A DNA stretch of 64,000 bases from a virus (lineage: Duplodnaviria; Caudoviricetes): IMG/VR virus record IMGVR_UViG_3300048631_000217; one strand, given 5' to 3'. The translations under genes were made by a program, and so were the position numbers. Shown piece after piece: positions 1 through 64,000 of the stretch (position 1 is its first letter; the number at the start of each line of letters is the position of its first letter). The notes beneath the pieces were generated by a model, which saw only the letters and a list, made by a program, of their open reading frames with translations, searched no databases and had not been told where the DNA came from.

Positions 1-3000
1 TCTTTGACGGTCAGAACCGTATTCGATGTAATTGCCGATATCTCGGCCAATTCATAGGTATTGGCTCCGGTATAGATAACCAGAGTATCCCCCAACTGGT
101 GTTGACTGAAATTGGTTCCGGTCCCGGTAATCGTCGTATTCCCAGATGTTACCGAAATGGTTCCGGCAGAATTTGCAGTTACTTTGGCAACATATTCACC
201 TTCCGCAAAATCTCCGGTAGCACTATCGACAGTCAGGAATTCACAATCTCTTGTTCCAAGATATATTGTGGATTTCTTGGTTGTGTATTCATTGCGGAAA
301 ATCGCGAATTTCAGGTTCTCGTTCTGGAAAGCTGTCCAAGCACGGTTATTCGTTGACGCGAACAACGTTCCGCTGCTCATATCTCGGACAATCGGACGCC
401 CGGAAATAACCCCGTTTTCGCCGGGGGTAGACGTGAATACACGGTAATCGGGACTATTGGCATCCGGCTTGATGACCAGAGCATATTCCTGACCGCTTTT
501 CAGATAAATCGGTTTATCGAAAATGAACGGAGTCCATACGCTACCGTCCCCGGATACTGTAACCTCATCTGAAGTCAAATGCTTCGTGGCAAATGGAATC
601 TTGCGTTTGGCTGGATATCCATTGACAGTTTCCCGAATCTCGACAGTCACACCGAATGTCGGAGATTTCTTGCGGAAGAATAGCCATACCTTGTCAACCG
701 CCAAAGCGTTATCGTTAGTCTCACCTCTCGGGACAAAGAAGGTTTGGGCAATAGGATCAGACCCCTCATCCGAACTTTGTTGGATCGGGAAGTTCTGAAC
801 CAATACCCGTGCCGTTGTCTCGACTTCGGGCAAGCGTGTCGATAGCCCCGCCTTCTCAACCGACATATTGAATGCGCGGTAGATGAAGGAAGCCCGTGAC
901 GTAGATGTGTCTCGATCCTGATAGAGTTGAGTATCGTAGATCTCAAGCTTGCGATCCCCGGTGAAGAACGTTTTCGGCGGGATGCGGAAGATTGCCCTCA
1001 GAACGCCCTTGGCATCGGTTCTGACGCCTGTTCCGAACTTTCCTGCCCTTACCATATCCATAGGACGAGTTGCCCCGTTACGGCGTCTTGCAGGCGCTAT
1101 GTTTGGGTTGACGGCTGTACCATCGAAGAAAAACCAATGCAGGGTATTTGGGCGTAGACCGGATACGAAGATCCGCACGTTACGTCCGCGCATGAACGGA
1201 GAATATGAAACGTTTGTTACAAAATCCCCGACCTCTACCGTATTGGTCCCGGCATTCTGGAATCGAATATCAGTGTTCGTGACAGTGACATTCTGTGCCC
1301 CGATACGAGTGCTTTCCACCTGAAGCGGAACGATAGAATTCAGAGAATCCACGAAATCGCTGAATACGTTTCCAACGTCTATTGTCACATCAGGGGCACG
1401 ACTTGTATCGTATGCAGCGTCATATGAAGGCTGCATATACGCTTTACCCGAGAAGATATAGTAATCGGTAACGCAGTTACGGGTTCCCGTAGCGGTTAAT
1501 TGCTTGACCAAGAACCTGTCAGTATTCGGAGTGATCGTCGCGATTGTATCGTCATAGTTTCTTGCCGAAACCCAAGAATTTTCATCAACTGCCGTCAAGT
1601 CAAGAGGAATGGCGCGGAACTTTGGTGTAATTTCGCTCTTGGCAGGATCAATACCCGCCTTGAATTCCGTGTCCTTGATATCGGCAATCTTCAGGTTATT
1701 GAAATTGTCAACGAAAATCCCGTTCTTGAACCTGTCGGCACCTGTCGCATCGGTAATCAACATATTGACCGCCTTTTGCTCCAAGGCATTCAATGCTGTG
1801 TAATATTCAAGCGAATCCAGACGGCGTTCGATTCCCCCAATATCGCGCATTGTGTAACGGCGATTCTCATTGGTCTTTATCGTGACCCCGAATTCCGGGC
1901 GGTTCTTCCGATCCGCAAGGTTTTTCGGTAGGGACGGATAGGCAGGAACATTGATCGTTGCCAGAATCATACCAGAACTAGGCGGCGCTGGTGGAGTCGG
2001 TTTTTCGCTCGCCTCACCTTTATCGACCACGAAATTACCCTCACTGTCGATATACAGGATATCGAAACGGTTCATGTAGTATTCGTAATCTGTTTCGATA
2101 TTCTCATTCGGGGCGGGGATGTATAGATCGCCACTCCCGAAGGTTGTCGTGCCATTCGGGTTGATTGTAGCCGCAGCTTCCGTTTCGGCATAAGATGCGG
2201 TGTTTTCGGCATAGGGGCGGAAGTCTATGCAATTACGCAAATCGTATCTCTTTCCGTCTTTGGCGACAAAGATCGGAATATCTTCCGTGCGAATTGAGGT
2301 ATTCGGTGCCCCATCACTATCATTGATCGGGTAGCTATCGACCGTGAAGAACCCTTCGGCATAAGAGCCGGTTGTGTTCTTTCTATAGACTTTCAACTTG
2401 ACCAATAGTTTGCTATTCGCCGGAATTGAATATCCGGCTGTCACCAGTCTGGAAAGGTTGTATGTCTCTAGAGTATCGTTTTTCAGAACCCGGAATTTAG
2501 ACTTGACCGAAGGATTGCTTTCGGAATAGGTATTACCCTGCCAAACGTTTTCGATACCGATAACATCCGGCAGACCTAGACTATAGGAACCGCTATTCGT
2601 ATTCGGGTGCGTTGCTGTGTCGATCTTGACATAGACATACTTGATGTCTTTCTTGCGAGGTGCAGCAATGGTTCTCTTTACATTGTAATAGACGATAGCC
2701 GCCATATCCGCCGCTGGTGTAGACGGCAGAGTGATTGTCAATGATTGGCTGCTGGTAACTTCGATTGTCGCTCCTGTCAGATTGATCGGAACCCCTTGGG
2801 TATATGGACTTTGAGTAGCATTCGCGATAACTTCGAAATCAGCCTTTTGAGTATCATTCAGGATACCGATACCATATGGCCATTCATCGTTTCCTGTCAG
2901 GTTGATAACGATATTCGCGGTAATGGAATCTGCGGTTAGCGAACTATTTACCGTACGATATACATAATCAGTGGTAGCCGATACAACCGATTTGATGGCA

Positions 3001-4481
3001 CTTCTGCCAATTTCGAAAATGTATGAACCGAACGCGCGTTCCTTGATGACCGGACGCCCGCTTTCCAGAATGAGATCGGCGGCACCTTTGATACTTCCGT
3101 CATGGAATACCGAACGAACGTCATCGAAGTTCTTTCCAGAATCCATGACGATATCGGTAATGTAAAGACGATATTGTGTCTGGGCAGAACCTAACGTACC
3201 GGCATGTTTCATCACCGAACGAATCTTTGCCGTGCCGATTTTCGATGCACTAGGATATGTTCCGGTGCTACCCGCCGTAGCGCGAGCCAATGCCACATCA
3301 TGCAAGGTAACGGTCGCGGCATTCTGATAAGAGAAGCCGCCCATGTATTCCTTGACGATTACATATGATCCGTAATTGGTCGTAATATTCTGTTGAATTT
3401 CTGTTTCGAATTCCGTCGCCTTATCCAGCGGCAATACATAGCGGTCAAGCAATTCGACACGGCGACCGTCAACATATCCAAGACCTCGACCCACTGAAAG
3501 ATCAAGTAGGGATGAATTTGCTGAATTGTTCGTAATAGCAAGAGGAAATTCGTTTACTGTGTAGTTACCAGATTCCTCGAATGTACGTTTCTGCACTTCA
3601 TTGAAAATGGTCGAATACTGTGTAGTCAGGTTTTGGCTGACAATTCGTCCACCTTGGTATTTCTGTAATTCAAGGAAGGTTTCGTCATCATCTGCAATTG
3701 TCGAATCCACGGCGATAAGCCTAGGAGTCAATACGATACGATCAGCGCCCGGCGCATTTTCGTTCGGATGCCCTTGGGCATTATCCAATAGCGACGTATC
3801 GTTGTTGGAATTTACGATAGATTCGTCAGTGACGAACCCTAGGGAAATGTTATCTGGCAGGTTCGTGTATTTTGAAACGATTGTCAATTGCTCGTCAACG
3901 CGAACAAAGAACCCCTTTTGATAAATGATGCCATCACTTAGACGTACCGCATAGGCTGTGCCTACGGAATCTGTATCGACTGTACCGGCTGCAACAACTT
4001 CAGCAATCAAGGCATCTGTATCAATATCTCTAATCTCAATCGTTTCCGTTCCAGAAAACACCTTGTCATCATTCGCCCCTGTTCCGGTATAGGTGACGAA
4101 TAGAGTATTCAAGTCAGGAACTTGGCTTTCCAAACCTGTTGCCACTTCGGTAACAATAGCCGTAACACCTGTAGTCTTACCCACGGCTTTATGGGTCTTG
4201 TAGGATGACATGGATACGGGTGCGCCGTTTCCTTGAAGATCAAGGATTTTGACAAAACCAAGATTACGGATTTCGCTGAAGCTGCACCCGCTGATGACCG
4301 TCCCTTGGCGCAGGATATTGTCACCAAACCGTTCGATCTGGTTTTGGAGAATGGTTTGAAGTTGGGTTAATTCACGCGCCTGAACCGCCACCGAAGGCTT
4401 GAATAGAATCCGATGAAAGTTCTTGCTTTCATCGAAATCGTCAAAATACGGCGACTGGTTGGTGTTTGTGTTAAGGCTCAT
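1..4481 (-). CDS. Large virion structural protein, DUF4815/VrlC-like (3' end runs off the window)
   Basis: Not in the ORF track because it is truncated. Manual translation from ATG at 4481 gives MSLNTNTNQSPYFDDFDESKNFHRILFKPSVAVQARELTQLQTILQNQIERFGDNI, the typical N-terminus of this family; lies directly after gp8. Confidence 0.85.
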   Translation of the reverse strand, partial: MSLNTNTNQSPYFDDFDESKNFHRILFKPSVAVQARELTQLQTILQNQIERFGDNILRQGTVISGCSFSEIRNLGFVKILDLQGNGAPVSMSSYKTHKAVGKTTGVTAIVTEVATGLESQVPDLNTLFVTYTGTGANDDKVFSGTETIEIRDIDTDALIAEVVAAGTVDTDSVGTAYAVRLSDGIIYQKGFFVRVDEQLTIVSKYTNLPDNISLGFVTDESIVNSNNDTSLLDNAQGHPNENAPGADRIVLTPRLIAVDSTIADDDETFLELQKYQGGRIVSQNLTTQYSTIFNEVQKRTFEESGNYTVNEFPLAITNNSANSSLLDLSVGRGLGYVDGRRVELLDRYVLPLDKATEFETEIQQNITTNYGSYVIVKEYMGGFSYQNAATVTLHDVALARATAGSTGTYPSASKIGTAKIRSVMKHAGTLGSAQTQYRLYITDIVMDSGKNFDDVRSVFHDGSIKGAADLILESGRPVIKERAFGSYIFEIGRSAIKSVVSATTDYVYRTVNSSLTADSITANIVINLTGNDEWPYGIGILNDTQKADFEVIANATQSPYTQGVPINLTGATIEVTSSQSLTITLPSTPAADMAAIVYYNVKRTIAAPRKKDIKYVYVKIDTATHPNTNSGSYSLGLPDVIGIENVWQGNTYSESNPSVKSKFRVLKNDTLETYNLSRLVTAGYSIPANSKLLVKLKVYRKNTTGSYAEGFFTVDSYPINDSDGAPNTSIRTEDIPIFVAKDGKRYDLRNCIDFRPYAENTASYAETEAAATINPNGTTTFGSGDLYIPAPNENIETDYEYYMNRFDILYIDSEGNFVVDKGEASEKPTPPAPPSSGMILATINVPAYPSLPKNLADRKNRPEFGVTIKTNENRRYTMRDIGGIERRLDSLEYYTALNALEQKAVNMLITDATGADRFKNGIFVDNFNNLKIADIKDTEFKAGIDPAKSEITPKFRAIPLDLTAVDENSWVSARNYDDTIATITPNTDRFLVKQLTATGTRNCVTDYYIFSGKAYMQPSYDAAYDTSRAPDVTIDVGNVFSDFVDSLNSIVPLQVESTRIGAQNVTVTNTDIRFQNAGTNTVEVGDFVTNVSYSPFMRGRNVRIFVSGLRPNTLHWFFFDGTAVNPNIAPARRRNGATRPMDMVRAGKFGTGVRTDAKGVLRAIFRIPPKTFFTGDRKLEIYDTQLYQDRDTSTSRASFIYRAFNMSVEKAGLSTRLPEVETTARVLVQNFPIQQSSDEGSDPIAQTFFVPRGETNDNALAVDKVWLFFRKKSPTFGVTVEIRETVNGYPAKRKIPFATKHLTSDEVTVSGDGSVWTPFIFDKPIYLKSGQEYALVIKPDANSPDYRVFTSTPGENGVISGRPIVRDMSSGTLFASTNNRAWTAFQNENLKFAIFRNEYTTKKSTIYLGTRDCEFLTVDSATGDFAEGEYVAKVTANSAGTISVTSGNTTITGTGTNFSQHQLGDTLVIYTGANTYELAEISAITSNTVLTVK

Positions 4482-4491
4482 TAACTACCTC

Positions 4492-6303
4492 TTAGAAATC
4501 TATGATGAACTTAATTCGTTCTCTTTGTGTTGCCGAACGTGAAATCGGCTCCATACTCTCAATATATAGGATATCCCCGGAACCGTCTTCGAGATCTCCG
4601 AGAACTTTGCCGTTGACCTTGGCCACGGCGGAACTTGTCTTCCCAAAGACTTCGGCGACTTTACCGGACGCATCATCCGAAACCCCGAAATACCCTTTCA
4701 CGTTTGCCACCTGAATGACTGTGCTATTGGCTGAATATACTATACCTGTCGCTCCGGTTTCAGGTTGGTCGATAACCTCGTCTTCAAGGAACCCCGAACC
4801 ATTCGGCCCCTGATCCGTCACGTTTACCGATAGGGATTGTAATTGATTGAATGTGCCGATATTCCGATCAACCGCTACAACATTTGATGTAGCTATGGAT
4901 GTATTTGTCGTGTTTGATGATGTTACAGAAACCCCGTCAACGAACTGTCCCAATACCTTTCTAAGACGAATGGTATTGTCACCATCTGCCCCGATCCCGG
5001 CAATCTCCGCAGTCACCAGACCTTGCGTTAATATCTGACCATCGGCAAAGCCTGAAGTATCTTCAAGGGTCAACACAGTGTTGGCGAAATATGGGTTCTT
5101 CAATAACCCGAATTTCCTGAAATCGTTCTGGTAGGGTATTGTACCGTTTTCGTCCCCGTTGAATTCAACGGATATTACGACACCTGTTGAATACAATTCA
5201 TCAAAGACATTCGACCCATGCCCGCCTTTAGGTGAAATGATCGGACGAACTTTTGCGGCCACCGGCAGTTTCGCTTGATTTGTCTGTAGGTCGATATATC
5301 CTGTATTTGCTACAATCGTTACATCGGCATATGTATACCCCGATCCTCTATTGACAACCTCTATGCTGGCGATTGAATTAGAGGTTGAATTGACTGTAGC
5401 AATAGCTACGGCATCTTGTCCGTCTCCGGTTATTCTAACTCTCGGGCCAATGTCGAAATTTGATGTAAAATCTGGTAGAATGTCGAATTCCTTATCCACC
5501 AGAATTCGTCTTTCGTTTCCGGTCACGATATATTCGGCAATCGTTCTGGCCTGTCCAGCCCCGCGACCGCTTCGGATAAAGAACGTATTGTTCTTGTAGA
5601 AATCAGTATTGGCAGATAATTGTGATTCACTCTGGATCGACATAATCAAGTTGTTACCCGCTACAGCAGATTCCTTTACGGTTCCGCTAACATAGCTGTT
5701 GTAATCATAACCGGGCGTTTCGATGATGAAGGTTTCCAAAGCACCGTTAACCGCATTGGCAGCAACATTTACATCCTCGACAACAGGAATGAAATTCAAG
5801 GTAGAAAAATTGTTGAAAACTGTATCAGAAATTGAGTAACAAAACTTCCACACATAGCCGTCATTGGTTCTGTAATACTCATCATCAGGTGACGTTTCGG
5901 ATTTCAAGGGCATGTCTGTAGAAGGTGCCCCAGAATTGTTGTCTAGACATTTGAACACGGAATACTCGGAACTTTCGCTTGTCACAACAAAAAAATTCTT
6001 GTAGGGTAAGTCAATATCGGTATGGTCATAGATATCATAGACCACGCCGCTATCCCACATCACCTTTTTGACAACACGATATACGTCATTCGTCGTAACC
6101 CTTTTGCCGAATGACAATTCATCGTGAATGTCAATATATGTTTCGGTAATGGATGGGGATATGTCGGGTGGATTGGAATCGTCAGGAAATGTGTCGCTTT
6201 TGGCAGCATACAGGTAATAGTAGTTGTTCTCCGAAGGATCGAATGTATCCACGAAGTTTTCAGCCATCTTGATTCTGAAATTAGGTGTGACTAGCTTTCC
6301 CAT
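4492..6303 (-). CDS. gp8: Baseplate wedge protein gp8-like
   Basis: VFKCLDNN, DGYVWKF, IISPKGGHG, NDFRKFGLLKNP and GDILYIE motifs; gp6-gp7-gp8 order. Confidence 0.85.
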   Translation of the reverse strand: MGKLVTPNFRIKMAENFVDTFDPSENNYYYLYAAKSDTFPDDSNPPDISPSITETYIDIHDELSFGKRVTTNDVYRVVKKVMWDSGVVYDIYDHTDIDLPYKNFFVVTSESSEYSVFKCLDNNSGAPSTDMPLKSETSPDDEYYRTNDGYVWKFCYSISDTVFNNFSTLNFIPVVEDVNVAANAVNGALETFIIETPGYDYNSYVSGTVKESAVAGNNLIMSIQSESQLSANTDFYKNNTFFIRSGRGAGQARTIAEYIVTGNERRILVDKEFDILPDFTSNFDIGPRVRITGDGQDAVAIATVNSTSNSIASIEVVNRGSGYTYADVTIVANTGYIDLQTNQAKLPVAAKVRPIISPKGGHGSNVFDELYSTGVVISVEFNGDENGTIPYQNDFRKFGLLKNPYFANTVLTLEDTSGFADGQILTQGLVTAEIAGIGADGDNTIRLRKVLGQFVDGVSVTSSNTTNTSIATSNVVAVDRNIGTFNQLQSLSVNVTDQGPNGSGFLEDEVIDQPETGATGIVYSANSTVIQVANVKGYFGVSDDASGKVAEVFGKTSSAVAKVNGKVLGDLEDGSGDILYIESMEPISRSATQRERIKFIIDF

Positions 6304-6314
6304 CGGTTCCCTTG

Positions 6315-9300
6315 CTAGGTTATTGTAATGACCGAATCCTTGGCCTGTGCCTTGGATTCAACTTGCGTCACCTTTCGGATACCCCCGAATAGCTTTGTGC
6401 CAGCGACATGAAGAACATTACGTAAAACGGTTTCGTATCTATTTAGCGAACGCCCTGATAGAACATCATACGAGAATTCTTGGTAATAGTCGCTGTCCTG
6501 AATTTTCTTTGATGACGAAAGGTGTGAAATATTACTACGCCAGTAACCCGAACCTTTACCGTGATTGACGACATTCGCGTTTCCGGTAATGATGAAAGGG
6601 GTATTCGGATTTGCCAGAGTGACTTCCCCAAGATCCTCGTATCCGAATCCTGAGTCGATCACTTCCACCTCAACCGCGATACCGTTGGCAGACACGACAT
6701 CCCCGTCAATATTCGCATTATCCCCCATGATATTGTAATCTTCGATAGCCACGACTTCATCGACATTGGCCGAAGCCCCTGTCAGGTTTCCGGTAATATG
6801 GACACCCTTGACAAAGGCTGTCTGGAAATTCGTTCTTTCGATTATGACATGTGTGGTATTGGCAGAGATTACCTTACCCTTACCATATGTCCGGGTAATA
6901 GACGAACTCATCAACTGGATCTGATCTCCTGCCATATCCAGAATAGGTGCCCCGGCCATGTCTTCGATGACCGAACCTTCGGTTGAATCCATGGTAAGAA
7001 TTTTTGTCCCGGACATATCTTCGATAGCGACACCGGCCATGTCTTCGATATAAGTTTCATCTGCGATAACCGCACCCTGCACGATCAATTCACCGGGCAC
7101 GAAAGAACCAGACAATGAGGAAATCTTGATGATATAGTTACCGCGTTTATGTGATGCGATATACTTGTTTCTTACCGTAATGAAAGGATCGGCATTATAT
7201 CCGGTTCCGGGGTTGATTGAAGTCAGTCTTGAAATCTCACCAATCGTAAAATTATCGTTTGTCAGAAGATCGGCAATGATTGTCGAAGAATCTCCGTTCG
7301 GACTTCTTTCGAAACCATATCCATAATCCATGACAGGTTCGACATTGGCCGTGATTCCACTCGTCGTACCTATATCCATGACAGGCATTTCGAAATACCC
7401 TTCGCCCGGATTGGTTACTGTAATACTGGTTATTGAGCCATTAGCATCTGTCGTGATATTACCTTCGGCGGCGACCAAAGGGTTTCCGTTGGCATATCCG
7501 CCACCCGAGAAGGTCACGATTGTTCCATTAGAATACATGGTTCCGCCATTGTAGATAGTAACGGAATCCACGAAACCGACACCCGAACCTGACCCATCAA
7601 GACCCACATTCACAAACGGAATGTTTGCGAAATTGTTCGCACCTATAAGGTCGGTATTCAGAGTAACGACTTCCTCATTGGCAATATCACCTATTTTGAA
7701 GTCTGCCGAATTGCCAGTAGAAACGCTATTGATTTCTTTCTGTTTCAATTCCTTGATATTACCGGGAATGGCATCGGCATTCTCGGGACGCCACCATATT
7801 TGCAGCGGAGATAGGATCTTGCCCGCCCATGGGCGATTTGGTTCACCTGCCGGAATGACATTCGGGTTGCCATAATTACCCGGCACATTCCCGAACGCCT
7901 TGACATATCCGCTGGCACTCGCCTGTAACAATCCGTTGATATACAGCTTCATGTCACCGGCTGTTCCAAAGACGATATGCGCCGCCATGTCACCGGATAG
8001 AGGTAGTTGGGACACGGGCACGTCGATAAGGGCCGTGTTGGCCGTTACAGCGGCCCCGTAGCCCGCTCTCACGCGGAAGAGATATCCCCCTACCCCGTCA
8101 CTGCGGATACCGGCCCACAGGGCGTTTGTCTGTCCCCCCATCGACATCAGGCTTCCGGTCGGATCGCCGATATTGAAATCAGGTAGTTTCACATCGAATT
8201 TGAAGATTTTGGCCACGTCAGGTCCAGAATAAAGACTCAGATCGTCAATGGAAGCATTGGCCGAATAGGTAAGGTCAGGATTCGGAAACCCGTATGTCGG
8301 TTCAAATTTCTCGAATTTCGGCGGGTTCCACAATTCATCGCGAACGGTTTTTATAAATGTTCCGTCGCCTGAATAGAAACGTTCGCTGTTGCCATATACC
8401 CCTATCGCGGATGTGTTTTGTCCTATCACGATACCAGAAATGGTCTTGTCAGATACAATGTCGATAACTGCATTGGCCGATGTATTGGCCCCGATTCTGA
8501 CATCAACTGCACCATCATTAGTCGCGGATAGCAGGGTTGCTTGCAGACGCGATTTTCCCCCCCTTACCACGCCATTAACGTCGAAGATTCCGAAGATCTC
8601 ATCAACGATAATGGTATTGGCATCGACAACCGACGATACTTTGGCTCTGGCACCAACTTGATCTACCGTGACATTCGACACCGTTGATGTAGCACCATTA
8701 GCGCCCACCAATGATTCATTGGTCACGAAATCACCGAAACATTCTGACAATACCAGAATCGCCCCGTTGATGGAGTCGATAACCCCATATGAATAGCTTG
8801 TAGTGAAATCCGTATTGCTGATTGTCTTGGTAACTGTCTGTTTTACAGTTTCGCCGACAGAATAGGTTCCGGTCACATTAGACACATTCAGAGTAACAAG
8901 ATCCTCTTCCTCGACAATATCCCCAACAGACACACCGATAGGGCCAGACAAAGCAAGACGTTCCTGCAATCGGAATGAACCGCTTGTCAGGAGAACTTTG
9001 ATATTGCCGTTTGCCGATGGAATACTTATTGAAACGCCATTCGCATCCGTATTGGCTGAGGAAATCACCTTGCCGGTCGCAATGACCGTATTCGATGAAT
9101 TGTACCCTTCAAGAACGGTTCCATAAACGACATTCGAAAGAACATCGGTTCCTGACAGAACAGATAGAGTTTCAAGAGGTTGTTCAACCCTCTCGTATTT
9201 GATGAAATCCTTGTTGGGGTTATCTAGGAAGACGACAGAATCCGAGATATAGATATCGGTCGTATCGGTCTTGGTGTAACCTGATCCGCCGCCGACAATT

Positions 9301-10079
9301 TCAAAGTCAACCTGCCCGGTCGCATCTATGGTTTTCGTGACCCGGATTTGTCCTTGGGTTCCGCTGTCGGATACAACGTCGAAAATGTCGCCGATCTTGT
9401 TATCCCGACCACCTAGGGTAATTTGTACATCCGACAAGGAACCGATAATCGTCGGAGAGTCCGCAATCTCACCATCAGGTAGTACAACGTTTTCCCCCCT
9501 CTTGAATACCCCTTTCACGTCTGATAGATACAGAACGTCAATGATCTTGCCATTGATTCGTTTCGTGACGATACCGTCAACAAAGGCTTTGGCAAGTGAA
9601 ATCGTTCCCGTAATCTGTTGATCCAGATAGGATTTGATTTTCGGAGATCTGGTAACTTCGATATATTCCGGCTTGTGCCATTCTGAGGCAGACGGTTTCA
9701 GAATATCAGAACTCGGATAGTAAACATCAACCTCGTCACCATAGAGAAGTTGCATCAGGAGTTTCAGGCCCTGAATGGTTCCTTTAGACTTGTAGTAGTC
9801 TTGGATATGCTTTATCATGAAACGTTTGTCGGTTGCCGCCACAAACGGGAAATCCGCCAGATACTGTTTCTTGAACTTGACAATGAATTCGTCTAGTGTC
9901 TTGTCCACGTCGAATGATTCCGAAGCCGATTTCCCCCGGTTCAGATAGGACTCTTTGTCGGTTTCAAGGAATTCGTAGTATGCCTTGACGAATTCGACCA
10001 TTTCTCTACCCTCTTCCCGATACAGGTTCGGGAATTGGGTTTCTATGGCGTGTGAAACTGTTTTGACAAAATCTGTCAT
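6315..10079 (-). CDS. gp7: Baseplate wedge initiator gp7-like
   Basis: N-term QFP..FVKAYYEFLE and YYKSKGT; C-term KIQDSDYYQEFSY...LHVAGTKLFG; synteny. Confidence 0.8.
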   Translation of the reverse strand: MTDFVKTVSHAIETQFPNLYREEGREMVEFVKAYYEFLETDKESYLNRGKSASESFDVDKTLDEFIVKFKKQYLADFPFVAATDKRFMIKHIQDYYKSKGTIQGLKLLMQLLYGDEVDVYYPSSDILKPSASEWHKPEYIEVTRSPKIKSYLDQQITGTISLAKAFVDGIVTKRINGKIIDVLYLSDVKGVFKRGENVVLPDGEIADSPTIIGSLSDVQITLGGRDNKIGDIFDVVSDSGTQGQIRVTKTIDATGQVDFEIVGGGSGYTKTDTTDIYISDSVVFLDNPNKDFIKYERVEQPLETLSVLSGTDVLSNVVYGTVLEGYNSSNTVIATGKVISSANTDANGVSISIPSANGNIKVLLTSGSFRLQERLALSGPIGVSVGDIVEEEDLVTLNVSNVTGTYSVGETVKQTVTKTISNTDFTTSYSYGVIDSINGAILVLSECFGDFVTNESLVGANGATSTVSNVTVDQVGARAKVSSVVDANTIIVDEIFGIFDVNGVVRGGKSRLQATLLSATNDGAVDVRIGANTSANAVIDIVSDKTISGIVIGQNTSAIGVYGNSERFYSGDGTFIKTVRDELWNPPKFEKFEPTYGFPNPDLTYSANASIDDLSLYSGPDVAKIFKFDVKLPDFNIGDPTGSLMSMGGQTNALWAGIRSDGVGGYLFRVRAGYGAAVTANTALIDVPVSQLPLSGDMAAHIVFGTAGDMKLYINGLLQASASGYVKAFGNVPGNYGNPNVIPAGEPNRPWAGKILSPLQIWWRPENADAIPGNIKELKQKEINSVSTGNSADFKIGDIANEEVVTLNTDLIGANNFANIPFVNVGLDGSGSGVGFVDSVTIYNGGTMYSNGTIVTFSGGGYANGNPLVAAEGNITTDANGSITSITVTNPGEGYFEMPVMDIGTTSGITANVEPVMDYGYGFERSPNGDSSTIIADLLTNDNFTIGEISRLTSINPGTGYNADPFITVRNKYIASHKRGNYIIKISSLSGSFVPGELIVQGAVIADETYIEDMAGVAIEDMSGTKILTMDSTEGSVIEDMAGAPILDMAGDQIQLMSSSITRTYGKGKVISANTTHVIIERTNFQTAFVKGVHITGNLTGASANVDEVVAIEDYNIMGDNANIDGDVVSANGIAVEVEVIDSGFGYEDLGEVTLANPNTPFIITGNANVVNHGKGSGYWRSNISHLSSSKKIQDSDYYQEFSYDVLSGRSLNRYETVLRNVLHVAGTKLFGGIRKVTQVESKAQAKDSVITIT

Positions 10080-10085
10080 AGGTTA

Positions 10086-11867
10086 TTATTCTTTCGCTGG
10101 AAGAACCGTAATGTTAACGTCTTGGTCTCGGATACTTATAATCCGGGTCTTCGGGGATGTGATATCGTCAATGGCCGTTCTCGCATAGAATTTGATTCCG
10201 GTTCCGGTATAGGAATCTATCTCGAATTCGGAAATCGTCAGCTTGCCCGTTTCGTAATCCACGGTCCCTGCATTCTTGAGAAGCGGAACGAACTTGTCAT
10301 CGCTGATACGAACGATGTATAGCCCGCCGATACCGTCATCCATGAAGAAACCGCTTGCACCCTTATAGACGAATGAGGATGACTTGATGACCGGGGTATG
10401 GTTAGCGGCGCTGTCGGAAAATGATAGGGGTTGCGAGTTTTTCATACGGTTCTTGAAGTCAAGCACATAACTGCCAGTCTTGCCGAATTCCGGGGAAATT
10501 TCCAGAATGGCCCGAACCTGAGTATTGTTGGACATGATACTGGCGTCGGATTCATCAATGGCTTTCAGAAGTTTTGAAAAACGAAGGGTCTTGTTGAAAT
10601 CTGCAAGAGTGCTATCCGAGAAGTCCAGTATGGCCTTGCTGACATACGAGCGAATATCGGCGGCGGTCCCGGCTGTCGTTTCCGTGTTGTAATAGATTGT
10701 GGTATCAACTGATACGAACAAGAATTCGGGGTTTATGATAACCGGCTCAATCGTCAGAGGGTTTCTCTCTTGCAGGAATTGACGGAACCTTGTCTTGGCA
10801 TTGGCCGATACCCCATCCGCATTCTTCACGTCAACCGCCACGAATACCTTGCCGTATTGCGGCGGGTCAAGTGTCTCACCTCCATAGACCGCGACCGCCT
10901 GCACTTCGGGAAAACGGTTTTTCAACAGGATTCCGTAATCGCTTTCGGTCACGGCTCTTTCCTGAATCTGTGCCGCCCTAGGGGCAAAGAACCGGATACT
11001 GTCCAAGCTTTCTATGGGTGCGCCGCCATAGCTTTTGGATACGGTCACGACACTTGCCGCATATCCTGAAATGGTATCCGTAGCGGAAAAACTGTTCAAT
11101 CCATTGGCTTCATCGGCTTCCGTCACCAGATATGTGACTTCCACGATGTTGCCAGTAACAGGAGAAGCCCCGAAAAGATTTCGACCGAAAGTCAGAGAAT
11201 AACCGCCGTCATCCGCTTCGACATAGAACACCTTGTCGTCCGTTTTAACACCGATGATAGAATCCTCTAGGACATATTCAGTCTTTCGCGAATCGACTTC
11301 CGCACTATCTCTCACCATAACACGAATCGTACTGGTATCAACGTTATCAGAAGAGATTTTGAATTTCTGTTCAAGGTTTCCAGATACCGAAAATGTCTCT
11401 GACACCACCTTACCTTGATAGATCGGCATTGACCGGATGCAATAGACCCCGTTTTCAGGAACAACGGTATATGAATCGAGAGTCACGAATGGGAAGGTTT
11501 TCGTGCCTGCTCTTGACGTGAACTTGGTATAGCGGGGAATGGTGATGAAGGACGGGGTTCCGGCAACACTCAAGGTAACGTCGATATTGGCGCGGGCCAC
11601 GCGAACCGAACGCGGTGTGTAGTTTAGGGACTTGGCATGTGAATTAATGGAATCACGATCCTGAGCCGAATCCAAGAACATTTCCGCGAACATCATGTTC
11701 GTATAGAAGTTGTTATGATAGGTGTTATAGGCGAGTATGTCTAGCAGAACCGACATATTCGACCCTTCGAAATCGTAATCCTTGAACCTGTCCTGACCTT
11801 TCAGATAGGTTCTTAATGACGCCTTGATAGTGTCGAAGTCAAGATCGGTAATAGGCTTTGTGGTCAT
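10086..11867 (-). CDS. gp6: Baseplate wedge protein gp6
   Basis: LDFDTIK...FKDYDFEGSNMSVLLDILAYNT; QERAVTESDY; PPQYGKVF. Confidence 0.92.
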   Translation of the reverse strand: MTTKPITDLDFDTIKASLRTYLKGQDRFKDYDFEGSNMSVLLDILAYNTYHNNFYTNMMFAEMFLDSAQDRDSINSHAKSLNYTPRSVRVARANIDVTLSVAGTPSFITIPRYTKFTSRAGTKTFPFVTLDSYTVVPENGVYCIRSMPIYQGKVVSETFSVSGNLEQKFKISSDNVDTSTIRVMVRDSAEVDSRKTEYVLEDSIIGVKTDDKVFYVEADDGGYSLTFGRNLFGASPVTGNIVEVTYLVTEADEANGLNSFSATDTISGYAASVVTVSKSYGGAPIESLDSIRFFAPRAAQIQERAVTESDYGILLKNRFPEVQAVAVYGGETLDPPQYGKVFVAVDVKNADGVSANAKTRFRQFLQERNPLTIEPVIINPEFLFVSVDTTIYYNTETTAGTAADIRSYVSKAILDFSDSTLADFNKTLRFSKLLKAIDESDASIMSNNTQVRAILEISPEFGKTGSYVLDFKNRMKNSQPLSFSDSAANHTPVIKSSSFVYKGASGFFMDDGIGGLYIVRISDDKFVPLLKNAGTVDYETGKLTISEFEIDSYTGTGIKFYARTAIDDITSPKTRIISIRDQDVNITVLPAKE

Positions 11868-12272
11868 TTATCTCACCCTGTCAAGTAAAAGGTCAAGTGT
11901 AGAAGGTTCCTCAGTATTTATGGTATTGAAAATGATTCGAACGAATACGGAATTTGAGTCAACCGAAGTGTCAACCACGATTTCAATGACGTTACACCTT
12001 GGCTCGTAATTCTCTAGCGTGTTGCGGATATTCTCGCGTAACACGACAACAAGGTCTGGTGTGATGTTCTCAAACAACATACCCCGAATGTCAGAGCCGA
12101 TTTCGGGGTTGAATAACCGTTCTCCCCTATCTGTCAGGATCAGGTTTCGAATGGATTCCTTGATAGAATCATCATCCGTTCTTCGGGCCAAATCGTTATT
12201 GACAGGGGATGCTTTAAGATCCTTCCTGTAATCAGAATACACCACTTGACGATTTTTTCTGGATAAAGTCAT
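11868..12272 (-). CDS. gp25: Baseplate wedge subunit gp25
   Basis: SIRNLILTDRGERLFNPEIGS and ENYEPR motifs; start placed at ATG 12272 behind an AGAGGG SD. Confidence 0.9.
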   Translation of the reverse strand: MTLSRKNRQVVYSDYRKDLKASPVNNDLARRTDDDSIKESIRNLILTDRGERLFNPEIGSDIRGMLFENITPDLVVVLRENIRNTLENYEPRCNVIEIVVDTSVDSNSVFVRIIFNTINTEEPSTLDLLLDRVR

Positions 12273-12280
12273 TTTCCCTC

Positions 12281-12309
12281 TTGACATTGATTCCGGGTTT
12301 TGGTATAAT
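12281..12309 (+). promoter_or_regulatory. Consensus sigma70 promoter (repeat unit 1)
   Basis: TTGACA-17 nt-TATAAT with extended -10 TG. Confidence 0.85.
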
Positions 12310-12574
12310 AGGTATATTGGCCTAAAAGATATGAAATGATTCGTTTATTGATTCCTGATAAGAACCCGTCAAACCGTAAGGTTTGACCTTTGCGTAGCAA
12401 AGAGTTGAAAATATTTAGAAGAAACAAGAAACCTTAAAGAACCCTGAATGATTTCAAATGATTTCAGGTTCTGAAAAGTCCCTGAAGGGATTTAAGGATA
12501 AGTGTGTCTTACAGACCTTATGTTGTTTTTTTATCACACTCTTTAATGTCTTTCTCAAAAAGTCATTTTTACTC

Positions 12575-12603
12575 TTGACATGGTTTTCGGAATTTGGTAT
12601 AAT
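12575..12603 (+). promoter_or_regulatory. Consensus sigma70 promoter (repeat unit 2)
   Basis: TTGACA-17 nt-TATAAT with extended -10 TG. Confidence 0.85.
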
Positions 12604-12974
12604 AGGTATATTGGCCTAAAAGATATGAAAAGAATCATTAACTGATTCGTTATAGACTCCTGATAGGAATAAGTCAAACCGTAAGGTTTGACCTTTGCGC
12701 AGCAAAGAGTTAAGAAACACTAAGAAATCAAGAAACCTTAAAGAACCCTGAATGGTTTCAAATGCTTATAAGGTCTTTGAAGGGATTTAAGGATAAGTGT
12801 GTCTATCGGAAACCTATAGAGGTGAATGTAAGGATGATTCCCTTTAATGGTTATATGAAGGGCCTTACGGCCCCCTGCGGTGTTTCCTATCTGGATTGTT
12901 TAAGGATCATATGAGATAGGTATGGGATATGACAAGGTTCCTTAGAGGGTTCTCTTTACACCCTTAACGAATGT

Positions 12975-13012
12975 GAAAAGGGGCCTGACGGCCCCCCTGC
13001 GGTGTTTCCTAT
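12975..13012 (-). terminator. Probable intrinsic terminator; a similar hairpin lies at 12858-12890
   Basis: Minus strand GGGGCC-GTCA-GGCCCC-TTTT just after the 13024 ORF. Confidence 0.55.
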
Positions 13013-13023
13013 ATGATCCGTTT

Positions 13024-13404
13024 CTATCTCAACATATCCCGAAAGACGGAAGCAAGTCTCGGGTTATGATGATACTGTATAAATTCGCTTCGACTCGAAA
13101 ACACAGTCTCTTTATCCGGTTCCACAGACATGTAGGCTTCTTTCAAATCAGGATCATCCGGCATTTTCATTTCGTTCCGAAGCATGGTCATGGCTCCCCG
13201 GCAGAGCCGGGCAGTCTGGGCCTTCTCTTGGGCATCCTCACGTTCCCAATTCACCTGAAGGTGACAGGGCAGGGGTCCGTTTCCGAAACTGAAACTGCTC
13301 AGAAAGTCCCATGGATCACCTGAAGATTCCCCTAGGTATCCCGGTGCCGAAGTTCTCTTGAAGGGACATTCACGACATACGGATTTGCAAAGTTCTCTGG
13401 TCAT
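13024..13404 (-). CDS. Hypothetical Cys/His-containing (zinc-binding) phage protein
   Basis: CRECPF...LPCH...LCRG motifs. Confidence 0.6.
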   Translation of the reverse strand: MTRELCKSVCRECPFKRTSAPGYLGESSGDPWDFLSSFSFGNGPLPCHLQVNWEREDAQEKAQTARLCRGAMTMLRNEMKMPDDPDLKEAYMSVEPDKETVFSSRSEFIQYHHNPRLASVFRDMLR

Positions 13405-13637
13405 TTTTCACCCTTTTCCGCTTTCCTGAAACGTTCGATCCGTTCTTGTTTTGACAATGACGCTATAAATTCCCATTGCTCTTTGGTCGCATTGAACATC
13501 CTTTGTCCTTCTACCGGCCCTAGTTCCCAATCTTCGGTTTTGAACAATTGGGGAATAGACAAATCGCCCCGATATACGGCTTGCAGCAAAACACAAGCGA
13601 CTTTTCCGGTTTCGGGGTTATAGACGGCTTTGGCCAT
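13401..13637 (-). CDS. Hypothetical protein
   Basis: ORF with SD, coupled to the downstream ORF. Confidence 0.6.
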   Translation of the reverse strand: MAKAVYNPETGKVACVLLQAVYRGDLSIPQLFKTEDWELGPVEGQRMFNATKEQWEFIASLSKQERIERFRKAEKGEK

Positions 13638-13680
13638 GTTTTCACCTATAAAAAGGGGGCTTGCGCCCCCTTGTCATTTC

Positions 13681-13998
13681 TCAGAAGTTGTAGTCGTAGA
13701 ACCGCCGGGGTTTGTCGGAAATGTTGTAGCGGTTCCCGTACTTGTCGAACCACTTTCCGTTTTTCCGTTGCCGGATGGCGAAGGTTTCTTCGTTCGGCAG
13801 GGATTCGTAGTCGTATTCTTGTGAATAGTTATTGACCGTATGGGCCGCGAAACCTCCGGGAATCATGTCAGGCTTCCAGTCAGGCTTCAGAGTCGCTTTC
13901 ATGGGCCGGATCATCTTTTTCCGCTCAGTCCGAGTCTCGACAACCTCGAAAGGTTCAACATCGGTGTAGAGAACCTTGTTGGCATATTCTTGGGTCAT
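13681..13998 (-). CDS. Hypothetical early protein
   Basis: Directly behind the repeated promoter/leader; followed by a hairpin at about 13650-13672. Confidence 0.7.
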   Translation of the reverse strand: MTQEYANKVLYTDVEPFEVVETRTERKKMIRPMKATLKPDWKPDMIPGGFAAHTVNNYSQEYDYESLPNEETFAIRQRKNGKWFDKYGNRYNISDKPRRFYDYNF

Positions 13999-14004
13999 GT
14001 CTCG

Positions 14005-14090
14005 TTTCCTTTCCTATCGCTTACATGATTAATATAGGAACTCTAGGTAACTTTGTCAAGAGAAAAACGCCCCCGAAGGGACGTTTTCAG
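14005..14090 (-). promoter_or_regulatory. Terminator + early promoter + leader cassette (copy A)
   Basis: Minus strand AAAACGTCCC-TTCG-GGGGCGTTTTT, then TTGACA-17-TATATT, then CATGTAAGCGATAGGAAAGGA. Confidence 0.85.
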
Positions 14091-14092
14091 GA

Positions 14093-14647
14093 TTATTTAG
14101 TGATTTTGATGTCCCCGGACACCCAAACATCACCGGAAACCCGAGCATTCCCGTAAACCCGAGCATCACCCGAAACCCGAGCATCACCCGAAACCCGAGC
14201 ATTTCCGTAAACCCGAGCAATCCCGAAAACATGAGCCTTTCCAGAAACCCAAGCATTCTCCAAAACCCGAGCATTGCGCGAAACCAAAGCATACCCGGAA
14301 CCCCGAGCATCCCCGTAAACCCGAGCATACCCGAAAACCCGAGCATGCCCGTAAACCCGAGCCTTCCCGAAAATCTGAGCCTTTTCATAAACCCGAGCAT
14401 TCCCCAAAACCTGAGCATTCCCGTAAACCCGAGCATTGTCCGAAACCTGAGCATCCCCGTAAACCCGAGCATCCCCGTAAACCCGAGCCTTCCCGAAAAT
14501 CTGAGCATCCTCGAAAACCCGAGCATCCGGCCCAACATATGCACTATCAGCAACATGCGCCGTATCAGCGACCCAACCGCCCCCGTTGGGGTGGCGGTGG
14601 GCCGGGACCGGGCCAGTCCCAAAATCAAACATGGTTTGTTCGGTCAT
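14093..14647 (-). CDS. Hexapeptide-repeat (left-handed beta-helix-like) protein, type I, 184 aa
   Basis: MTEQTMFDFGTGPVPAHRHPNGGGWVADTA plus tandem V-x-G-x-A-x units. Confidence 0.85.
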   Translation of the reverse strand: MTEQTMFDFGTGPVPAHRHPNGGGWVADTAHVADSAYVGPDARVFEDAQIFGKARVYGDARVYGDAQVSDNARVYGNAQVLGNARVYEKAQIFGKARVYGHARVFGYARVYGDARGSGYALVSRNARVLENAWVSGKAHVFGIARVYGNARVSGDARVSGDARVYGNARVSGDVWVSGDIKITK

Positions 14648-14654
14648 CTTCATG

Positions 14655-14735
14655 TTCCTTCTATCGCTTACATGTTTAATATAGGGACTATAAGAAACTT
14701 TGTCAAGTAAAAAACGCCCCCGAAGGGACGTTTTC
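14655..14735 (-). promoter_or_regulatory. Terminator + early promoter + leader cassette (copy B)
   Basis: Same elements as copy A; -35 at 14701-14706, -10 at 14678-14683. Confidence 0.85.
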
Positions 14736-14739
14736 TGGA

Positions 14740-15222
14740 TTATTCAGTGATTTTGATGTCCCCGGACACCCAAGCATTCCCAGAAACCTGAGCATTACCG
14801 CATACCCAAACCTTTCCGAAAACCCGAGCATCCCCGAAAACCCGAGCATCCCCGAAAACCCGAGCATATCCAGAAACCCAAGCATTACCCGAAACCTGAG
14901 AATATTCGGAAACATGAGCCTTTCCGTATACCTGAGCATACTCGAAAATCCGAGCATGCCCAAATACCAGAGCATACCCGAATACCCGAGCATTCCCGTA
15001 AACCCAAGCATTCCCAGAAACCCGAGCATTCCCGAAAACCAGAGCCTTTCCGAAAACCCGAGCATTATCCGAAACCAGAGCATCTCCCCAAACCCGAGCA
15101 TCCGGGCCGACAAAAGCCGTATTCGCAACATAGGCGGTATCGGCAACCCAACCGCCCCCGTTGGGGTGGCGATGGGCCGGGACCGGCCCGGTTCCGAAAT
15201 CAAACATGGTTTGTTCGGTCAT
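14740..15222 (-). CDS. Hexapeptide-repeat protein, type I, 160 aa
   Basis: Paralogue of 14093 with 4 fewer repeats. Confidence 0.85.
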   Translation of the reverse strand: MTEQTMFDFGTGPVPAHRHPNGGGWVADTAYVANTAFVGPDARVWGDALVSDNARVFGKALVFGNARVSGNAWVYGNARVFGYALVFGHARIFEYAQVYGKAHVSEYSQVSGNAWVSGYARVFGDARVFGDARVFGKVWVCGNAQVSGNAWVSGDIKITE

Positions 15223-15229
15223 CTCAACG

Positions 15230-15313
15230 TTCCTTTCTATCGCTTACATCTTTAATATAGGGTCTATAAGGAAATTTGTCAAGAAAAAAAAACGCCCCCG
15301 AAGGGACGTTTTC
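15230..15313 (-). promoter_or_regulatory. Terminator + early promoter + leader cassette (copy C)
   Basis: -35 at 15277-15282, -10 at 15254-15259, same TTCG hairpin. Confidence 0.85.
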
Positions 15314-15317
15314 AGGA

Positions 15318-15710
15318 TTATTCAGTGATTTTGGTATCATCGCAGACCCAAGTATTCCCGAAAACCCAAGCATACCCGAAAACCTGAGCATTCCCAGAAA
15401 CCTGAGCATCATCGAATACCCAAACGTTCCCGAAAACCCGAGCATTCCCGAAAACCCGAGCCTTTCCGTAAACCCAAGCCTTTCCGAAAACCCGAGCATT
15501 ATCTGAAACCCGAGCATTTCCGAAAACCCGAGCCTTTCCGAAAACCCGAGCATTATCTGAAACCCGAGCATTACCTGAAACCTGAGCATTCGGCCCGACA
15601 TATGCACTATCAGCAACATGCGCCGTATCAGCGACCCAACCGCCCCCGTTGGGGTGGCGGTGGGCCGGGACCGGGCCAGTCCCAAAATCAAACATGGTTT
15701 GTTCGGTCAT
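15318..15710 (-). CDS. Hexapeptide-repeat protein, type I, 130 aa
   Basis: Third tandem paralogue; preceded by a leader-only remnant of the cassette (15716-15740). Confidence 0.85.
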   Translation of the reverse strand: MTEQTMFDFGTGPVPAHRHPNGGGWVADTAHVADSAYVGPNAQVSGNARVSDNARVFGKARVFGNARVSDNARVFGKAWVYGKARVFGNARVFGNVWVFDDAQVSGNAQVFGYAWVFGNTWVCDDTKITE

Positions 15711-15767
15711 CTTCGTGTTCCTTCTATCGCTTACATGTTTAGAACATAGAGGAAGACAACAAAGATT

Positions 15768-15902
15768 TCAACTCATCTTGTTAAACTTTTTCTCTTTGTC
15801 AGACTTCACCATGACGATCTCTTTGGGTTGTTTGTTTCTCTTGTAGCGTCCATACAAGACTCCCACGACGATACCTACAAGTGCGATTAAGATAATTTCC
15901 AT
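15768..15902 (-). CDS. Small single-TM protein (44 aa)
   Basis: Manual translation MEIILIALVGIVVGVLYGRYKRNKQPKE...; AGGAG SD. Confidence 0.6.
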   Translation of the reverse strand: MEIILIALVGIVVGVLYGRYKRNKQPKEIVMVKSDKEKKFNKMS

Positions 15903-15916
15903 GTCTTGTTCTCCTG

Positions 15917-17896
15917 TTATGACGACCAGCTTCTTGCCGGTCCAATATCCACATGTATGAAACTGTTATAGTACCCGAACCCCTTGAATCCGATATTCTT
16001 GCACCGGGATACGAATAAATCTCTGTTTATACCCCCCATCAACACATCCAGAGCCTTTCCAGAAAGATGTTGACTGTTCTTTGCCGCCCCTACGCCAGTG
16101 TTTCTCAAATATTGATTATAGACCGGGTGTCGGAATGCGGAGGTGACGTTTAGCGTACGTCCCATCATCTTTCCCACCTCATTCAACATTTCAAGAACCT
16201 TTGCTTCGGTGTACCAATATCCGACATCATTTGGCAGGCCAAGCTTTTTAGGGATGACTTGACCGCCGCCATAGTCACGCATCGACACGACTTTTTCTGA
16301 ATTCCAGAAAGGATTGTTGATAACTTTTCCGGTGAAGGAAAGGTTGCTCCATTCACTATGATGACGGGTTGGCGTACCCTTTGTGAAAATCATGCGACCA
16401 TCCAACCCGTCACTTTTAGGTCTCGGGTTGATGTATGCTTGGTTGGCGTAAGACTTGCGAGACTCCATGCGCGGTATTTCGGGACGTAAGAAATCTTGAG
16501 AGAAAATTTCGGTAGCTGCGTTGACGGAATCGGTGTTCCGAATCTTGTTCAAAACCTGTCCTTCACCTGATCGAAGTTCTTGTTTCAGGAATCCGTAGTT
16601 CGCATCATATGAAGTTATGTCAAGACCGCGTTCGGCGACATAACGTTCGAATGCTTCTCGTCTGGCCCCGGTCCATTGGGCATATCCTATACCACCTCTT
16701 CCGGCCAAGGGGGAAACCTCTTGTAAAATCTCGAACCCCTGAGTTTCATGTGATAGATTCCCGACTATACCAGCGGCTTGAGTCCTAGTCAAGTTGAAAT
16801 CCTTTTGCAGATCTTCCATAAGTCTTGACGTGATCTGGTCATTGCCAAGCGGACGAATGAACGCGGCATTATGCAGATTTTCGAACGTTTGACAATCCTG
16901 TTTCAAAGATACAGGTTCGGCGAACAATCTACCTGCCTCGACTGATTGTCTTGTATTGTCTTCCGACATAAGCCGCAGCTTTTCGTATTCTTCCGCCGAT
17001 TTTGTCGATAGCCTGACGAAAGGTTCTGTCATGCTCTTGATATCGCTTTCGACAAATGACGACATACGACAGAACAGGTATAGCAGGTATTCGACAATAC
17101 TACCATCAAGCTTTCGTTCCTTGAAGGCGTTCGATGCGGTTATCATCAATGTGTCGATACGTGATTTAAGATTCTCGACATTTACCGACGACAGGGATAT
17201 TCGCAAATCGGCGTACATTTCACCGATACGATCATTCATTGACTGAAAGGTTTGTGTCTGTAGAGGAAACCCACTTACAAGATTCTGTATACGTCTCAGA
17301 CTGGCATCAATCTTCTTCAGGGAATCGGCAACAAGCTGATCCACCACCCGTTTGACGATTGTTCCGAATGACCGCAGTTTTGCCGAAATATCGGATAGTC
17401 CACCATTCATGATCTTGTTGACTGCATTCGCGATACCCGGAACGAAGCTGCACAATCCACCTAATGCCGTTGTAATCAATCCGGCAGACAAGAACCTGTC
17501 CAATTCTGACAGGATTGTTGTCGGGGATGTTTTCATGGCATTCTGGAATGTATCGGTATCTGGATAGGCATAGGAATCCATGAATTCCGCCATTTCAACA
17601 TAAGTAACACCTACCCGAACGATTCTATCATTCACATTCGGATACAGGCTCGGATTGTCCTTGACGATTGGCGAAAGGTTATTGTTGAAATATGACATGA
17701 CCGGCAATAGATTATCGACCCCGCCATATCGACGTAGCAGGGTTTCGCCACGATTGATATCCTTCCCGAATTCGTCAAGAATTCTCGGGTAGTCGGATAA
17801 TCCTGTGAAATATTCCGGGGTCACGACATTGACGGTTTCGCTTATATACGGCGAATTGCTGTTGATCGTGACAATTGTTGTATTGCTACACGTCAT
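15917..17896 (-). CDS. Virion-associated cell-wall hydrolase: phage tail lysozyme domain + C-terminal M15 peptidase
   Basis: QAAGIVGNLSHET...GIGYAQWTGARR (tail lysozyme); TSAFR...KNSQHLSGKALD...FIHVD (peptidase M15). Confidence 0.8.
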   Translation of the reverse strand: MTCSNTTIVTINSNSPYISETVNVVTPEYFTGLSDYPRILDEFGKDINRGETLLRRYGGVDNLLPVMSYFNNNLSPIVKDNPSLYPNVNDRIVRVGVTYVEMAEFMDSYAYPDTDTFQNAMKTSPTTILSELDRFLSAGLITTALGGLCSFVPGIANAVNKIMNGGLSDISAKLRSFGTIVKRVVDQLVADSLKKIDASLRRIQNLVSGFPLQTQTFQSMNDRIGEMYADLRISLSSVNVENLKSRIDTLMITASNAFKERKLDGSIVEYLLYLFCRMSSFVESDIKSMTEPFVRLSTKSAEEYEKLRLMSEDNTRQSVEAGRLFAEPVSLKQDCQTFENLHNAAFIRPLGNDQITSRLMEDLQKDFNLTRTQAAGIVGNLSHETQGFEILQEVSPLAGRGGIGYAQWTGARREAFERYVAERGLDITSYDANYGFLKQELRSGEGQVLNKIRNTDSVNAATEIFSQDFLRPEIPRMESRKSYANQAYINPRPKSDGLDGRMIFTKGTPTRHHSEWSNLSFTGKVINNPFWNSEKVVSMRDYGGGQVIPKKLGLPNDVGYWYTEAKVLEMLNEVGKMMGRTLNVTSAFRHPVYNQYLRNTGVGAAKNSQHLSGKALDVLMGGINRDLFVSRCKNIGFKGFGYYNSFIHVDIGPARSWSS

Positions 17897-19020
17897 GCGA
17901 TTGTGTCTCCATCGTCAATATCCGTCACGGATAGAGGATTTCGGGTAATCTTGGGTTTTCTCGTCTTGGTCTTGGGTTGGACGGGGGCACCTAGTTCCGT
18001 TGAATCTGCGGCAATCGCCTTTCCATCTGCCAGATCAATTTTTGACCCGTCAAGATACATTTCTGCGCCTGACAAGAGGGACATGTTGCCTTCAGAATTT
18101 ACCCGGATTTCTCCTGCTGATTTGAGATCTATGAAATCCGTTGTCGTCTCGAAAATCATTCTACCGGCTTGGCCACGGATAGCTTGCCCGACATTCACAT
18201 CAAAGCGGTTGGCTATATTCAGGGTATAGCTGCCATGGACGGTATGTGTCATATCCCCGTCAACTACCATTGCCAAATCTCCCCCGGATTTGATCGTCGC
18301 ATTACCTTCGACCGTGATATTACAATCACCTCTTACCAATACATTCCCATTACGTTCTATAACCGTTGTCGAAGCGCCCCGGCTGTTATGGATCGTGTTG
18401 CCATAGGCATCAATTTCGATGTAGCTACCTGATTTGTGGTAGATATTGATTCGCTCATTGCCGGGGGTATCATCAAATTCCATGACATGTCCCGAAGATG
18501 ATTCATAGACCGCATTATGAGGGTATTCGGTATTGTAAGGTGAAGTCGGTGTTTTCCAATTGACTCCATCGGCGGTTTCCACATCCTGCCCACCAAGAAC
18601 GTTCTTGACCAGTACCGAAGTCTCTTCAAGGGATTCGGCGCGGGCCAATCTTGGCATAGTCGGCTGATAGAGATTGCAAGGATCTGTGCCGTCGAAATTA
18701 ATGCCTGACGTATCTTTCATGAATTGTGTCGGCATGGATGCCAGAGTGCCGATCAGGAGCGGGTGTTGGGCGTCTGCCCCGTCCATGAAGAAACCGAATA
18801 CCCATGACCCGATGGCAGGCGGCTTGTAAGCGCCACCATAACCGCCATTGATGATATTAGCCCATGGTAAAGCATCGGTCGGTATCTCGGTCTTGTCGTC
18901 ACTGTGGAAGCCGAATGCTCGCACCCGAACCCGGCCAAGCTTCATCGGATCGCGGTTATCCTCCACAACCCCCATGAACCCGACAAGATTATTCATTCCC
19001 TCATTCATTCTTCGTTCCAT
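17893..19020 (-). CDS. gp5: Baseplate central spike gp5 (OB fold + beta-repeat, no lysozyme insert)
   Basis: GVVEDNRDPMKLGRVRVR, LPWA, WVFGFFMDG, SGHVMEFDDTPGNERI.IYHKSG. Confidence 0.92.
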   Translation of the reverse strand: MERRMNEGMNNLVGFMGVVEDNRDPMKLGRVRVRAFGFHSDDKTEIPTDALPWANIINGGYGGAYKPPAIGSWVFGFFMDGADAQHPLLIGTLASMPTQFMKDTSGINFDGTDPCNLYQPTMPRLARAESLEETSVLVKNVLGGQDVETADGVNWKTPTSPYNTEYPHNAVYESSSGHVMEFDDTPGNERINIYHKSGSYIEIDAYGNTIHNSRGASTTVIERNGNVLVRGDCNITVEGNATIKSGGDLAMVVDGDMTHTVHGSYTLNIANRFDVNVGQAIRGQAGRMIFETTTDFIDLKSAGEIRVNSEGNMSLLSGAEMYLDGSKIDLADGKAIAADSTELGAPVQPKTKTRKPKITRNPLSVTDIDDGDTIA

Positions 19021-20267
19021 TCCAGTTTAGACAGGAGCATTTCTTGTGTATATTCACTTTCAACAAAGTTATTGTTGATTGACTCTATGAGATACTTACC
19101 CGAGACAGGATTGCGTCTTTTCTCATCCGTCAATGTGCTTATCTCAGGTAGGGCGAAATCGACCACCATACCTGCCGTAATGGTATTTCTCCCATAGACC
19201 TTGATTGTGATTTGAGAACGTTTCTTGTGGGCAAAATACATGAATTTGTTTGGTAGGATTTCGTCATAATGAGTCATTGTCTGCATACCGAAACGGTTGC
19301 CGGTCGATTGATCCGCATAATCCTTGAAGATGACCGGGCCTTCCGTCCTTTCCGAAAGGTAATCGTCAACAAAGTCTTTGCTATGCTTTTCCTTAGAGAC
19401 ACGATCAAATTTTGGAAATCCATCCTTGATATCGGTATAACCTATCTCATTTCTTTTGATACTCTGATTCAGGATATCGACTTCAAGGAAACGTCTCTTG
19501 TAGGAACCTGTCGCTAATTCGACCATGGAATCTGCCCGACTGGCCTCGTGATATGAAATCGTCTGGTTCATCATGACGGTTAAACCTTCGCCGTCGAAAC
19601 TGCCTTCGCTGTTGTAGAAGAACTTGACTGGATTATCGGAATATTTCTCTATCATGTAATCGTCTGTGACGAAATAGAATCTGTCCCGTGTTTCAAAGAA
19701 CCTGAAAGACTGCGAACCTCTCTCCGACGAATATGCCCGTTGTGCCAGAAAGTGCATGACACGTTCGGGGGTCATGTTCGGAATGACGAAAGTGTAATCA
19801 CCTTCGGTATCCTCAATCTCTATACCCTTTTCCCCCATGGAATAGAATTCGTCAAACACCGCCTTGACGATATCGCTGATACGCCCCCTGTAAGCCTTGC
19901 TGATTTTGACAGTCTCGGAAAGAAGCTTCTCGGGGCTTGTATAATGGACCTTGTACAGATTTCCGGTGCCGGTCTTGTTCGGTTCGATATCTGTGACCGC
20001 AAACAGGCTGAGCCTGTCGGTCCTTTGGGTGTCAAGGGAATCCCTTTGGGTGAAGGTGAGGGTTTCTTCGCCTCTTAATGGGAAGCTTGATAGCAGGTTG
20101 ATCGTATCAAGAATGGATGCCGTTCCTCGAATAGAACCCAATGACATGCTTTCCGTCACTGTTGCAATATGCAACATGTTGCGAATATCTTCTTTGTCGT
20201 TTCCTCGGTAATCCTCTATCTGCAATCGGTCCAGAAGAAACCTGCCCGGTTGAATTCTGTTAACCAT
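19005..20267 (-). CDS. Baseplate hub protein (gp27-like)
   Basis: PLRGEE, FVIPNMTP, FRFFETR, SGKYLI; sits between gp53 and gp5. Confidence 0.65.
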   Translation of the reverse strand: MVNRIQPGRFLLDRLQIEDYRGNDKEDIRNMLHIATVTESMSLGSIRGTASILDTINLLSSFPLRGEETLTFTQRDSLDTQRTDRLSLFAVTDIEPNKTGTGNLYKVHYTSPEKLLSETVKISKAYRGRISDIVKAVFDEFYSMGEKGIEIEDTEGDYTFVIPNMTPERVMHFLAQRAYSSERGSQSFRFFETRDRFYFVTDDYMIEKYSDNPVKFFYNSEGSFDGEGLTVMMNQTISYHEASRADSMVELATGSYKRRFLEVDILNQSIKRNEIGYTDIKDGFPKFDRVSKEKHSKDFVDDYLSERTEGPVIFKDYADQSTGNRFGMQTMTHYDEILPNKFMYFAHKKRSQITIKVYGRNTITAGMVVDFALPEISTLTDEKRRNPVSGKYLIESINNNFVESEYTQEMLLSKLEWNEE

Positions 20268-20826
20268 TGATCACCCTTTGCAACTCATCTTGAAATCTTT
20301 GTAGATACACCTTGTTGACCAAGGTAATGACACGCTTACTCTCATTCAAGGCGACTTCGTAATCATAGACCCGAACCGGAATCCATTCCGATGCGACGTA
20401 ATCCGCCGAATACTTTACGGTATCCGGGGATATCTTCATATTCGGATCGTCCTTGTTTACGTAATGTACGATATTGTCATCAATATCCGTGTTCATTGTC
20501 CAACGTATCACGTCATTGCCAATCGTGCCGGATTTCTCCTGATACTTCTTTATCAGGTAGTTTTCGAACACTTCATCATTCATCAGCCATTGGGTATAAG
20601 GGTCTATGATATCGTTTGCAAGATATACCAACCAGACATAGGAAGCCGATCCGTAATAGTGATAGGCAATCAATTCAGGTCTTTCGTCTCCGGTAATCGT
20701 ATATGGTAGATAGACATACGGATCTCCGGTCAAGGTATCCGGTATCTTGACACGTCTCTTGATATCCCGAATTACCTTGCCGGAATATAATGCCTTCGGG
20801 AATGCCTCAAAATAGTTATTCCTCAT
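20260..20826 (-). CDS. gp53: Baseplate wedge protein gp53
   Basis: YF..FP; ERPELIAYHYYG...WLVYLANDIIDP; YDYE..LNESKR. Confidence 0.88.
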   Translation of the reverse strand: MRNNYFEAFPKALYSGKVIRDIKRRVKIPDTLTGDPYVYLPYTITGDERPELIAYHYYGSASYVWLVYLANDIIDPYTQWLMNDEVFENYLIKKYQEKSGTIGNDVIRWTMNTDIDDNIVHYVNKDDPNMKISPDTVKYSADYVASEWIPVRVYDYEVALNESKRVITLVNKVYLQRFQDELQRVING

Positions 20827-21719
20827 TCGTAATCCTCTGTCGTGTGAATACTCGTTTCGATAAGCTGTAGAGACATGTTGACGAATGCGGGTTTACCGCC
20901 TTGTAGAATGGCATGGCCACCTGTCGGCGTATAATCCATGGCCATTGACTGCACCAGACATCTTTTGAAATAGTAGAAATAGCCGGGGTCAATTCCGACA
21001 AAGAATAAATCGACCATACTCGGATATCTCAAAACGGTTCGGCTGGCGATTGTCGCTCCATCGCCGACGAATTTCGGTGTTATCTCGCGTCTAAGGAAAT
21101 TCTGGATACTCCGCAGCTTGTCGGATTCTTCTCTGGATTTCGGCGCAAATGACCATGCCAGAGTGTGATTTCGCAGGTTCATCCCGTCGAAGTTGACGGC
21201 GACATGTGGGTTCATGGCCGTTCCTAGACCAACATCAACCGCCGCAGATGCAGTTGGCGAAATCCTATCCAACTGGTTCCTCAACAGGAATTTGGTAGCA
21301 CTGCCCCATTCCGAAAAAGATGACAAAGGGTTGTTCTTATCGAAATCGCTCGTCACATCATTGTAAGCGTCGATTATACCCTTTACCAAACTGGCTCCCA
21401 ACGATTCAGGAGTCGCCTCCCCTCTACCAGCATTATCTACGCCTTTGGCAATGGTATTCCCCAACGTTTTCAAATCTACCCCGTTCATTCTAACGTCGAA
21501 GCTTTCTGTCAGGTTTGACGGCAATGGCAGAACAATTGACCCCCTATTGTTGATAGTGTTCTGGGCCGGGGTTTGCGAAAAGCTGTAGTTCTTGAAATTC
21601 AAGACTATGGCATGTGCCCCCAAATCATCAGGAAACCGATAGAATACGTTACCGTGTTTCTGGCGGCGTGATTCCTCGATTACCGATTTAGGTGGTTTGA
21701 TAAGCGAACGGTTCTGCAT
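20823..21719 (-). CDS. gp48: Baseplate tail-tube cap gp48
   Basis: IVLPLP; NPH...FDGMNLRNH...SFAPKSREE; LRYP; divergent from gp4. Confidence 0.8.
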   Translation of the reverse strand: MQNRSLIKPPKSVIEESRRQKHGNVFYRFPDDLGAHAIVLNFKNYSFSQTPAQNTINNRGSIVLPLPSNLTESFDVRMNGVDLKTLGNTIAKGVDNAGRGEATPESLGASLVKGIIDAYNDVTSDFDKNNPLSSFSEWGSATKFLLRNQLDRISPTASAAVDVGLGTAMNPHVAVNFDGMNLRNHTLAWSFAPKSREESDKLRSIQNFLRREITPKFVGDGATIASRTVLRYPSMVDLFFVGIDPGYFYYFKRCLVQSMAMDYTPTGGHAILQGGKPAFVNMSLQLIETSIHTTEDYE

Positions 21720-21730
21720 AGCCTCTTTCT

Positions 21731-21760
21731 CTAAATATAGGGATATCCTATTCTATTTAT
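21731..21760. promoter_or_regulatory. Divergent T4-type late promoters (CTAAATA on +, ATAAATA on -)
   Basis: Resemble the T4 TATAAATA late box; lie between divergent structural genes; CTAAATA also on the minus strand at 12412, 31421, 34278 and 48124. Confidence 0.55.
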
Positions 21761-21770
21761 CGAAAGACGC

Positions 21771-22229
21771 ATGGCCAAATATCATCAGGGGCGTTTCAGA
21801 CCAAAGAACCCACAGAAATACCGGGGCGATCCTAGGAACATCATCTATAGAAGTTCTTGGGAATTGAAGGTGTGTAGAAAGCTTGACCTACATCCTGACG
21901 TTATCGAATGGGGGTCCGAAGAATTGGTCATTCCTTATCGGTCCCCGATAGACGGCAAGATGCACAGATACTTCACTGATTTCATTGTAAAACGCAAAGA
22001 TCAATTCGGAAACATTGCCACAATCGTTCTGGAAGTCAAACCGAAAAAGCAGACCTTACCTCCCGACAAGAGCAAGGGAAAGACGCCTACCGGACGATAC
22101 AAGAGAAGCTTTTTGCGTGAGGTTGCCACATTCCAGATAAATAGACGGAAATGGGAAGCCGCCGAAGATTTCTGCCGAAGCCGGGGTTGGCATTTCCAGA
22201 TATTGACCGAAGACGATATAGGAGTCTGA
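21771..22229 (+). CDS. gp4: Head completion nuclease gp4
   Basis: PKNPQKYRGDP.NIIYRSSWE, WGSEE, HRYFTDF, EVKP, KWEAA. Confidence 0.93.
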   Translation: MAKYHQGRFRPKNPQKYRGDPRNIIYRSSWELKVCRKLDLHPDVIEWGSEELVIPYRSPIDGKMHRYFTDFIVKRKDQFGNIATIVLEVKPKKQTLPPDKSKGKTPTGRYKRSFLREVATFQINRRKWEAAEDFCRSRGWHFQILTEDDIGV

Positions 22230-22232
22230 TAA

Positions 22233-22826
22233 GTGACCGTTATTCAAAATGCGCTGAAACGGGCCGCGAATGCCGGGGTTGCCAATGACCAGAGCAAGGA
22301 ATCGGTAGCATGGTTTCGCAAGAACCTGCGGAAAACGGCTATCAACCCGTCTCGTCTTATTCGGGAAGAACGCGAAAACCTGATCGGCAACTGGCGCAAT
22401 CTTGGTATCGGCAAGATGTATCAATTCTTCTATGATCCGAAATGGAAGAACGAACTACCATACTATGACCAATTCCCGCTGATGATCCCGATCCATTTCT
22501 ATGAAGACGGCCCCTTGGGTATCAATCTCCATTACCTTCCCCCAGTCTTGCGGGCAAAATTGTTCGATGAATTATTGGCGGTCCAGAATAACCCGAAATA
22601 CGATGACCGCAAGAGAATGGTCATCAGCTATGGAATCCTGAAAGGTGCCTCGAAATTCGCCCCGTTCAAACCATGCCTGAAGAGATATCTCGGAAAGCAT
22701 TTCAGATCACGGTTCCTGCGAATTCCCCATGAACAATGGGTTGTCGCGGCATTCCTTCCGACCGAAACATTCATCAAGGCCACGAAAGATACTGTGTGGT
22801 CAGATTCAAGAAAGATGCTCAAATGA
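22233..22826 (+). CDS. gp2: DNA end protector protein gp2
   Basis: GKMYQFFYDPK...LPYYDQFPL; GINLHYLPP; CLKRYL. Confidence 0.9.
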   Translation: MTVIQNALKRAANAGVANDQSKESVAWFRKNLRKTAINPSRLIREERENLIGNWRNLGIGKMYQFFYDPKWKNELPYYDQFPLMIPIHFYEDGPLGINLHYLPPVLRAKLFDELLAVQNNPKYDDRKRMVISYGILKGASKFAPFKPCLKRYLGKHFRSRFLRIPHEQWVVAAFLPTETFIKATKDTVWSDSRKMLK

Positions 22827-23569
22827 CATTCAGTATTTCCGAATTCACATCGAAGCTTGGACGGGATGGATTAGCCAAGAGCAACGTCTTCATCGTCCGA
22901 TTGACGGCATTACCGAATACCTTGTCTGGCAAGATGACCGGAAACGAATTGGTGTTCTTCTGTAAGACGGCTGATATCCCGTCCATGGCTATCACGACCA
23001 ATGAACATATGCCGCAAGGATTTGGTAAGAGGGAACAACGACCGACTGGCATATCCCTGCCGTCTATCTCGACAGTGTTCATGGTAGATTCCAACCACAA
23101 GGTTCTTGAATTCTTTCACGCATGGATGCAAACGATTGTCAACTATGATACGTCTGCCGGTATCCTGTCGGAAGTTGATGGAAGATTGCCCTATGAGATA
23201 GCCTACAAGACTGATTATGTCGCGCAGATGGAAGTTCACTTCTTTTCTCCTAACGATCCGAACCGCTATTACACCTACCAGTTTTCGAACGTGCATCCGG
23301 TAGAGGTAGGCAACCTCAGCCTTTCTTGGGAGAGTAATGACGAAATCGCCACGCTTCCGGTATCCTTCGCCTATGACAGTCTGACAGTAGACGGTAGCCG
23401 TTCGGGTATCGTGACCGGCGGAATGAACCGGGGGCCGGGATTGTTCGAATACATAGCATCCCTCAATTCATATGTACAGGTAATCAAGGGTATCCGAAAA
23501 CCGCAGGGAATTCAAGATCTCGTCAATACCTATACAACCGTCAATCGTATATTCAATAACCTATTCTAA
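22823..23569 (+). CDS. gp54: Tail tube initiator gp54 / tube-like protein
   Basis: GLAKSNVF; FFHAWMQ; P..VG.LSLSW; start re-placed at ATG 22823, overlapping the gp2 stop. Confidence 0.7.
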   Translation: MTFSISEFTSKLGRDGLAKSNVFIVRLTALPNTLSGKMTGNELVFFCKTADIPSMAITTNEHMPQGFGKREQRPTGISLPSISTVFMVDSNHKVLEFFHAWMQTIVNYDTSAGILSEVDGRLPYEIAYKTDYVAQMEVHFFSPNDPNRYYTYQFSNVHPVEVGNLSLSWESNDEIATLPVSFAYDSLTVDGSRSGIVTGGMNRGPGLFEYIASLNSYVQVIKGIRKPQGIQDLVNTYTTVNRIFNNLF

Positions 23570-23584
23570 GGATAATCCGTCATC

Positions 23585-24286
23585 ATGAAAAAGAAGCTGC
23601 CAAAGATAGAACATCCTATCTTCACTGTAAAGGTTCCGTGTCTTGACAAGGAAATCAATTTCCGGCCATTTACAGCCAAGGAAGAAAAGATTTTCCTGAT
23701 GGCACGGGAATCCGGGGATTCAAAACAAATCGCATTAGCCTTGAAACAGGTTATTGGGAACTGCCTTGTCAATGATGATATTGAGGATATTCCCCTATCC
23801 GATGTGGAATACCTGTTTATCAACATCAGGTCAAAATCTATCAATAACGTGATCGAATTCAGTATCAAAGGGGAAGACGGGAAGTCTATTCCTTTATCGT
23901 TCAATCTTGAAGACGCCAAAACCATGAAATCCGATGATCACGACAAGGTTATCAGAATTAGCGATAGCATGTCATTGGTCATGAAATACCCGACAATTGA
24001 TAGCCTGTATAGCGTGATTGAGGATATTCAGAACGAATCCGCCCAACTTGAATTGGCCCTAAGCTGTATCGACTACATTGCCGTTGATGACGAGATATTC
24101 GATCTTAAAGACTATAGCAAGGAAGAGATTGAAGAATTCGTTGACGATTTTGATGAATCCACTCTGAACAAGATATCCAAGTTCTTTGAAACAACACCAT
24201 ACACCTATTTTGAAATTGCCTACAAGGATTCTAAAGGGGAAGACAAGGTATTCACGGTAAGGGGAACAGACAATTTTTTTACCTAA
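23585..24286 (+). CDS. gp26: Baseplate hub assembly protein gp26
   Basis: LPKI..P; FRPFTAKEEKI; DVEYLFINIRSKS; MKYPT; ends NFFT. Confidence 0.88.
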   Translation: MKKKLPKIEHPIFTVKVPCLDKEINFRPFTAKEEKIFLMARESGDSKQIALALKQVIGNCLVNDDIEDIPLSDVEYLFINIRSKSINNVIEFSIKGEDGKSIPLSFNLEDAKTMKSDDHDKVIRISDSMSLVMKYPTIDSLYSVIEDIQNESAQLELALSCIDYIAVDDEIFDLKDYSKEEIEEFVDDFDESTLNKISKFFETTPYTYFEIAYKDSKGEDKVFTVRGTDNFFT

Positions 24287-24450
24287 TGCTGAGTCATAGC
24301 AATCTGGCAACGTATTACCGGATGAACTTTGACTTGGCACAACATCACAAATGGGACATATCCACAATCGAAAACATGTTACCATTCGAACGGGATTTGT
24401 ATTTCGATATGCTGATAGAATATCTGGAAAGAAAGAAAGATGAACAATAA
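24286..24450 (+). CDS. gp51: Baseplate hub assembly catalyst gp51 (54 aa)
   Basis: Manual translation MLSHSNLATYYRMNFDLAQHHKWDISTIENMLPFERDLYFDMLIEYLERKKDEQ. Confidence 0.85.
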   Translation: MLSHSNLATYYRMNFDLAQHHKWDISTIENMLPFERDLYFDMLIEYLERKKDEQ

Positions 24451-24703
24451 CGAAACATGGGTTCAAAACAGGTGGCGACCGGCATTAGGTTGGTCATATG
24501 TCATGGTGTGTTTGTTCGATTTCATCATAGCGCCCCTGTTATGGGGGTATTTCCAGATGGATAACGGCATCACTCCTGTAACGGTTTGGGAACCCCTGAC
24601 CCTGCAATACAATGGCCTGTATCATATGGCCATGGGTGCGGTATTGGGGGTCACATCATGGTCGCGTGGACAAGAGAAAATCAACGGGGCAGCAGGAAAG
24701 TAA
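24440..24703 (+). CDS. Membrane protein, 3TM-holin-like
   Basis: WRPALGWSY motif, hydrophobic segments, LG...SRGQEK C-terminus. Confidence 0.6.
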   Translation: MNNNETWVQNRWRPALGWSYVMVCLFDFIIAPLLWGYFQMDNGITPVTVWEPLTLQYNGLYHMAMGAVLGVTSWSRGQEKINGAAGK

Positions 24704-24704
24704 G

Positions 24705-26207
24705 ATGGAAGACGACAAGAAAAAAACAGACGAAAACCTGTTGAAAGCCATTGACGACAGGTTAACCAATGAAGGTCAGTTGATCCGAAATACTGGCAAG
24801 AATTCCTTGAAGTCAATCAAGGATAAGATGACCAATGAAGGACAACTTGTAAGGAATACTGGCAAGAATTCCTTGAAATCCATCAAGGACACCTTGAACG
24901 TCAATTTCGAACGCCTGACACCGCTTTTCGAAAGTATGAGCAAGAGCATGTCCTTGCAGAGCGGTTTCATGGAAAACATGGTCAAGCAACAGGTAGAGTA
25001 TACGGAATCTGTCAAGCGGGAAAGAGATTTACAAGACCTTGAACCCGAAAAACCTGCCGAAAAACGGGCGGAACCTGATAGGGATGATGACAGGGACGAT
25101 GATCGTCCCGAAAAATCTTCACGATCCCCATGGGCATCTATCGGTAGCCTGCTAGGGCAATTCGTCTTGTCAAAGTTGGCTTTAGGGGCTGTCGGGGCCA
25201 TGGCATTCAGCTACCTTACAAGATTCTTGTCGTCTGCGGTTCAAGAAGGTGTAAAAGCAGCTTTTCCAAATCTCGAAAACTACATCAAGAAAATAGCCGA
25301 TTACTTGGGCGTCGAAAATGTCGATCCAGAAAAGGTTGTGAAAAAGGGCGCAAATACGGCTATCGGTGCCGGGTTGGGTAGGATGTTGGGAAGGTTTCTC
25401 CCCCCGCCATTAAGAATACCCGCAATGCTTCTGGGCGGTGTCATGGGATACAACACCGGAGAAGACAAAAGCTGGAATGATATGGCCATGGAAGCCTTTT
25501 TAGGATTCGGGGCGTTGAAGGGTCTAAACGGGTTCCGCAAAGGTGTATGGGGCTTGGGTAAACGATTGCTTGGTGTCGGTACAGGATCGGCAGCAACCTC
25601 AGCCGCCGAAGGCGTTGTCGGCAGAACGGCCTTAATGAGATCTATGCCGTGGCTAGCAAGAGCATTGGGAATCGGGGCAGGACTCGCCAGCGGCCCGGCC
25701 ATGGCAGGTATGTACGCAGTCATTCCGACCGATGCGGGCGACGGTACACGTAAAGACCAAAGTTATGACGAATGGGCAATGAAGATGCGGGGACAGGGCA
25801 AGATACCGTATCGTGAATTGTATGAAAATCCATGGGCGTCCGAAGATGATATGAAGGCACGTGTCGAAACAGGGCCTGCCAAAGTGCGTCCACGTCCGAA
25901 GCCTGAAGTGACAGGTTTAGACAAACAGATTGAAAATCAGATCATGGATATGTTCACGGCTCCCAAAATCGAACCGTTGCCTAGTGATCGACAATCATAC
26001 AAGGATGTTGAACCATCACAGAACAAGCGAGCCGAACGATTGAATTCGGCTACCGAATCCATGTCGAAACGTGCTGCACCCGTTATCGTCAAGGGAGGAA
26101 GTAACATGCAGGGCGGGAACGTCTACAACTCCACCTCAACCGTCATCAATAACATGAAAGATGCCTTGTCAACCCTTGATCCGTTTATTAACCGATACGG
26201 GTATTGA
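24705..26207 (+). CDS. Putative tape-measure/hub (gp29-like) protein
   Basis: Helical, Gly/Ala-rich; follows gp26/gp51; 22-aa tandem repeat at 24765-24890. Confidence 0.5.
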   Translation: MEDDKKKTDENLLKAIDDRLTNEGQLIRNTGKNSLKSIKDKMTNEGQLVRNTGKNSLKSIKDTLNVNFERLTPLFESMSKSMSLQSGFMENMVKQQVEYTESVKRERDLQDLEPEKPAEKRAEPDRDDDRDDDRPEKSSRSPWASIGSLLGQFVLSKLALGAVGAMAFSYLTRFLSSAVQEGVKAAFPNLENYIKKIADYLGVENVDPEKVVKKGANTAIGAGLGRMLGRFLPPPLRIPAMLLGGVMGYNTGEDKSWNDMAMEAFLGFGALKGLNGFRKGVWGLGKRLLGVGTGSAATSAAEGVVGRTALMRSMPWLARALGIGAGLASGPAMAGMYAVIPTDAGDGTRKDQSYDEWAMKMRGQGKIPYRELYENPWASEDDMKARVETGPAKVRPRPKPEVTGLDKQIENQIMDMFTAPKIEPLPSDRQSYKDVEPSQNKRAERLNSATESMSKRAAPVIVKGGSNMQGGNVYNSTSTVINNMKDALSTLDPFINRYGY

Positions 26208-26267
26208 CTTTGGGTAACTTTGACCCTATATTAAAGGTATAGAGTTAGACAAGAAAGGTTTTGAAAA

Positions 26268-26411
26268 ATGTCCAAATACGGTATCGCTTCGTTCGCCTTC
26301 TTTTGGGGGGTATGGACCAATGATATTGCCTATGTTGCCGCGTTGACGACTCTTCTCGTCAGCCTGTCTTACATGACTTTCAATCAGAAACGTCAGGCAG
26401 TGAAAGAATAA
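26268..26411 (+). CDS. Small membrane protein (47 aa) with its own early promoter
   Basis: MSKYGIASFAFFWGVWTNDIAYVAALTTLLVSLSYMTFNQKRQAVKE; TTGACT-17-TATATT upstream; hairpin at 26410-26437. Confidence 0.6.
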   Translation: MSKYGIASFAFFWGVWTNDIAYVAALTTLLVSLSYMTFNQKRQAVKE

Positions 26412-26441
26412 GGCGGTAGGTTTCCCCACCGCCTTTCTTAA

Positions 26442-27374
26442 TCAATCTTCGGCAAGTCCCTTGAAGAATGCCATTTCGTCGTCATCCTCTTCCTCAGTTT
26501 CAGGAATAGGATCGGGTTCCTTGGTCTTGGTAGACTTGTTATCGAAATCAGGAATTTCGTCATCCATTTCGCCCATGGGTGAATGTTTCGAATCGTTCGA
26601 AGGGGCAACTTCACCAGACAGACCCAAAGCTTTGTAGAAAAGCTTCTTCAACTCGTCATACGACTTGAATTCAGACGGGGCGATCAGCGGCTTCAACGGG
26701 TATGCCTGTTTCCAGATCTTTTCCATAGCCTCTTCATCTTCGGCTAGGGGCGATGCGGCGTCAAACGTCGATTTGTCATAACTCCGCATGTTGTTACTGC
26801 CGTTGTAGCATTTCAATCGAAGGTTCTTGCCCTCAATTGGGTCAAACACATCACATGGTTCAAAATCTGGATCGGGCACTTCCGGGGAAACCTGTTCCTG
26901 AATCATCTTGAAGATGGAATTCCCGTAGCGGTATAAGAATACCTTACCTTCGTTCTCGGGATTGGCCGGGTCTTTGATGACAAGGATATTCGACACGAAA
27001 TGCTTGTTCAGGCGAATCTTACGAGCCTTGTCCTTGTTTTCCTCAATACCGCTGTTCCACAGGGCTGAGGTGTATTCAAAGACCGGATCGGTTACACCAA
27101 GGGTATAGAGTGATTTTTCGATATACCATCCGCCTTTGCCTTTGAAGCCGTAGTCCATGTATTTGATGAACGGGCTATCTTCGTCTTCCCCCGGCGGTTG
27201 GGGTAGGAACCGAATGACCGCGAAGCCGTTACCGGCCTTGTCGGTGTCTAGTTTCCAGAAACGTTCATCGGTCGGGCGGTTGCCGCCTTTCGTGACGCTG
27301 TTAATATTGTCCGTCAGCTTCTGTAAGTTCGAAGTGCGGTTTTTTAGAATGTTGCTAAAGTTTGTGGGCATCAA
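26442..27374 (-). CDS. gp32: Single-stranded DNA-binding protein gp32
   Basis: DERFWKLDTDKAGNGFAVIRFLP; SNILVIKDPANPENEGKVFLY; acidic tail. Confidence 0.95.
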   Translation of the reverse strand: MMPTNFSNILKNRTSNLQKLTDNINSVTKGGNRPTDERFWKLDTDKAGNGFAVIRFLPQPPGEDEDSPFIKYMDYGFKGKGGWYIEKSLYTLGVTDPVFEYTSALWNSGIEENKDKARKIRLNKHFVSNILVIKDPANPENEGKVFLYRYGNSIFKMIQEQVSPEVPDPDFEPCDVFDPIEGKNLRLKCYNGSNNMRSYDKSTFDAASPLAEDEEAMEKIWKQAYPLKPLIAPSEFKSYDELKKLFYKALGLSGEVAPSNDSKHSPMGEMDDEIPDFDNKSTKTKEPDPIPETEEEDDDEMAFFKGLAED

Positions 27375-27386
27375 TGTTTTCCTTAG

Positions 27387-28004
27387 TTAGTCGTTGTTTT
27401 TCACATAATCAAATCTTTCAAGAACCACTTGCCTCATATCCGACAGGCGATAGTTCATGAATGGTCGGTATCGTTCACATGTCTTATTTATGCCCGGCCA
27501 GATGACCGGATCTTGTATCTTCTCATTCCACACCCGGAACATGCCGGTGATGGAGTCAAGAATGATAAGGGTTTCGATACAAACCTTACCATTGATATAC
27601 ATTGTCAAGAGTTTCGGATGTTGACCGTCTGTAACTATGAAGTTAGATTTCGCATCATCATCCAGACGGTTGATATCAGTCTTGAACGTATATCGCAAGC
27701 TTTGTTTGCGTCTGAGGTAGTCTTTTAACACCTCTTCGGCCTTGTCTTTCTGGTTGACGAGATTGCCGATATACAGGTTAGGGTCTACAAGGATGTTGGA
27801 CAGGATGTAGGGTTCCCAATCGTCTCGTTTCGACAGTTTGTAGAAAAAGAACCTGTCCTTGCGCCGGTCGAATGTTTCTATCTTGGTACTGGTCTTGCCA
27901 CCATACTTGAAATAATCATATCGCCCCTGAAAATGGTTCTTGACGGCGACGTAGTATGTAAAGACCTTGAACCCCTTTTCCTTGGAATAATAGTCATCAA
28001 TCAT
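27387..28004 (-). CDS. gp59: Helicase loader gp59
   Basis: YVAVKNHF..YDYFKYGGK; RKDRFFFYKL; IETLIILD; gp33-59-32 order. Confidence 0.88.
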   Translation of the reverse strand: MIDDYYSKEKGFKVFTYYVAVKNHFQGRYDYFKYGGKTSTKIETFDRRKDRFFFYKLSKRDDWEPYILSNILVDPNLYIGNLVNQKDKAEEVLKDYLRRKQSLRYTFKTDINRLDDDAKSNFIVTDGQHPKLLTMYINGKVCIETLIILDSITGMFRVWNEKIQDPVIWPGINKTCERYRPFMNYRLSDMRQVVLERFDYVKNND

Positions 28005-28221
28005 CGTATAGGGGTCTAGTTGATGACTTGGCGACCATATTGAGCCGTTCGGCGTCACGCCGCAAATGTGCCGTCATCTGTTCAGACGATTTGATGATAT
28101 CCGCGACGACTTCGACTTCTATACCTTTTCTCTCGGCGTATTCAACCGCCGCATCAATGAACGATAATCCGCCATTGACATACTTCATAATTTCTTTAAG
28201 AACAATCAAATCCTTACTCAA
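27997..28221 (-). CDS. gp33: Late transcription coactivator gp33
   Basis: SFIDAAVEYAERKGIEVE...DAERLNM; synteny. Confidence 0.8.
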   Translation of the reverse strand: MSKDLIVLKEIMKYVNGGLSFIDAAVEYAERKGIEVEVVADIIKSSEQMTAHLRRDAERLNMVAKSSTRPLYDD

Positions 28222-28224
28222 AAG

Positions 28225-28413
28225 TCACCCGTTCAGTTGCACGATCTCATTGAGCCATTGCGCGGCCTTTGCTTCGGCTAGGGACAGGGTTTCGACCATT
28301 TCTTGACGGGTCGGGGAACCTTCTGCATCGAAGAATTCAACGCGATAGGTATTGGCTTCCTTGTGGATGGATACATGTCCCCGATTCGGGTCGGCGATTT
28401 GTCTCACTAACAT
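28225..28413 (-). CDS. Hypothetical protein
   Basis: Start re-placed at ATG 28413 (MLVRQIADP) behind AAGAGG; the longer start lies inside the tmRNA. Confidence 0.6.
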   Translation of the reverse strand: MLVRQIADPNRGHVSIHKEANTYRVEFFDAEGSPTRQEMVETLSLAEAKAAQWLNEIVQLNG

Positions 28414-28434
28414 ATCATTATACCTCTTGTTTTG

Positions 28435-28835
28435 GGAAGGTGAGGTGTTTCTGTTTCTAGGCACACCCCAAAGCCCACAGACCTTACGCCACTAGGGCAG
28501 TCTTAGGAGCAAAGTTTTCGTTTGCCTCTATTGGTTTGTTGCGTTAACGCAGCTTCCGCGCGTAGTCTCCACACACCGTCCAATGTCTGTCGATCCTAGT
28601 ATCAGGCCCATCAAAAACACATAAAGGGATTTAAACTACTCTCGCCGCTCGGGTCAAACGGATCTCCGGTTTATCATCCCGGTGTTCTATGGCGGCTTCC
28701 TAGACCACCATTACCCATTCCCTTTTTCGGATGTTTCATTTCTAGGAAAAATGCCACATCCTATATGTGCTTTTGGTGGACCTGTGCGGTACTGCCCCGC
28801 AGTCCAGACCATCTTCAAGTCGCTTCATCGACTAT
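28435..28835 (-). ncRNA. ssrA: Circularly permuted two-piece tmRNA: acceptor piece about 28835-28774, intervening segment 28773-28610, coding piece 28609 to about 28435
   Basis: T-arm TGCGG-GGCAGTA-CCGCA followed by CAGGTCC-A-CCA. Downstream GGGCCTG ATACTAGGATCGAC pairs with it as a 7-bp acceptor stem with G3.U70. Tag frame 28525-28484 reads ANENFAPKTALVA*. Promoter TTGACG-17-TATATA upstream. Outer ends are approximate. Confidence 0.93.
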
Positions 28836-28875
28836 GTTAGTTATATAGTATGTTTCGAATCTCTCGTCAAGTGTC

Positions 28876-29037
28876 TTATTCGAGATTGTCGGATTCAATT
28901 CCAAAACCTTGTGCAACCTCGATTCTCTTTCGGTCAATTGCGGCACTTAAACGGTTCGCCATTTCGTCATGAAAGGCTTGTTTGAAATCTGTCGGCTTCT
29001 TTTCATAGGCTGACATGATCATATCCTTGATACTCAT
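28876..29037 (-). CDS. Small helical protein, prohead core gp67-like (53 aa)
   Basis: Manual translation MSIKDMIMSAYEKKPTDFKQAFHDEMANRLSAAIDRKRIEVAQGFGIESDNLE. Confidence 0.45.
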   Translation of the reverse strand: MSIKDMIMSAYEKKPTDFKQAFHDEMANRLSAAIDRKRIEVAQGFGIESDNLE

Positions 29038-30182
29038 TTTGGTAGGTTTCCTTTATAGAGGTTTACGTTGTTCACGATGATTTCACCATACTCTTTGTGC
29101 AGAGTCTGTGCGGTCAGGCTACGTTTTGATGTATATGCAGACTGATCAGCATGGGCATCCTTGGCCGCTAGGGTGCGATAGGAACGACACAGCGCCCCGC
29201 CGATCTCCTGTTCCCGTTCATGATGAACATGGCCGGTATCCAGAAAACGCCAATATGTCTGCCCCCATTCTTCCGAGAACTTTTCGGCCATGGCCAGAAC
29301 CAGACGATTGAAATTGACCCTATCCCCGTGATGTGCCACAATCAGATTGCGTCCGTGGCGATACTTCAACCAATGCGACGGACTCCATAGGATTTCAACA
29401 CGCGGTTCATTCTCGTAGGCACACATCAGGGCTATCGCAAGCCAATGCGACTGGTCTACGTCATGGTTGCCGGGGATGCTACCAAAGATGACCTTGCCAT
29501 GCTTCTGCAAGGCTGTTTCGATACAATATCGAATGGCTCTTACCGTGGCCACCGCGATCTTGGCGAACCTTGTATCCATGTCCAGAATGTTGCCGGAATA
29601 CGGAGTCATTCCTTTATGATCATTTGCATGAAACACGTCACCAAGATTGAGGATCATGGCAGTTTCGGAATTCGGAGTCGATTCGAGTAATTGACTGATA
29701 GAACTTGTTAGAAGGTCTTCGGCAATTTTCAAATCATAATCTTCGCCCGTTTCTTCGGCATAAGAAAACATGCCCATGTGAAGATCAGCCAAAACATACT
29801 TTGTCAGTAAATCTTTTGATGTGCCCCAAGGTGCCTGAGTCGGCGGAACCTTCTCTAGACGATCCTGAAAGGCTTCGGTCATGATTTCGACAATCGTTTC
29901 ATGTTCCTTCATCTGATCTTGGGGAACATCGAAACGAAGTGAGGCGGTTTTGCTCTTTAGCCACCCGCCTCTAAGATTTGAAAGGTCTACCCCTAGTTCC
30001 CCCATGGCAGTAGATATGCCGGGGTTCATCGAATCTAAGGAAACCTTTTTCTTGGCCCGGTCAATCATATGCCGGGCGACATGGCGCGATGCCAGAGACA
30101 TTTCCGCCATGATATCCCTATGGGACATACCGGAATCGTATAGCTTCAGCGCCTGTCTTTCTTCATCACTTAAACCACTCAC
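29034..30182 (-). CDS. Calcineurin-like metallophosphoesterase with N-terminal HTH
   Basis: DLHMG, LGDVFH, GNHD, HHGD, GHVHH. Confidence 0.8.
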   Translation of the reverse strand: MSGLSDEERQALKLYDSGMSHRDIMAEMSLASRHVARHMIDRAKKKVSLDSMNPGISTAMGELGVDLSNLRGGWLKSKTASLRFDVPQDQMKEHETIVEIMTEAFQDRLEKVPPTQAPWGTSKDLLTKYVLADLHMGMFSYAEETGEDYDLKIAEDLLTSSISQLLESTPNSETAMILNLGDVFHANDHKGMTPYSGNILDMDTRFAKIAVATVRAIRYCIETALQKHGKVIFGSIPGNHDVDQSHWLAIALMCAYENEPRVEILWSPSHWLKYRHGRNLIVAHHGDRVNFNRLVLAMAEKFSEEWGQTYWRFLDTGHVHHEREQEIGGALCRSYRTLAAKDAHADQSAYTSKRSLTAQTLHKEYGEIIVNNVNLYKGNLPK

Positions 30183-30200
30183 TCATCACCTCATACGTTG

Positions 30201-30386
30201 TTAATACTCATCATTGTCGTAGAAGTTGGTCGCGAACCGTTTGGCCAGAAAACCTATGGCTAGGTTCCGTTTACCTTTTTCGATTGCGGCAGCAGCAGTC
30301 CGAATGGCGTTGTATAGGATTTCGCCCTTTTCCCGCTCGTCTCCGGTTATCTTGATTAGCAATGCTTTTTCTTCTTCGGTCAACAT
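30201..30386 (-). CDS. Hypothetical protein
   Basis: Short ORF behind TTGACA-17-TATATA (30422-30450). Confidence 0.5.
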   Translation of the reverse strand: MLTEEEKALLIKITGDEREKGEILYNAIRTAAAAIEKGKRNLAIGFLAKRFATNFYDNDEY

Positions 30387-30446
30387 TTATTACCTATTTT
30401 CGCTAGTGAATCCACATCATGTATATAAGGATAGGTCGGCTATTTG

Positions 30447-31382
30447 TCAAGATACCCAATCGACGTTATCTGGCACGTATTTGGCAATTTTGCGTCTCAC
30501 ATCATCACTTAATTCCGAAACACTACGCGGAGGTTTCCCGGTTTTCTTGACCTCGACATAATCGACCAAGCTAAAGTAACCGCCTCTATACTCACCTTTC
30601 TTGCCGGTGTACATGTTGGCGTCTTTCATACTCGCCTGACCTTCACGTCGCGGATCACCCTTCTCCCGACTAACCCAAGTGTTGTCAAATAGTTTATTAG
30701 GGATATCAACCTTGTTGAACGCGAATACAATCTCCCCGTCCATGTATTTACTGATACCCTTACCCATGTTGATGATATCGTACAAGGTGTTGGACGCACC
30801 TCTATGTGTGTTGATCAGAATCTCGACAGGCACGGTTCTAGGACGTTTCTTGTTCAGTCTGACAGCAACTTCAATATCGTTAACGATCCATACGATATGG
30901 ATGTTCTTCTTGTCGTATCCGATTTGTGAAACCTGTGTACAGATCTTGTCAAGTTTATAGAAGTCTTTTAACGTAACGTCGAAGATGATGTTGGGTCTAC
31001 GTTCGGCGTTGGCAGACAGAAGAGACCTGAATAAAGCCTGTTGCCTGCGATTGTCCAGATTAAGCACATCGGCGACGACATAATGCAACTTCGAAACGTT
31101 TTCCGGGTTTTTCATGTTATCGGCCAAAGACTTGATATCAATGTTGTAGTCTTTTTTGAGTCTGGAAATGATAGTCGGAGTGGCCGCAGCCAGCTTCTTC
31201 AACTCGTCAACGTCGAACTTGAACCCTTCTACCCCGATCAGCTTGTCATAGACATAGCCTTTTCCGCTGGCAGCACCACCCGCCAGAATGACGACTTGAC
31301 CGAATCTTGGGTAAGCCTTACCAGCAAAGGTGATCAGCTTTTCGCTTAGTTCCTGATACCCGAAATCAATGAATCCTTGCAT
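30447..31382 (-). CDS. P-loop kinase/NTPase (zeta-toxin/AAA_33-like)
   Basis: VVILAGGAASGKG Walker A; NIIFDVT; CTAAATA box upstream. Confidence 0.65.
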   Translation of the reverse strand: MQGFIDFGYQELSEKLITFAGKAYPRFGQVVILAGGAASGKGYVYDKLIGVEGFKFDVDELKKLAAATPTIISRLKKDYNIDIKSLADNMKNPENVSKLHYVVADVLNLDNRRQQALFRSLLSANAERRPNIIFDVTLKDFYKLDKICTQVSQIGYDKKNIHIVWIVNDIEVAVRLNKKRPRTVPVEILINTHRGASNTLYDIINMGKGISKYMDGEIVFAFNKVDIPNKLFDNTWVSREKGDPRREGQASMKDANMYTGKKGEYRGGYFSLVDYVEVKKTGKPPRSVSELSDDVRRKIAKYVPDNVDWVS

Positions 31383-31419
31383 GTGTTTTTGTCCTTATTA
31401 TTGATGCGTCCGTCCTTGA

Positions 31420-33855
31420 CTATTTAGGGTCAGGCTTCTTTACCGTCAATTCACCTTTCTTGATCTTGTCGGAAATCGACTTCATGGTGTCTTTATCTAC
31501 CAGACTGGTTGACCATTTGCCGTCTGCGGTCTTCTGGCCTTTCTTGGCTTCGTTCATCAGGAATTCTCCAAAGCTTTTTACTCTCATAGATTCTACCACG
31601 TATTGTTGTAGGGTGTCAATGTAGGAATTGGCCGCGTTGCCGATATAGACTGCCTTGATATGGTGCTTATCACCAACTTCCGCTATCTCGACCGGGCGGA
31701 TGATCGACATTGGGGGCAGGATAACCTCTTTCTCGTGATTCACATCCGAGAACGTAAGGATAGGTAAAACATGCGCACCTTCAGGAAGGTATATCGTCAA
31801 CCGTGAGTTGCCAGAACTACCATAAGAAATTTCCTCATTAAGTGATGTTGACATAAAGCCGGGGTCAATGATATCATCGCCGATACCGTAATCTTGCACA
31901 TTAGGTATATTTGCGTTACGAAACACCCATGTAGGCGCTTTCAGGGGGCCTATCCGTTCCATGAAACTGATGATATTTTTGACATGTTCGAAATCAGACT
32001 TATCTACAAATTTGACATCTTTTGAGTAGTTACCTCTTAGGAGAGTGTTGATATACGCGTAATCCGTGCCGGTGTATTTAAATACCGAAGAAAATTCTCG
32101 GAAGTGTTCTTTCTTGGCTTTGGAAATACTTTCTTCGTACCCTAGTTTTAAGAAATAAAGTTCGCGCGTATTGACATCTTTCTGTTGTTTCGGAGTAAAG
32201 GCGAAATGATTCACTTCAGAAAAGACGATTTCTGAGAATCCGTTACCTTCAGGAAGCGGGAATTCTAAATCAACATCGGCTTTAATTCTACTTTTGGTAG
32301 AATTTTGTATATCGTAACTAAGACTTTCAAGTTCGTTGTATTTACTTACAATTTGTGAATATAGTTTTAAACCATCTTTTGTATCGCGAATGAAATTTAT
32401 CGAATCTAGTGTCTTTTTTAGTAACTGTTCATCCTTCAATTCCCCATTATCGTCTAACAAAACTTTCTTTAAGAAGCTGGGTTTACTGCCTTCTTTAGAT
32501 AAAAAATTCTTAACGGTCGTAGTCGATAAATGACGGCTAAACCCCACCGCCGCCAACAAAGACGCCAGATCAGTCTTTCCGTCATCCAGATACTTCTTTA
32601 ACTGGTCTTGCGCCTGTTCCAACTTCGTTTGGTATTCGATAACTTTTTCGTTGGGTGGTAATTCGATAGTCTTCGCCTTCAGCTTGTTGCTGATATCGAA
32701 CACCTTTCGGCCCTCTTCGGTATCCACCAAAGACACTTCGTAACCCTTGAAATGGTATTTGGCCGAAGGTTTCAGGTTTGGTTTGCGTGGGATGCGGCGC
32801 TTGGGTTCAAGTTCATCTAATGTTTCGGCATTGACTCCGAAATCGTATCCCTTGTAGGCTTTGGTCTTGAACACTGTGTTAGGCGAATAACCTTTCTTGA
32901 TGATGAAGATGAACGATTTTCCGCCTTTGAAATAATCGTTGTACTTTACAGGAACATCCTCGAATTTCGAGACAAGTGCCCGCTTGATCAATCTCTTGGT
33001 GAACGTGTTGAAACGGGGGCTGGCGACGTTCTTCGGCACCGATATCGTTATCCCCTTGACTTGGCTTTGGATGAACATCAAAGACGCCTGAATCACATAG
33101 ACGAATGTTGACAGGGCCGGGCGGATATGGCTCGTTTTCTTGAATGACCACAACCGTTTGTTGACGTTGACGATCCGGTTCAACTCAGCAAGATAGATTC
33201 CCGACTTCGAACTACGCACCAGTGATATCAGGTACTTGTCTGAATCAATCTCGAACGCCGCATGAATGGCGTCAGGAATACGTGTATCTTCGGTCATATA
33301 GGTTTCGACCGGGCTGTTCAACGACTCGTCTAACTGATCGAATTCGTCTAGGACAGTGCTTTCCTCAACCTTCTTGTAGGCATCCACTATCACGACCTTG
33401 GGAGTCAGCCCCATCATGAAGGCGATATCCAACCGGGTGTTGCCGCCCATGATACGCAAGCGCCCATCCCGGAACCGCAGCACAATCGGCATGTTCATCG
33501 GTTGATTGTCTTCGAACGCCTTGAAGATACCGTCAATGGTCTTCTCGTTACGGTATTTCGGATAGGACGCATACCCTTTGATAAGGTCGATCAAGTCTTC
33601 CTTGGACGTGGTATTGCTGCGATATGACACCTGACGATCAAGGCTTTTGGTCAGGCGAGTCACCTCGCCTGCCTTGTAAGCTTTCTTGAAGTCTTCGAAT
33701 GTCGGCCACACATCACCTGTCATGGATTTCAAGGGCTTGATTGTATATTCTATGTCATATTCATGACGTAGCGCCTTGTCATCCATCTTCTGCCATCTGT
33801 TATAGTTGACAGATTCGTTCAGGAAGTCTTTGAAACCGCGTGGTCCTGTAGCCAT
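31420..33855 (-). CDS. Alt-like ADP-ribosyltransferase, probably head-packaged
   Basis: YTG.DYAYINTLLRG, WVFR, GFMSTS, HEKEVILP (R-S-E triad); FKDFLNES and KSFGEFLMNEA motifs. Confidence 0.8.
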   Translation of the reverse strand: MATGPRGFKDFLNESVNYNRWQKMDDKALRHEYDIEYTIKPLKSMTGDVWPTFEDFKKAYKAGEVTRLTKSLDRQVSYRSNTTSKEDLIDLIKGYASYPKYRNEKTIDGIFKAFEDNQPMNMPIVLRFRDGRLRIMGGNTRLDIAFMMGLTPKVVIVDAYKKVEESTVLDEFDQLDESLNSPVETYMTEDTRIPDAIHAAFEIDSDKYLISLVRSSKSGIYLAELNRIVNVNKRLWSFKKTSHIRPALSTFVYVIQASLMFIQSQVKGITISVPKNVASPRFNTFTKRLIKRALVSKFEDVPVKYNDYFKGGKSFIFIIKKGYSPNTVFKTKAYKGYDFGVNAETLDELEPKRRIPRKPNLKPSAKYHFKGYEVSLVDTEEGRKVFDISNKLKAKTIELPPNEKVIEYQTKLEQAQDQLKKYLDDGKTDLASLLAAVGFSRHLSTTTVKNFLSKEGSKPSFLKKVLLDDNGELKDEQLLKKTLDSINFIRDTKDGLKLYSQIVSKYNELESLSYDIQNSTKSRIKADVDLEFPLPEGNGFSEIVFSEVNHFAFTPKQQKDVNTRELYFLKLGYEESISKAKKEHFREFSSVFKYTGTDYAYINTLLRGNYSKDVKFVDKSDFEHVKNIISFMERIGPLKAPTWVFRNANIPNVQDYGIGDDIIDPGFMSTSLNEEISYGSSGNSRLTIYLPEGAHVLPILTFSDVNHEKEVILPPMSIIRPVEIAEVGDKHHIKAVYIGNAANSYIDTLQQYVVESMRVKSFGEFLMNEAKKGQKTADGKWSTSLVDKDTMKSISDKIKKGELTVKKPDPK

Positions 33856-34211
33856 TGAAGATACTCCGTGTCGTATGTGATCGTGATAGGGTTGGTGGAT
33901 TGCTGGTATTCATACATAACGTTCCACACATCCATGTAGAATCGTTCACGCCACTCGTCATCAACCGACGATTTGAAATTGTCATAATCAATTCGGTCAA
34001 CGTTCTCTTTGATCTTTCGAGACACGTAGTTACGATCCAAGAACACCCGGAAAGCGTAATCGGACCCTTCGTTGAACGAAACGGACTTAGGATCGACTTC
34101 GGGAAATGCCGCTTCGATATCCCCCTCGATCCGTGCCCGCACCAGTAGCCTTTCCGGGTTATCGTAATCTTCTACGATAGACAGGAAAGAATTATTCATG
34201 AAAATCCACAT
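33819..34211 (-). CDS. Conserved hypothetical protein
   Basis: MWIF...FLSIV; LLVRAR; DYAFR; IDYDNFKSSV; own promoter at 34246-34274. Confidence 0.7.
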   Translation of the reverse strand: MWIFMNNSFLSIVEDYDNPERLLVRARIEGDIEAAFPEVDPKSVSFNEGSDYAFRVFLDRNYVSRKIKENVDRIDYDNFKSSVDDEWRERFYMDVWNVMYEYQQSTNPITITYDTEYLQWLQDHAVSKTS

Positions 34212-34323
34212 AGAACACCTATACGTTTCTGCTTCTTACATATGACATATAGGTGTTCTGTGCGGTTTTGTCAAGGTTATTTAGACATATAGTATTCTAG
34301 AAAGGCGGTCTAATTTTTCTACT

Positions 34324-34554
34324 TCACGTCTTGCTGTTAAAGATAGCGGCCACCAGAACCGCTTGCCTGCGCCCGGTGCCCGCCTTGATCTTGCGACCCG
34401 TATCTACAATACGCCCCTGCCTTTTCAGACCAGCATAGCGAGCCGTCACGGTCGGGTATGAGTATTGAGGCAGACGTTTCAAGATCTCTTCGCTCGTGAT
34501 ACCCTCGCTTCCAGATGCGACAACGACCTTGTAGATTTCATCACTGACACACAT
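34324..34554 (-). CDS. Small winged-HTH protein
   Basis: GITSEEI...VTARYAGLKRQGRIVDTG. Confidence 0.6.
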   Translation of the reverse strand: MCVSDEIYKVVVASGSEGITSEEILKRLPQYSYPTVTARYAGLKRQGRIVDTGRKIKAGTGRRQAVLVAAIFNSKT

Positions 34555-34556
34555 GG

Positions 34557-35750
34557 TTATAGGCCCCTTTCCGTAGACTTATAAAGGGGATTGGCGACAA
34601 GCCGCATACCCTTCTTTTCGATTTCTTCTTGTCCAGCAAAATACACCCTGCGGCATGTCAGGTGCATTTGTCTTGTGCAAGCCACCCCCATCACATCAGA
34701 CGGTTTGACCAAGACGCGGAACATGACTCTATCGGTATTCTTGCCATACATCGACACGTCTTTTCCGACAAAAATGTAAGGCGGGTTGTTTTCTTCTGTT
34801 GCCATATGTGCCTGATAGGTCAATTTTGACGAATGTACCGGGGATGTGAAAACCATCGGATCATCCGTTTTCTTGACATACTTGAACGTTTCGACATAGT
34901 ATTCGTCGCCGATCATTTTCCAATGATCAGGCAGGGTTTCCCCGTCTTTCGAAGTGTATGAGAAAGGTGCATCGTCACGCGGAAACACCAATATCTTGCC
35001 GTCTTTCTGGGTCTTGAAATATCGGTAATCGCCCGTCTTGTCAAGTCTTGCGATCAGCACATCGGAAGATATGTCAATCGGTTCGTTATCGCTGTAACAA
35101 GCGTATTCGAAATCTTCGGCGTTGGTCAACACATCCAAGACGTTTTCAAGACTGTATTCCTTGTCTTCTGTCATAAGACGGATCTTCTTTCCGTAGAACC
35201 CGCCGATACTTTCTTCCAACTCTGTCCAAGATTTCGGAATACCCCGTAGCGCCACCGCAATCCCGATCTTCATCAACTCTGCTTTGGGGATATGATAACC
35301 CTTCTTGCGATACTTGTTTGTTCGCACAAGGCTGGCAAAGGGGTACTTCGTTCCGGGGTTGAAATGAATGACACGCGCCGCGTTGTCTTTCCAGAAATCA
35401 TCCCCATAGACGAATTGATACGTATCCATATCATACGCGCCCATACACACCGAGAAGTCGAACGACTCGAAAATCTTGTCGCTTGTGTCATAGTATGTGT
35501 CAATGACGACTTGCGCAATCGCCCGCGCACCTTCATTGTCATGGACTTTGTATAACAGATAGGTCAGCGCCTTGTCGCTGATATTGATCAACTCACCCTC
35601 ACTACCCAAGATATCTATGGCTGAGTACAGCCCTTCGACATGCTTCGGATAGATGTCGTAATCGGCAATGGGTTGCTTGGTCATACGCGACCTGACAGCA
35701 CCCCCGGCTAACCAACACCCCGGAATATCAACTTCAAAACAACTAGCCAT
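34557..35750 (-). CDS. Nucleotidyltransferase (polyA polymerase/CCA-enzyme head-like)
   Basis: LAGGAVRS...ADYDIY; FDFSVC. Confidence 0.65.
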   Translation of the reverse strand: MASCFEVDIPGCWLAGGAVRSRMTKQPIADYDIYPKHVEGLYSAIDILGSEGELINISDKALTYLLYKVHDNEGARAIAQVVIDTYYDTSDKIFESFDFSVCMGAYDMDTYQFVYGDDFWKDNAARVIHFNPGTKYPFASLVRTNKYRKKGYHIPKAELMKIGIAVALRGIPKSWTELEESIGGFYGKKIRLMTEDKEYSLENVLDVLTNAEDFEYACYSDNEPIDISSDVLIARLDKTGDYRYFKTQKDGKILVFPRDDAPFSYTSKDGETLPDHWKMIGDEYYVETFKYVKKTDDPMVFTSPVHSSKLTYQAHMATEENNPPYIFVGKDVSMYGKNTDRVMFRVLVKPSDVMGVACTRQMHLTCRRVYFAGQEEIEKKGMRLVANPLYKSTERGL

Positions 35751-36012
35751 TCACACACCTCGCATTCAATATTTCATTGTACAATTCATGTTTCACTGTG
35801 TCGTTGCCCGACTCCCTGAGCAAACGTAACAACAATTCTCTATCAGATTCTTTCAGAAGAATGTAGCCTAGATCACGATCCACTTGCAACATTTCCAAGA
35901 ATTCGATATGATGATGCTGGTTTCGCTTGAAACAGTATTCGATGACTGTGTACCAGTCATCCGAGTCTTCACACTCTTTATTGATCGTTTTGAGAATATC
36001 AAGAATGTCCAT
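35743..36012 (-). CDS. Hypothetical protein
   Basis: ORF tiling the operon. Confidence 0.5.
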   Translation of the reverse strand: MDILDILKTINKECEDSDDWYTVIEYCFKRNQHHHIEFLEMLQVDRDLGYILLKESDRELLLRLLRESGNDTVKHELYNEILNARCVNG

Positions 36013-36016
36013 AGCT

Positions 36017-36505
36017 TCAGAGAATCTTCATGTAACGTGCGTTGATTTCGACAATCACATCTTCGATATCGGTAACATAGGGAATATCGTAGTATTCACA
36101 AAACATCACGACATTGCCATACCGCTCGTAACCCGGATTGACGCATACAATCGTATCCTCAGACGACGCATAGGCACCTAGTTCAAGCAAGGTAATCGGT
36201 GAAATTGTGTCTGGTGCGAAGTAGTATACCATGAAATCGGCATTCTCCTGCGCATCCATTTCCCATGTTACCTGATCGTAGAAGGGATTCCCCTTCTCGG
36301 GAATCTGTTCCCAAGAGGAATCCCAATCATCGCGCCGGGGGTTTAGAACCTCTAGGTTATCCGGCCACCCACTTAACCGTTCGATGACGTAATCCTGCCA
36401 TCTTTCTGCCTTGCCCATTTCTATAGAACCGCCAAGGAACACCTTTAACTCAGCATTGCTTGGCTGATAGATCGGAGATTCGGCGCTAGGTTTCTTGACT
36501 AACAT
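36017..36505 (-). CDS. Nucleoside 2-deoxyribosyltransferase-like protein
   Basis: VFLGGSI; WQ; NPRR; QVTWE; SPITLLELG. Confidence 0.8.
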   Translation of the reverse strand: MLVKKPSAESPIYQPSNAELKVFLGGSIEMGKAERWQDYVIERLSGWPDNLEVLNPRRDDWDSSWEQIPEKGNPFYDQVTWEMDAQENADFMVYYFAPDTISPITLLELGAYASSEDTIVCVNPGYERYGNVVMFCEYYDIPYVTDIEDVIVEINARYMKIL

Positions 36506-36565
36506 ACAGGTTTCCTTTCATTCGATAACCTTTCTGACAAATCTTTGGGAAAGAGGGGTAGCGGC

Positions 36566-37555
36566 TTACGCCGCTACCTTGCGTTCAATATCAGGCGACT
36601 TGGCGGCATATTCGACCGCCTTTTGCAGCGCCTTGTACTTGAGGTTCAGGTTAGGGCCATACCACGCCGATTGCAAGCGGGTATCGGGGCGGTAGCCCAT
36701 GACGTGATCGGTCATGTAGGTGATAGCGTTGAACGCCGTCCACCATGTTCCTTGGGCATATTCGGCCCCCGGTTGCACGTCGATTGCCGCCATAGCCGCC
36801 TTGCCGTTCCGAGAAAGTTCTTTCTCGTCTTTCTTGTCGCGCCCGAGCAATTCGCCGAAATACTCTTCCATGACAGACCGTTCGGCCTTACGCGACCCGA
36901 TGAACGATGCCATTTCCTTGTATTGCGACATTTTCAGGCTGGCGATGTTCAGCATGTCCGTCACCTTTTCGGCATCGAACACCGTCCGGTGATCCATCTT
37001 GACCGCCTGAGCCGCCGCCTTCGATTGGGCCAGAACCAGCGTGTTATTGCAGACCACCCGGATAGGCGTGAATCGCACGTCGATCCCTTTACCGTATTGG
37101 TGCGGATTCGTGAACAGAAGGTTGCCTTCGACTACATCCCCACCGAACAATTCGAATTTGTCGGTCAGTTTGGCCATGGCCCACACGACTTCCCCACCTT
37201 TCAGAGAACCCGCCGTGTGCATCTGCATGTTACCGGCTTCGACAAACTTCGTGAAGAAATCGAATGCGTCTTCGTTCTGGACGGGATACCAGCGGCGTCC
37301 CACGGTCGTCAGAAGCTTCCCGTCAGATTCCCGAACAAGGGCCTTCATATCCGTGGCGATTTTGGTCCGTTCGCCGTTGATGAACGTCTCTGCAAAAGTC
37401 GGCACCAGCTTGACGCGCCAGTCAAGCCCCGCCGCCTGCATGATCTCTTGCGGCGACAGATCGGCAGGCACTTCCGTCCCGAGTCCATGCCAAGGGACTT
37501 CACCAACATAAGCCATCTGCGCCTTGCCATTTACCATTTCAAGTTCATGTGACAT
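36566..37555 (-). CDS. DUF932 family phage/plasmid protein
   Basis: PWHGLG; AGLDW.V; VQNEDAFDF; TAGSLKGG; FTPIRVVCNNTL; promoter TTGACG-17-TATATT at 37581-37609. Confidence 0.85.
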   Translation of the reverse strand: MSHELEMVNGKAQMAYVGEVPWHGLGTEVPADLSPQEIMQAAGLDWRVKLVPTFAETFINGERTKIATDMKALVRESDGKLLTTVGRRWYPVQNEDAFDFFTKFVEAGNMQMHTAGSLKGGEVVWAMAKLTDKFELFGGDVVEGNLLFTNPHQYGKGIDVRFTPIRVVCNNTLVLAQSKAAAQAVKMDHRTVFDAEKVTDMLNIASLKMSQYKEMASFIGSRKAERSVMEEYFGELLGRDKKDEKELSRNGKAAMAAIDVQPGAEYAQGTWWTAFNAITYMTDHVMGYRPDTRLQSAWYGPNLNLKYKALQKAVEYAAKSPDIERKVAA

Positions 37556-37627
37556 AATTTGTCTCCCTCTCTATGATAGGAATATATGTCAGCCGTCATA
37601 CCACGTCAAGACTTTTGTGGAAAAACT

Positions 37628-38443
37628 TCAGGTAAGGGTTCGGGTCACGTTCAGTCCCATGGTCGTATACCCCCTATCCATCAAGTCTTCGGCAAGACTG
37701 CGGTAATCATCGCGGTAGGCAGCAACCTTGGCGGGGTCATAGCCACGGTCCCGGCTCTCTTCGGATACCCATGCTGCATAAGCGGCCTTGTAGCGACGGA
37801 TTAACTCGTCATCATCTTCCGAGTCGTTTTCCTCTTCATGTAATGCCCGAGATACGTTATGATGTAGGTCTTGCAACGTCCCGTGGTTGTAAAAGACTTT
37901 ATCAAACTCGCCAATATCGCGAATCCAACGCCATTCGCTTTCGTGTACATGGGCGAGAGTGCTATCGGGTAGTTTTCCAGAATTAACATCCACGGCGATA
38001 TCATACCATGCGATATCTTGTCTGAATACAGCCCATAACTGCCCCCCGGCCATTTGAATGATATCTTGCTCGTTTCGAAACCGGCAATCGGCAATGACAT
38101 AGTTCTTATCAGGGTTCCCGAGAATCTTTTTCGCGACGATATGCACCCACACATCTTCATGAAATCCCCGGCGCATACATTCCGTGCCAAAAATCTGCAA
38201 GACGTATCGCGGGGTAATATCCTTACCCAACGCCTTTGACCAATACGGATCGGGTTGTTCCCGCCATTCCCGAGATTCTATCGTATCCCCTTCCAACAAG
38301 TGACGCGGCCAATCGAACAAGATGGCAACAGTATCCTTCAACTTGTCGGCGAATGAAATCTTTTCGAAATCGTGATATTCTATCAAGTAATCCGCAATGG
38401 TTCCCTTGCCGCTACCGATCTGCCCACATAAACCAATAATCAT
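37628..38443 (-). CDS. Deoxynucleoside monophosphate kinase (gp1-like)
   Basis: IIGLCGQIGSGKGT; SFADKLKD; TPRYVLQIFGTE; DCRFRNE; HESE. Confidence 0.88.
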   Translation of the reverse strand: MIIGLCGQIGSGKGTIADYLIEYHDFEKISFADKLKDTVAILFDWPRHLLEGDTIESREWREQPDPYWSKALGKDITPRYVLQIFGTECMRRGFHEDVWVHIVAKKILGNPDKNYVIADCRFRNEQDIIQMAGGQLWAVFRQDIAWYDIAVDVNSGKLPDSTLAHVHESEWRWIRDIGEFDKVFYNHGTLQDLHHNVSRALHEEENDSEDDDELIRRYKAAYAAWVSEESRDRGYDPAKVAAYRDDYRSLAEDLMDRGYTTMGLNVTRTLT

Positions 38444-38913
38444 TCTACCCCCTTCCAAGTTCTTCGATCTACAACATCCCTAATTGTCCTAGGTGTAACC
38501 CCATAAAGATCTGCCAATTCAGTATGTAACAAACCTTCTTCTCTACCTTTCCGAATCTTTCTTACAACATCTTCGTTCAACTTTCGGCCACTTATATAGC
38601 CTTCGGCGTTCAATACATCTTGGGCATTTTCGGAAAGTGTTCCGATTTGCAGATTGTCTTCATGGCAGTTTTCGCGATTGCCGTCAAGGTGTCTGACAAG
38701 CAATCCCTTCGGACAGGGGCCGTGAAATGCCTCGGATACCAGCTTGTGCAGGCGCTTGTAATACTTTTTCCCGTTCTTGTTGAGCGATAATCTCAGGTAG
38801 CCGTTATTGTCCTTGGACAATGCCATGATGTGTCCCTTGGCATTCCTAACCCGTCCTCGGTTCGATACCTGATATAACCCCTCAAACCCGACCACACATA
38901 ACCATATCTCCAT
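38440..38913 (-). mobile_element. NUMOD4-HNH homing endonuclease
   Basis: EIW..VVGFEGLYQVSNRGRVR; LHKLVSEAF; HLDGNRENC...NL...SEN; C-terminal HTH. Confidence 0.85.
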
Positions 38914-38916
38914 CCC

Positions 38917-39336
38917 TTATTTCTGCACCACCAAAGCGCCATCAAGCCACGGAACAACTTCGATCACAACACCGTACATCGTAGATTGAGCCTGCATCGG
39001 CTGAAGTTCCATGACATCAATTTTTTGGTCATACATGACTTCTTGAAGCTGTTTCGCGCCGATCATTATTTTGAGATCTTCCCTTTTGCAACGATACTCC
39101 CTCATAGCCATGTCAATCTGGTAATTGATGCCAAGAATGATGCTTCTTACGTGTTTTTCGTTTATCTCATATGTCTGCATGAACGATGATTCCTCGACCG
39201 CACCAAGGCGTTTCAATATCCTCAGCAGGAAATCACAAAACTTGCGGTATCTCTTCGGTCGATAATCATAACGTGACTTGTGGTATACTTGCCTTTTGTC
39301 AAATTGTACAATCTTTACCGGAATGTTCTTGTACAT
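38917..39336 (-). CDS. Hypothetical protein
   Basis: ORF tiling the operon. Confidence 0.55.
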   Translation of the reverse strand: MYKNIPVKIVQFDKRQVYHKSRYDYRPKRYRKFCDFLLRILKRLGAVEESSFMQTYEINEKHVRSIILGINYQIDMAMREYRCKREDLKIMIGAKQLQEVMYDQKIDVMELQPMQAQSTMYGVVIEVVPWLDGALVVQK

Positions 39337-39339
39337 CAG

Positions 39340-39858
39340 TCAAACCCTTTCATGAAAAATTGTGTCGGATTTCTTCGCTCGGAACCTGTACCAAGCCGCA
39401 TTGTCTTTGCCGGTGTGTTTCGAATTCTCTATCCACTTCACTCGACCTATTGAAACAATTTTGTCACAAAACGGCAGATAGTCCATGGCCTGTTTAGTGT
39501 GCATCCAATCAGCATCAAACAGGAGCCATGTCGGACAATGGTTCCGAAACCGTTCGATCATCGGATGTAACAAATGACGCGACCATGGCGGATTCGTGAT
39601 TATGAAATCAGCAGATGGCAATTCTACAGTCAATGCGTCGGCGGTGTCAATATCTTCGTTTAAAGGTTCAATGTCTGATAACCAGACGCAAAGCGATCTG
39701 GTCAACCCGGTAATGTGGTTGACCAGACGACCATCCCCCGCACAAGGTTCGATGAATGAGAATTCATCCGGCAGATGCCGGATCAACGGTAAGACCGCCG
39801 GTCGCGGTGTCTGGTATAAATCGTTCTTACGTCTTTCAAAATTTGATCGCTTACCCAA
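39340..39858 (-). CDS. DNA amino-methyltransferase
   Basis: DLYQTP; IEPCAGDG (SAM motif I); IITNPPW (motif IV). Confidence 0.82.
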   Translation of the reverse strand: MGKRSNFERRKNDLYQTPRPAVLPLIRHLPDEFSFIEPCAGDGRLVNHITGLTRSLCVWLSDIEPLNEDIDTADALTVELPSADFIITNPPWSRHLLHPMIERFRNHCPTWLLFDADWMHTKQAMDYLPFCDKIVSIGRVKWIENSKHTGKDNAAWYRFRAKKSDTIFHERV

Positions 39859-40166
39859 TGCTCAATCTTCGTCCTCTCTAATAACCAACCGTGTTCTTCT
39901 GCATGTTTCAGGCATACCGCACATAGACATGCACATATTCCGAATTCTGCATAAGCATCCGTATCAGGCTTGATGTCAACCATATAAAGATGTTCTTCGC
40001 AGAAATAACCCTCACATGATAATCCGCCTTGTTCGCCAGCGTCACCACCACAAGCGAAGGCGAAACCACGATGTATCATGATTTCGCATCCCGGATGTTC
40101 ACATTTTGCCTCTACATTATAACCAGCTTCCTTACCGCTAGGTAAGATGTAACTACCATATCCCAT
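39783..40166 (-). CDS. Cys-rich hypothetical protein
   Basis: CEHPGC, CEGYFCEEH, LCAVC. Confidence 0.5.
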   Translation of the reverse strand: MGYGSYILPSGKEAGYNVEAKCEHPGCEIMIHRGFAFACGGDAGEQGGLSCEGYFCEEHLYMVDIKPDTDAYAEFGICACLCAVCLKHAEEHGWLLERTKIEHWVSDQILKDVRTIYTRHRDRRSYR

Positions 40167-40221
40167 CTGACAAACCTTTCTTTATAAGAAAGCGCCCGGA
40201 AACGGGCGCTTGGTGTAATAC

Positions 40222-40569
40222 TTACCGCAGATATTCGGGTCCGGTCCAGCGGATACTATATTCCCCGTAGATGTTGCCACGGGCGGCGTTCTTGGCCGGT
40301 GCGGCCCACGAAGCCGGTTTCAGGATATCGCCTTCCTTGAACTTACCATCATCTTTGGCGACGATGAACGAATGGACACTGTTTTCTTTGATGACCTTGA
40401 CATATTTCTTGCCGAAGGAGTAGGACAGACCTTTCACGAAATCCTGATACATCTTCTCTTGGACTTCGGATTTGCCGTCGCCTTTGGCAGTCAGAAGCTG
40501 ATATTCATCATAATCGCGTTTGATGGCTTCGAGATACTGTTCAAGGGCTTTTTGGAGACGTTCGGTCAT
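40222..40569 (-). CDS. Conserved phage hypothetical early protein
   Basis: GKKYVKV...SVHSFI...GDILKPASWAAPAKNAARGNI; behind cassette E. Confidence 0.75.
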   Translation of the reverse strand: MTERLQKALEQYLEAIKRDYDEYQLLTAKGDGKSEVQEKMYQDFVKGLSYSFGKKYVKVIKENSVHSFIVAKDDGKFKEGDILKPASWAAPAKNAARGNIYGEYSIRWTGPEYLR

Positions 40570-40574
40570 TTCGA

Positions 40575-40630
40575 ATTCCTTTCCTATCGCTTACATGATT
40601 AATATAGGCGATAGGAAAGGGTTTGTCAAG
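40575..40630 (-). promoter_or_regulatory. Early promoter/leader cassette with 13-bp inverted repeat (copy E)
   Basis: TTGACA-17-TATATT; CCTTTCCTATCGC 40578-40590 / GCGATAGGAAAGG 40608-40620. Confidence 0.85.
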
Positions 40631-40638
40631 AGACTTTT

Positions 40639-41181
40639 TCAGAAATCTTCAAAGTCGATGATTCCTTTGATCAATGCCATAGCCTTTTCATACTTTTCCG
40701 AGAAACCTTCATCATCGAAAGCCTTCCGGCCTTTTTTGGATTCCCAATCCTCAAGAGTCATGGACCGGCATCCGATGTTGATCAGTTCGTCTTCAATCGT
40801 TACCGTGAAAGGGAACCCGGTGATCACGATGGGGGTCTTGGGCACGGGGCCTTGGACCAGAGCATTCGCCAAAACATGAGCCTCTCCGTAAACCCGAGCA
40901 TTCTCGTAAACACGAGCATTCTCGTAAACACGAGCATCTCCGTAAACACGAGCATTCCCGTAAACCCAAGCATACCCGAAAACATGTGCATAACCGGAAA
41001 CACGAGCATACCCGAAAACACGAGCCTGATCGGAAACCCGAGCATACCCGTAAACCCGAGCATCCGGCCCGACATAGGCGGTTTCGGCGACATACGCGGT
41101 GTCCGCGACCCACCCCCCGCCGTTCGGGTGTTGATGGGCCGGTACAGGGCCTTGGCCGTCTTCGAAGTCAAACATGGTCAT
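40639..41181 (-). CDS. Hexapeptide-repeat protein, type II (with C-terminal domain), 180 aa
   Basis: FDFEDGQGPVPAHQHPNGGGWV + repeats + KTPIVITGFPFTVTIEDELINIGC. Confidence 0.85.
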   Translation of the reverse strand: MTMFDFEDGQGPVPAHQHPNGGGWVADTAYVAETAYVGPDARVYGYARVSDQARVFGYARVSGYAHVFGYAWVYGNARVYGDARVYENARVYENARVYGEAHVLANALVQGPVPKTPIVITGFPFTVTIEDELINIGCRSMTLEDWESKKGRKAFDDEGFSEKYEKAMALIKGIIDFEDF

Positions 41182-41208
41182 TTCGGTTTCCTTTTCGGTT
41201 TTGCTACG

Positions 41209-41421
41209 TCATCCAGCGGATGCACGTTTCCATGCTTTTTTATACAGTTCAGGTTTCCCGCGCCGCTTAGCTTCGTCATATGCCTTATCGGCTTCTTTAT
41301 GAGCGGGTGCGCGAGGGTTGTTAGCAGCGAACGCCGACAACCAGATTTGCGTTTCCGCTTCCTTCAGAAAATCATCATCCGACAATGCAGCCCATTCGTC
41401 TTCCGTTCTCACGATAGCCAT
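41209..41421 (-). CDS. Hypothetical protein
   Basis: ORF with SD. Confidence 0.55.
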   Translation of the reverse strand: MAIVRTEDEWAALSDDDFLKEAETQIWLSAFAANNPRAPAHKEADKAYDEAKRRGKPELYKKAWKRASAG

Positions 41422-41435
41422 ACCATACCTTTCGT

Positions 41436-41910
41436 CTAAATGACCATTTCCTCATCAAAATTTTCAAAAAGTTCCACATTGATCCTGACACCATCCGGGC
41501 AATACAGCCCATAATAGCCGTTTTTCATAGTCTCTTCGTACAAGAATCCGGGGGAAAAGGACACCCCGAAATACTGGTAGTTATGCGGGTCGCGCAAGGT
41601 CGGATCAAGAACCCGTTCTCCGTCTACCAGAACCCACGCATGTTGAAAGGGGAACATGATGTCGTTTCGCATGGCATAACCTTCGACATATTCGATATCC
41701 CCATCATGACGATGAATGGATGCGCCCAAGACAACCTGAGTTGCATTGGTATAGCATTCCTTGGGGGTCATGTGTTTGCCCGGCCATGGTTCAATTTTGT
41801 CAAAAACCTTACCATTCCGCATAACAAACTGCGCCGTCAGATCCTTGTACCCGACCCTTTCGAAACCGGCGGCTTGGTTTTTGATAACGTCCCGAATGCT
41901 AACCATGGTC
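41436..41910 (-). CDS. Transglutaminase/papain-like Cys-His-Asp protein
   Basis: ECYTNA...YVEGYA...HAWV...LDPT; start placed at ATG 41910 behind a GGGAG SD. Confidence 0.5.
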
Positions 41911-41955
41911 ATACTCCCTCTTACACTATACAGATAGTGTATTCTGGTTGTAAAG

Positions 41956-42345
41956 TCAACAGAGAAATCTTCGAATGATGTTGCCGCCCCGGTCATAGTA
42001 GATCATTGTCATTTCATCCATACTGACGCAATCAGGGCAGCATGTTTCCAGCATGGCCATGTTGGGGGGTTCATCATTCTCCCTCTCACATGCCGCATAT
42101 AGATGACATACCGGACACCGTAGCAGGAAGTTGTTTTGAAAAAACTCGTCAAGGAACGGGTCCAGACCGATGTTCCGCAGTTTGGGAATGTTCTCGCCAA
42201 CTTCAATCAATGTCGTCTTTTCGTCATGCTTGTAGAGGTTTGCCAGAAAGGGGGTAACGGTTATGGCTCTATCCACATCGGCCACATAGGTTCCGTCCTT
42301 CCCGAGTAACAGACCATCCCGGTAAATGTAGAATCGTTTCACCAT
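41956..42345 (-). CDS. Hypothetical zinc-finger protein
   Basis: CPVC and CPDC pairs. Confidence 0.45.
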   Translation of the reverse strand: MVKRFYIYRDGLLLGKDGTYVADVDRAITVTPFLANLYKHDEKTTLIEVGENIPKLRNIGLDPFLDEFFQNNFLLRCPVCHLYAACERENDEPPNMAMLETCCPDCVSMDEMTMIYYDRGGNIIRRFLC

Positions 42346-42641
42346 ACCCGAAACGATTCCTTGATCTGGTCCCGAAGACGTTCGACGGTTTCCCAAACCT
42401 CTTTGACAGATTCCCGTCTCTGTATATCAGCTTCAATGATATCTCCCCGAACGTCTTCTATAGAGAAATCTTGAACGTTGTCATAACAAATCTTTGTCAG
42501 ATAGTCATTCTCACGCCTAAGTTCAGCCAGACAAGCCCTTAATCGGTACATGTCGTGCATGGACAGGAAACATGAATAATCCGTGTTTCCTTCACTCCCT
42601 AACGGAAGTTCATTTAACAATTCGTCTACCGTTTGCATCAA
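42339..42641 (-). CDS. Hypothetical protein
   Basis: ORF tiling the operon. Confidence 0.5.
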   Translation of the reverse strand: MMQTVDELLNELPLGSEGNTDYSCFLSMHDMYRLRACLAELRRENDYLTKICYDNVQDFSIEDVRGDIIEADIQRRESVKEVWETVERLRDQIKESFRVW

Positions 42642-42993
42642 ATACCTTTGCTATTGGAAGTTTGGAAATCAGCCACAACAGAAGCATTGTGGCCATAAGC
42701 AGACCCCCGCCGGGAACAGGAACCGGAGAAGGCAATGGCACGTCCCGAAACAATGGCCTGTCAGGATCATGTGTCCGAAACCATAGGTAAGAGTAGTTCA
42801 CCCATTCATCATAAGTAGGGGGGCGACCCAAAGCAATAGACAATGCTTCAGGAGTCCTAGGTTCCGAACCCGTAAAGCATGTCTGAGGCAGAATCAATCC
42901 TTTATCCCCTTGCAGGAATGCCGCATCAAGATCCTCATAAGGGATACAGACATATCCATACAGGTCTCTTGAAACATAATCTTGTACACTCAT
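42610..42993 (-). CDS. Protein with VPLPA-CTERM/PEP-CTERM-like sorting tail
   Basis: PSPVPVPGGGLLMATMLLLWLISK followed by a basic tail. Confidence 0.5.
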   Translation of the reverse strand: MSVQDYVSRDLYGYVCIPYEDLDAAFLQGDKGLILPQTCFTGSEPRTPEALSIALGRPPTYDEWVNYSYLWFRTHDPDRPLFRDVPLPSPVPVPGGGLLMATMLLLWLISKLPIAKVFDANGRRIVK

Positions 42994-43192
42994 TTCAGGT
43001 TCCCTTACTCATTCATTCATACACTCTTAGGGTTCTTTTCTTTGTTTCCTACATCTTATTCTTTCAGACTCTTTAATAGTCTATAGAATCATTATTAATA
43101 TTCATACATTACATTAATGCGTTAATAACGATTTTACCGATCCTAGAATCTGCGTCAATCCCCAAAATACGTTCATTTTGCCTCAACACCCT

Positions 43193-43510
43193 TTATTGTG
43201 ACTTTTCGGCAACATCGTCCTGATCCAGTAGCCCCGCTTCACGCAAAGCCCGTTCGCCTGCCCCATCGCCGTTGTCACGATCATATAGGCGCGTGTCGAT
43301 CCGACTGTGGTAGAAGTCTGTCTTGATGACGCGGCCTTTCAGGTAATCGACGTAGTGAAACTTCTCCAAGACACTTGCAGCCTCTCCCTCATCAAGATTG
43401 CCCGGAACCGCATGTAGAAACCCAAGACCTTGCGGCTTTGAATTATTGTACAAGGCACACAACGCTTTGGCCTTGTCTTTGTCTCGAATCTTGATTAGTT
43501 TGATCGTCAT
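43193..43510 (-). CDS. Conserved hypothetical protein
   Basis: DKAKALCALYNNSKPQGLGF; DYLKGRVIK; LYDRDNG; start at ATG 43510 behind GAGGA. Confidence 0.65.
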   Translation of the reverse strand: MTIKLIKIRDKDKAKALCALYNNSKPQGLGFLHAVPGNLDEGEAASVLEKFHYVDYLKGRVIKTDFYHSRIDTRLYDRDNGDGAGERALREAGLLDQDDVAEKSQ

Positions 43511-43550
43511 ATCATTCCTCGTATCTTTTTCATTGACTTGATTGTGGCTA

Positions 43551-43871
43551 TCAGGTAAACACCAATATCCCAACCCACAAGACCTTACAGCCGATGTGTA
43601 TTGCCTGATCGGTATTGTATCCTATTTTTCCTCTACATTTCGCATCGTCAGTTATCCAATGTATGACGGTTTCTGACAAACCAAGCCATAGCGACCCGGT
43701 GATGACCCCCACGAAACCGCCATGAATGACGGAATGTGCCGTCATAGGGTGCCAGAAGGGAATGCCCGGTATCGGTTTGGTGCGATTCTTGCCCGTCGCC
43801 AAAAACTCACCTTGCAGGGGATAATCGGCAAGAAAATGCCCCACTACCAGAAGGGCGAATATCTCGATCAT
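43551..43871 (-). CDS. DUF3307-like membrane protein
   Basis: HFLADYPLQ; HSVIH; HWITD..K; DQAIH. Confidence 0.8.
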   Translation of the reverse strand: MIEIFALLVVGHFLADYPLQGEFLATGKNRTKPIPGIPFWHPMTAHSVIHGGFVGVITGSLWLGLSETVIHWITDDAKCRGKIGYNTDQAIHIGCKVLWVGILVFT

Positions 43872-44314
43872 GACCAAGCATCCCATGCCAGTTTCTGAAA
43901 ATCTACCCGACCGCTTCGCAGATCGGCAACCGGCTCGTAATCATCTGGGGCCGGAGTCGGTTCGGGTATAGTTGATAGGTAGTGTCTGATATCCAAATCG
44001 TCTAGGTCCAGAACCTCGTAAATCTGCCGTTCCAGATTGAAGCCGATGTTGAACCTAGATTCCAAATCAAACCTGCCATGATATGTCATATTGTTTATCC
44101 ACTCAACACGAAAATCGTGTTTGTCGTAACATTTTCCGACAACACGCGAGTTGAGTTTAAGTTGCCAATTGGCAGAATGGAAGCTATCGAAGGTCCAGAC
44201 TTGCCCTGAATAAACGCCTTCGGCAGCATAGAGTCTGACTGACATGACAGGGCATTTGATGATGTAGGCAACGCCGTTGACGCCGATGTAGGATTTCTTC
44301 GGTATCTTTTTCAT
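43868..44314 (-). CDS. Hypothetical protein
   Basis: ORF behind a TTGACA promoter and terminator. Confidence 0.55.
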   Translation of the reverse strand: MKKIPKKSYIGVNGVAYIIKCPVMSVRLYAAEGVYSGQVWTFDSFHSANWQLKLNSRVVGKCYDKHDFRVEWINNMTYHGRFDLESRFNIGFNLERQIYEVLDLDDLDIRHYLSTIPEPTPAPDDYEPVADLRSGRVDFQKLAWDAWS

Positions 44315-44398
44315 GACAGTATCCTTGTTGACGTTATGATAGCATGACGCTACGGGCTATGTCAAGATACAAAAAAGCGCCCCACGGGGCGCTTCTGG

Positions 44399-44680
44399 TC
44401 ATTCGATCTTGGCAAGGTCTTCTGACAACTCTCTGATCCGGTTTGATATAATTTCAAGGGCCGCTTTTTGCGCCTGTTCCGCAGGCTGATCGGACGGAAC
44501 CTTTAGGTCATATGTATCAAACCCAAGCGCGGGACAGTGCATTGTCCAAAAGTCGGGGTTTCGGACATGATTACGAATGATAGTAATCTTTATAAGACCG
44601 GAAACGACATTGAAATGATTTGGCGGTATGTCACCACGCTCATTGTAACGGTAACGTGTTTTGTCTTCCCATTTTGTCAT
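44399..44680 (-). CDS. Hypothetical protein
   Basis: ORF followed by a hairpin terminator. Confidence 0.5.
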   Translation of the reverse strand: MTKWEDKTRYRYNERGDIPPNHFNVVSGLIKITIIRNHVRNPDFWTMHCPALGFDTYDLKVPSDQPAEQAQKAALEIISNRIRELSEDLAKIE

Positions 44681-44690
44681 ATCAAACCTT

Positions 44691-44885
44691 TCAGTAAAGT
44701 GCAATATAAGCTTCTTTTTGGGCTTCTGCCGCCGGTATCTCACCTTTGGCGATTTTCACCAAAGTTTCTATGGCTTCATCGTCTCGGCGTCTTTCAACAA
44801 CCCGCTCAGGGTCGATCCTGTCGGCGATCCTGCTAAAGAAATCTGCCAGATACCAGCGTAACATTTCGGTAGTCAAGATGGGCAT
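44691..44885 (-). CDS. Hypothetical protein
   Basis: ORF with SD. Confidence 0.45.
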   Translation of the reverse strand: MPILTTEMLRWYLADFFSRIADRIDPERVVERRRDDEAIETLVKIAKGEIPAAEAQKEAYIALY

Positions 44886-44991
44886 CCCCCATAGTCAAAC
44901 GTGAAAGGGGCCATTGCGGCCCCGGTTAATAAGGTCTTCAACCGACCTTGAACAAATAATAAGTCACGGTAACGGTAGTGAGTCATTTCAT

Positions 44992-45285
44992 TTACCCCAC
45001 TCGGTTGTCTATGACGTTCACTAGGTCTTCAGCATAGACGTTTTCAATAGTTTCGTCAACCAGAAATTTAGATCCGCGCGTTTTTACAAAACGCACCTTG
45101 TAGAGATCTTTGCCGTATTCGTATTCGATACGAACCTTGCCATGTTTAAGCTTCGGGCAGTTGACTTTGAATTGCAGGATGTTATCACCGGCTACCATGT
45201 CCTTAGCGCCCCATGCCCCAAGCGCCCATTTGTCAATGGTCTTGATTTGGGCAAGGATCGTCTTGGCAACGGTCATGTCGGTCAT
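44992..45285 (-). CDS. Hypothetical early protein
   Basis: Behind a leader-only cassette remnant TAAGCGATAGAAAGGA (45290-45308). Confidence 0.7.
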   Translation of the reverse strand: MTDMTVAKTILAQIKTIDKWALGAWGAKDMVAGDNILQFKVNCPKLKHGKVRIEYEYGKDLYKVRFVKTRGSKFLVDETIENVYAEDLVNVIDNRVG

Positions 45286-45310
45286 TTCTGATTCCTTTCT
45301 ATCGCTTATC

Positions 45311-45511
45311 CTACTGATAAGAAGATTTGGTCAGGTTGCCGAAAACCCGAGCATTGCCACCCTTCCGAGCATCTTCGGCGGTCAGGTTGCCGAAAACCCG
45401 AGCATTGCCACCCTTCCGAGCATCTTCGGCGGTCAGACGCTGATATTCATCATATCCGCGTCTGACCTCATCAAGATACTGTTCAAGGACTTTTTCAAAA
45501 CGTTCGGTCAT
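45311..45511 (-). pseudogene. Chimeric remnant: N-terminus of the 40222 paralogue + duplicated 51-nt unit containing a hexapeptide fragment
   Basis: MTERFEKVLEQYLDEVRRGYDEYQRLTA vs MTERLQKALEQYLEAIKRDYDEYQLLTA; LTAEDARKGGNARVFGN twice. Confidence 0.65.
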
Positions 45512-45514
45512 TTC

Positions 45515-45571
45515 TGATTCCTTTCTATCGCTTACATGATTAATATAGGCGATAGGGTTGGGTTTGTCAAG
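45515..45571 (-). promoter_or_regulatory. Early promoter/leader cassette with inverted repeat (copy F)
   Basis: -35 at 45565-45570, -10 at 45542-45547; CTATCGC/GCGATAG. Confidence 0.8.
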
Positions 45572-46220
45572 GGATTTCAACGTAACAACTGGAAGAAATC
45601 GTGTCACGGTATTGACCGGCTTCGATATAACATTCACCGAAGAAATGGCTTGCGCCGGTAATTGATGTATTCCCGGTTACTTCTACATTATCATCAATTC
45701 GTGCGTCCCCCGAAACACTAGCCTTCCCCGAAACACGAGCATTCCCCGAAACACGAGCATTCCCCGAAACACGAGCATTCCCCGAAACACGAGCATTCCC
45801 CGAAACACGAGCATTCCCGGCAACACGAGCATACTCAGAAACCTGAGCCTGACCCGAAACCTGAGAATTCCCGGAAACACGAGCCTGACCCGAAACCCGA
45901 GCCTCCCCCGAAACATGTGCATTCGTGAAAACCCGAGCCTGCCCGAAAACACGAGCATCCGGCCCGATATAGGCGGTTTCGGCGACGGTCGCGGTGTTCG
46001 CGACCCAACCGCCACCATTCGGGTGTTGATGGGCCGGGACCGGGCCTTGGCCGAAATCGTGAGTTTTCACAAAATCATACAAGTTCCTACCAATGTAACA
46101 CCTCTCCAACATTTTTTGAGTAGCGTTACCTAGATCAATTTCTTCATCGAGTGCTATGTCACCGACACGCACAGAGTTGACGATATCTTTTTCGTCAGCT
46201 TTCACAAAAATTTTCATCAT
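45567..46220 (-). CDS. Hexapeptide-repeat protein, type III (N-terminal extension), 217 aa
   Basis: HDFGQGPVPAHQHPNGGGWV + repeated ARVSGN units. Confidence 0.85.
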   Translation of the reverse strand: MMKIFVKADEKDIVNSVRVGDIALDEEIDLGNATQKMLERCYIGRNLYDFVKTHDFGQGPVPAHQHPNGGGWVANTATVAETAYIGPDARVFGQARVFTNAHVSGEARVSGQARVSGNSQVSGQAQVSEYARVAGNARVSGNARVSGNARVSGNARVSGNARVSGKASVSGDARIDDNVEVTGNTSITGASHFFGECYIEAGQYRDTISSSCYVEIP

Positions 46221-46316
46221 GTCTCCCTCACGTTGTATGAAAACTGACCCTTGCTACCCTTTCGATTCGCAGAGGGGCTAGCCATATCCTTCATATATAG
46301 AAATCTTACGTATTTG

Positions 46317-46607
46317 TCAACCGCAAAAAACCGCATCTGAGCCATTTTGTGCGGCATTTGCTGGCCAGTTTCCATGCCCGCCTGTCGCATCCCCGACCCT
46401 ATGAACCGCCTTGCCACCTACAAAAACCTTGGATGAACCTATGACGGCAGGATCTCCGCAACTTGTGGTATCCCCTACCAGAACCACCTTGCGACCTTCA
46501 ATCAAAACCGTATCCTGACCCGCCACATAAGCGGTTTGATGAAACTCACCTGTTACAGTATTCGTGTGGCCTTCGTGAAGGTCTCCGTCTCTAACTATTC
46601 CCGGCAT
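46317..46607 (-). CDS. PAAR spike-tip protein (gp5.4-like)
   Basis: VRDGDLHEGH; VLVGDTTSCG; GSSKVFVGGKAVHRVGD. Confidence 0.85.
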   Translation of the reverse strand: MPGIVRDGDLHEGHTNTVTGEFHQTAYVAGQDTVLIEGRKVVLVGDTTSCGDPAVIGSSKVFVGGKAVHRVGDATGGHGNWPANAAQNGSDAVFCG

Positions 46608-47079
46608 CTTGATCCTTTACAATCAGTCTGTCAAACACGATAGGAAAGGTGGGTAGCGAATCCGGTATGCGACCTGTATAGGCATAAGACAGACTCACAT
46701 GTGGTTTGTAATCCGGCCATGCGTCTTCCATGTCATATATATCCGTGAACGTATTGCGCACCGGCAGAATCTTTTCTGGATTCAGACGCAACACCGGAAC
46801 CTCACGTTCAACCCCCAAGATTTCGAAATCAGTCGCATGGGATACGACTTTGATAGGCGAAACCTCGTAGTTCTCCATCCGGTGATAGCTTGTCGTGAAG
46901 TAGACTGTGCAATGGAATTCGAAATCTTCGGGGGCTATCTCGCCCCCGTCATAATCGACTGCCAGATTGAAACCTTGTTCCCGACAATACTTCCGTAAGT
47001 TTTCTTGCGTCTCATCATCGGCCATCAGAGATACATACTTCCGTTTGCCTAAAATCAGAGACTTCAATTTTTGCATCAT
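46591..47079 (-). CDS. 2H phosphoesterase, T4 gp57B/Acb1-like (anti-CBASS nuclease)
   Basis: YVSL...FHCTVYF...DYKPHVSLSY...PIVFDR, the same motif layout as T4 57B (HST, DYTPHITLSY, PVVLDR). Confidence 0.75.
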   Translation of the reverse strand: MMQKLKSLILGKRKYVSLMADDETQENLRKYCREQGFNLAVDYDGGEIAPEDFEFHCTVYFTTSYHRMENYEVSPIKVVSHATDFEILGVEREVPVLRLNPEKILPVRNTFTDIYDMEDAWPDYKPHVSLSYAYTGRIPDSLPTFPIVFDRLIVKDQDAGNS

Positions 47080-47819
47080 AACCCTAACCTGTTCTTTGTT
47101 TCTATGTAAGACTTGACCAAGCCGCTTCTGACGATATCCGAAGTGTCAAACTCGACTATATCGAATTCATCCATGTTCTCTAGGATACGGATCATCTTCG
47201 GGAAGCCGCTTTCCTCTCTCTGGCGCATGTTTTCTAAATCATTCTGGGCCGTGTCTCCGCAAAAGATGACCCGGCAGTTATGTCCTATTCTGGTCAGAAT
47301 GGTATCCAGTTCATGAAAGGTCATGTTCTGGCATTCATCAACTATGACGATACTGTCTTCGAATTCTGCCCCGCGTAGGAAAGATGTGCTATGAAACTGA
47401 AACTTATGGGTCTGTTTCAGTGTGGCAAAACCGTCTTCCCTATCACAGATTTTGTTAACGTGCCCAATGGCGACGTTTTCGAATTGTTCCGTCTTTTCGC
47501 CGATCCCGCCCGGCATGAACCCCATATTCCGCGTTTGGACTGTGGAACGTATGTAGCAAATCTTTTCATAATTCCGAAGTCTTAGGACTTGGTTCAGGGC
47601 GAACCAGAACGCAAGGAATGTCTTCCCTGTTCCGGCACTACCCATCAAACAAAGTTGATACCCTTCGTCCCATGCGTCCTTAGCTGCTTTCTGTCCTTCT
47701 GTCAACGCTTTGATAGTCGGATTAACCTGATATCTCTTTGCGTTTAGTTCCCCGTTTATGTCAATCACTCCATCACGCTTCATTTGTCTGAGTTCTTTTC
47801 TGGATGGGGTTGCGGGCAT
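47076..47819 (-). CDS. phoH: PhoH-like ATPase
   Basis: GSAGTGKTFLA; MGFMPG; FLRG; IVDECQN; IFCGD..QNDL; DIVRSGLV. Confidence 0.92.
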   Translation of the reverse strand: MPATPSRKELRQMKRDGVIDINGELNAKRYQVNPTIKALTEGQKAAKDAWDEGYQLCLMGSAGTGKTFLAFWFALNQVLRLRNYEKICYIRSTVQTRNMGFMPGGIGEKTEQFENVAIGHVNKICDREDGFATLKQTHKFQFHSTSFLRGAEFEDSIVIVDECQNMTFHELDTILTRIGHNCRVIFCGDTAQNDLENMRQREESGFPKMIRILENMDEFDIVEFDTSDIVRSGLVKSYIETKNRLGL

Positions 47820-47829
47820 TTAGGACTCC

Positions 47830-48066
47830 CTATCTTGTTTCGATTGTCGAATGCCTGTGATGACTCTTGATGTTCTTCAGAACGTCATTGAACCCATCAC
47901 TGTGCCGATGGATACCAAGACGTACCGAATCCCCAAGGGACGGGGCCTTCGTCAATATCTGTTGAATGTCTGGATTGTTTTGTAAGAACGTTTCACGATC
48001 TGCAATGGTCATCTGTTTTTCGAAGACTTCACCAGTTTCTTTATTCTTGAAAGAATAGAGGGGCAT
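47830..48066 (-). CDS. FmdB-like small protein
   Basis: MPLYSFKNKETGEVFE...; DGFNDVL. Confidence 0.65.
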   Translation of the reverse strand: MPLYSFKNKETGEVFEKQMTIADRETFLQNNPDIQQILTKAPSLGDSVRLGIHRHSDGFNDVLKNIKSHHRHSTIETR

Positions 48067-48148
48067 TATCAATTTCTCCTTAAAAGAAAGCACCCCGTAG
48101 GGTGCTTGTGGTTCCTACCACAGTATTTAGAATGATGGGGGTTTATCT

Positions 48149-48361
48149 CTAGTCAACACTACATGCGCTGATCGCGCTTTTTAGGTCCATGATAGAGATA
48201 GTAGTGGTTTCGTTACCTATGGTGATTTGTACCCTTCCTTTCGAATCCGATTTGACAATCACTTTATCACCAAGTTTGGCGGTTTCTTCCAACCTGCTAA
48301 TATCCGCCGTCACGTTCACGCTCATATTATACCACATCCTTTTCGTCTGCATGATAGTCAA
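48149..48361 (-). CDS. Hypothetical protein
   Basis: ORF. Confidence 0.45.
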   Translation of the reverse strand: MTIMQTKRMWYNMSVNVTADISRLEETAKLGDKVIVKSDSKGRVQITIGNETTTISIMDLKSAISACSVD

Positions 48362-48551
48362 ATTCTTCCAAGGTCATTGGGTCTTCCTGCATTTCAGCAA
48401 AAGCTTCACCTAATGCTGTTACACCACCACCACGTTTAAGAACCTTTTCAATAGATTCGTATCCTTTTGCCGTCAAGGCGGCGTCTGTCTTGTTGTCGAA
48501 AATGACGCCTTCGGATTTGTCACTGTTCCAGACGATATAGTATCGTTTCAC
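48327..48551 (-). CDS. Hypothetical protein
   Basis: ORF. Confidence 0.5.
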   Translation of the reverse strand: MKRYYIVWNSDKSEGVIFDNKTDAALTAKGYESIEKVLKRGGGVTALGEAFAEMQEDPMTLEEFDYHADEKDVV

Positions 48552-49157
48552 CTAGTCATACCTTCCTTTGGTATCCTTGCGGGCGACATAATGCTGCAAC
48601 AGGGACCAACTGTCAACATGGGTGATGTTCGGGTGTTGGAAATCCCTGTTGTATAGGTGTGTCATCAGGTAGGTTTCGTACCCCATTTCCGCCCCGACAA
48701 CCGCGTTTTCGGGTTTATCCTCGACCCACACTACCCGGTCAAAATCCCGGTATGCAGCAAGGGCCTCGTCCTTATCAGCCCCTAGGGGTAGGCACTGGAT
48801 TTCCGAAAACGCATTCCCGAACCTAGCTTGCAGAACCATGGTCCGATGTGCAACCGCTTCCGGTTCCTGACAGAATGAGGTGATGACCCGGATATCATAC
48901 CCGACATCTTTCCAATGAGACACCACTTCCACGGCCCCGCGCCTGTCATCAAGGAAGGCGCATGTATTGGATGTGTTGAATTGGAAGACCAGTTCACGTT
49001 TCTTTTCTTGGCTGATACCGTAGATCGTTCCTAGGTCATAGACATTACCGACTGTAGGATCAACCTCATATCCCCGGTGCCGCATCCATTTTCGGAAACC
49101 GGGTTCCCAATCAAGAAGAACCCCGTCACAATCAAGTAGAATAACATCTTTAGTCAT
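48552..49157 (-). CDS. HAD-family phosphatase / 5'-nucleotidase (T4 30.2-like)
   Basis: LLDCDGVLLDW; VITS; WVEDKPEN. Confidence 0.8.
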   Translation of the reverse strand: MTKDVILLDCDGVLLDWEPGFRKWMRHRGYEVDPTVGNVYDLGTIYGISQEKKRELVFQFNTSNTCAFLDDRRGAVEVVSHWKDVGYDIRVITSFCQEPEAVAHRTMVLQARFGNAFSEIQCLPLGADKDEALAAYRDFDRVVWVEDKPENAVVGAEMGYETYLMTHLYNRDFQHPNITHVDSWSLLQHYVARKDTKGRYD

Positions 49158-49285
49158 TTAGATAAGACTGCTTTGCTTGCAAACGCGCCCGACGAACCTT
49201 GGTGAATTTCTTCTTCTTGTACCGCTTCCGGTCCTTGTATTCGTCACGCGCCCATTCATCATCATTATAAGCCTTCTTCGGCTTA

Positions 49286-49723
49286 TCACTCTTCTTTGTC
49301 ACCACCGGCCCCTTGAATGATGTTTCCTAATGCCAGATTGATCGTCCGAACGGTCACGCCCTTGACAGGTTCCTTGGTCAACATTTTCAGGAAAATCTTG
49401 GCATCGTCTGCGTGTACCGTTTCCAGCAATTCGATGAAGACGTTTTCTCGCTTTCCTTGATTCATTTCATCGAACCCGAACCCGGCAACGAAATATTTCA
49501 GCTTCCGGCATTCCCTTTGCCATGCCCCATGGTTTTCGGCATCAGAAGGTTTGTAGGGTGGGGCCGTATCCGGTAGCAGGATTTTTTTAGTTTTGTCATA
49601 AATGAGAATGAGAATGTTTCTCAGTTCAAGGCTGTTGTGGCTTTTCAGGTATTCGACCTTTTCGGCCCGAGTCGAAATCTCTCCGGTCTTGGTCAAGATC
49701 TCGGCTAGTGAAGGTTGCATCAA
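49286..49723 (-). CDS. Conserved T4-like hypothetical protein upstream-linked to RNase H
   Basis: LP...PPYKP; KRENVFIELLETVH..DA. Confidence 0.7.
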   Translation of the reverse strand: MMQPSLAEILTKTGEISTRAEKVEYLKSHNSLELRNILILIYDKTKKILLPDTAPPYKPSDAENHGAWQRECRKLKYFVAGFGFDEMNQGKRENVFIELLETVHADDAKIFLKMLTKEPVKGVTVRTINLALGNIIQGAGGDKEE

Positions 49724-50571
49724 AATTCTCCGATATTTTCTAGTAGGTTGCGTAATCCCTTTTTGACCAGATAGGGATACAGGTTCTTACGACTCGGCAC
49801 ATTCACGTTGTCGTATTGGTCAAGGATTTTACTTTGAAGTTCTTCAGGGACTTCCCGAAGGTCGATCAATTGTCGGTTACGTTCGATCCTCTTGGCGGTA
49901 GCCTCATCAACATTAGCAGGGTCTTGCCATGCCGCCAACCTCTTTTGAGTGATTGGCTTCTGGCGAATTTTCATCACCAAAGCATCATCCGCCGACAGAA
50001 CGTTCGGAACACCATCCCCGGAATCCCCTTTCATGATATGCTCATACAGGTATGTTTCGGGATCGTTATGGGTGACGTATTCGTCGGTTCTCGGGTTGTA
50101 CTGGCGCACATTCCCGTATGTGTGTAGCTGGATATAGTCTTTGTCTCCTGACAGGATCAGGATAGGTTCGCCGGTATTCATGACATTGCCATAGGTATGG
50201 CATAAGGTGCCAATGATATCATCGGCTTCTGCCTTATCCACCAGCAATGTCTTGTAAGGTAGGTTCTGTCCGATTTCATCGCGGATGTTGTGCAAGGCTC
50301 GCATGATCGTCGGCCAGTCAAGTTCGTCCTTGTCCCGGCTTTCCTTTCGGTTGGCCTTGTAGAGCGGGAACACGTCTTTTCGCCAGTATCCGGGGCCGTC
50401 TGCACATATGATGATGTCTCCGTAATCCTTTCGGAACATCTTGTTGTACTTTCGGACGGTATTGAGGATCATATGTCGGATCATGCCTTCATCTACCTTG
50501 GCATTCCGATGATTCCCTAGTTGCACCATCAGGTTGGATATCATGACCTGACTTAGATCGCATAGTAACAT
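49720..50571 (-). CDS. rnh: T4 RNase H (5'-3' exonuclease)
   Basis: YWRKDVFPLYKANRK; EADDIIG; SGDKDYIQL; GDSGDGVPN. Confidence 0.93.
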   Translation of the reverse strand: MLLCDLSQVMISNLMVQLGNHRNAKVDEGMIRHMILNTVRKYNKMFRKDYGDIIICADGPGYWRKDVFPLYKANRKESRDKDELDWPTIMRALHNIRDEIGQNLPYKTLLVDKAEADDIIGTLCHTYGNVMNTGEPILILSGDKDYIQLHTYGNVRQYNPRTDEYVTHNDPETYLYEHIMKGDSGDGVPNVLSADDALVMKIRQKPITQKRLAAWQDPANVDEATAKRIERNRQLIDLREVPEELQSKILDQYDNVNVPSRKNLYPYLVKKGLRNLLENIGEF

Positions 50572-50574
50572 TTT

Positions 50575-51705
50575 TCAAAAAACCTTTAGGATGATCGTGT
50601 CATTACTTAGTCTTCCTGTAGCACTTTGCGGCTTTGTCTTCAATGTTCGAAACAGCTTCTCGGTACGAATCCGTGTCCCTGTCGTGAATTGGCCGATATT
50701 CTCTTCGGCCTTGCGGATTGTTTTCTTGACGGACAGGGTTTCGTCAAGATCCTGAATCGTCGTGCCCTTGATGCTGAACCCTTTAGGATTCGCACATACC
50801 AGATAGGAAAGGGTGTTATATCTTGTGTTGAAAATATAGGCAGTCTTTGCCCCAAGTATTTTCTCGGGCGGCAGACTGACCAATTTCAGGGCCGGGTCCG
50901 CTGTCTTGTATTGGACCTTGGAAACCTGTTGTGCCGTGGATTTGACACGGGGTTTGCGAGTCTTCCGCACAGCTTTCTTGGCCACAAGATACCGTTCGAT
51001 ATCGGCTATAATATGGCAAATGAATTCTTTCTGACGTTTCTGGTGAAGGGGTTTCAGGTGACGATACCCCTCTTTCAAATCATCATCCCCCTTTCCACTG
51101 ACCAGAAGAGTTAACTCTTGTGACAAAGGTTTATAGTAGTCTTGGACCGCCTTTGCCAGATTATAGGGCGCATCTATCGCCGTCAGTTCGTTGTAGGGGC
51201 TGTACTCCATGAAGCTACTATGCTTCAGTGGGGAATAGGTTTCAACCACTTTCTCAACTTCGTAGATGAAGTCCAGCGTTCGTTCCCTTACGATTTCGGC
51301 GGGGGTCTTGCTTGGGCCGATTGCGGCCTCTTGGGTAGGCGGGGGAATGGACGCGGCAAGGTTTATCGTTTCCTGCGCCTTCCTGTCGAACCAAGCTTGC
51401 GACTTGGGGGGCAGGATACCCCCGTGCATCTGGATCTTGGCCAATGCCCCCAAGGTTGTCGATACCTGCCACGAATCAAGCTTGGTCACAGCCTCGCGCA
51501 GTTCCTTGCGATTATGATTCTTGGCCCATGTCTTCAACCATTTCACGGAATCCTTGTGATCGTGAAAATAGCTGTAATATCTCAAAGCCTGTCGAATTTG
51601 TGTTTCGGTCGCGGCTTCTTCAGGCCAGTCTAGGATCTCGGAACCGATATGGCGTTCCTCGACTACTCTAGACCTGTCTGGACGTATGGTCTTTTTCTTC
51701 CTCAT
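50575..51705 (-). CDS. Conserved T4-like hypothetical protein
   Basis: LKEGY; FNTRY; GFSIKGTTI; KTIRK; GRLSNDTIILKVF. Confidence 0.7.
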   Translation of the reverse strand: MRKKKTIRPDRSRVVEERHIGSEILDWPEEAATETQIRQALRYYSYFHDHKDSVKWLKTWAKNHNRKELREAVTKLDSWQVSTTLGALAKIQMHGGILPPKSQAWFDRKAQETINLAASIPPPTQEAAIGPSKTPAEIVRERTLDFIYEVEKVVETYSPLKHSSFMEYSPYNELTAIDAPYNLAKAVQDYYKPLSQELTLLVSGKGDDDLKEGYRHLKPLHQKRQKEFICHIIADIERYLVAKKAVRKTRKPRVKSTAQQVSKVQYKTADPALKLVSLPPEKILGAKTAYIFNTRYNTLSYLVCANPKGFSIKGTTIQDLDETLSVKKTIRKAEENIGQFTTGTRIRTEKLFRTLKTKPQSATGRLSNDTIILKVF

Positions 51706-52586
51706 TCATCCAATACTTCTCTGACGAGTTCGACCCACCTTTCGCGTAGACCATCTAAGGTATGGTTCGGGTGAGTGGTCGCAACATTATTACCACTTTC
51801 TACGGCATCTGTCAAGGTGTTATAAAGCCTCACAAGATGTTCCTCATTATTTTCAGTGAACCCGTACATGCGAGTTCTACCCATTGCAGTTTCGGGCAAT
51901 GCCCCCAGACTTGAATGGACGCATTCACAACCGGCACTCATAGCCTCGATCAATGCCAGACATGATGTTTCCGGCCAAATAGAGGGTAAAGTCCAGATAT
52001 GACTTTGAGTCAACTCTTTTCTAACTTCGTCGTTGGGAATGGAGCGGGTATAAGAGATCTTCGGGTGCGACTTCAGTTTTTCGAAAAGTGTAGTATATTC
52101 CTTGTCTCTCTCACCCCATCCGTAAAGGTCGAAGGATGAACATACCCGAAGCCTTAGATCATACTCTTGACAAAGTTCAGAAAACACGATATAAAGGTGT
52201 TCAAGGCCCCTATGTGGGGTCGATGTGTAAATGATCTGTTTCGGGCCTTCGGGCTTCGTGTGTGCCGGGATCGGTTCAATCGCGTTTTCAATCACGGTCC
52301 CGGTAGAATATGGAACCCCTAACACGGCGGCATACATTTGCTGTTGCCAATTTGACACAAACACCAACCTGTCGAATCTCTGCCATCCCCCATCCCGAAG
52401 ATGTTGAGACTCTGGATCATTCGGTAGGTCATGCAACACCAATATGTTAGGTCGATCTGATGAAACATTCCTTACCCGGCTATGGATGATGTTGATTTTA
52501 TCATCAAGGCCAGCATCTTTCATGATTCGGTCGATCCGCCCGGCCATTAACTCTGTACCACCCCGCGCAATCTTGTTAGTCATCAC
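51702..52586 (-). CDS. Glycosyltransferase (GT-B fold)
   Basis: GGTE; VFVSNWQ; IYTSTPHRGL; PSIWPETSCLALIEAMSAG; GALPET. Confidence 0.85.
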   Translation of the reverse strand: MMTNKIARGGTELMAGRIDRIMKDAGLDDKINIIHSRVRNVSSDRPNILVLHDLPNDPESQHLRDGGWQRFDRLVFVSNWQQQMYAAVLGVPYSTGTVIENAIEPIPAHTKPEGPKQIIYTSTPHRGLEHLYIVFSELCQEYDLRLRVCSSFDLYGWGERDKEYTTLFEKLKSHPKISYTRSIPNDEVRKELTQSHIWTLPSIWPETSCLALIEAMSAGCECVHSSLGALPETAMGRTRMYGFTENNEEHLVRLYNTLTDAVESGNNVATTHPNHTLDGLRERWVELVREVLDE

Positions 52587-52710
52587 TCTATCCCATTTCT
52601 AATTTTGTAACACAAATTTTCGTAATACATCGCCCGCTTGTGGCACAGACGATAGTTGTTCTGAAGGTCAATCACCTGTTGCCGTAGAGACTGGATGATT
52701 TGCTCGTTTT

Positions 52711-53358
52711 CTAGAGACTTGCCTTCGTCCCATTGATCTGTGTAATCTTGTCCCATGTGATACTGCGCCACCCTTCCGCTTCCACGTCATAGACCGGATA
52801 GATATGGTCCGGTGTCTCTTTTTTCGGTTTGTTTGAAATCGCTTCTTCAAGATCAACCTGCGGGGGTAATAGATCGGCTTTGCGGGTGGCCCGCATGACA
52901 CGTTCGCTTCCATCTTTCTTGGTGAAAACGATTGTCACCACATCCGCCGCCAACATGTCCTTTACCTTGTCTCTATCAAGTTCGGATACTGACAGGTATT
53001 CATGTCGCCGTCCAGCATAGAATTTGACCAGTGCGGCCAGAGTGTCAAAGTTCCGTTTCGATTCAGCAACCGACTTTTCGATCTCGGTAAGTAGGTCAAA
53101 TAGCGATTCTGCTGGCGTCTTTTCCGGCATCTGGTAATCTTCGAGATATCGCCGTAACGATTCATATCCGCCGATATGATCAGATTCGTTAAAGACTTGA
53201 GGCACGGTTCTGGCTTCGGGGTATAACCGTTTCAGTTCTGACAGGTTATTCGTGTCTTGTACATTCTTGTAAATGTATTTCAAAGACCGTGAATTCAATA
53301 AGGCAGTAGCTTCATCGCACCACTTGCAATCAGTCTTTCCAAAAATAACAAACATCAA
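52711..53358 (-). CDS. Glutaredoxin fused to a WYL/SH3-like domain
   Basis: CKWC...TVPQVF...IGGY; C-term FTKKDGSERVMRAT...YDVEAEGWRS. Confidence 0.75.
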   Translation of the reverse strand: MMFVIFGKTDCKWCDEATALLNSRSLKYIYKNVQDTNNLSELKRLYPEARTVPQVFNESDHIGGYESLRRYLEDYQMPEKTPAESLFDLLTEIEKSVAESKRNFDTLAALVKFYAGRRHEYLSVSELDRDKVKDMLAADVVTIVFTKKDGSERVMRATRKADLLPPQVDLEEAISNKPKKETPDHIYPVYDVEAEGWRSITWDKITQINGTKASL

Positions 53359-53359
53359 A

Positions 53360-53710
53360 TCAATCCTTTATGAAAATTACTTCAATGCCCGACTTACGGG
53401 CAAGTTCGGTCATCATTGCTGTACCTCTCCCGCCCGGAAAGGCAATGACCAGTTCTATATCGTTACGTTGTATCATTTCGGCATTGCGCTGATACCCGGC
53501 ACTCTTGTTGCCGATCTTTTTCCACTTGGCCGGGAATCCGCGATAATTGACTTCATTCGCCTTTGCCCAATCTTCGGCCAAGGTATCGGCCCCGTCAGCC
53601 GCGCCATGAACGATTGTCAAATTCGCATACCGCAGGTATTCGGACAACACTTCGGCCACCCGAAACCTGTCGGTATAGTCACGCCCGCCGCATACCAATA
53701 TCTGCATTAA
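53360..53710 (-). CDS. SLOG/YspA-like (DUF2493) protein
   Basis: ILVCGGRDY; IVHGAADGAD; AGYQRNAEM; AFPGGRGT. Confidence 0.85.
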   Translation of the reverse strand, partial: LMQILVCGGRDYTDRFRVAEVLSEYLRYANLTIVHGAADGADTLAEDWAKANEVNYRGFPAKWKKIGNKSAGYQRNAEMIQRNDIELVIAFPGGRGTAMMTELARKSGIEVIFIKD

Positions 53711-53958
53711 ACAAACTCGGCTCCGCAAATTTGGCACAATTTATAGTCTTCCTTACAGTCTGCATAACAGACCCCTATCTCTGACATTTCGCAAGGTGAA
53801 TCTTCATAGATCATCATCATTTCCAGTTCAAGCCCGGTCTTTTCTTTGACGAATTCTCTATAGATTTCTGCTGCCCGAATATACGCATCTTCGGTCAATT
53901 CCATGTATAGCTTGTGGGCTTTATATGCCGCCTGATCAGCGGCAAGGTTCTTGTTCAT
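53707..53958 (-). CDS. Hypothetical protein with C-terminal Cys cluster
   Basis: ORF. Confidence 0.5.
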   Translation of the reverse strand: MNKNLAADQAAYKAHKLYMELTEDAYIRAAEIYREFVKEKTGLELEMMMIYEDSPCEMSEIGVCYADCKEDYKLCQICGAEFV

Positions 53959-54427
53959 AGGCTCTACCTCTCGCGATACCGTCTGCCCCGAAGGACGCCG
54001 CCCACGATTCGGGCTTCAGCTTCGGAACCTGTTGCGTCACCCCCAATACGTATCCTGCCGCTTGCGTGGCAACGCAGCTTGACCCGTATTTCGGATCTTT
54101 GTTGATATCAAGATGGATCTCGATATCATATTCGTCAATCAAGGGGTAAAGTTGTTGATACATTTCAACAACCTTGTAGACTTCGTTCATCAGACGAAGC
54201 GAAGGTCTTTTCTTGGATGAATCATAGTCACGTTCCCGTGTGATTGTCCGAAAGACCTTGCAACCGTTCTTCCCGTTCATGTGAACGATTGCAACGGTTG
54301 CATATTTCGCCCACCATTGTCCGTTTTTCTTGTAACGAATTGAATCGCACCCCATGTAGATTTTTGTATCTTTCGATAAAGTTGCCAACAAATCTACCAG
54401 TTCTTCGACATGTCTTTCATGTAACAT
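53936..54427 (-). CDS. RNase H-like YkuK family protein
   Basis: IYMGCDS; RLMNEV; EIHLDIN; KP.SWAASFGAD. Confidence 0.8.
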   Translation of the reverse strand: MLHERHVEELVDLLATLSKDTKIYMGCDSIRYKKNGQWWAKYATVAIVHMNGKNGCKVFRTITRERDYDSSKKRPSLRLMNEVYKVVEMYQQLYPLIDEYDIEIHLDINKDPKYGSSCVATQAAGYVLGVTQQVPKLKPESWAASFGADGIARGRAYEQEPCR

Positions 54428-54453
54428 AGCCTCACCTTTCGGTACGTGAGGCT

Positions 54454-54903
54454 TCAGAAGTCGGCTACACCCTGCCCCACGTCAAATACAAAAATGCCAT
54501 TTTCGATCCACATATCACAGACTCGTTTCCGATCATCCACGACAAAATCAGGCTTTCTTCCCCATTCCGCCACGATCTGATCTAGTATCTCGCGTTTGAT
54601 GATAGCGTCAGAACGGTAATCGCCTTCGGGTCGCATGTAAAGCTTCTTCCAGCCGATTACCCAATTATTTACCAACCAATTTTCGGTCACTTCTCGGGAT
54701 TGCTCGCCCCTACCGGAAGCCAACAAAACGTCATTGTTATCGACAAATGCTTGAAACATGTCGATAACGGGTTGGTTCGGAGAATCGAATGGAATACCTT
54801 TTTCGAAGGCTTTCCAGTTCTTCGGTTTGGTTTGAACGAACCCGCGCCGATGTTTGATATCCGCAAGGGTTCCGTCAATGTCGAACACGATCAATTTTTT
54901 CAT
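54454..54903 (-). CDS. Polynucleotide 3'-phosphatase (stand-alone PseT HAD domain)
   Basis: VFDIDGTLA; SGR; LYMRPEGDYRSDAIIK; VDDR. Confidence 0.85.
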   Translation of the reverse strand: MKKLIVFDIDGTLADIKHRRGFVQTKPKNWKAFEKGIPFDSPNQPVIDMFQAFVDNNDVLLASGRGEQSREVTENWLVNNWVIGWKKLYMRPEGDYRSDAIIKREILDQIVAEWGRKPDFVVDDRKRVCDMWIENGIFVFDVGQGVADF

Positions 54904-55091
54904 GTATTCTTTACCAACCAATCAATCAGCTTACCGATTAGAACAAAGATCGTGCTGAATACGATCAACCAGAATTCGAGTCCGATGAACGCGACAACGA
55001 ATTCTCCAAACTGCCCTTCCTTGGGGTCAAGTGACAAGGCGTAGAGCAACGCAAGGAAGAAGCAAACCATTGTCAGAATTTTGAACCACAT
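54900..55091 (-). CDS. Small 2-TM membrane protein
   Basis: Two hydrophobic segments. Confidence 0.55.
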   Translation of the reverse strand: MWFKILTMVCFFLALLYALSLDPKEGQFGEFVVAFIGLEFWLIVFSTIFVLIGKLIDWLVKNT

Positions 55092-55143
55092 CTTACAATC
55101 CCCTTTCTACTCCGAGATAGATATAATGCCGATCACCAAAATG

Positions 55144-55668
55144 TCAAGTGTATTTCCGTGCCACTTCTTGCACATATTCAGGCGAGGCGTTCCCCAAATC
55201 CGAACCTGTCGGGCAGGTATGGTAGGTATGTCCATAATTCCGCATCTTGTGACCTGAAGTATCTCCATCACATACAGCCACAACCGGGCGATATCCACGA
55301 ACCATTCTCAGCCAAGAATATGTGGTCGGATTGACTTGATATGACAGAATGGCTATGGCAGAATATCCGATACTCGTCAATCGACAGGCATCAAAAACAC
55401 CTTCCGTAACGAACAAGGTTTCAGAAAACTTCCAGCTTTCCATCCCCCAAACCCCTACCCTGTCCCTGCCGATTCGAGTGAAATACCGCCCCTCACGCGG
55501 ATCGTTCTTGCGCGTCTTGTCTGCAAGGGGGCGGTATCTCTGGTATCCGACAAGTTGTCCTGACAGGTTCCATATCGGGAAGGTTACAGAAACCTCATCA
55601 TCGTTCGTCCAGTAGCTATGGACGTTTGGTGACATATGCCTGTCGGATAGGTGTTGTGCGAGATTCAT
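55144..55668 (-). CDS. Toprim-domain primase-like protein
   Basis: FPIWNLSGQLVGYQ; LFVTEGVFDA; VCDGD. Confidence 0.7.
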   Translation of the reverse strand: MNLAQHLSDRHMSPNVHSYWTNDDEVSVTFPIWNLSGQLVGYQRYRPLADKTRKNDPREGRYFTRIGRDRVGVWGMESWKFSETLFVTEGVFDACRLTSIGYSAIAILSYQVNPTTYSWLRMVRGYRPVVAVCDGDTSGHKMRNYGHTYHTCPTGSDLGNASPEYVQEVARKYT

Positions 55669-56003
55669 CCGGTTTTTTGTAAATCCTGTCTGTTGATTGC
55701 CGCAAAACCGTATCCGCGACATATCATCGGACCTCTAGGGTTCAACGGACCTTCGCCGTCTACTAAGATAGACAATTCGCGACCACTCATTACCAGCTTG
55801 CGAGTTGCGCCATGTTCCTTAACCGTCTTCTCAAATTCGGTAAATTCTGGGTCAGTCCACCCACCTTTCGGTTGGGCGTTTGATCCGTTTATAGCTGGCC
55901 ACATACCTCTAATGATGTGGGTATAACCAATCAAAATTCCCAAAACTTTTTCGTATTCCGGTCGATTGTCGTCCGTCAGTTCAACTACTGTCATCATATC
56001 CAT
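55665..56003 (-). CDS. Hypothetical protein
   Basis: ORF. Confidence 0.45.
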   Translation of the reverse strand: MDMMTVVELTDDNRPEYEKVLGILIGYTHIIRGMWPAINGSNAQPKGGWTDPEFTEFEKTVKEHGATRKLVMSGRELSILVDGEGPLNPRGPMICRGYGFAAINRQDLQKTG

Positions 56004-56167
56004 GTTCCGGTGTCATAAGACTTCACCGCCATATTATGTATAATTCGAGTCTCGTTCCCCGAATATACACCACCTTACATATGCGGTCAAGCCTTATCAC
56101 GAACCTTTGTCAAGTAACGTCTACCTAGCCGTTACCGTATAAACCCGGTATGTGACCAAAAGGTTCC

Positions 56168-56563
56168 CTACTTCCGACCTTTTCGGGCCTTCATCATGGA
56201 ATCCGCGACCATATAGGCGTTTTTGGACAAGGTAAGAAGTTTTTTATGCGTGAGTGCTTCGTAACGCCCCATAAGAAAGGCGTTCATGGCGGATACGGCG
56301 AAGGTATCTCGCAAATCCTGCCCATCCCCCTTGCTCGAACCGGCTTCCATAGGCTCATCGAAATCGTCGTCTACCGCTTCCATTTCGGCCACGGTCTGTT
56401 CGGTTGTATCAGGTACGGATTTGATCCGTTCATATGCGTCTAGTGCATTAGCATGATCAAGGGCATCAGAAAGGCTAGGATGTGCGGCATAAAGGTTGCC
56501 GTTCTCACCCAACACCTGATAACTAACAGAACATTTGCGAACAACTTTAAACTTCATGTTCAT
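56168..56563 (-). CDS. Hypothetical protein
   Basis: C-term LRDTFAVSAM...AYMVADSMMKAR, a common phage motif. Confidence 0.6.
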   Translation of the reverse strand: MNMKFKVVRKCSVSYQVLGENGNLYAAHPSLSDALDHANALDAYERIKSVPDTTEQTVAEMEAVDDDFDEPMEAGSSKGDGQDLRDTFAVSAMNAFLMGRYEALTHKKLLTLSKNAYMVADSMMKARKGRK

Positions 56564-56780
56564 TCTACCTCTAGTGGTTTCTGGCAATACAAGCTGTTCT
56601 GATCTACTGTGATACAGTAGCCGTTATGTAGTCGGCTTTCCTCTTCTTTCAAGAATTGCCAGACCAGAAACACAGCTTCCATTGCAAGAAACAGTATCAA
56701 AAAAGTTACTTTCATTCTTCTACGTTGCATATCTTGTTGACCCTACCGAAACGTGTCCGGTAGGGTCAAATCCTCTCTTA

Positions 56781-58169
56781 CTACCTTTTGATAGTGGGGT
56801 CAACCTGAATCTCTTGGGCCGCTCGCATGGTCATCAGGGACATGAAGCTGTTGATCGTGCTGAGTGCCCCGTTGTCTTGGCTACTACCGCCAATGACCGT
56901 TGCCGGTACATTGATTTGTGCAGCGGCTTCCGCCCATACCTGTTGCGATTTCAACCAAGCGTCAAGTTTGGCTTGTAGCGCCCCATCAGCCTCTAGAATG
57001 GCCTGTTTGGCATAGGCTTCGGCATCGGCAGACACTTGGACGGATTCGGCTTCGATCCGGGTGCGTTCAAGGTCAATCTCGGCAGTTTCCTTGAAGATCT
57101 TAGCCTCTTCCTTCAACCGATCTGCCTTGATCAAGGCAAGCTTCTTTTCGGTTTCGGCATCGGTCGTTTTCTGAATCTGTTCTTCCCGCGCCTGAGCCTG
57201 ACGTTTTGCGATATTGGTTTCACCGGCCTGAATGGCAAGGAGTCGCTGTTCTTCCTGCTCTAGACGTTGTTCGCGGGCGATGATACGGCGGCTTGCAGCA
57301 TCTTTTCGGTCCTTGATCTGTTCTTCGAAACGGTCATCAGGATCAAGGTTTTCGAAAATGGCGCTGGACGCGATGATACCGTAATTCATGTAAGAATGAG
57401 GTTCGCGGATCTCTTTGCCAGTCTTGTCAAACACTTTCTGCATGATGATCGTCCCAACGTCACTATCGCCATATGTCGCCGTGTCTTGAGACTTGTCGCT
57501 AGTAGAGTTACCTGACGTTCCAACACCGGATTCCGTTTCAACATATACCTGACGAACGCGGGCGCGGCCCTTCAAGATAGCTTCCTCAAACTCAGTCTTG
57601 AATTCGCCTCTTTGTCCCCCTGCATAATAACCTTCCATGGTGAACATGTTGGCCACGGAGTCCAACGATGCGGTTACGGCGGGGCGAAGCGTCGTCGTGA
57701 CCAGCCGGTCAACACTGCGGAAATCCCTAGCCATTTTCAGGAATTGTTCGGAGTCTTGGGGAATACCGAACCGGGTGTTTTGCGTCACCTGACCCGTCCA
57801 GTTGTCGGCTAGTCTTACCATGTAAGGTGTGCCGATAGCTGTCCCGTCCGCATCTGTGGCATCCGTATGAGATACCGTGATATAATGCGGCCAAGCGGTT
57901 GAACGCCCCCACCCTTCAAAGAACCATCCGGTTTTGCAGTAGGACGATTCACTACCGAAAATGGTTCGAATGTGTCGGCAGTAACCGGAGTCGTTGTATT
58001 CGAATGCGCCGCCGACGAAGGTTGCCGCACTTACGGAGACCGCTAGTGCCGATACCCAATTTCGAAAGGTATTCGGTATTTCCATGGGTTTAGCAATCTT
58101 CCACACGGCAACAGCCGCAAGCAACAGCATCATAGATGCGATAATACTGATCATTTTGTCCCTCTTCAA
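56781..58169 (-). CDS. SPFH/Band-7-like membrane protein
   Basis: N-terminal TMs, core domain, long Ala/Glu coiled coil (ADAEAY). Confidence 0.7.
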   Translation of the reverse strand: MKRDKMISIIASMMLLLAAVAVWKIAKPMEIPNTFRNWVSALAVSVSAATFVGGAFEYNDSGYCRHIRTIFGSESSYCKTGWFFEGWGRSTAWPHYITVSHTDATDADGTAIGTPYMVRLADNWTGQVTQNTRFGIPQDSEQFLKMARDFRSVDRLVTTTLRPAVTASLDSVANMFTMEGYYAGGQRGEFKTEFEEAILKGRARVRQVYVETESGVGTSGNSTSDKSQDTATYGDSDVGTIIMQKVFDKTGKEIREPHSYMNYGIIASSAIFENLDPDDRFEEQIKDRKDAASRRIIAREQRLEQEEQRLLAIQAGETNIAKRQAQAREEQIQKTTDAETEKKLALIKADRLKEEAKIFKETAEIDLERTRIEAESVQVSADAEAYAKQAILEADGALQAKLDAWLKSQQVWAEAAAQINVPATVIGGSSQDNGALSTINSFMSLMTMRAAQEIQVDPTIKR

Positions 58170-58687
58170 TATGCAGTCTGTTTCACAATCTTACCGTACA
58201 TGTTGATATACGTCACATAATCGAACCCCTCATTCCCTTCCGGCAAGACGTAAGACTTGCGCATGTTGTCCATGATGTTGTCGGGAATCGTCTTACCCGA
58301 CCGAGCCGACAGACGAGACCGCCATTCGGCAACATCCTCATCAGTCTCGGGGGGGCAGATAGCCCAAGCGTGTTTGGTATATTCCGAAGAAAACCGCGAC
58401 AGGATCGACCGCCGCTTCTTCTTAGACAAATTCGTCTGGTCCCAAATGATCGGGTTCTTGTTGAAAATGTGGTGCGTCAAAAGACTGTCCATAGTCTTCT
58501 GAGCATCGTCAATCAAGCTACCGAACATTTCATCATAACTTTTCTTATAAAAATCTGCCCAAGTCTGGATGAAGTGATCGGTCGAATACACGAAAACATC
58601 GTTATCCGCGTTCTTCTCCAAGGCGGCAGAAACCGCGTAACTCTTGCCGGTCCCCGGCAGACCACACATCACAACAAGATTGGGCAT
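58166..58687 (-). CDS. Polynucleotide kinase-like P-loop protein (AAA_33)
   Basis: VMCGLPGTGKS; STD; IIWDQTNL...R. Confidence 0.8.
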   Translation of the reverse strand: MPNLVVMCGLPGTGKSYAVSAALEKNADNDVFVYSTDHFIQTWADFYKKSYDEMFGSLIDDAQKTMDSLLTHHIFNKNPIIWDQTNLSKKKRRSILSRFSSEYTKHAWAICPPETDEDVAEWRSRLSARSGKTIPDNIMDNMRKSYVLPEGNEGFDYVTYINMYGKIVKQTAY

Positions 58688-58690
58688 GGC

Positions 58691-59296
58691 TCAAAACTCC
58701 ATCTTTAACGTCTCAAGTTCATCCAAACAGATAAACTTGGTTTTGTCAATAACTTTTTGGGTAGAATGGTGCCAGTGCCCGAAAATCCATACATCGGGTT
58801 GATGGATTTTCCACATGGCGTCAAGGGCCTGTCTGGTCCGACTAGGGAATTCCCGACGATAGAAGGGGAACATGTTGATCGCCGCCGTTTCCGGGCATTC
58901 ATGAGACGCTACGTAACGCGGCTTGATCGTCTCGTAGCTGTTGATGATGGATTCGAAATGAGCAATCGAAATCTCTTCATCCGGCCACCAACTTACTCCA
59001 TGGATTCGATAAGCCTTGTCAATCGACAATCCACCCCCGATGAACATCATGTCAAGGTCTTTATCATAGTGACCATCGGGGATATAGTTTTCCATGGTCT
59101 TGATGACGGACGGGTTATCGTGATTGCCTCGGATGAACCTATGGGTATGGCCGATACCGGATAGACGATCCTCGTTCCGGCCCATGAAACCGACCCCAAG
59201 ATCTCCGATCTGGATCGTTTCGGTGGTATTGGCAACGATGTCAAGGTATCTGTCGATCTTGCCATGCACATCACCGATGAAGGTCACTTCAATCAT
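58691..59296 (-). CDS. Metallophosphoesterase
   Basis: GDVHG; GDLG; GNHD; SHECP; FGHWH. Confidence 0.85.
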   Translation of the reverse strand: MIEVTFIGDVHGKIDRYLDIVANTTETIQIGDLGVGFMGRNEDRLSGIGHTHRFIRGNHDNPSVIKTMENYIPDGHYDKDLDMMFIGGGLSIDKAYRIHGVSWWPDEEISIAHFESIINSYETIKPRYVASHECPETAAINMFPFYRREFPSRTRQALDAMWKIHQPDVWIFGHWHHSTQKVIDKTKFICLDELETLKMEF

Positions 59297-60455
59297 GGGG
59301 TATCCCAATTATTTCACAAAACTTTTCGTAGCTTTTGTTGTTGCTGCAAGACGCCTTGGCGAGATCCATCAACATACCGCTGATACTCTTGCCGTCCATA
59401 CAAGCAAAGATATAACGTGCGGCATGGGGGTCGTCAAGCTTGGGGATAACCTCGGTCGCCAAAACCTTACGATCCCCCTGTGCCTGATCTATAGCCCATT
59501 TCGACAAATTGACCAGTTCGCTAAATCTACTCTGGAAACATTTCCAGAATTTCACCTCGTAATCACTAACTCGCGTCAGATCTTGATTATCAAGAAAGGG
59601 TAGTAGATCGTCTAGTTCATTGTTCAACATAAGGGACAGAATGTGACGATCCGTGCGGATTCGATCCTTGACCTTGTGGATACGCACATACCAGTCATTC
59701 TTGATCTTCAGCTTATGTCCGTCCAGAAAGTTGATGATATACCCTTCACAACCCGTCTCTTTCGACTTTTCTTCGACAAAAGACTTGATGTCTTTGGGGG
59801 CGGTATAACTCGGGCATATCTTGAAAGGGCATTCTACTTCGGATATATCTAGATACATTCCGGTCAAATTATCACGGATAGCAAGTAGAACAAGTTCTTC
59901 TTCGGTGTAATCGACCACGATCTTGTTATTTGGGCCAATCCATTCAAAAAGCGGAGTATACCCCAATTTGTATTGATGATACACCCATTCCTGATATTCA
60001 GGGTTTCGTGACGCTAGCCACGTTTCGGCTTGCATGGAAACTTCCGTGATCCCCATCTTGGTCGCAAGGCGTAGATGACTGTTTACTATAACAGGTCGGA
60101 TCATGCTCCCATCCATCTTGTCTTGTATAAAGATGTTCTGGAAATTGATTGCGTTGATTTGGGTTTCTTCTTTCTCGTTAAGGTTGAAGAATTTGTGAAA
60201 TGGCCGGGAAATGAGTTTACCCGAACCATCGAAAATCAGCCCACGACATTCCCGTAGATACACCCATTTCGGGTGGTAGACGCCTGCCGCATCCACAATC
60301 ATTGAATCGTGGGTTGCGGAAAAGGTCTCGGGAGTCTGCACAACATAGTTGATGACGCTGTAGCCGTCCCTTCTTGCGATCACGAATTCGTCTAGTCCCT
60401 TTATGGCCGATAGGACCGGCCCGTAGTCTACCAGAAACGGAAACTTGTAATTCAT
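59289..60455 (-). CDS. rnlA: RNA ligase 1 (T4 Rnl1-like)
   Basis: RECRGLIF; RPFHKFFN; KMDGS; TPLFE; NKIVV.Y; EGYI; KIKNDWY..H. Confidence 0.92.
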   Translation of the reverse strand: MNYKFPFLVDYGPVLSAIKGLDEFVIARRDGYSVINYVVQTPETFSATHDSMIVDAAGVYHPKWVYLRECRGLIFDGSGKLISRPFHKFFNLNEKEETQINAINFQNIFIQDKMDGSMIRPVIVNSHLRLATKMGITEVSMQAETWLASRNPEYQEWVYHQYKLGYTPLFEWIGPNNKIVVDYTEEELVLLAIRDNLTGMYLDISEVECPFKICPSYTAPKDIKSFVEEKSKETGCEGYIINFLDGHKLKIKNDWYVRIHKVKDRIRTDRHILSLMLNNELDDLLPFLDNQDLTRVSDYEVKFWKCFQSRFSELVNLSKWAIDQAQGDRKVLATEVIPKLDDPHAARYIFACMDGKSISGMLMDLAKASCSNNKSYEKFCEIIGIPHD

Positions 60456-60751
60456 TTTTCGAACCTCACACTGACGGGACTATATGTCGTGATCGACATG
60501 AAACGGTCTTCTGCCAAGACGATGAATAGCCCGGCTTCGTCGTCTATGTCAACCACAAATCGCCTATCCACGACAGAAACAGATACCTTCGTGCTGCCAC
60601 AAGAATAGACGAACCCTTTGGGGGCGTCATCGAACCCGAAAGACATTGTTACTGAATTGTTGCCGTGGCTGATACTGTTGGGGTCGGAATCCCAAAAACA
60701 TGTCCGGTATTCCAACCCCGTATCAACCACCTCTAGCGCATAGATCATCAT
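60452..60751 (-). CDS. Hypothetical protein
   Basis: ORF with 4-nt overlaps on both sides. Confidence 0.55.
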   Translation of the reverse strand: MMIYALEVVDTGLEYRTCFWDSDPNSISHGNNSVTMSFGFDDAPKGFVYSCGSTKVSVSVVDRRFVVDIDDEAGLFIVLAEDRFMSITTYSPVSVRFEK

Positions 60752-61179
60752 TTGAAATCTAGCAACCTGCCCATGTTGATGTCAACGTCACTCTTCTTCA
60801 GAGTGTACAGGAGATAGCTTTGTTCAAACTTGTAGAACCTTGTCAAGAGGTGACAATACGTTGCCACGTAGTTAGGTCCGTGGCCGTCACACGGTTCGAA
60901 CGTTTCAAGACCGTTCAAGGAATGGGCGAGTTCATGGATCAGGATTTTTTCGTTCAGCCCCCAATGCGCCAGTTGAATTCGGTAGCGAGAACCCGTTGAA
61001 ACCCTTTTGTATCGTTCATTGAGAACCACGTCAGGCGGATTCAACAAACCAAGTTCGTTCCAAATATATCCGACGATGATACGCAAGGAATGTGTATCAG
61101 TTTCATTGGATGGCATTTTCGGGAAGACGAAAGCGCGTTCCCAATCATAGACATGCTGCTTCTGATAGTCCCGCATCAC
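60748..61179 (-). CDS. HExxH zinc-metallopeptidase-like protein
   Basis: RDYQK..VYDWE; ILIHELAH; GHGP. Confidence 0.7.
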   Translation of the reverse strand: MMRDYQKQHVYDWERAFVFPKMPSNETDTHSLRIIVGYIWNELGLLNPPDVVLNERYKRVSTGSRYRIQLAHWGLNEKILIHELAHSLNGLETFEPCDGHGPNYVATYCHLLTRFYKFEQSYLLYTLKKSDVDINMGRLLDFK

Positions 61180-61436
61180 TTCGCCCCATTCATGTAGTCG
61201 CTGAGAAGGTAAGTGCCGATCCCTTTCAGGACGATTGTGTTAGAATAATGAGTCTTGCCGTCTTCTGTGTCAATCACCAGTTCCACATTTTCAGGAAAAT
61301 GTTTGCTGGCCGGGGTCAGACGGTAATCGACTACCATACCTTCCATGGTCGGATACATAGCCCCGAAATTCATCATCATCTTGGTTCCGATGGGGTATTC
61401 GGAAATCGTTTCGCGGTTGATACGATGTTTGATCAT
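61176..61436 (-). CDS. Hypothetical early protein
   Basis: Behind cassette G. Confidence 0.65.
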   Translation of the reverse strand: MIKHRINRETISEYPIGTKMMMNFGAMYPTMEGMVVDYRLTPASKHFPENVELVIDTEDGKTHYSNTIVLKGIGTYLLSDYMNGAK

Positions 61437-61441
61437 TTCGG

Positions 61442-61497
61442 ATTCCTTTCCTATCGCTTACATGTTGAATATAGGCGATAGGAACATTTTTGTCAAG
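61442..61497 (-). promoter_or_regulatory. Early promoter/leader cassette with 10-bp inverted repeat (copy G)
   Basis: -35 at 61491-61496, -10 at 61468-61473; TTCCTATCGC/GCGATAGGAA. Confidence 0.85.
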
Positions 61498-61504
61498 TGT
61501 TCTT

Positions 61505-62140
61505 TTAAAGGTCACGAAATTCGATATGACCTTTGATCAATGCCATAGCCTTTTCATACTTTTCCGAGAAACCTTCATCATCGAAAACCTTACGACCTTT
61601 ATCAGACTCCCAATCTTTAAGAGTCATGGACTTGCACCCGATGTTGATCAACTCATCCTCAATCGTTACCGTGAAAGGGAACCCGTTGATCACGATGGGG
61701 GTCTTGGTCACGGGGCCTTGGACCCGAGCATTCCCGTAAACCCAAGCATTCCCGTAAACCCGAGCATACCCGTAAACACGAGCATCTCCGTAAACCCGAG
61801 CATGCCCGTAAACCAGAGCATACCCGTAAACCAGAGCATCTCCGTAAACACGAGCATCTCCGTAAACACGAGCATACCCGTAAACCAGAGCATCTCCGTA
61901 AACACGAGCATTCCCGTAAACCCGAGCATACCCGTAAACCTGAGCATCCCCGGAAACACGAGCATTCCCGTAAACCCGAGCATACCCGTAAACCTGAGCA
62001 TCCCCGGAAACACGAGCATCCGGCCCGACATAGGCGGTTTCGGCGACATACGCGGTGTCCGCGACCCAACCGCCTCCATTGGGATGCTTATGGGCCGGGA
62101 CGGGGCCTTTGCCGTCTTCAAAATCAAACATAGTCGTCAT
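61505..62140 (-). CDS. Hexapeptide-repeat protein, type II, 211 aa
   Basis: Paralogue of 40639 with 5 more repeats. Confidence 0.85.
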   Translation of the reverse strand: MTTMFDFEDGKGPVPAHKHPNGGGWVADTAYVAETAYVGPDARVSGDAQVYGYARVYGNARVSGDAQVYGYARVYGNARVYGDALVYGYARVYGDARVYGDALVYGYALVYGHARVYGDARVYGYARVYGNAWVYGNARVQGPVTKTPIVINGFPFTVTIEDELINIGCKSMTLKDWESDKGRKVFDDEGFSEKYEKAMALIKGHIEFRDL

Positions 62141-62151
62141 TTTGGTTTCCT

Positions 62152-62901
62152 TTACGAAAGAAGTTTCGTGCTACCGTCATCGCCGTTAATCGGGCTGTTG
62201 AAGTTAACTTTCTTCGCCGATTCGGCTCCCGCATTGTTTGCCCCGGTCACGCCGCCCGAACGACTATAGTTGTATTCCTGCCGCAGACGGATATTGAAGT
62301 GATCCGCAAAGTATTCGTCAATCTTGCCCATCTTCAGCGGCACTAGCGCGGTGCCAGTTTTGGTAACATTGGTTTTGGTATCTGCGGCCAGTTTCGTCAG
62401 ACGGCTACAAATCACATTGACGAAACCGTTGCGGAAACTTGCCCGAACCTTACGCCCATGGAAATTCGCCAGCGCCGCAGCACCTTTCGAGGAATTCTTG
62501 AACGATTCGTATTCGTTCAGATAGACCCGGTTCAACATGTCCCAGAAGAATTCAAACAATTCAAGATCGTTCTCGTAGCCAATGAGATTGATCGAGAACG
62601 ATTGGATGCGGTTATACCGGCGCGGACGCATGACCCAAATCTTGAGGGAAAGGAATTCGGCAAGGGCCATGGTGATACCGAGAAGTTCCGGCTTGTTATT
62701 GCGGCCCGTTTCGATGACCTTATGAAGAATCTTCTCGTCACCAAGTTCGATATCTTCAATCGACAATGCCCATTCTTCCATCAAGGCACCTGCCTTGCTC
62801 ATGGCAACTTGGGCTTCGGCGAGGTTGCTGTTGTTGGCAGACAGGGCCATCAGCTTCGCGATCTTGACTTTTACGGCTTGGACTTCGCTTTTCATAATCA
62901 A
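62152..62901 (-). CDS. DUF2786-domain protein
   Basis: KIAKLMALS...EAQVAMSKAGALM; SFRNGF. Confidence 0.75.
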   Translation of the reverse strand: MIMKSEVQAVKVKIAKLMALSANNSNLAEAQVAMSKAGALMEEWALSIEDIELGDEKILHKVIETGRNNKPELLGITMALAEFLSLKIWVMRPRRYNRIQSFSINLIGYENDLELFEFFWDMLNRVYLNEYESFKNSSKGAAALANFHGRKVRASFRNGFVNVICSRLTKLAADTKTNVTKTGTALVPLKMGKIDEYFADHFNIRLRQEYNYSRSGGVTGANNAGAESAKKVNFNSPINGDDGSTKLLS

Positions 62902-62907
62902 CCCTTT

Positions 62908-62961
62908 CGGTTTCCTATCGCTTACATGATGAATATAGGCGATAGGAAAGGTTTTGTCAAG
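62908..62961 (-). promoter_or_regulatory. Early promoter/leader cassette with 11-bp inverted repeat (copy H)
   Basis: -35 at 62955-62960, -10 at 62932-62937; TTTCCTATCGC/GCGATAGGAAA. Confidence 0.85.
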
Positions 62962-62967
62962 AAGTTT

Positions 62968-63621
62968 TTAGAGATTATCCCGAACGTCGATGTGTCCTTT
63001 GATCAGGAACATGATCTTTTTGTAATTATTAGAATAACCTTCATCATCGAAAGCCTTACGACCATTCTCGGACTCCCAATCTTTAAGAGTCATGGATTGG
63101 CACCCGATGTTGATCAGTTTGTCTTCAATCGTGACCGTGAAAGGGAACCCGGTGATCACGATAGGGGTCTTGGTCACGGGGCCTTGGACCAGAGCCTTCC
63201 CAGAAACCCAAGCCTTATCGGAAACCTGAGCATTCTCGTAAACACGAGCATCTCCGTAAACACGAGCATCTCCGTAAACACGAGCATTCCCGTAAACCCA
63301 AGCATACCCGTAAACCTGAGCATACCCGTAAACCAGAGCATACCCGAAAACACGAGCATTCCCAGAAACCCGAGCATTCTCGGAAACAAAAGTATATCCG
63401 TAAACACGAGCCTTATCGGAAACCTGAGCATACCCGTAAACCCAAGCATACCCGTAAACCCGAGCATTCCCGAAAACACGAGCCTTATCGAAAACACGAG
63501 CATCCGGCCCGACATAGGCGGTTTCGGCGACATACGCGGTGTCCGCGACCCACCCCCCGCCGTTCGGGTGTTGATGGGCCGGTACAGGGCCTTGGCCGTC
63601 TTCGAAGTCAAAAGTGGTCAT
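62968..63621 (-). CDS. Hexapeptide-repeat protein, type II, 217 aa
   Basis: Paralogue of 40639 with 6 more repeats. Confidence 0.85.
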   Translation of the reverse strand: MTTFDFEDGQGPVPAHQHPNGGGWVADTAYVAETAYVGPDARVFDKARVFGNARVYGYAWVYGYAQVSDKARVYGYTFVSENARVSGNARVFGYALVYGYAQVYGYAWVYGNARVYGDARVYGDARVYENAQVSDKAWVSGKALVQGPVTKTPIVITGFPFTVTIEDKLINIGCQSMTLKDWESENGRKAFDDEGYSNNYKKIMFLIKGHIDVRDNL

Positions 63622-63632
63622 TGCGGTTTCCT

Positions 63633-63797
63633 TTACGATTTAAGCAAACGGGCATAAATCCCGTAGTTAACTCGGACCTCATATCCGTTTTCCAAAGATC
63701 TCATCTGACCTTCGGTAAACCGATCATTCATTTGTTCCTCTGACATTTCAATTTTGTCAAGTTTGTCGTCATACCGAACAAGAATTTTGTAGGTCAT
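63633..63797 (-). CDS. Hypothetical early protein (54 aa)
   Basis: Manual translation MTYKILVRYDDKLDKIEMSEEQMNDRF...LLKS. Confidence 0.55.
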   Translation of the reverse strand: MTYKILVRYDDKLDKIEMSEEQMNDRFTEGQMRSLENGYEVRVNYGIYARLLKS

Positions 63798-63813
63798 CAG
63801 TAACCCTCATTTT

Positions 63814-63899
63814 GGTTTCCTATCGCTTACATGATGAATATAGGGTCTTCGGAACACTTTGTCAAGAAAAAAAAACGCCCCCGAGGGGGCGCTTCTTTT
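63814..63899 (-). promoter_or_regulatory. Terminator + early promoter + leader cassette (copy I)
   Basis: -35 at 63860-63865, -10 at 63837-63842; CGCCCCC hairpin with T-tract on the minus strand. Confidence 0.8.
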
Positions 63900-64000
63900 A
63901 GTAGTAGGTTCTAACTCGTCCTCTTATCTCATCTAATGACTGGTCTATGACCACCCTACCATCTTCAAACACTGTTTTAAGGCAGTTGACAAATGGCGCA

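Follow-up and report, generated by a model that had tools for sequence, protein, structure and literature searches.

Promoter cassettes adjoining beta-solenoid genes in a T4-like phage genome resemble promoter-early stem-loops

Closest described systems

Promoter-early stem-loops (PeSLs), which shuffle genes in T4-type phages (Arbiol et al. 2010, PMC2839356; Comeau et al. 2014, PMC4122927), combine a terminator in stem-loop form with an early promoter close to the sigma-70 consensus, an SD and an ATG (PMC4122927); their published crossovers fall after the -10 box and before the ATG (PMC2839356). Integron gene-cassette arrays are promoter-proximal runs of unrelated small genes with a repeated element between them. 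In T4, the genes e, soc, 49 and I-TevI carry RBS-occluding hairpins, which limit translation to one transcript class.

The window considered here, i.e., the whole analysed stretch of 64,000 nucleotides (Duplodnaviria; Caudoviricetes; IMG/VR record IMGVR_UViG_3300048631_000217), comes from a genome with the markers of a T4-like myovirus: gp6-like and gp25 baseplate proteins, T4 gp13, Rnl1-type RNA ligase, Acb1, PhoH and NAMPT. Its repeated elements (Table 1) share with PeSLs: (i) the T4-like setting and, in four of the eight full copies, the composition given above; (ii) sigma-70-like -35 and -10 boxes with a 17-nt spacer (8 copies); (iii) a 3' end formed by the SD and start codon of the gene that follows; (iv) numerous co-oriented copies amid small genes without assigned function; (v) recombination scars between -10 box and ATG. 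They differ from PeSLs in three respects: (i) half of the copies swap the upstream terminator for an inverted repeat over the -10 box, which pairs with the leader/SD; (ii) a whole paralogous gene of 0.4-0.65 kb is often part of the repeat unit and brings longer perfect homology than that of the PeSL itself; (iii) the first 13-16 nt transcribed are invariant. Since the elements fit the published class (PMC2839356, PMC4122927), the cassettes look, on sequence grounds, like an extension of the known PeSL mechanism and not like a new cassette system. The likeness to integrons concerns the general layout; the present repeat includes a promoter and a protein-coding gene of its own, and homologous recombination would be the route of exchange. 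PHROG and Pfam scans of 37 ORFs gave no match to an integrase, and no attC-like sites were identified.

Table 1. Cassettes, beta-solenoid genes and repeats of the window.
Feature	Positions	Strand	Description
PeSL-type cassette	13999..14088	-	terminator hairpin 14063-14088, TTGACA-17-TATATT 14059-14031, leader, SD; drives 105-aa gene 13681-13998
PeSL-type cassette	14654..14735	-	terminator, promoter, leader; between array genes 2 and 3
PeSL-type cassette	15223..15311	-	terminator, promoter, leader; between array genes 1 and 2
Weaker promoter and exact leader	15711..15769	-	TTGAAA-17-TATGTT; ahead of first array gene
Diverged promoter-family member	34195..34274	-	TTGACAAA..CCTATATG, TCATATGTAAG; ahead of 130-aa gene; -32.6 kcal/mol, z -7.2
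Promoter and leader without terminator	40570..40629	-	13-bp inverted repeat, spacer pairs with leader/SD; -29 kcal/mol, z -7.1; drives 115-aa DUF7717 gene 40222-40569
Inverted-repeat-type promoter and leader	45512..45570	-	7-bp arms; drives 66-aa scrap ORF 45311-45511
Inverted-repeat-type promoter and leader	61437..61496	-	10-bp arms; drives 86-aa gene 61176-61436
Inverted-repeat-type promoter and leader	62902..62960	-	drives 249-aa DUF2786/DUF7168 gene 62152-62901
PeSL-type cassette	63798..63899	-	after NAMPT, not a solenoid gene; terminator 63868-63899, promoter, leader; drives 54-aa gene 63633-63797
Solenoid paralogue 1	14093..14653	-	186 aa; third gene of tandem array; ORF; PF18836 99.5 bits; phrog_7964/5070
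Solenoid paralogue 2	14740..15222	-	160 aa; tandem array; ORF and PF18836
Solenoid paralogue 3	15318..15710	-	130 aa; first array gene; ORF and PF18836; 117-nt perfect tract in common with paralogue 1
Solenoid paralogue 4	40639..41181	-	180 aa; C-terminal 'GC..W' domain; PF18836; 116-nt perfect N-terminal tract in common with 62968 copy
Solenoid paralogue 5	45567..46220	-	217 aa; different N-terminal extension, without C-terminal domain; stop TGA within -35 hexamer
Solenoid paralogue 6	61505..62140	-	211 aa; C-terminal domain present; PF18836
Solenoid paralogue 7	62968..63621	-	217 aa; C-terminal domain present; PF18836; AF2 model
Second leader/SD/ATG copy	45278..45308	-	31 nt, exact; ahead of 97-aa gene 44992-45285; brackets scrap ORF with copy 45502-45532
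Overlapping direct repeat	45329..45436	-	57-nt tracts 51 nt apart, 100% identical; solenoid-like hexads within scrap ORF

Anatomy of the cassettes and of the solenoid genes

The promoter TTGACA-N17-TATATT is found 8 times in the window, always on the minus strand (0.02 expected). The leader ATGTAAGCGATAG has 9 exact occurrences on the same strand, and 16 matches are obtained with up to 2 mismatches (1.16 expected); it ends in GGAAAGGAA or AGGAAACC, with the ATG 6-12 nt further on. The distance from the solenoid stop to the -35 box is, in coordinate order, 33, 33, 35, 9, overlap, 8 and 7 nt, the TGA of the fifth gene (45567) being inside TTGACA. These values (0-35 nt) bear out an earlier note on this DNA, which had placed the promoter and leader within about 40 nt of all seven genes; its statement that every such gene is joined to the promoter is valid inside the window (7/7) and fails for an eighth paralogue outside. 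The additional full promoter copy announced there does exist, at 63865-63820, after a non-solenoid gene. Leaders also exist near 15716 and 45290, where leader-only remnants had been proposed: the first (15724-15736) is exact and stands behind the weaker promoter; the second is an exact 31-nt copy of leader, RBS and ATG.

Two genes were said to end in a shared leader of the solenoid genes. TCGTAAAGGAAACC indeed occurs exactly twice, ahead of 61505 and 62968. As a specific «solenoid-gene leader» it had to be rejected: AAAGGAAACC also serves two unrelated genes (36516, 29052) as RBS, and much of the similarity is thus RBS consensus. Nine copies have an identical leader of 13-16 nt amid flanks of about 80% identity, which implies selection or conversion. 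An exact-pattern scan with the -10 box plus leader gave 0 matches in IMG/VR and 0 in the JGI metagenome collection. It may be added that the window also holds strong promoters of other types.

The full copies occur in two forms. Four of the eight (14059, 14706, 15282 and 63865) have a terminator hairpin upstream of the promoter. The other four have no upstream hairpin and display an inverted repeat over the -10 box, through which the spacer of the promoter pairs with the leader and with a portion of the SD. The two devices are mutually exclusive in 8/8 copies. Occlusion of the RBS would be only partial at 45570 and 61496. In the diverged element at 34274, the arms are 15 bp long and unrelated in sequence; by pairing they join the spacer/-10 region to the start-codon region of the 130-aa gene. 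As with the T4 hairpins, the structure made by the inverted repeats covers the translation initiation region; with one arm placed ahead of the point where the gene's own transcript begins, it would be possible solely in the longer read-through RNA. The T4 hairpins favour late transcripts, whereas the present inverted repeats would favour transcripts of the early promoter.

The seven minus-strand paralogues listed in the earlier note are all confirmed as ORFs, and the repeat HMM PF18836 (YdcK beta-solenoid repeat) recognizes 7/7 with 42-99 bits, i.e., above its curated cut-off of 30 bits. The hexapeptide HMM PF00132 scores 13-20 bits, under its cut-off of 27, and an acyltransferase identity was rejected on this basis; Foldseek gave no significant PDB match (nothing at E <= 0.001 for the AF2 model of paralogue 7, of mean pLDDT 71 and with repeats at low confidence). 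Bactofilin (PF04519) is marginal for two copies (29.0 and 29.8 bits), the others being under the cut-off of 27.9. Many viral homologues follow a common plan: an N-terminal FDFxDGxGPVPAHxHPNGGGW motif, repeats, and a C-terminal 'GC..W' domain. It is a large, viral family (>4,695 matches; Atlas clusters 83-100% viral). The solenoid genes are thus members of a virus-typical YdcK beta-solenoid family (PF18836; PHROG 7964, 5070), none of whose members has an assigned function; a literature search for phage YdcK or solenoid proteins gave no relevant result. They differ from other YdcK beta-solenoid genes by their number and arrangement, at least 8 copies, tandem plus dispersed, in the window, 2.2 kb to its right and ~6.8 kb to its left. 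The eighth copy was found on a Logan contig of the same genome, which matches window 1-12328 at 100% identity; the gene is situated ~6.6 kb beyond the left edge of the window. It lies on the opposite strand among structural genes and is followed by a convergent terminator; promoter and leader are absent. Solenoid genes without promoter elsewhere in the genome are among the observations that the earlier note had named as together speaking against its reading. None of the 5 proteins looked up (of 7) is present in public records (exact-protein look-up), because gene callers annotate the wrong strand there.

Duplication and exchange between copies, and the situation in relatives

Homology between units extends over 0.5-0.73 kb at 82-85% identity, from ~17 nt before the solenoid ATG through the leader SD: solenoid gene and promoter were co-duplicated as a unit. 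The notion of a repeat unit made of both holds to this extent; the promoter is however also present after NAMPT, before the first array gene (weaker version) and in a marine relative without solenoid gene. Segment identities among the paralogues are mosaic, and perfect tracts of 116-117 nt stand inside units otherwise 80-85% identical. The copies have exchanged sequence by gene conversion, as was suspected. The longest perfect tracts between dispersed units (116, 117, 61 and 57 nt) are in the solenoid coding sequence, those of the promoter-leader region reaching only 20-34 nt. The leader duplication brackets the scrap ORF in the manner expected of a recombination scar. Repeats of the form AGGAAACC(A/G)nAATGA are present on both sides of the 54-aa gene. 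The genes driven between units are unrelated to one another.

The comparison of units in relatives, recommended in the earlier note, gave a divided answer on the shuffling of these genes. One contig (L027) has the 3' end and promoter of the 62968 unit at 99-100% identity, with a different 5' flank and repeat number; this and the leader duplication are in favour of shuffling. On the contrary, a relative ~95% identical has the same layout at the 45.5 kb unit. The marine relative (TARA scaffold; NAMPT and DUF2786 with 66% and 51% amino-acid identity, respectively) has a TTGACG-17-TATATT promoter and no solenoid repeats around DUF2786. Its NAMPT/DUF2786 orthologues adjoin a sigma-70 promoter without solenoid gene, so the promoter goes with the downstream gene. 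Two unrelated viral contigs (L006, L001) contain tandem arrays in which promoter and solenoid gene alternate, promoter and leader being repeated, and about 8 solenoid paralogues are found on a 176-kb phage contig. With megablast, neither region matched any INPHARED phage, and a search of IMG/VR with the baseplate protein found no relatives.

Explanations of the arrangement

The explanation retained, to which we give a probability of roughly 60%, is that of amplified and dispersed promoter-plus-solenoid-gene units, with small early genes entering at the leader in a PeSL-like manner. The window would be the early, hyperplastic part of a T4-like myovirus genome, and the repeated element a phage early-promoter cassette (near-consensus sigma-70 promoter, conserved initial transcribed sequence, SD) that the RNA polymerase of the host uses as soon as infection has begun. 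Insulation from upstream transcription would be ensured in four cassettes by the terminator hairpin directly before the -35 box, as in classic PeSLs, and in the other four by the inverted repeat, formed in read-through RNA only. A promoter and a solenoid gene together would make up the basic unit, as seen at 14-15.7 kb in the array, where the next promoter necessarily follows each solenoid gene. Units would have been amplified, then dispersed, via homologous recombination; small early genes would have been inserted between leader and solenoid gene through leader/RBS crossovers (cf. the PeSL mini-circle model, in which neighbouring copies recombine), leaving the solenoid gene last in each short operon and abutting the next promoter. 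Excision or amplification may be ongoing. Three points do not fit well: (i) for a relic of tandem ancestry, the 7/7 adjacency in the window is closer than strictly needed; (ii) the operons that a solenoid gene closes at 40.6 and 45.5 kb are long or independent and not obviously former arrays; (iii) the invariance of the leader amid diverged flanks is left unaccounted for.

If this explanation is true, PeSL-type shuffling, described in T4-like phages of enterobacteria and Vibrio, extends beyond these, with two added features: a cassette-borne protein-coding paralogue, whose homology is much longer than the cassette, and a spacer-to-leader inverted repeat as an alternative insulator in place of the terminator. 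PF18836, very large and almost exclusively viral, would also receive a genomic context: probable early expression, many copies and active gene conversion.

In a second explanation, which takes up the reading of the earlier note, the solenoid-plus-promoter block (0.5-0.7 kb) would itself be the functional recombination scaffold, selected for a long co-oriented homology by which early cargo is captured, excised and amplified without recombinase. The position of the longest perfect tracts, inside solenoid coding sequence, the mosaic identities, which point to repeated exchange, the mutually unrelated cargo genes and the L027 contig, which keeps one end of a unit and changes the other, are consistent with it. 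We nevertheless consider it unlikely: one paralogue has no promoter, the promoter exists without solenoid gene (at 63865 and in the TARA relative), the ~95% identical relative has not changed at 45.5 kb, an overall unit identity of 80-85% makes a poor substrate outside short perfect tracts, and a paralogue family under conversion needs no selection for evolvability. Somewhat more doubtful still is a recombinase-free gene-capture scaffold in which conversion would keep the conserved N-terminal coding tract (perfect over as much as 116 nt between copies 22 kb apart) and the invariant leader homogeneous, both serving as portable homology arms and allowing high-rate gain, loss and amplification of early anti-host genes, the terminator or RBS-pairing hairpin limiting each captured gene to its own early promoter.

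Functional coupling is improbable. The solenoid gene would be kept last in early operons for the sake of expression, its repeat-rich 3' region and the hairpin stabilising or insulating transcripts, or else its protein would serve the immediately upstream gene as partner or adaptor. Its constant place in the window, last before the next promoter, the exclusion of terminator by inverted repeat and the same geometry in the unrelated sequence at 34274 would suit such a coupling; it agrees poorly with array genes standing alone without partner, with upstream genes of no mutual relationship and with an eighth paralogue among structural genes. Finally, an ordinary paralogue family happening to adjoin ordinary early promoters is very improbable and already disfavoured: phage early regions are dense in sigma-70 promoters, and strong promoters of other types occur in the window, but 7 of the 8 copies directly follow the 7 solenoid genes and the promoter is included in the unit-length homology.

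On the practical side, solenoid genes are overlooked by public gene callers, and short-read assemblies break there.

Repeated promoters and solenoid genes

The promoter TTGACA-N17-TATATT occurs eight times in the window, always on the minus strand (0.02 occurrences expected), and the leader ATGTAAGCGATAG nine times exactly. The seven minus-strand solenoid ORFs share the N-terminal motif FDF-x-DG-x-GPVPAH-x-HPNGGGWVADTA, followed by A-x-V-x-G-x hexads in runs of variable length and by variable C-termini. Their ends range from 35 nt before the -35 hexamer to overlapping it; the stop codon TGA of the 45567 copy is itself part of TTGACA. The ninth leader (15724-15736) lies behind a weaker promoter, TTGAAA-17-TATGTT, ahead of the first array gene, and the leader/RBS/ATG region has an exact 31-nt second copy at 45278-45308. 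The description of paralogues, promoters and leaders in the earlier note (7 ORFs, 8 full promoter copies, leader remnants at 15716 and 45290) is thus accurate for the window. Unit homology spans ~17 nt before the solenoid ATG through the leader SD (see the table); within the window, solenoid gene and promoter were clearly duplicated together.

Homologous units and neighbours of the 45567 copy (window coordinates)
Feature	Coordinates	Strand	Identity or context
Unit homology	61447-62157 vs 62911-63638		82% over 733 nt
Unit homology	40557-41063 vs 61424-61929		84%
Unit homology	40580-41055 vs 62911-63387		85%
Unit homology	array units among themselves		79-84%
PhoH-like ATPase	47076-47819	-	neighbour of 45567 copy, early region
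Acb1 anti-CBASS phosphodiesterase	46591-47079	-	neighbour of 45567 copy
PAAR-motif protein	46317-46607	-	neighbour of 45567 copy

The genomic context is that of a T4-like myovirus (gp6-like and gp25 baseplate proteins, T4 gp13, Rnl1-type RNA ligase, Acb1, PhoH, PAAR, NAMPT). The favoured reading, with a probability of about 0.6, is that of early-promoter cassettes of the PeSL type (promoter-early stem-loop of T4-type phages) in a hyperplastic region. Homologous recombination would have amplified, dispersed and homogenised the promoter-plus-solenoid-gene unit; small early genes would have entered at the leader, so that the solenoid gene became the last of each short operon. The finding would be known PeSL biology, to which this phage adds a co-amplified paralogous gene and an alternative, inverted-repeat insulator.

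All nine leaders open with ATG TAA, i.e., a start followed immediately by a stop (e.g., window 40596-40591, minus strand), ~5-7 nt past the -10 box and hence perhaps at the extreme 5' end of the RNA. The corresponding codons are GTG TAA in a ~95% identical relative and GTG TAG in the TARA relative.

Association of promoter and solenoid gene

The earlier note went further: solenoid genes, each welded to the promoter that follows, would form a dedicated system of cassettes for the shuffling of early cargo. The longest perfect homology available does lie in the solenoid coding tracts, and the co-duplication stands within the window, but four sets of observations (three here, the fourth in the next paragraph) show that the link is not obligatory: (i) an eighth paralogue of the same genome, with the same C-terminal domain, has neither promoter nor leader. 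It lies on the window plus strand, ~6.6 kb to the left of where the window begins (15595-15832 of L033, a Logan contig that matches window 1-12328 at 100% identity), surrounded by baseplate and neck genes, beside a gp13-like gene and convergent with them, and ends at a shared convergent hairpin terminator; (ii) two promoters have no solenoid gene upstream, 15769 following a 44-aa ORF and 63865 (the eighth) following NAMPT, as read from another assembly that matches window 54782-64000 at 100% identity; (iii) a TARA Oceans scaffold of 3.5 kb, on which no solenoid repeats occur anywhere, encodes a NAMPT orthologue (66% amino-acid identity) and an orthologue of the DUF2786 cargo (51%), the latter immediately preceded by a TTGACG-17-TATATT promoter. 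Solenoid units would either have been gained around the promoter by this phage's lineage or have disappeared from that of the TARA relative.

Fourthly, 40482-40637 and 45424-45577 (85% identical) share the promoter and ~90 nt at the start of the gene that follows, beside unrelated solenoid 3' ends at 40.6 and 45.5 kb, thus the promoter can also travel with the downstream gene. Taken with the three sets above, this leads to regarding the promoter as the ordinary early promoter of the gene that follows it. The separate occurrence of promoter and solenoid gene, and the unchanged order of the sole locus comparable in a close relative (see below), make the dedicated system rather improbable. In any tandem promoter-solenoid array, each solenoid gene has the next promoter after it.

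Such tandem arrays, with repeated promoter and leader, are found in unrelated viral contigs: there are three near-identical TTGACA...TATAGT cassettes in L006, and in L001 one cassette of this type separates two solenoid genes. A 176-kb phage contig has ~8 solenoid paralogues, in tandem pairs and dispersed. Tandem amplification of a promoter-plus-solenoid-gene unit is therefore a recurrent theme.

Proposed insulation and signs of recombination of the cassettes

Cassettes 14059, 14706, 15282 and 63865 (named by their -35 end) have a GC-rich hairpin and a T run abutting the -35 box, then promoter, SD and ATG. They share in this the published anatomy of PeSLs in T4-type phages, i.e., stem-loop, early promoter, SD, ATG (PMC4122927; PMC2839356). 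Cassettes 40629, 45570, 61496 and 62960 lack a terminator; instead, reverse-complement arms of 13, 7, 10 and 10-11 bp, respectively, occupy the -35/-10 spacer and the leader. The hairpin predicted in read-through RNA extends over the leader and partly over the SD (-29, -15, -18 and -23 kcal/mol, respectively; z-scores -7.1 to -3.4). When folded from the promoter's own predicted start, the leaders of 40629 and 61496 (the two so folded) are unstructured. A diverged family member at 34195-34274 (minus strand) has the same geometry, with a 15-bp inverted repeat of unrelated arm sequence, which pairs the spacer/-10 region with the start-codon region of a 130-aa gene (-32.6 kcal/mol, z -7.2, by folding). 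Terminator or inverted repeat, never both, is found in 8/8 full copies (folding check). The simplest reading is that they would be two ways to insulate each early gene from upstream transcription, the predicted SD occlusion being just partial in two cassettes.

Segment identities conflict between solenoid copies: 62968 and 40639 are 97.5% identical over the N-terminal 122 nt and 74% over the last 115 nt, a segment in which 40639 groups with 61505 (82.5%). Perfect tracts of 116 nt (41172-41057 vs the 62968 unit, 22 kb apart) and 117 nt (14651-14535 vs the 15318 unit) are embedded in units elsewhere 80-85% identical. Further perfect tracts of 61 and 57 nt join other solenoid pairs; those of the promoter-leader region reach just 20-34 nt. 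This pattern indicates gene conversion among the solenoid copies. In L027, a 730-bp ENA contig ending within the leader, the last ~170 nt of the solenoid gene and the promoter match the 62968 unit at 99-100% identity, the solenoid middle best matches 61505 (97%), and the N-terminal extension and upstream hairpin at the 5' end are different.

Between the two copies of the 31-nt leader duplication lies a 66-aa scrap ORF, which combines the 5' end of a paralogue of the DUF7717 gene with two overlapping copies of solenoid-like hexads. Exactly such a scar would be expected after integration by crossover in the interval from the -10 box to the ATG, to which PeSL mini-circle junctions have been mapped (PMC2839356). 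A 54-aa gene is flanked by AGGAAACC(A/G)nAATGA repeats, which are weak evidence of recombination since AAAGGAAACC serves two unrelated genes as RBS as well. Contigs of two further samples, ERZ18276846 and ERR10948314, match 44.4-45.9 kb at 95-96.5% identity and have the order unchanged (solenoid gene, promoter, scrap ORF, leader copy, 97-aa gene), which would speak against rapid turnover.

A further diverged member of the promoter family, TTGACAAATACGTAAGATTTCTATATATG at 46292-46320 (minus strand), overlaps the stop codon of the PAAR gene and would supply the 45567 copy's own promoter. A different element, TTGACA-17-TATAAT, is present in two copies at 12265-12804 (plus strand; 81% identical over 259 nt), with conserved sequence downstream and oriented against the local genes. 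A Logan assembly of this genome is interrupted precisely at this pair (contig end at window 12328).

Solenoid family and neighbourhoods

All seven solenoid proteins pass the Pfam cut-off of PF18836 (YdcK beta-solenoid repeat); with the same profile collection, Hexapep (PF00132) scores under its cut-off and bactofilin is marginal. The strong PHROG matches, 7964 and 5070, are each of unknown function. The family comprises >4,695 proteins at E <= 1e-10, many with the same three-part architecture, and its Atlas clusters are 83-100% viral. Confidence of the AF2 model is restricted to the N-terminal cap plus the C-terminal alpha/beta domain; a PDB search with the model gave no significant match.

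Public gene calls overlook the solenoid genes (all those of the window; 2524-3255 and 4150-4676 of L031, the contig extending to the right): an antisense or split ORF is annotated instead, because the repeats are open in every frame. Hence the five solenoid proteins looked up, out of the window's seven, are all missing from a collection of 15 billion proteins. The short-read contigs L027 and L033 stop inside solenoid repeats or leader.

PAAR, Acb1 and two hexapeptide/beta-solenoid-type genes lie in a similar neighbourhood in L028, a 244-kb JGI phage contig. The 61-64 kb units are flanked by auxiliary genes (window 59289-60455; L031 1-2283): upstream, a NUDIX hydrolase and NAMPT (NAD salvage); downstream, a T4 Rnl1-type RNA ligase, a metallophosphatase-like protein and a P-loop kinase-like protein.

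What the first reader, a model, noticed from the sequence alone, without database searches (positions are those of the whole stretch)
28610..28773. tmRNA intervening segment hides a 164-nt multi-stem RNA with perfectly complementary kissing loops
Seen (minus strand): the ends pair (AAAGCACATA/TATGTGTTTT). Hairpin 1 (28761-28729) has loop UUCCUAG. An AAAGGGA/UCCCUUU stem encloses hairpin 2 (28711-28689, 8 bp with two G.U) with loop CUAGGAA, plus two smaller stems. The two 7-nt loops are exact reverse complements. Established: the intervening segment of permuted tmRNA is excised by tRNA-processing nucleases and is short in the well-studied Caulobacter case. Inference: the phage uses tmRNA maturation to release a second, stable, tertiary-folded RNA. 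It could fold by an intramolecular kiss or form hand-in-hand oligomers as phi29 pRNA does, and might serve as a decoy or antitoxin-like RNA. I do not recognise the family.
Basis: partly seen in the sequence, partly recalled or inferred. Interest (0 to 1): 0.85.

Follow-up and report, generated by a model that had tools for sequence, protein, structure and literature searches.

The report
Folded non-coding insert in phage tmRNA spacer
The cut-out spacer of this phage's two-piece ribosome-rescue RNA (tmRNA) gene carries a 140-base, non-coding, well-folded insert with no relatives in any collection searched, so the proposed "kissing-loop" RNA with a job of its own is possible but cannot be tested by comparison.

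Summary
Window 28439-28874(-) is a circularly permuted tmRNA gene in a T4-like phage. Its intervening segment (IVS, 28773-28610, 164 nt) folds as described, and the two 7-nt loops (UUCCUAG, CUAGGAA) are exact reverse complements.

The context changes the reading. In 144 related permuted tmRNA genes the IVS is 4-277 nt long (median 66), so 164 nt is not exceptional. The paired ends are a conserved closing hairpin. That hairpin alone is the whole 25-32 nt IVS in the closest tmRNA relatives and in Cupriavidus. The window's 140-nt interior is therefore a lineage-specific insertion in the hairpin loop.

This loop is a cargo slot. 34 of 41 long IVSs hold a small protein gene, and one 87-nt IVS family is a conserved two-hairpin RNA. 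Earlier reports of this scan found the same slot on other DNA. The window's insert has no ORF, no Rfam match and no homologue, and the only other copy found is 100% identical. Loop covariation therefore cannot be tested.

Loop complementarity of this strength occurs in 0.3-0.5% of control segments, about eight places in this window.

Verdict: a real structured, non-coding IVS insert; a separate function and a kissing fold are unproven.

The parts
28842..28870 (-). Sigma-70-like promoter TTGACG (28870-28865), 17-nt spacer, TATATA (28847-28842). The predicted start is near 28835.
   Evidence: Read. The strict scan did not score it because the -10 box ends in A. The same TTGACN-N17-TATANT type occurs 14 times in the window against 0.37 expected. 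Promoter function is inferred.
28774..28834 (-). tmRNA acceptor piece: T-arm UGCGG-GGCAGUA-CCGCA, acceptor 3' strand CAGGUCC, discriminator A and encoded CCA (28776-28774).
   Evidence: ARAGORN permuted tmRNA. Rfam RF04321 103.5 bits and RF01849 81 bits.
28610..28773 (-). Intervening segment (IVS), 164 nt, absent from the mature tmRNA.
   Evidence: It lies in the insert column of both Rfam alignments.
28764..28773 (-). 5' strand of the conserved closing helix (AAAGCACAUA).
   Evidence: Pairs with 28623-28614, most pairs at probability 0.9 or more and the two end pairs at 0.54 and 0.59. The same helix is conserved in more than 60 related genes.
28729..28761 (-). Hairpin 1: a 6-bp stem, a 2x2 internal loop and a 5-bp stem, with loop UUCCUAG at 28748-28742.
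   Evidence: Pair probability is about 1.0. Two further weak pairs can close the loop to CCU.
28719..28724 (-). AAGGGA, the 5' strand of the stem that encloses hairpins 2-4. Its partner UCCCUU is at 28629-28624.
   Evidence: Centroid structure. Probability is 0.7-0.8.
28689..28711 (-). Hairpin 2: 8 bp including two G.U pairs, with loop CUAGGAA at 28703-28697.
   Evidence: Probability is about 0.99.
28666..28682 (-). Hairpin 3 (CCGG/CCGG, 4 bp).
   Evidence: Probability is 0.74.
28645..28661 (-). Hairpin 4 (CCGUUUG/CGAGCGG, 7 bp, triloop).
   Evidence: Probability is 0.74.
28610..28623 (-). 3' strand of the closing helix (UAUGUGUUUU) plus the conserved single-stranded UGAU leader that ends at the predicted RNase P site (28610|28609).
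   Evidence: UGAU directly before G+1 is present in nearly all listed subfamily IVSs; one, L186, ends in UGAA. RNase P cleavage is inferred from what is known of the family.
28439..28609 (-). tmRNA coding piece: acceptor 5' strand GGGCCUG (G3.U70), the CUAGGAUCGAC motif and the tag reading frame 28525-28484 (ANENFAPKTALVA*).

Best explanation
The 164 nt are the intervening segment of a phage-borne, circularly permuted (two-piece) tmRNA gene, and they have two layers.

(1) A 10-bp closing helix plus a UGAU leader, conserved across this tmRNA subfamily. In the precursor it continues the acceptor stem and presents the RNase P site. On its own it is the complete 25-32 nt IVS of the closest relatives.

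(2) A 140-nt, lineage-specific, non-coding insertion in the loop of that helix. Related phages use this position as an exchangeable cargo slot, mostly for small protein genes.

The insert is co-transcribed with the tmRNA from a sigma-70-type promoter. It folds into a self-contained three-way-junction domain (hairpin 1, plus an AAGGGA/UCCCUU stem carrying hairpins 2-4). It leaves the precursor when RNase P cuts at 28610|28609 and the acceptor piece is trimmed back to its CCA.

What the compact fold most safely does is act in cis. It keeps 140 extra bases from interfering with the tRNA-like domain and holds the two acceptor strands together. The 7-nt loop complementarity may add a tertiary clamp between the two arms, or it may be coincidence.

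Shown: gene identity, boundaries, absence of an ORF, robustness of the predicted fold, insertion relative to relatives, and the slot behaviour of the site. Inferred: transcription start, nuclease steps, the cis role, and any persistence of the excised RNA.
For: - Gene identity and boundaries: ARAGORN and two Rfam models.
- IVS length: 4-277 nt, median 66, in 144 alpha-type permuted genes.
- Closing helix and UGAU leader are conserved while the interiors are unrelated.
- The closest tmRNAs, L182 and L190 (73-81% identity over the mature parts), have a 25-nt IVS that is the hairpin only. Cupriavidus has a 32-nt hairpin.
- Slot behaviour: 34 of 41 IVSs of 110 nt or more have a sense ORF covering at least 70% of the IVS, against 14 of 41 antisense.
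- The ORF families are conserved at protein level across diverged tmRNAs. One hits Pfam DUF6356 above its cut-off.
- Melnitz phage has an unannotated IVS ORF.
- A conserved non-coding two-hairpin IVS family also exists.
- The window IVS has no sense ORF inside it. The longest internal one is 21 codons without a Shine-Dalgarno sequence.
- The fold is robust: z -3.85 and -3.13, with the helix probabilities given above. It persists as a separate domain when the whole precursor is folded.
Against: - There are no expression or processing data for this phage.
- A purely cis role does not explain why 140 nt are kept when relatives manage with a 25-nt hairpin. Phage genomes are compact and the slot usually holds functional cargo, which favours a function for the insert itself.
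- The 7-nt loop complementarity is rarer than chance for a pre-specified segment, at 0.3-0.5%.
- The interior fold z-score ranks third of 50 long IVS interiors.
Confidence: 0.5

Rival explanations
1. The insert is a functional, stable RNA manufactured by tmRNA maturation. RNase P and the 3'-end nucleases release a 164-nt RNA whose paired ends protect it. The folded RNA then acts in trans as a decoy, regulator or protein partner.
For: - Exact 7-nt loop complementarity: 14 of 3000 shuffles and 8 of 2322 natural windows reach it.
- Both hairpins are predicted with probability near 1.
- The two arms are of similar length from the three-way junction. One runs about 11 bp plus an internal loop; the other runs 6 + 8 bp. 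Side-by-side docking is therefore geometrically plausible (inference).
- Opening loop 1 costs 1.8 kcal/mol, against -7.6 kcal/mol for the loop duplex.
- The slot usually holds functional cargo.
- A different 87-nt IVS family in 10 contigs has two hairpins with conserved, 5-nt complementary loops (UCACC/GGUGA) and covarying stems. Structured IVS RNAs under selection therefore exist.
- Earlier scan notes describe a 278-nt structured IVS RNA and free-standing IVS hairpins carrying RNA cargo. These notes are unchecked leads.
Against: - It rests on a single sequence. No homologue was found in any collection, and the only other copy is identical. There is therefore no covariation evidence.
- Only 1 of 77 IVSs of 60 nt or more has a loop-loop match of 6 nt or more, and that one is the window. 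At a chance rate of 0.3-0.5% about 0.2-0.4 are expected, so the count is compatible with chance.
- About seven other places in this window score as well.
- The MFE is unremarkable against the phage's own DNA, at the 9th percentile.
- Coding IVSs reach similar z-scores.
- There is no Rfam family, including pRNA.
- There is no evidence of stability.
Confidence: 0.3
2. The insert is a relic. It is either a former small-gene cargo of the slot that has lost its reading frame, or a neutral insertion carried along because the IVS is discarded anyway. On this view the fold and the loop match have no selected role.
For: - Most long IVSs are coding and this one is not.
- IVS interiors turn over fast and are unrelated between close tmRNAs.
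- The MFE lies within the normal range for this genome.
- The loop match is within what chance produces per window.
Against: - No remnant of a long frame or of a Shine-Dalgarno plus ATG start is visible. The longest internal frame is 21 codons.
- There is no similarity to any of the IVS proteins or DNA collected.
- The fold z-score is well below shuffles.
- Dead sequence is usually lost quickly from phage genomes (general knowledge).
Confidence: 0.15
3. The insert regulates tmRNA maturation. Loop 1 (UCCUAG) can also pair with CUAGGA in the conserved CUAGGAUCGAC motif at the 5' end of the coding piece. Loop 2 (CUAGGAA) nearly copies that motif. The insert could therefore switch between masking the tRNA-like domain and masking itself, which would time the processing.
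For: The sequences are read directly. CUAGGA lies at +11 to +16 of the coding piece (28599-28594), and the motif is conserved across the family.
Against: - A 6-mer match to a roughly 430-nt RNA is expected by chance about 10% of the time (my estimate).
- The whole-precursor fold does not use this pairing.
- Relatives with the same motif have unrelated IVSs or none.
Confidence: 0.05

Closest known systems
Circularly permuted two-piece tmRNA genes (Rfam RF04321 tmRNA_permuted, RF01849 alpha_tmRNA). They were first described in Caulobacter by Keiler, Shapiro and Williams 2000, as cited in PMC9004378 and PMC11915505.
   Same: The gene order is acceptor piece with encoded CCA, then IVS, then coding piece with a tag frame. 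The acceptor stem has G3.U70 and the T-loop is of the alpha type. Both covariance models score above their gathering thresholds.
   Different: The IVS is 164 nt, against roughly 30 nt in the Rfam alpha consensus. The gene sits in a T4-like phage behind a sigma-70-type promoter.
tmRNA genes of aquatic T4-like phages (OM43 phage Melnitz, pelagimyophages; PMC9004378)
   Same: The synteny is the same: tmRNA, then late-transcription coactivator, then gp59 loader, then gp32. Both have the closing helix and a long IVS. Melnitz has a 142-nt IVS.
   Different: The Melnitz IVS holds an unannotated small ORF, and a glutamine riboswitch lies after the gene. The window's IVS is non-coding and no riboswitch is present. 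There is no nucleotide similarity.
IVS cargo noted in the tmRNA database paper (PMC11915505): a tRNA-Ala gene in one IVS and a repetitive element in another
   Same: Extra, non-tmRNA sequence is housed in the IVS and removed at maturation.
   Different: Those are recognisable elements. The window's insert matches no known RNA family or repeat.
L178-type 87-nt IVS RNA, found here in 10 metagenomic and viral contigs
   Same: It has the identical closing-helix 5' strand AAAGCACAUA. It has two hairpins inside the IVS with complementary loop segments, and it has no ORF.
   Different: That family shows conservation and stem covariation, with 5-nt complementary segments in large loops. A covariance model built from it does not recognise the window's IVS (5 bits, E about 1).
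   Same: Two hairpin loops have Watson-Crick complementarity. The window's loops are 7 nt and fully complementary, as in RNA I/RNA II. The two arms come off a three-way junction, as in the purine riboswitch.
   Different: No sequence or covariance-model similarity exists. pRNA and the riboswitch families are in Rfam and gave no match. There is no experimental or comparative support for the contact.

Membership tests
Permuted two-piece tmRNA (RF04321 / RF01849) | Covariance-model score above the curated threshold | tested here: met
   RF04321 scores 103.5 bits against a gathering score of 47. RF01849 scores 81 bits against 50.
Permuted two-piece tmRNA (RF04321 / RF01849) | Permuted order: acceptor piece ending in CCA lies upstream, and the coding piece with the 5' acceptor strand lies downstream | tested here: met
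   ARAGORN reports tmRNA*. CCA is at 28776-28774 and GGGCCUG starts at 28609.
Permuted two-piece tmRNA (RF04321 / RF01849) | Alanine identity pair G3.U70 in a 7-bp acceptor stem | tested here: met
   GGGCCUG pairs with CAGGUCC across all 7 positions, with G.U at the third pair.
Permuted two-piece tmRNA (RF04321 / RF01849) | Tag reading frame starting with an Ala resume codon and ending in a hydrophobic tail | tested here: met
   ANENFAPKTALVA*, 28525-28484.
Permuted two-piece tmRNA (RF04321 / RF01849) | Precursor is cut into two pieces and the IVS is removed | not testable with these tools
   No read data are available. This is inferred from the family.
Phage tmRNA IVS carrying a small protein gene | Sense-strand ORF with a Shine-Dalgarno sequence and a start codon, filling most of the IVS | tested here: not met
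   The longest internal frame is 21 codons without a Shine-Dalgarno sequence. The window is one of 7 of 41 long IVSs without such an ORF.
   5.1 bits, E 0.94, covering the closing helix only.
phi29 pRNA and other Rfam families (ribozymes, riboswitches, Y RNA, tRNA) | Covariance-model match | tested here: not met
   Nothing better than 13.7 bits or E 0.76 appeared in a permissive scan of 28600-28785. ARAGORN finds no tRNA in the IVS.
Kissing-loop RNA (functional class) | Loop-loop pairing kept by compensatory change in homologues | not testable with these tools
   No homologue was found. The only other copy is identical.
Kissing-loop RNA (functional class) | Complementarity beyond chance | tested here: inconclusive
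   0.47% of shuffles and 0.34% of natural windows reach it. Among IVSs, 1 of 77 does.

The most novel reading that the evidence does not exclude
The loop of the tmRNA closing hairpin is a general phage platform for making extra gene products from a stable-RNA precursor. In this phage the product is not a protein. It is a new 164-nt RNA released by RNase P and tRNA 3'-end processing, and it folds through a 7-bp intramolecular kiss between two arms of a three-way junction (or oligomerises through the same loops). It then acts in trans during early infection.
Probability: 0.2. Interest if true: 0.75.

Novelty: new variant of a known kind. Interest (0 to 1): 0.4.

Why it matters
The IVS of permuted tmRNA genes is treated as throw-away sequence. 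In aquatic T4-like phages it behaves as an exchangeable cargo slot. This was seen again here and, independently, in earlier reports of this scan on other genomes. I found no description of it in the papers I could search.

The present case would be one of the few where the cargo is a structured non-coding RNA rather than a small gene. If the excised RNA is stable, tRNA-processing enzymes would serve phages as a promoter-free, terminator-free way to produce defined small RNAs.

As it stands, the window adds one orphan example without comparative or expression support.

Tried and rejected
Searches for homologues of the IVS or the tmRNA (all negative or uninformative):
- blastn of the 501-nt tmRNA region against 50,697 phage records gave no match.
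- The exact 32-mer of the tRNA-like domain in IMG/VR gave none. One pattern with a miscounted spacer was wasted.
- The degenerate T-arm/CCA pattern gave 120 loci, and the subfamily pattern gave 55.
- blastn of the IVS against all loci found nothing beyond 13-28-nt chance matches.
- The two-loop pattern in the metagenome collection gave 0 hits.
- The acceptor-plus-closing-stem pattern in the metagenome collection gave 33 loci, none sharing the interior.
- The same pattern in 185,579 bacterial and archaeal genomes gave mostly chance hits. The true ones (Cupriavidus) have a 32-nt IVS, and none matches the interior.

Searches through neighbouring proteins:
- The exonuclease has one 99% relative, on a contig that stops before the tmRNA. 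The next relatives are at about 54% identity and have no tmRNA nearby.
- An exact-protein look-up found contig L300, which is 100% identical over 6125 nt.
- The four flanking proteins are singleton 90% clusters.

Other negative checks:
- A permissive Rfam scan of the IVS gave noise only.
- There is no repeat of the IVS, and no free-standing copy of its closing hairpin, elsewhere in the window.
- Model R1, built from the L178-type IVS, does not match the window.

Rejected readings:
- Hidden ORF: no frame is present.
- Self-cleaving ribozyme, riboswitch, tRNA or Y RNA: no Rfam or ARAGORN hit.
- Internal promoter or terminator: the scan found none in the IVS.

Unavailable:
- The Keiler 2000 and Sharkady 2004 papers are not held.

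Full report
WHAT IS THERE

The window is part of a T4-like phage. gp32, a gp59-type helicase loader, a gp46/47-type exonuclease and an Alt-like ADP-ribosyltransferase flank the site. ARAGORN calls a permuted tmRNA at 28393-28866(-) with the tag ANENFAPKTALVA. Rfam gives tmRNA_permuted 103.5 bits and alpha_tmRNA 81 bits, both above threshold. The encoded CCA is at 28776-28774 and the coding piece starts at G28609. The 164 nt at 28773-28610 are therefore exactly the intervening segment (IVS). A TTGACG-N17-TATATA promoter-like site lies at 28870-28842. This promoter type is strongly over-represented in the window, with 14 sites against 0.37 expected.

CHECK OF THE OBSERVATION

All the stems and both loops are as described. 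It scores -49.5 kcal/mol against an MFE of -51.7. Helix probabilities are about 1.0 (hairpin 1), 0.99 (hairpin 2), 0.9 or more for most closing-helix pairs (0.54 and 0.59 at its two end pairs), 0.8 (AAGGGA/UCCCUU) and 0.74 (hairpins 3 and 4).

The MFE closes loop 1 further with a U.G and a U-A pair. Freeing the 7-nt loop costs 1.8 kcal/mol, and the loop-loop duplex is worth about -7.6 kcal/mol. The fold is more stable than shuffles, with z -3.85 for the whole IVS and -3.13 for the interior. It persists when the whole precursor is folded.

There are two cautions:
- The MFE is only at the 9th percentile of 164-nt windows of this phage's own DNA.
- Loop-loop complementarity of 7 nt or more, allowing two closing pairs to open, occurs in 14 of 3000 shuffles and in 8 of 2322 natural windows of this 64 kb.

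The match is therefore unusual for a segment chosen in advance. It is also something a reader of 64 kb will meet several times.

CONTEXT FROM RELATIVES

I collected alpha-type permuted tmRNA genes from IMG/VR with two degenerate patterns. I measured the IVS as the distance from CCA to the complementary 5' acceptor strand. Across 144 genes the IVS is 4-277 nt, with a median of 66 and a 90th percentile of 174. So 164 nt is long but not exceptional.

In the subfamily with the window's acceptor stem (CAGGUCC), every IVS begins with (U/A)AA(A/G)CACAU. Nearly all end with GUGUG(U/C)UU(A/U/C)UGAU. The interior differs completely between lineages.

The tmRNAs closest to the window's are L182 and L190, at 73% identity over 179 nt of the coding piece and 81% over 67 nt of the acceptor piece. 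Their IVS is 25 nt, AAAGCACAUAAUGUGUGUUUCUGAU, which is the closing hairpin alone. Cupriavidus chromosomes carry the same kind of 32-nt hairpin.

The new part is a 140-nt insertion in its loop.

THE LOOP IS A CARGO SLOT

Of 41 distinct IVSs of 110 nt or more, 34 carry a sense ORF covering at least 70% of the IVS. Only 14 do so on the antisense strand. Several of these ORFs form protein families conserved across diverged tmRNA genes:
- L041 and L072 are 63% identical over 62 aa, while 60 of 189 nt differ.
- L012 and L054 are 77% identical.
- L022 hits Pfam DUF6356 above its cut-off.
- The cultured phage Melnitz has a 142-nt IVS with an unannotated ORF, 74% identical to that of L090. Part of that similarity lies in the conserved tmRNA 5' region.

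A non-coding example also exists. An 87-88-nt IVS in 10 contigs has two hairpins with invariant loops containing UCACC and GGUGA. Its stems change in a compensatory way, and it occurs in tmRNAs with different acceptor stems.

Earlier reports of this scan reached the same slot picture on other genomes. They also mention a 278-nt structured IVS RNA and free-standing IVS hairpins. I treated those notes as leads. The ORF pattern was already visible in my own data before I read them, and no free-standing hairpin copy exists in this window.

The tmRNA database paper mentions only a tRNA-Ala and a repetitive element in IVSs (PMC11915505). The Melnitz paper mentions a glutamine riboswitch after the gene (PMC9004378; confirmed).

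THE WINDOW'S INSERT

It is one of the seven long IVSs without a sense ORF, and the longest of them. The longest internal frame is 21 codons with no Shine-Dalgarno sequence. It matches no Rfam family even at E of 10 or less, and it has no repeat in the window.

It has no homologue in any collection searched:
- phage records
- IMG/VR
- the metagenome collection
- one genome per prokaryotic species

The only other copy, L300, is 100% identical over 6.1 kb. The flanking proteins are singleton clusters. A covariance model of the L178-type IVS does not recognise it.

Across the family, the window is the only one of 77 IVSs of 60 nt or more with a loop-loop match of 6 nt or more. Kissing loops are thus not a recurrent theme by this measure. 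One case in 77 is about what a 0.3-0.5% chance rate would give.

INTERPRETATION

I commit to the following reading (about 0.5). The IVS is the conserved closing hairpin plus a lineage-specific, non-coding cargo insert. The insert folds into a self-contained three-way-junction domain and leaves the precursor at maturation. Its compact fold acts at least in cis, by keeping the acceptor strands together.

In its favour:
- the rarity of the loop match
- the similar arm lengths
- the compactness of phage genomes
- the fact that the slot normally carries functional cargo, including at least one conserved structured RNA

Against it:
- it rests on a single sequence
- there are no expression data
- the folding energy is ordinary relative to the genome

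A decayed or neutral insert gets about 0.15. A maturation switch through the CUAGGA motif gets about 0.05.

NOVELTY AND SCORE

Permuted tmRNA genes, phage copies of them and occasional IVS cargo are known. The slot behaviour has been seen repeatedly by this scan on other DNA, but I did not find it in the papers searched. This window adds an orphan, non-coding, well-folded insert, which makes it a new variant of a known kind. Without homologues or RNA data the kissing-loop claim stays a hypothesis. I score interest at 0.4.

Noticed in passing
L041:1647-1835(-), L072:241-429(-), L012:2881-3024(-), L054:2465-2602(-), L149:4365-4532(+), L066:5211-5432(-), L022:8744-8935(+): Small protein genes of 35-82 codons, with a Shine-Dalgarno sequence and a start codon, fill the IVS of many phage permuted tmRNA genes. 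34 of 41 IVSs of 110 nt or more have a sense ORF, against 14 of 41 antisense. Several form conserved families, and one hits Pfam DUF6356. Many frames end only inside the tmRNA 5' acceptor strand (...VFMMGLN*). RNase P cleavage would therefore leave a stop-less message.
   Followed up: partly
L301:1486-1627 (Methylophilales phage Melnitz MZ577097.1, record 46077-46218): The cultured phage Melnitz has a 142-nt tmRNA IVS with an unannotated ORF (L301:1505-1669), 74% identical to the IVS ORF of L090. The L041-type IVS protein exists in Melnitz as free-standing gene 85, directly upstream of the tmRNA. The same small genes therefore occur both inside and beside the IVS.
   Followed up: partly
L178:7661-7747(+), L299:282-368(-), L292:4109-4196(+), L293, L294-L298, L206:5922-5994(+): A conserved non-coding 87-88-nt IVS RNA has two hairpins, invariant loops (CUCACCUGAAAUAG and AUAGUGGUGAAG, with UCACC and GGUGA complementary) and compensatory stem changes. 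It occurs in tmRNA genes with different acceptor stems and has no Rfam match.
   Followed up: partly
IMG/VR loci L034, L041, L067, L130-L171 (75 nt upstream of CCA): The marine phage tmRNA genes of this subfamily are preceded by the T4 late-promoter box TATAAATA. The window's gene instead has a sigma-70-type TTGACG-N17-TATATA. Timing of tmRNA expression may therefore differ between phage lineages.
   Followed up: no
window 12281-63865, 14 sites: TTGACN-N16-18-TATANT promoter-like sites occur 14 times against 0.37 expected. Most are TTGACAAA...CCTATATT on the minus strand. This agrees with other first-reader notes on a repeated promoter-leader cassette.
   Followed up: no
window 31420-33855(-) and 30447-31382(-): An 811-aa protein has an ADP-ribosyltransferase exoenzyme-type domain (PF03496 in the stored annotation of the L300 gene table, weak PHROG hit), probably an Alt-like packaged enzyme. 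Next to it is a 311-aa protein of PHROG 5268 with a faint Zeta_toxin hit.
   Followed up: no
L206:5995-6086: This metagenome contig ends in an Illumina adapter sequence (AGATCGGAAGAGCACACGTCTGAACTCCAGTCAC...). Its last roughly 90 bases are an assembly artefact, and the 3' part of its IVS is unreliable.
   Followed up: yes
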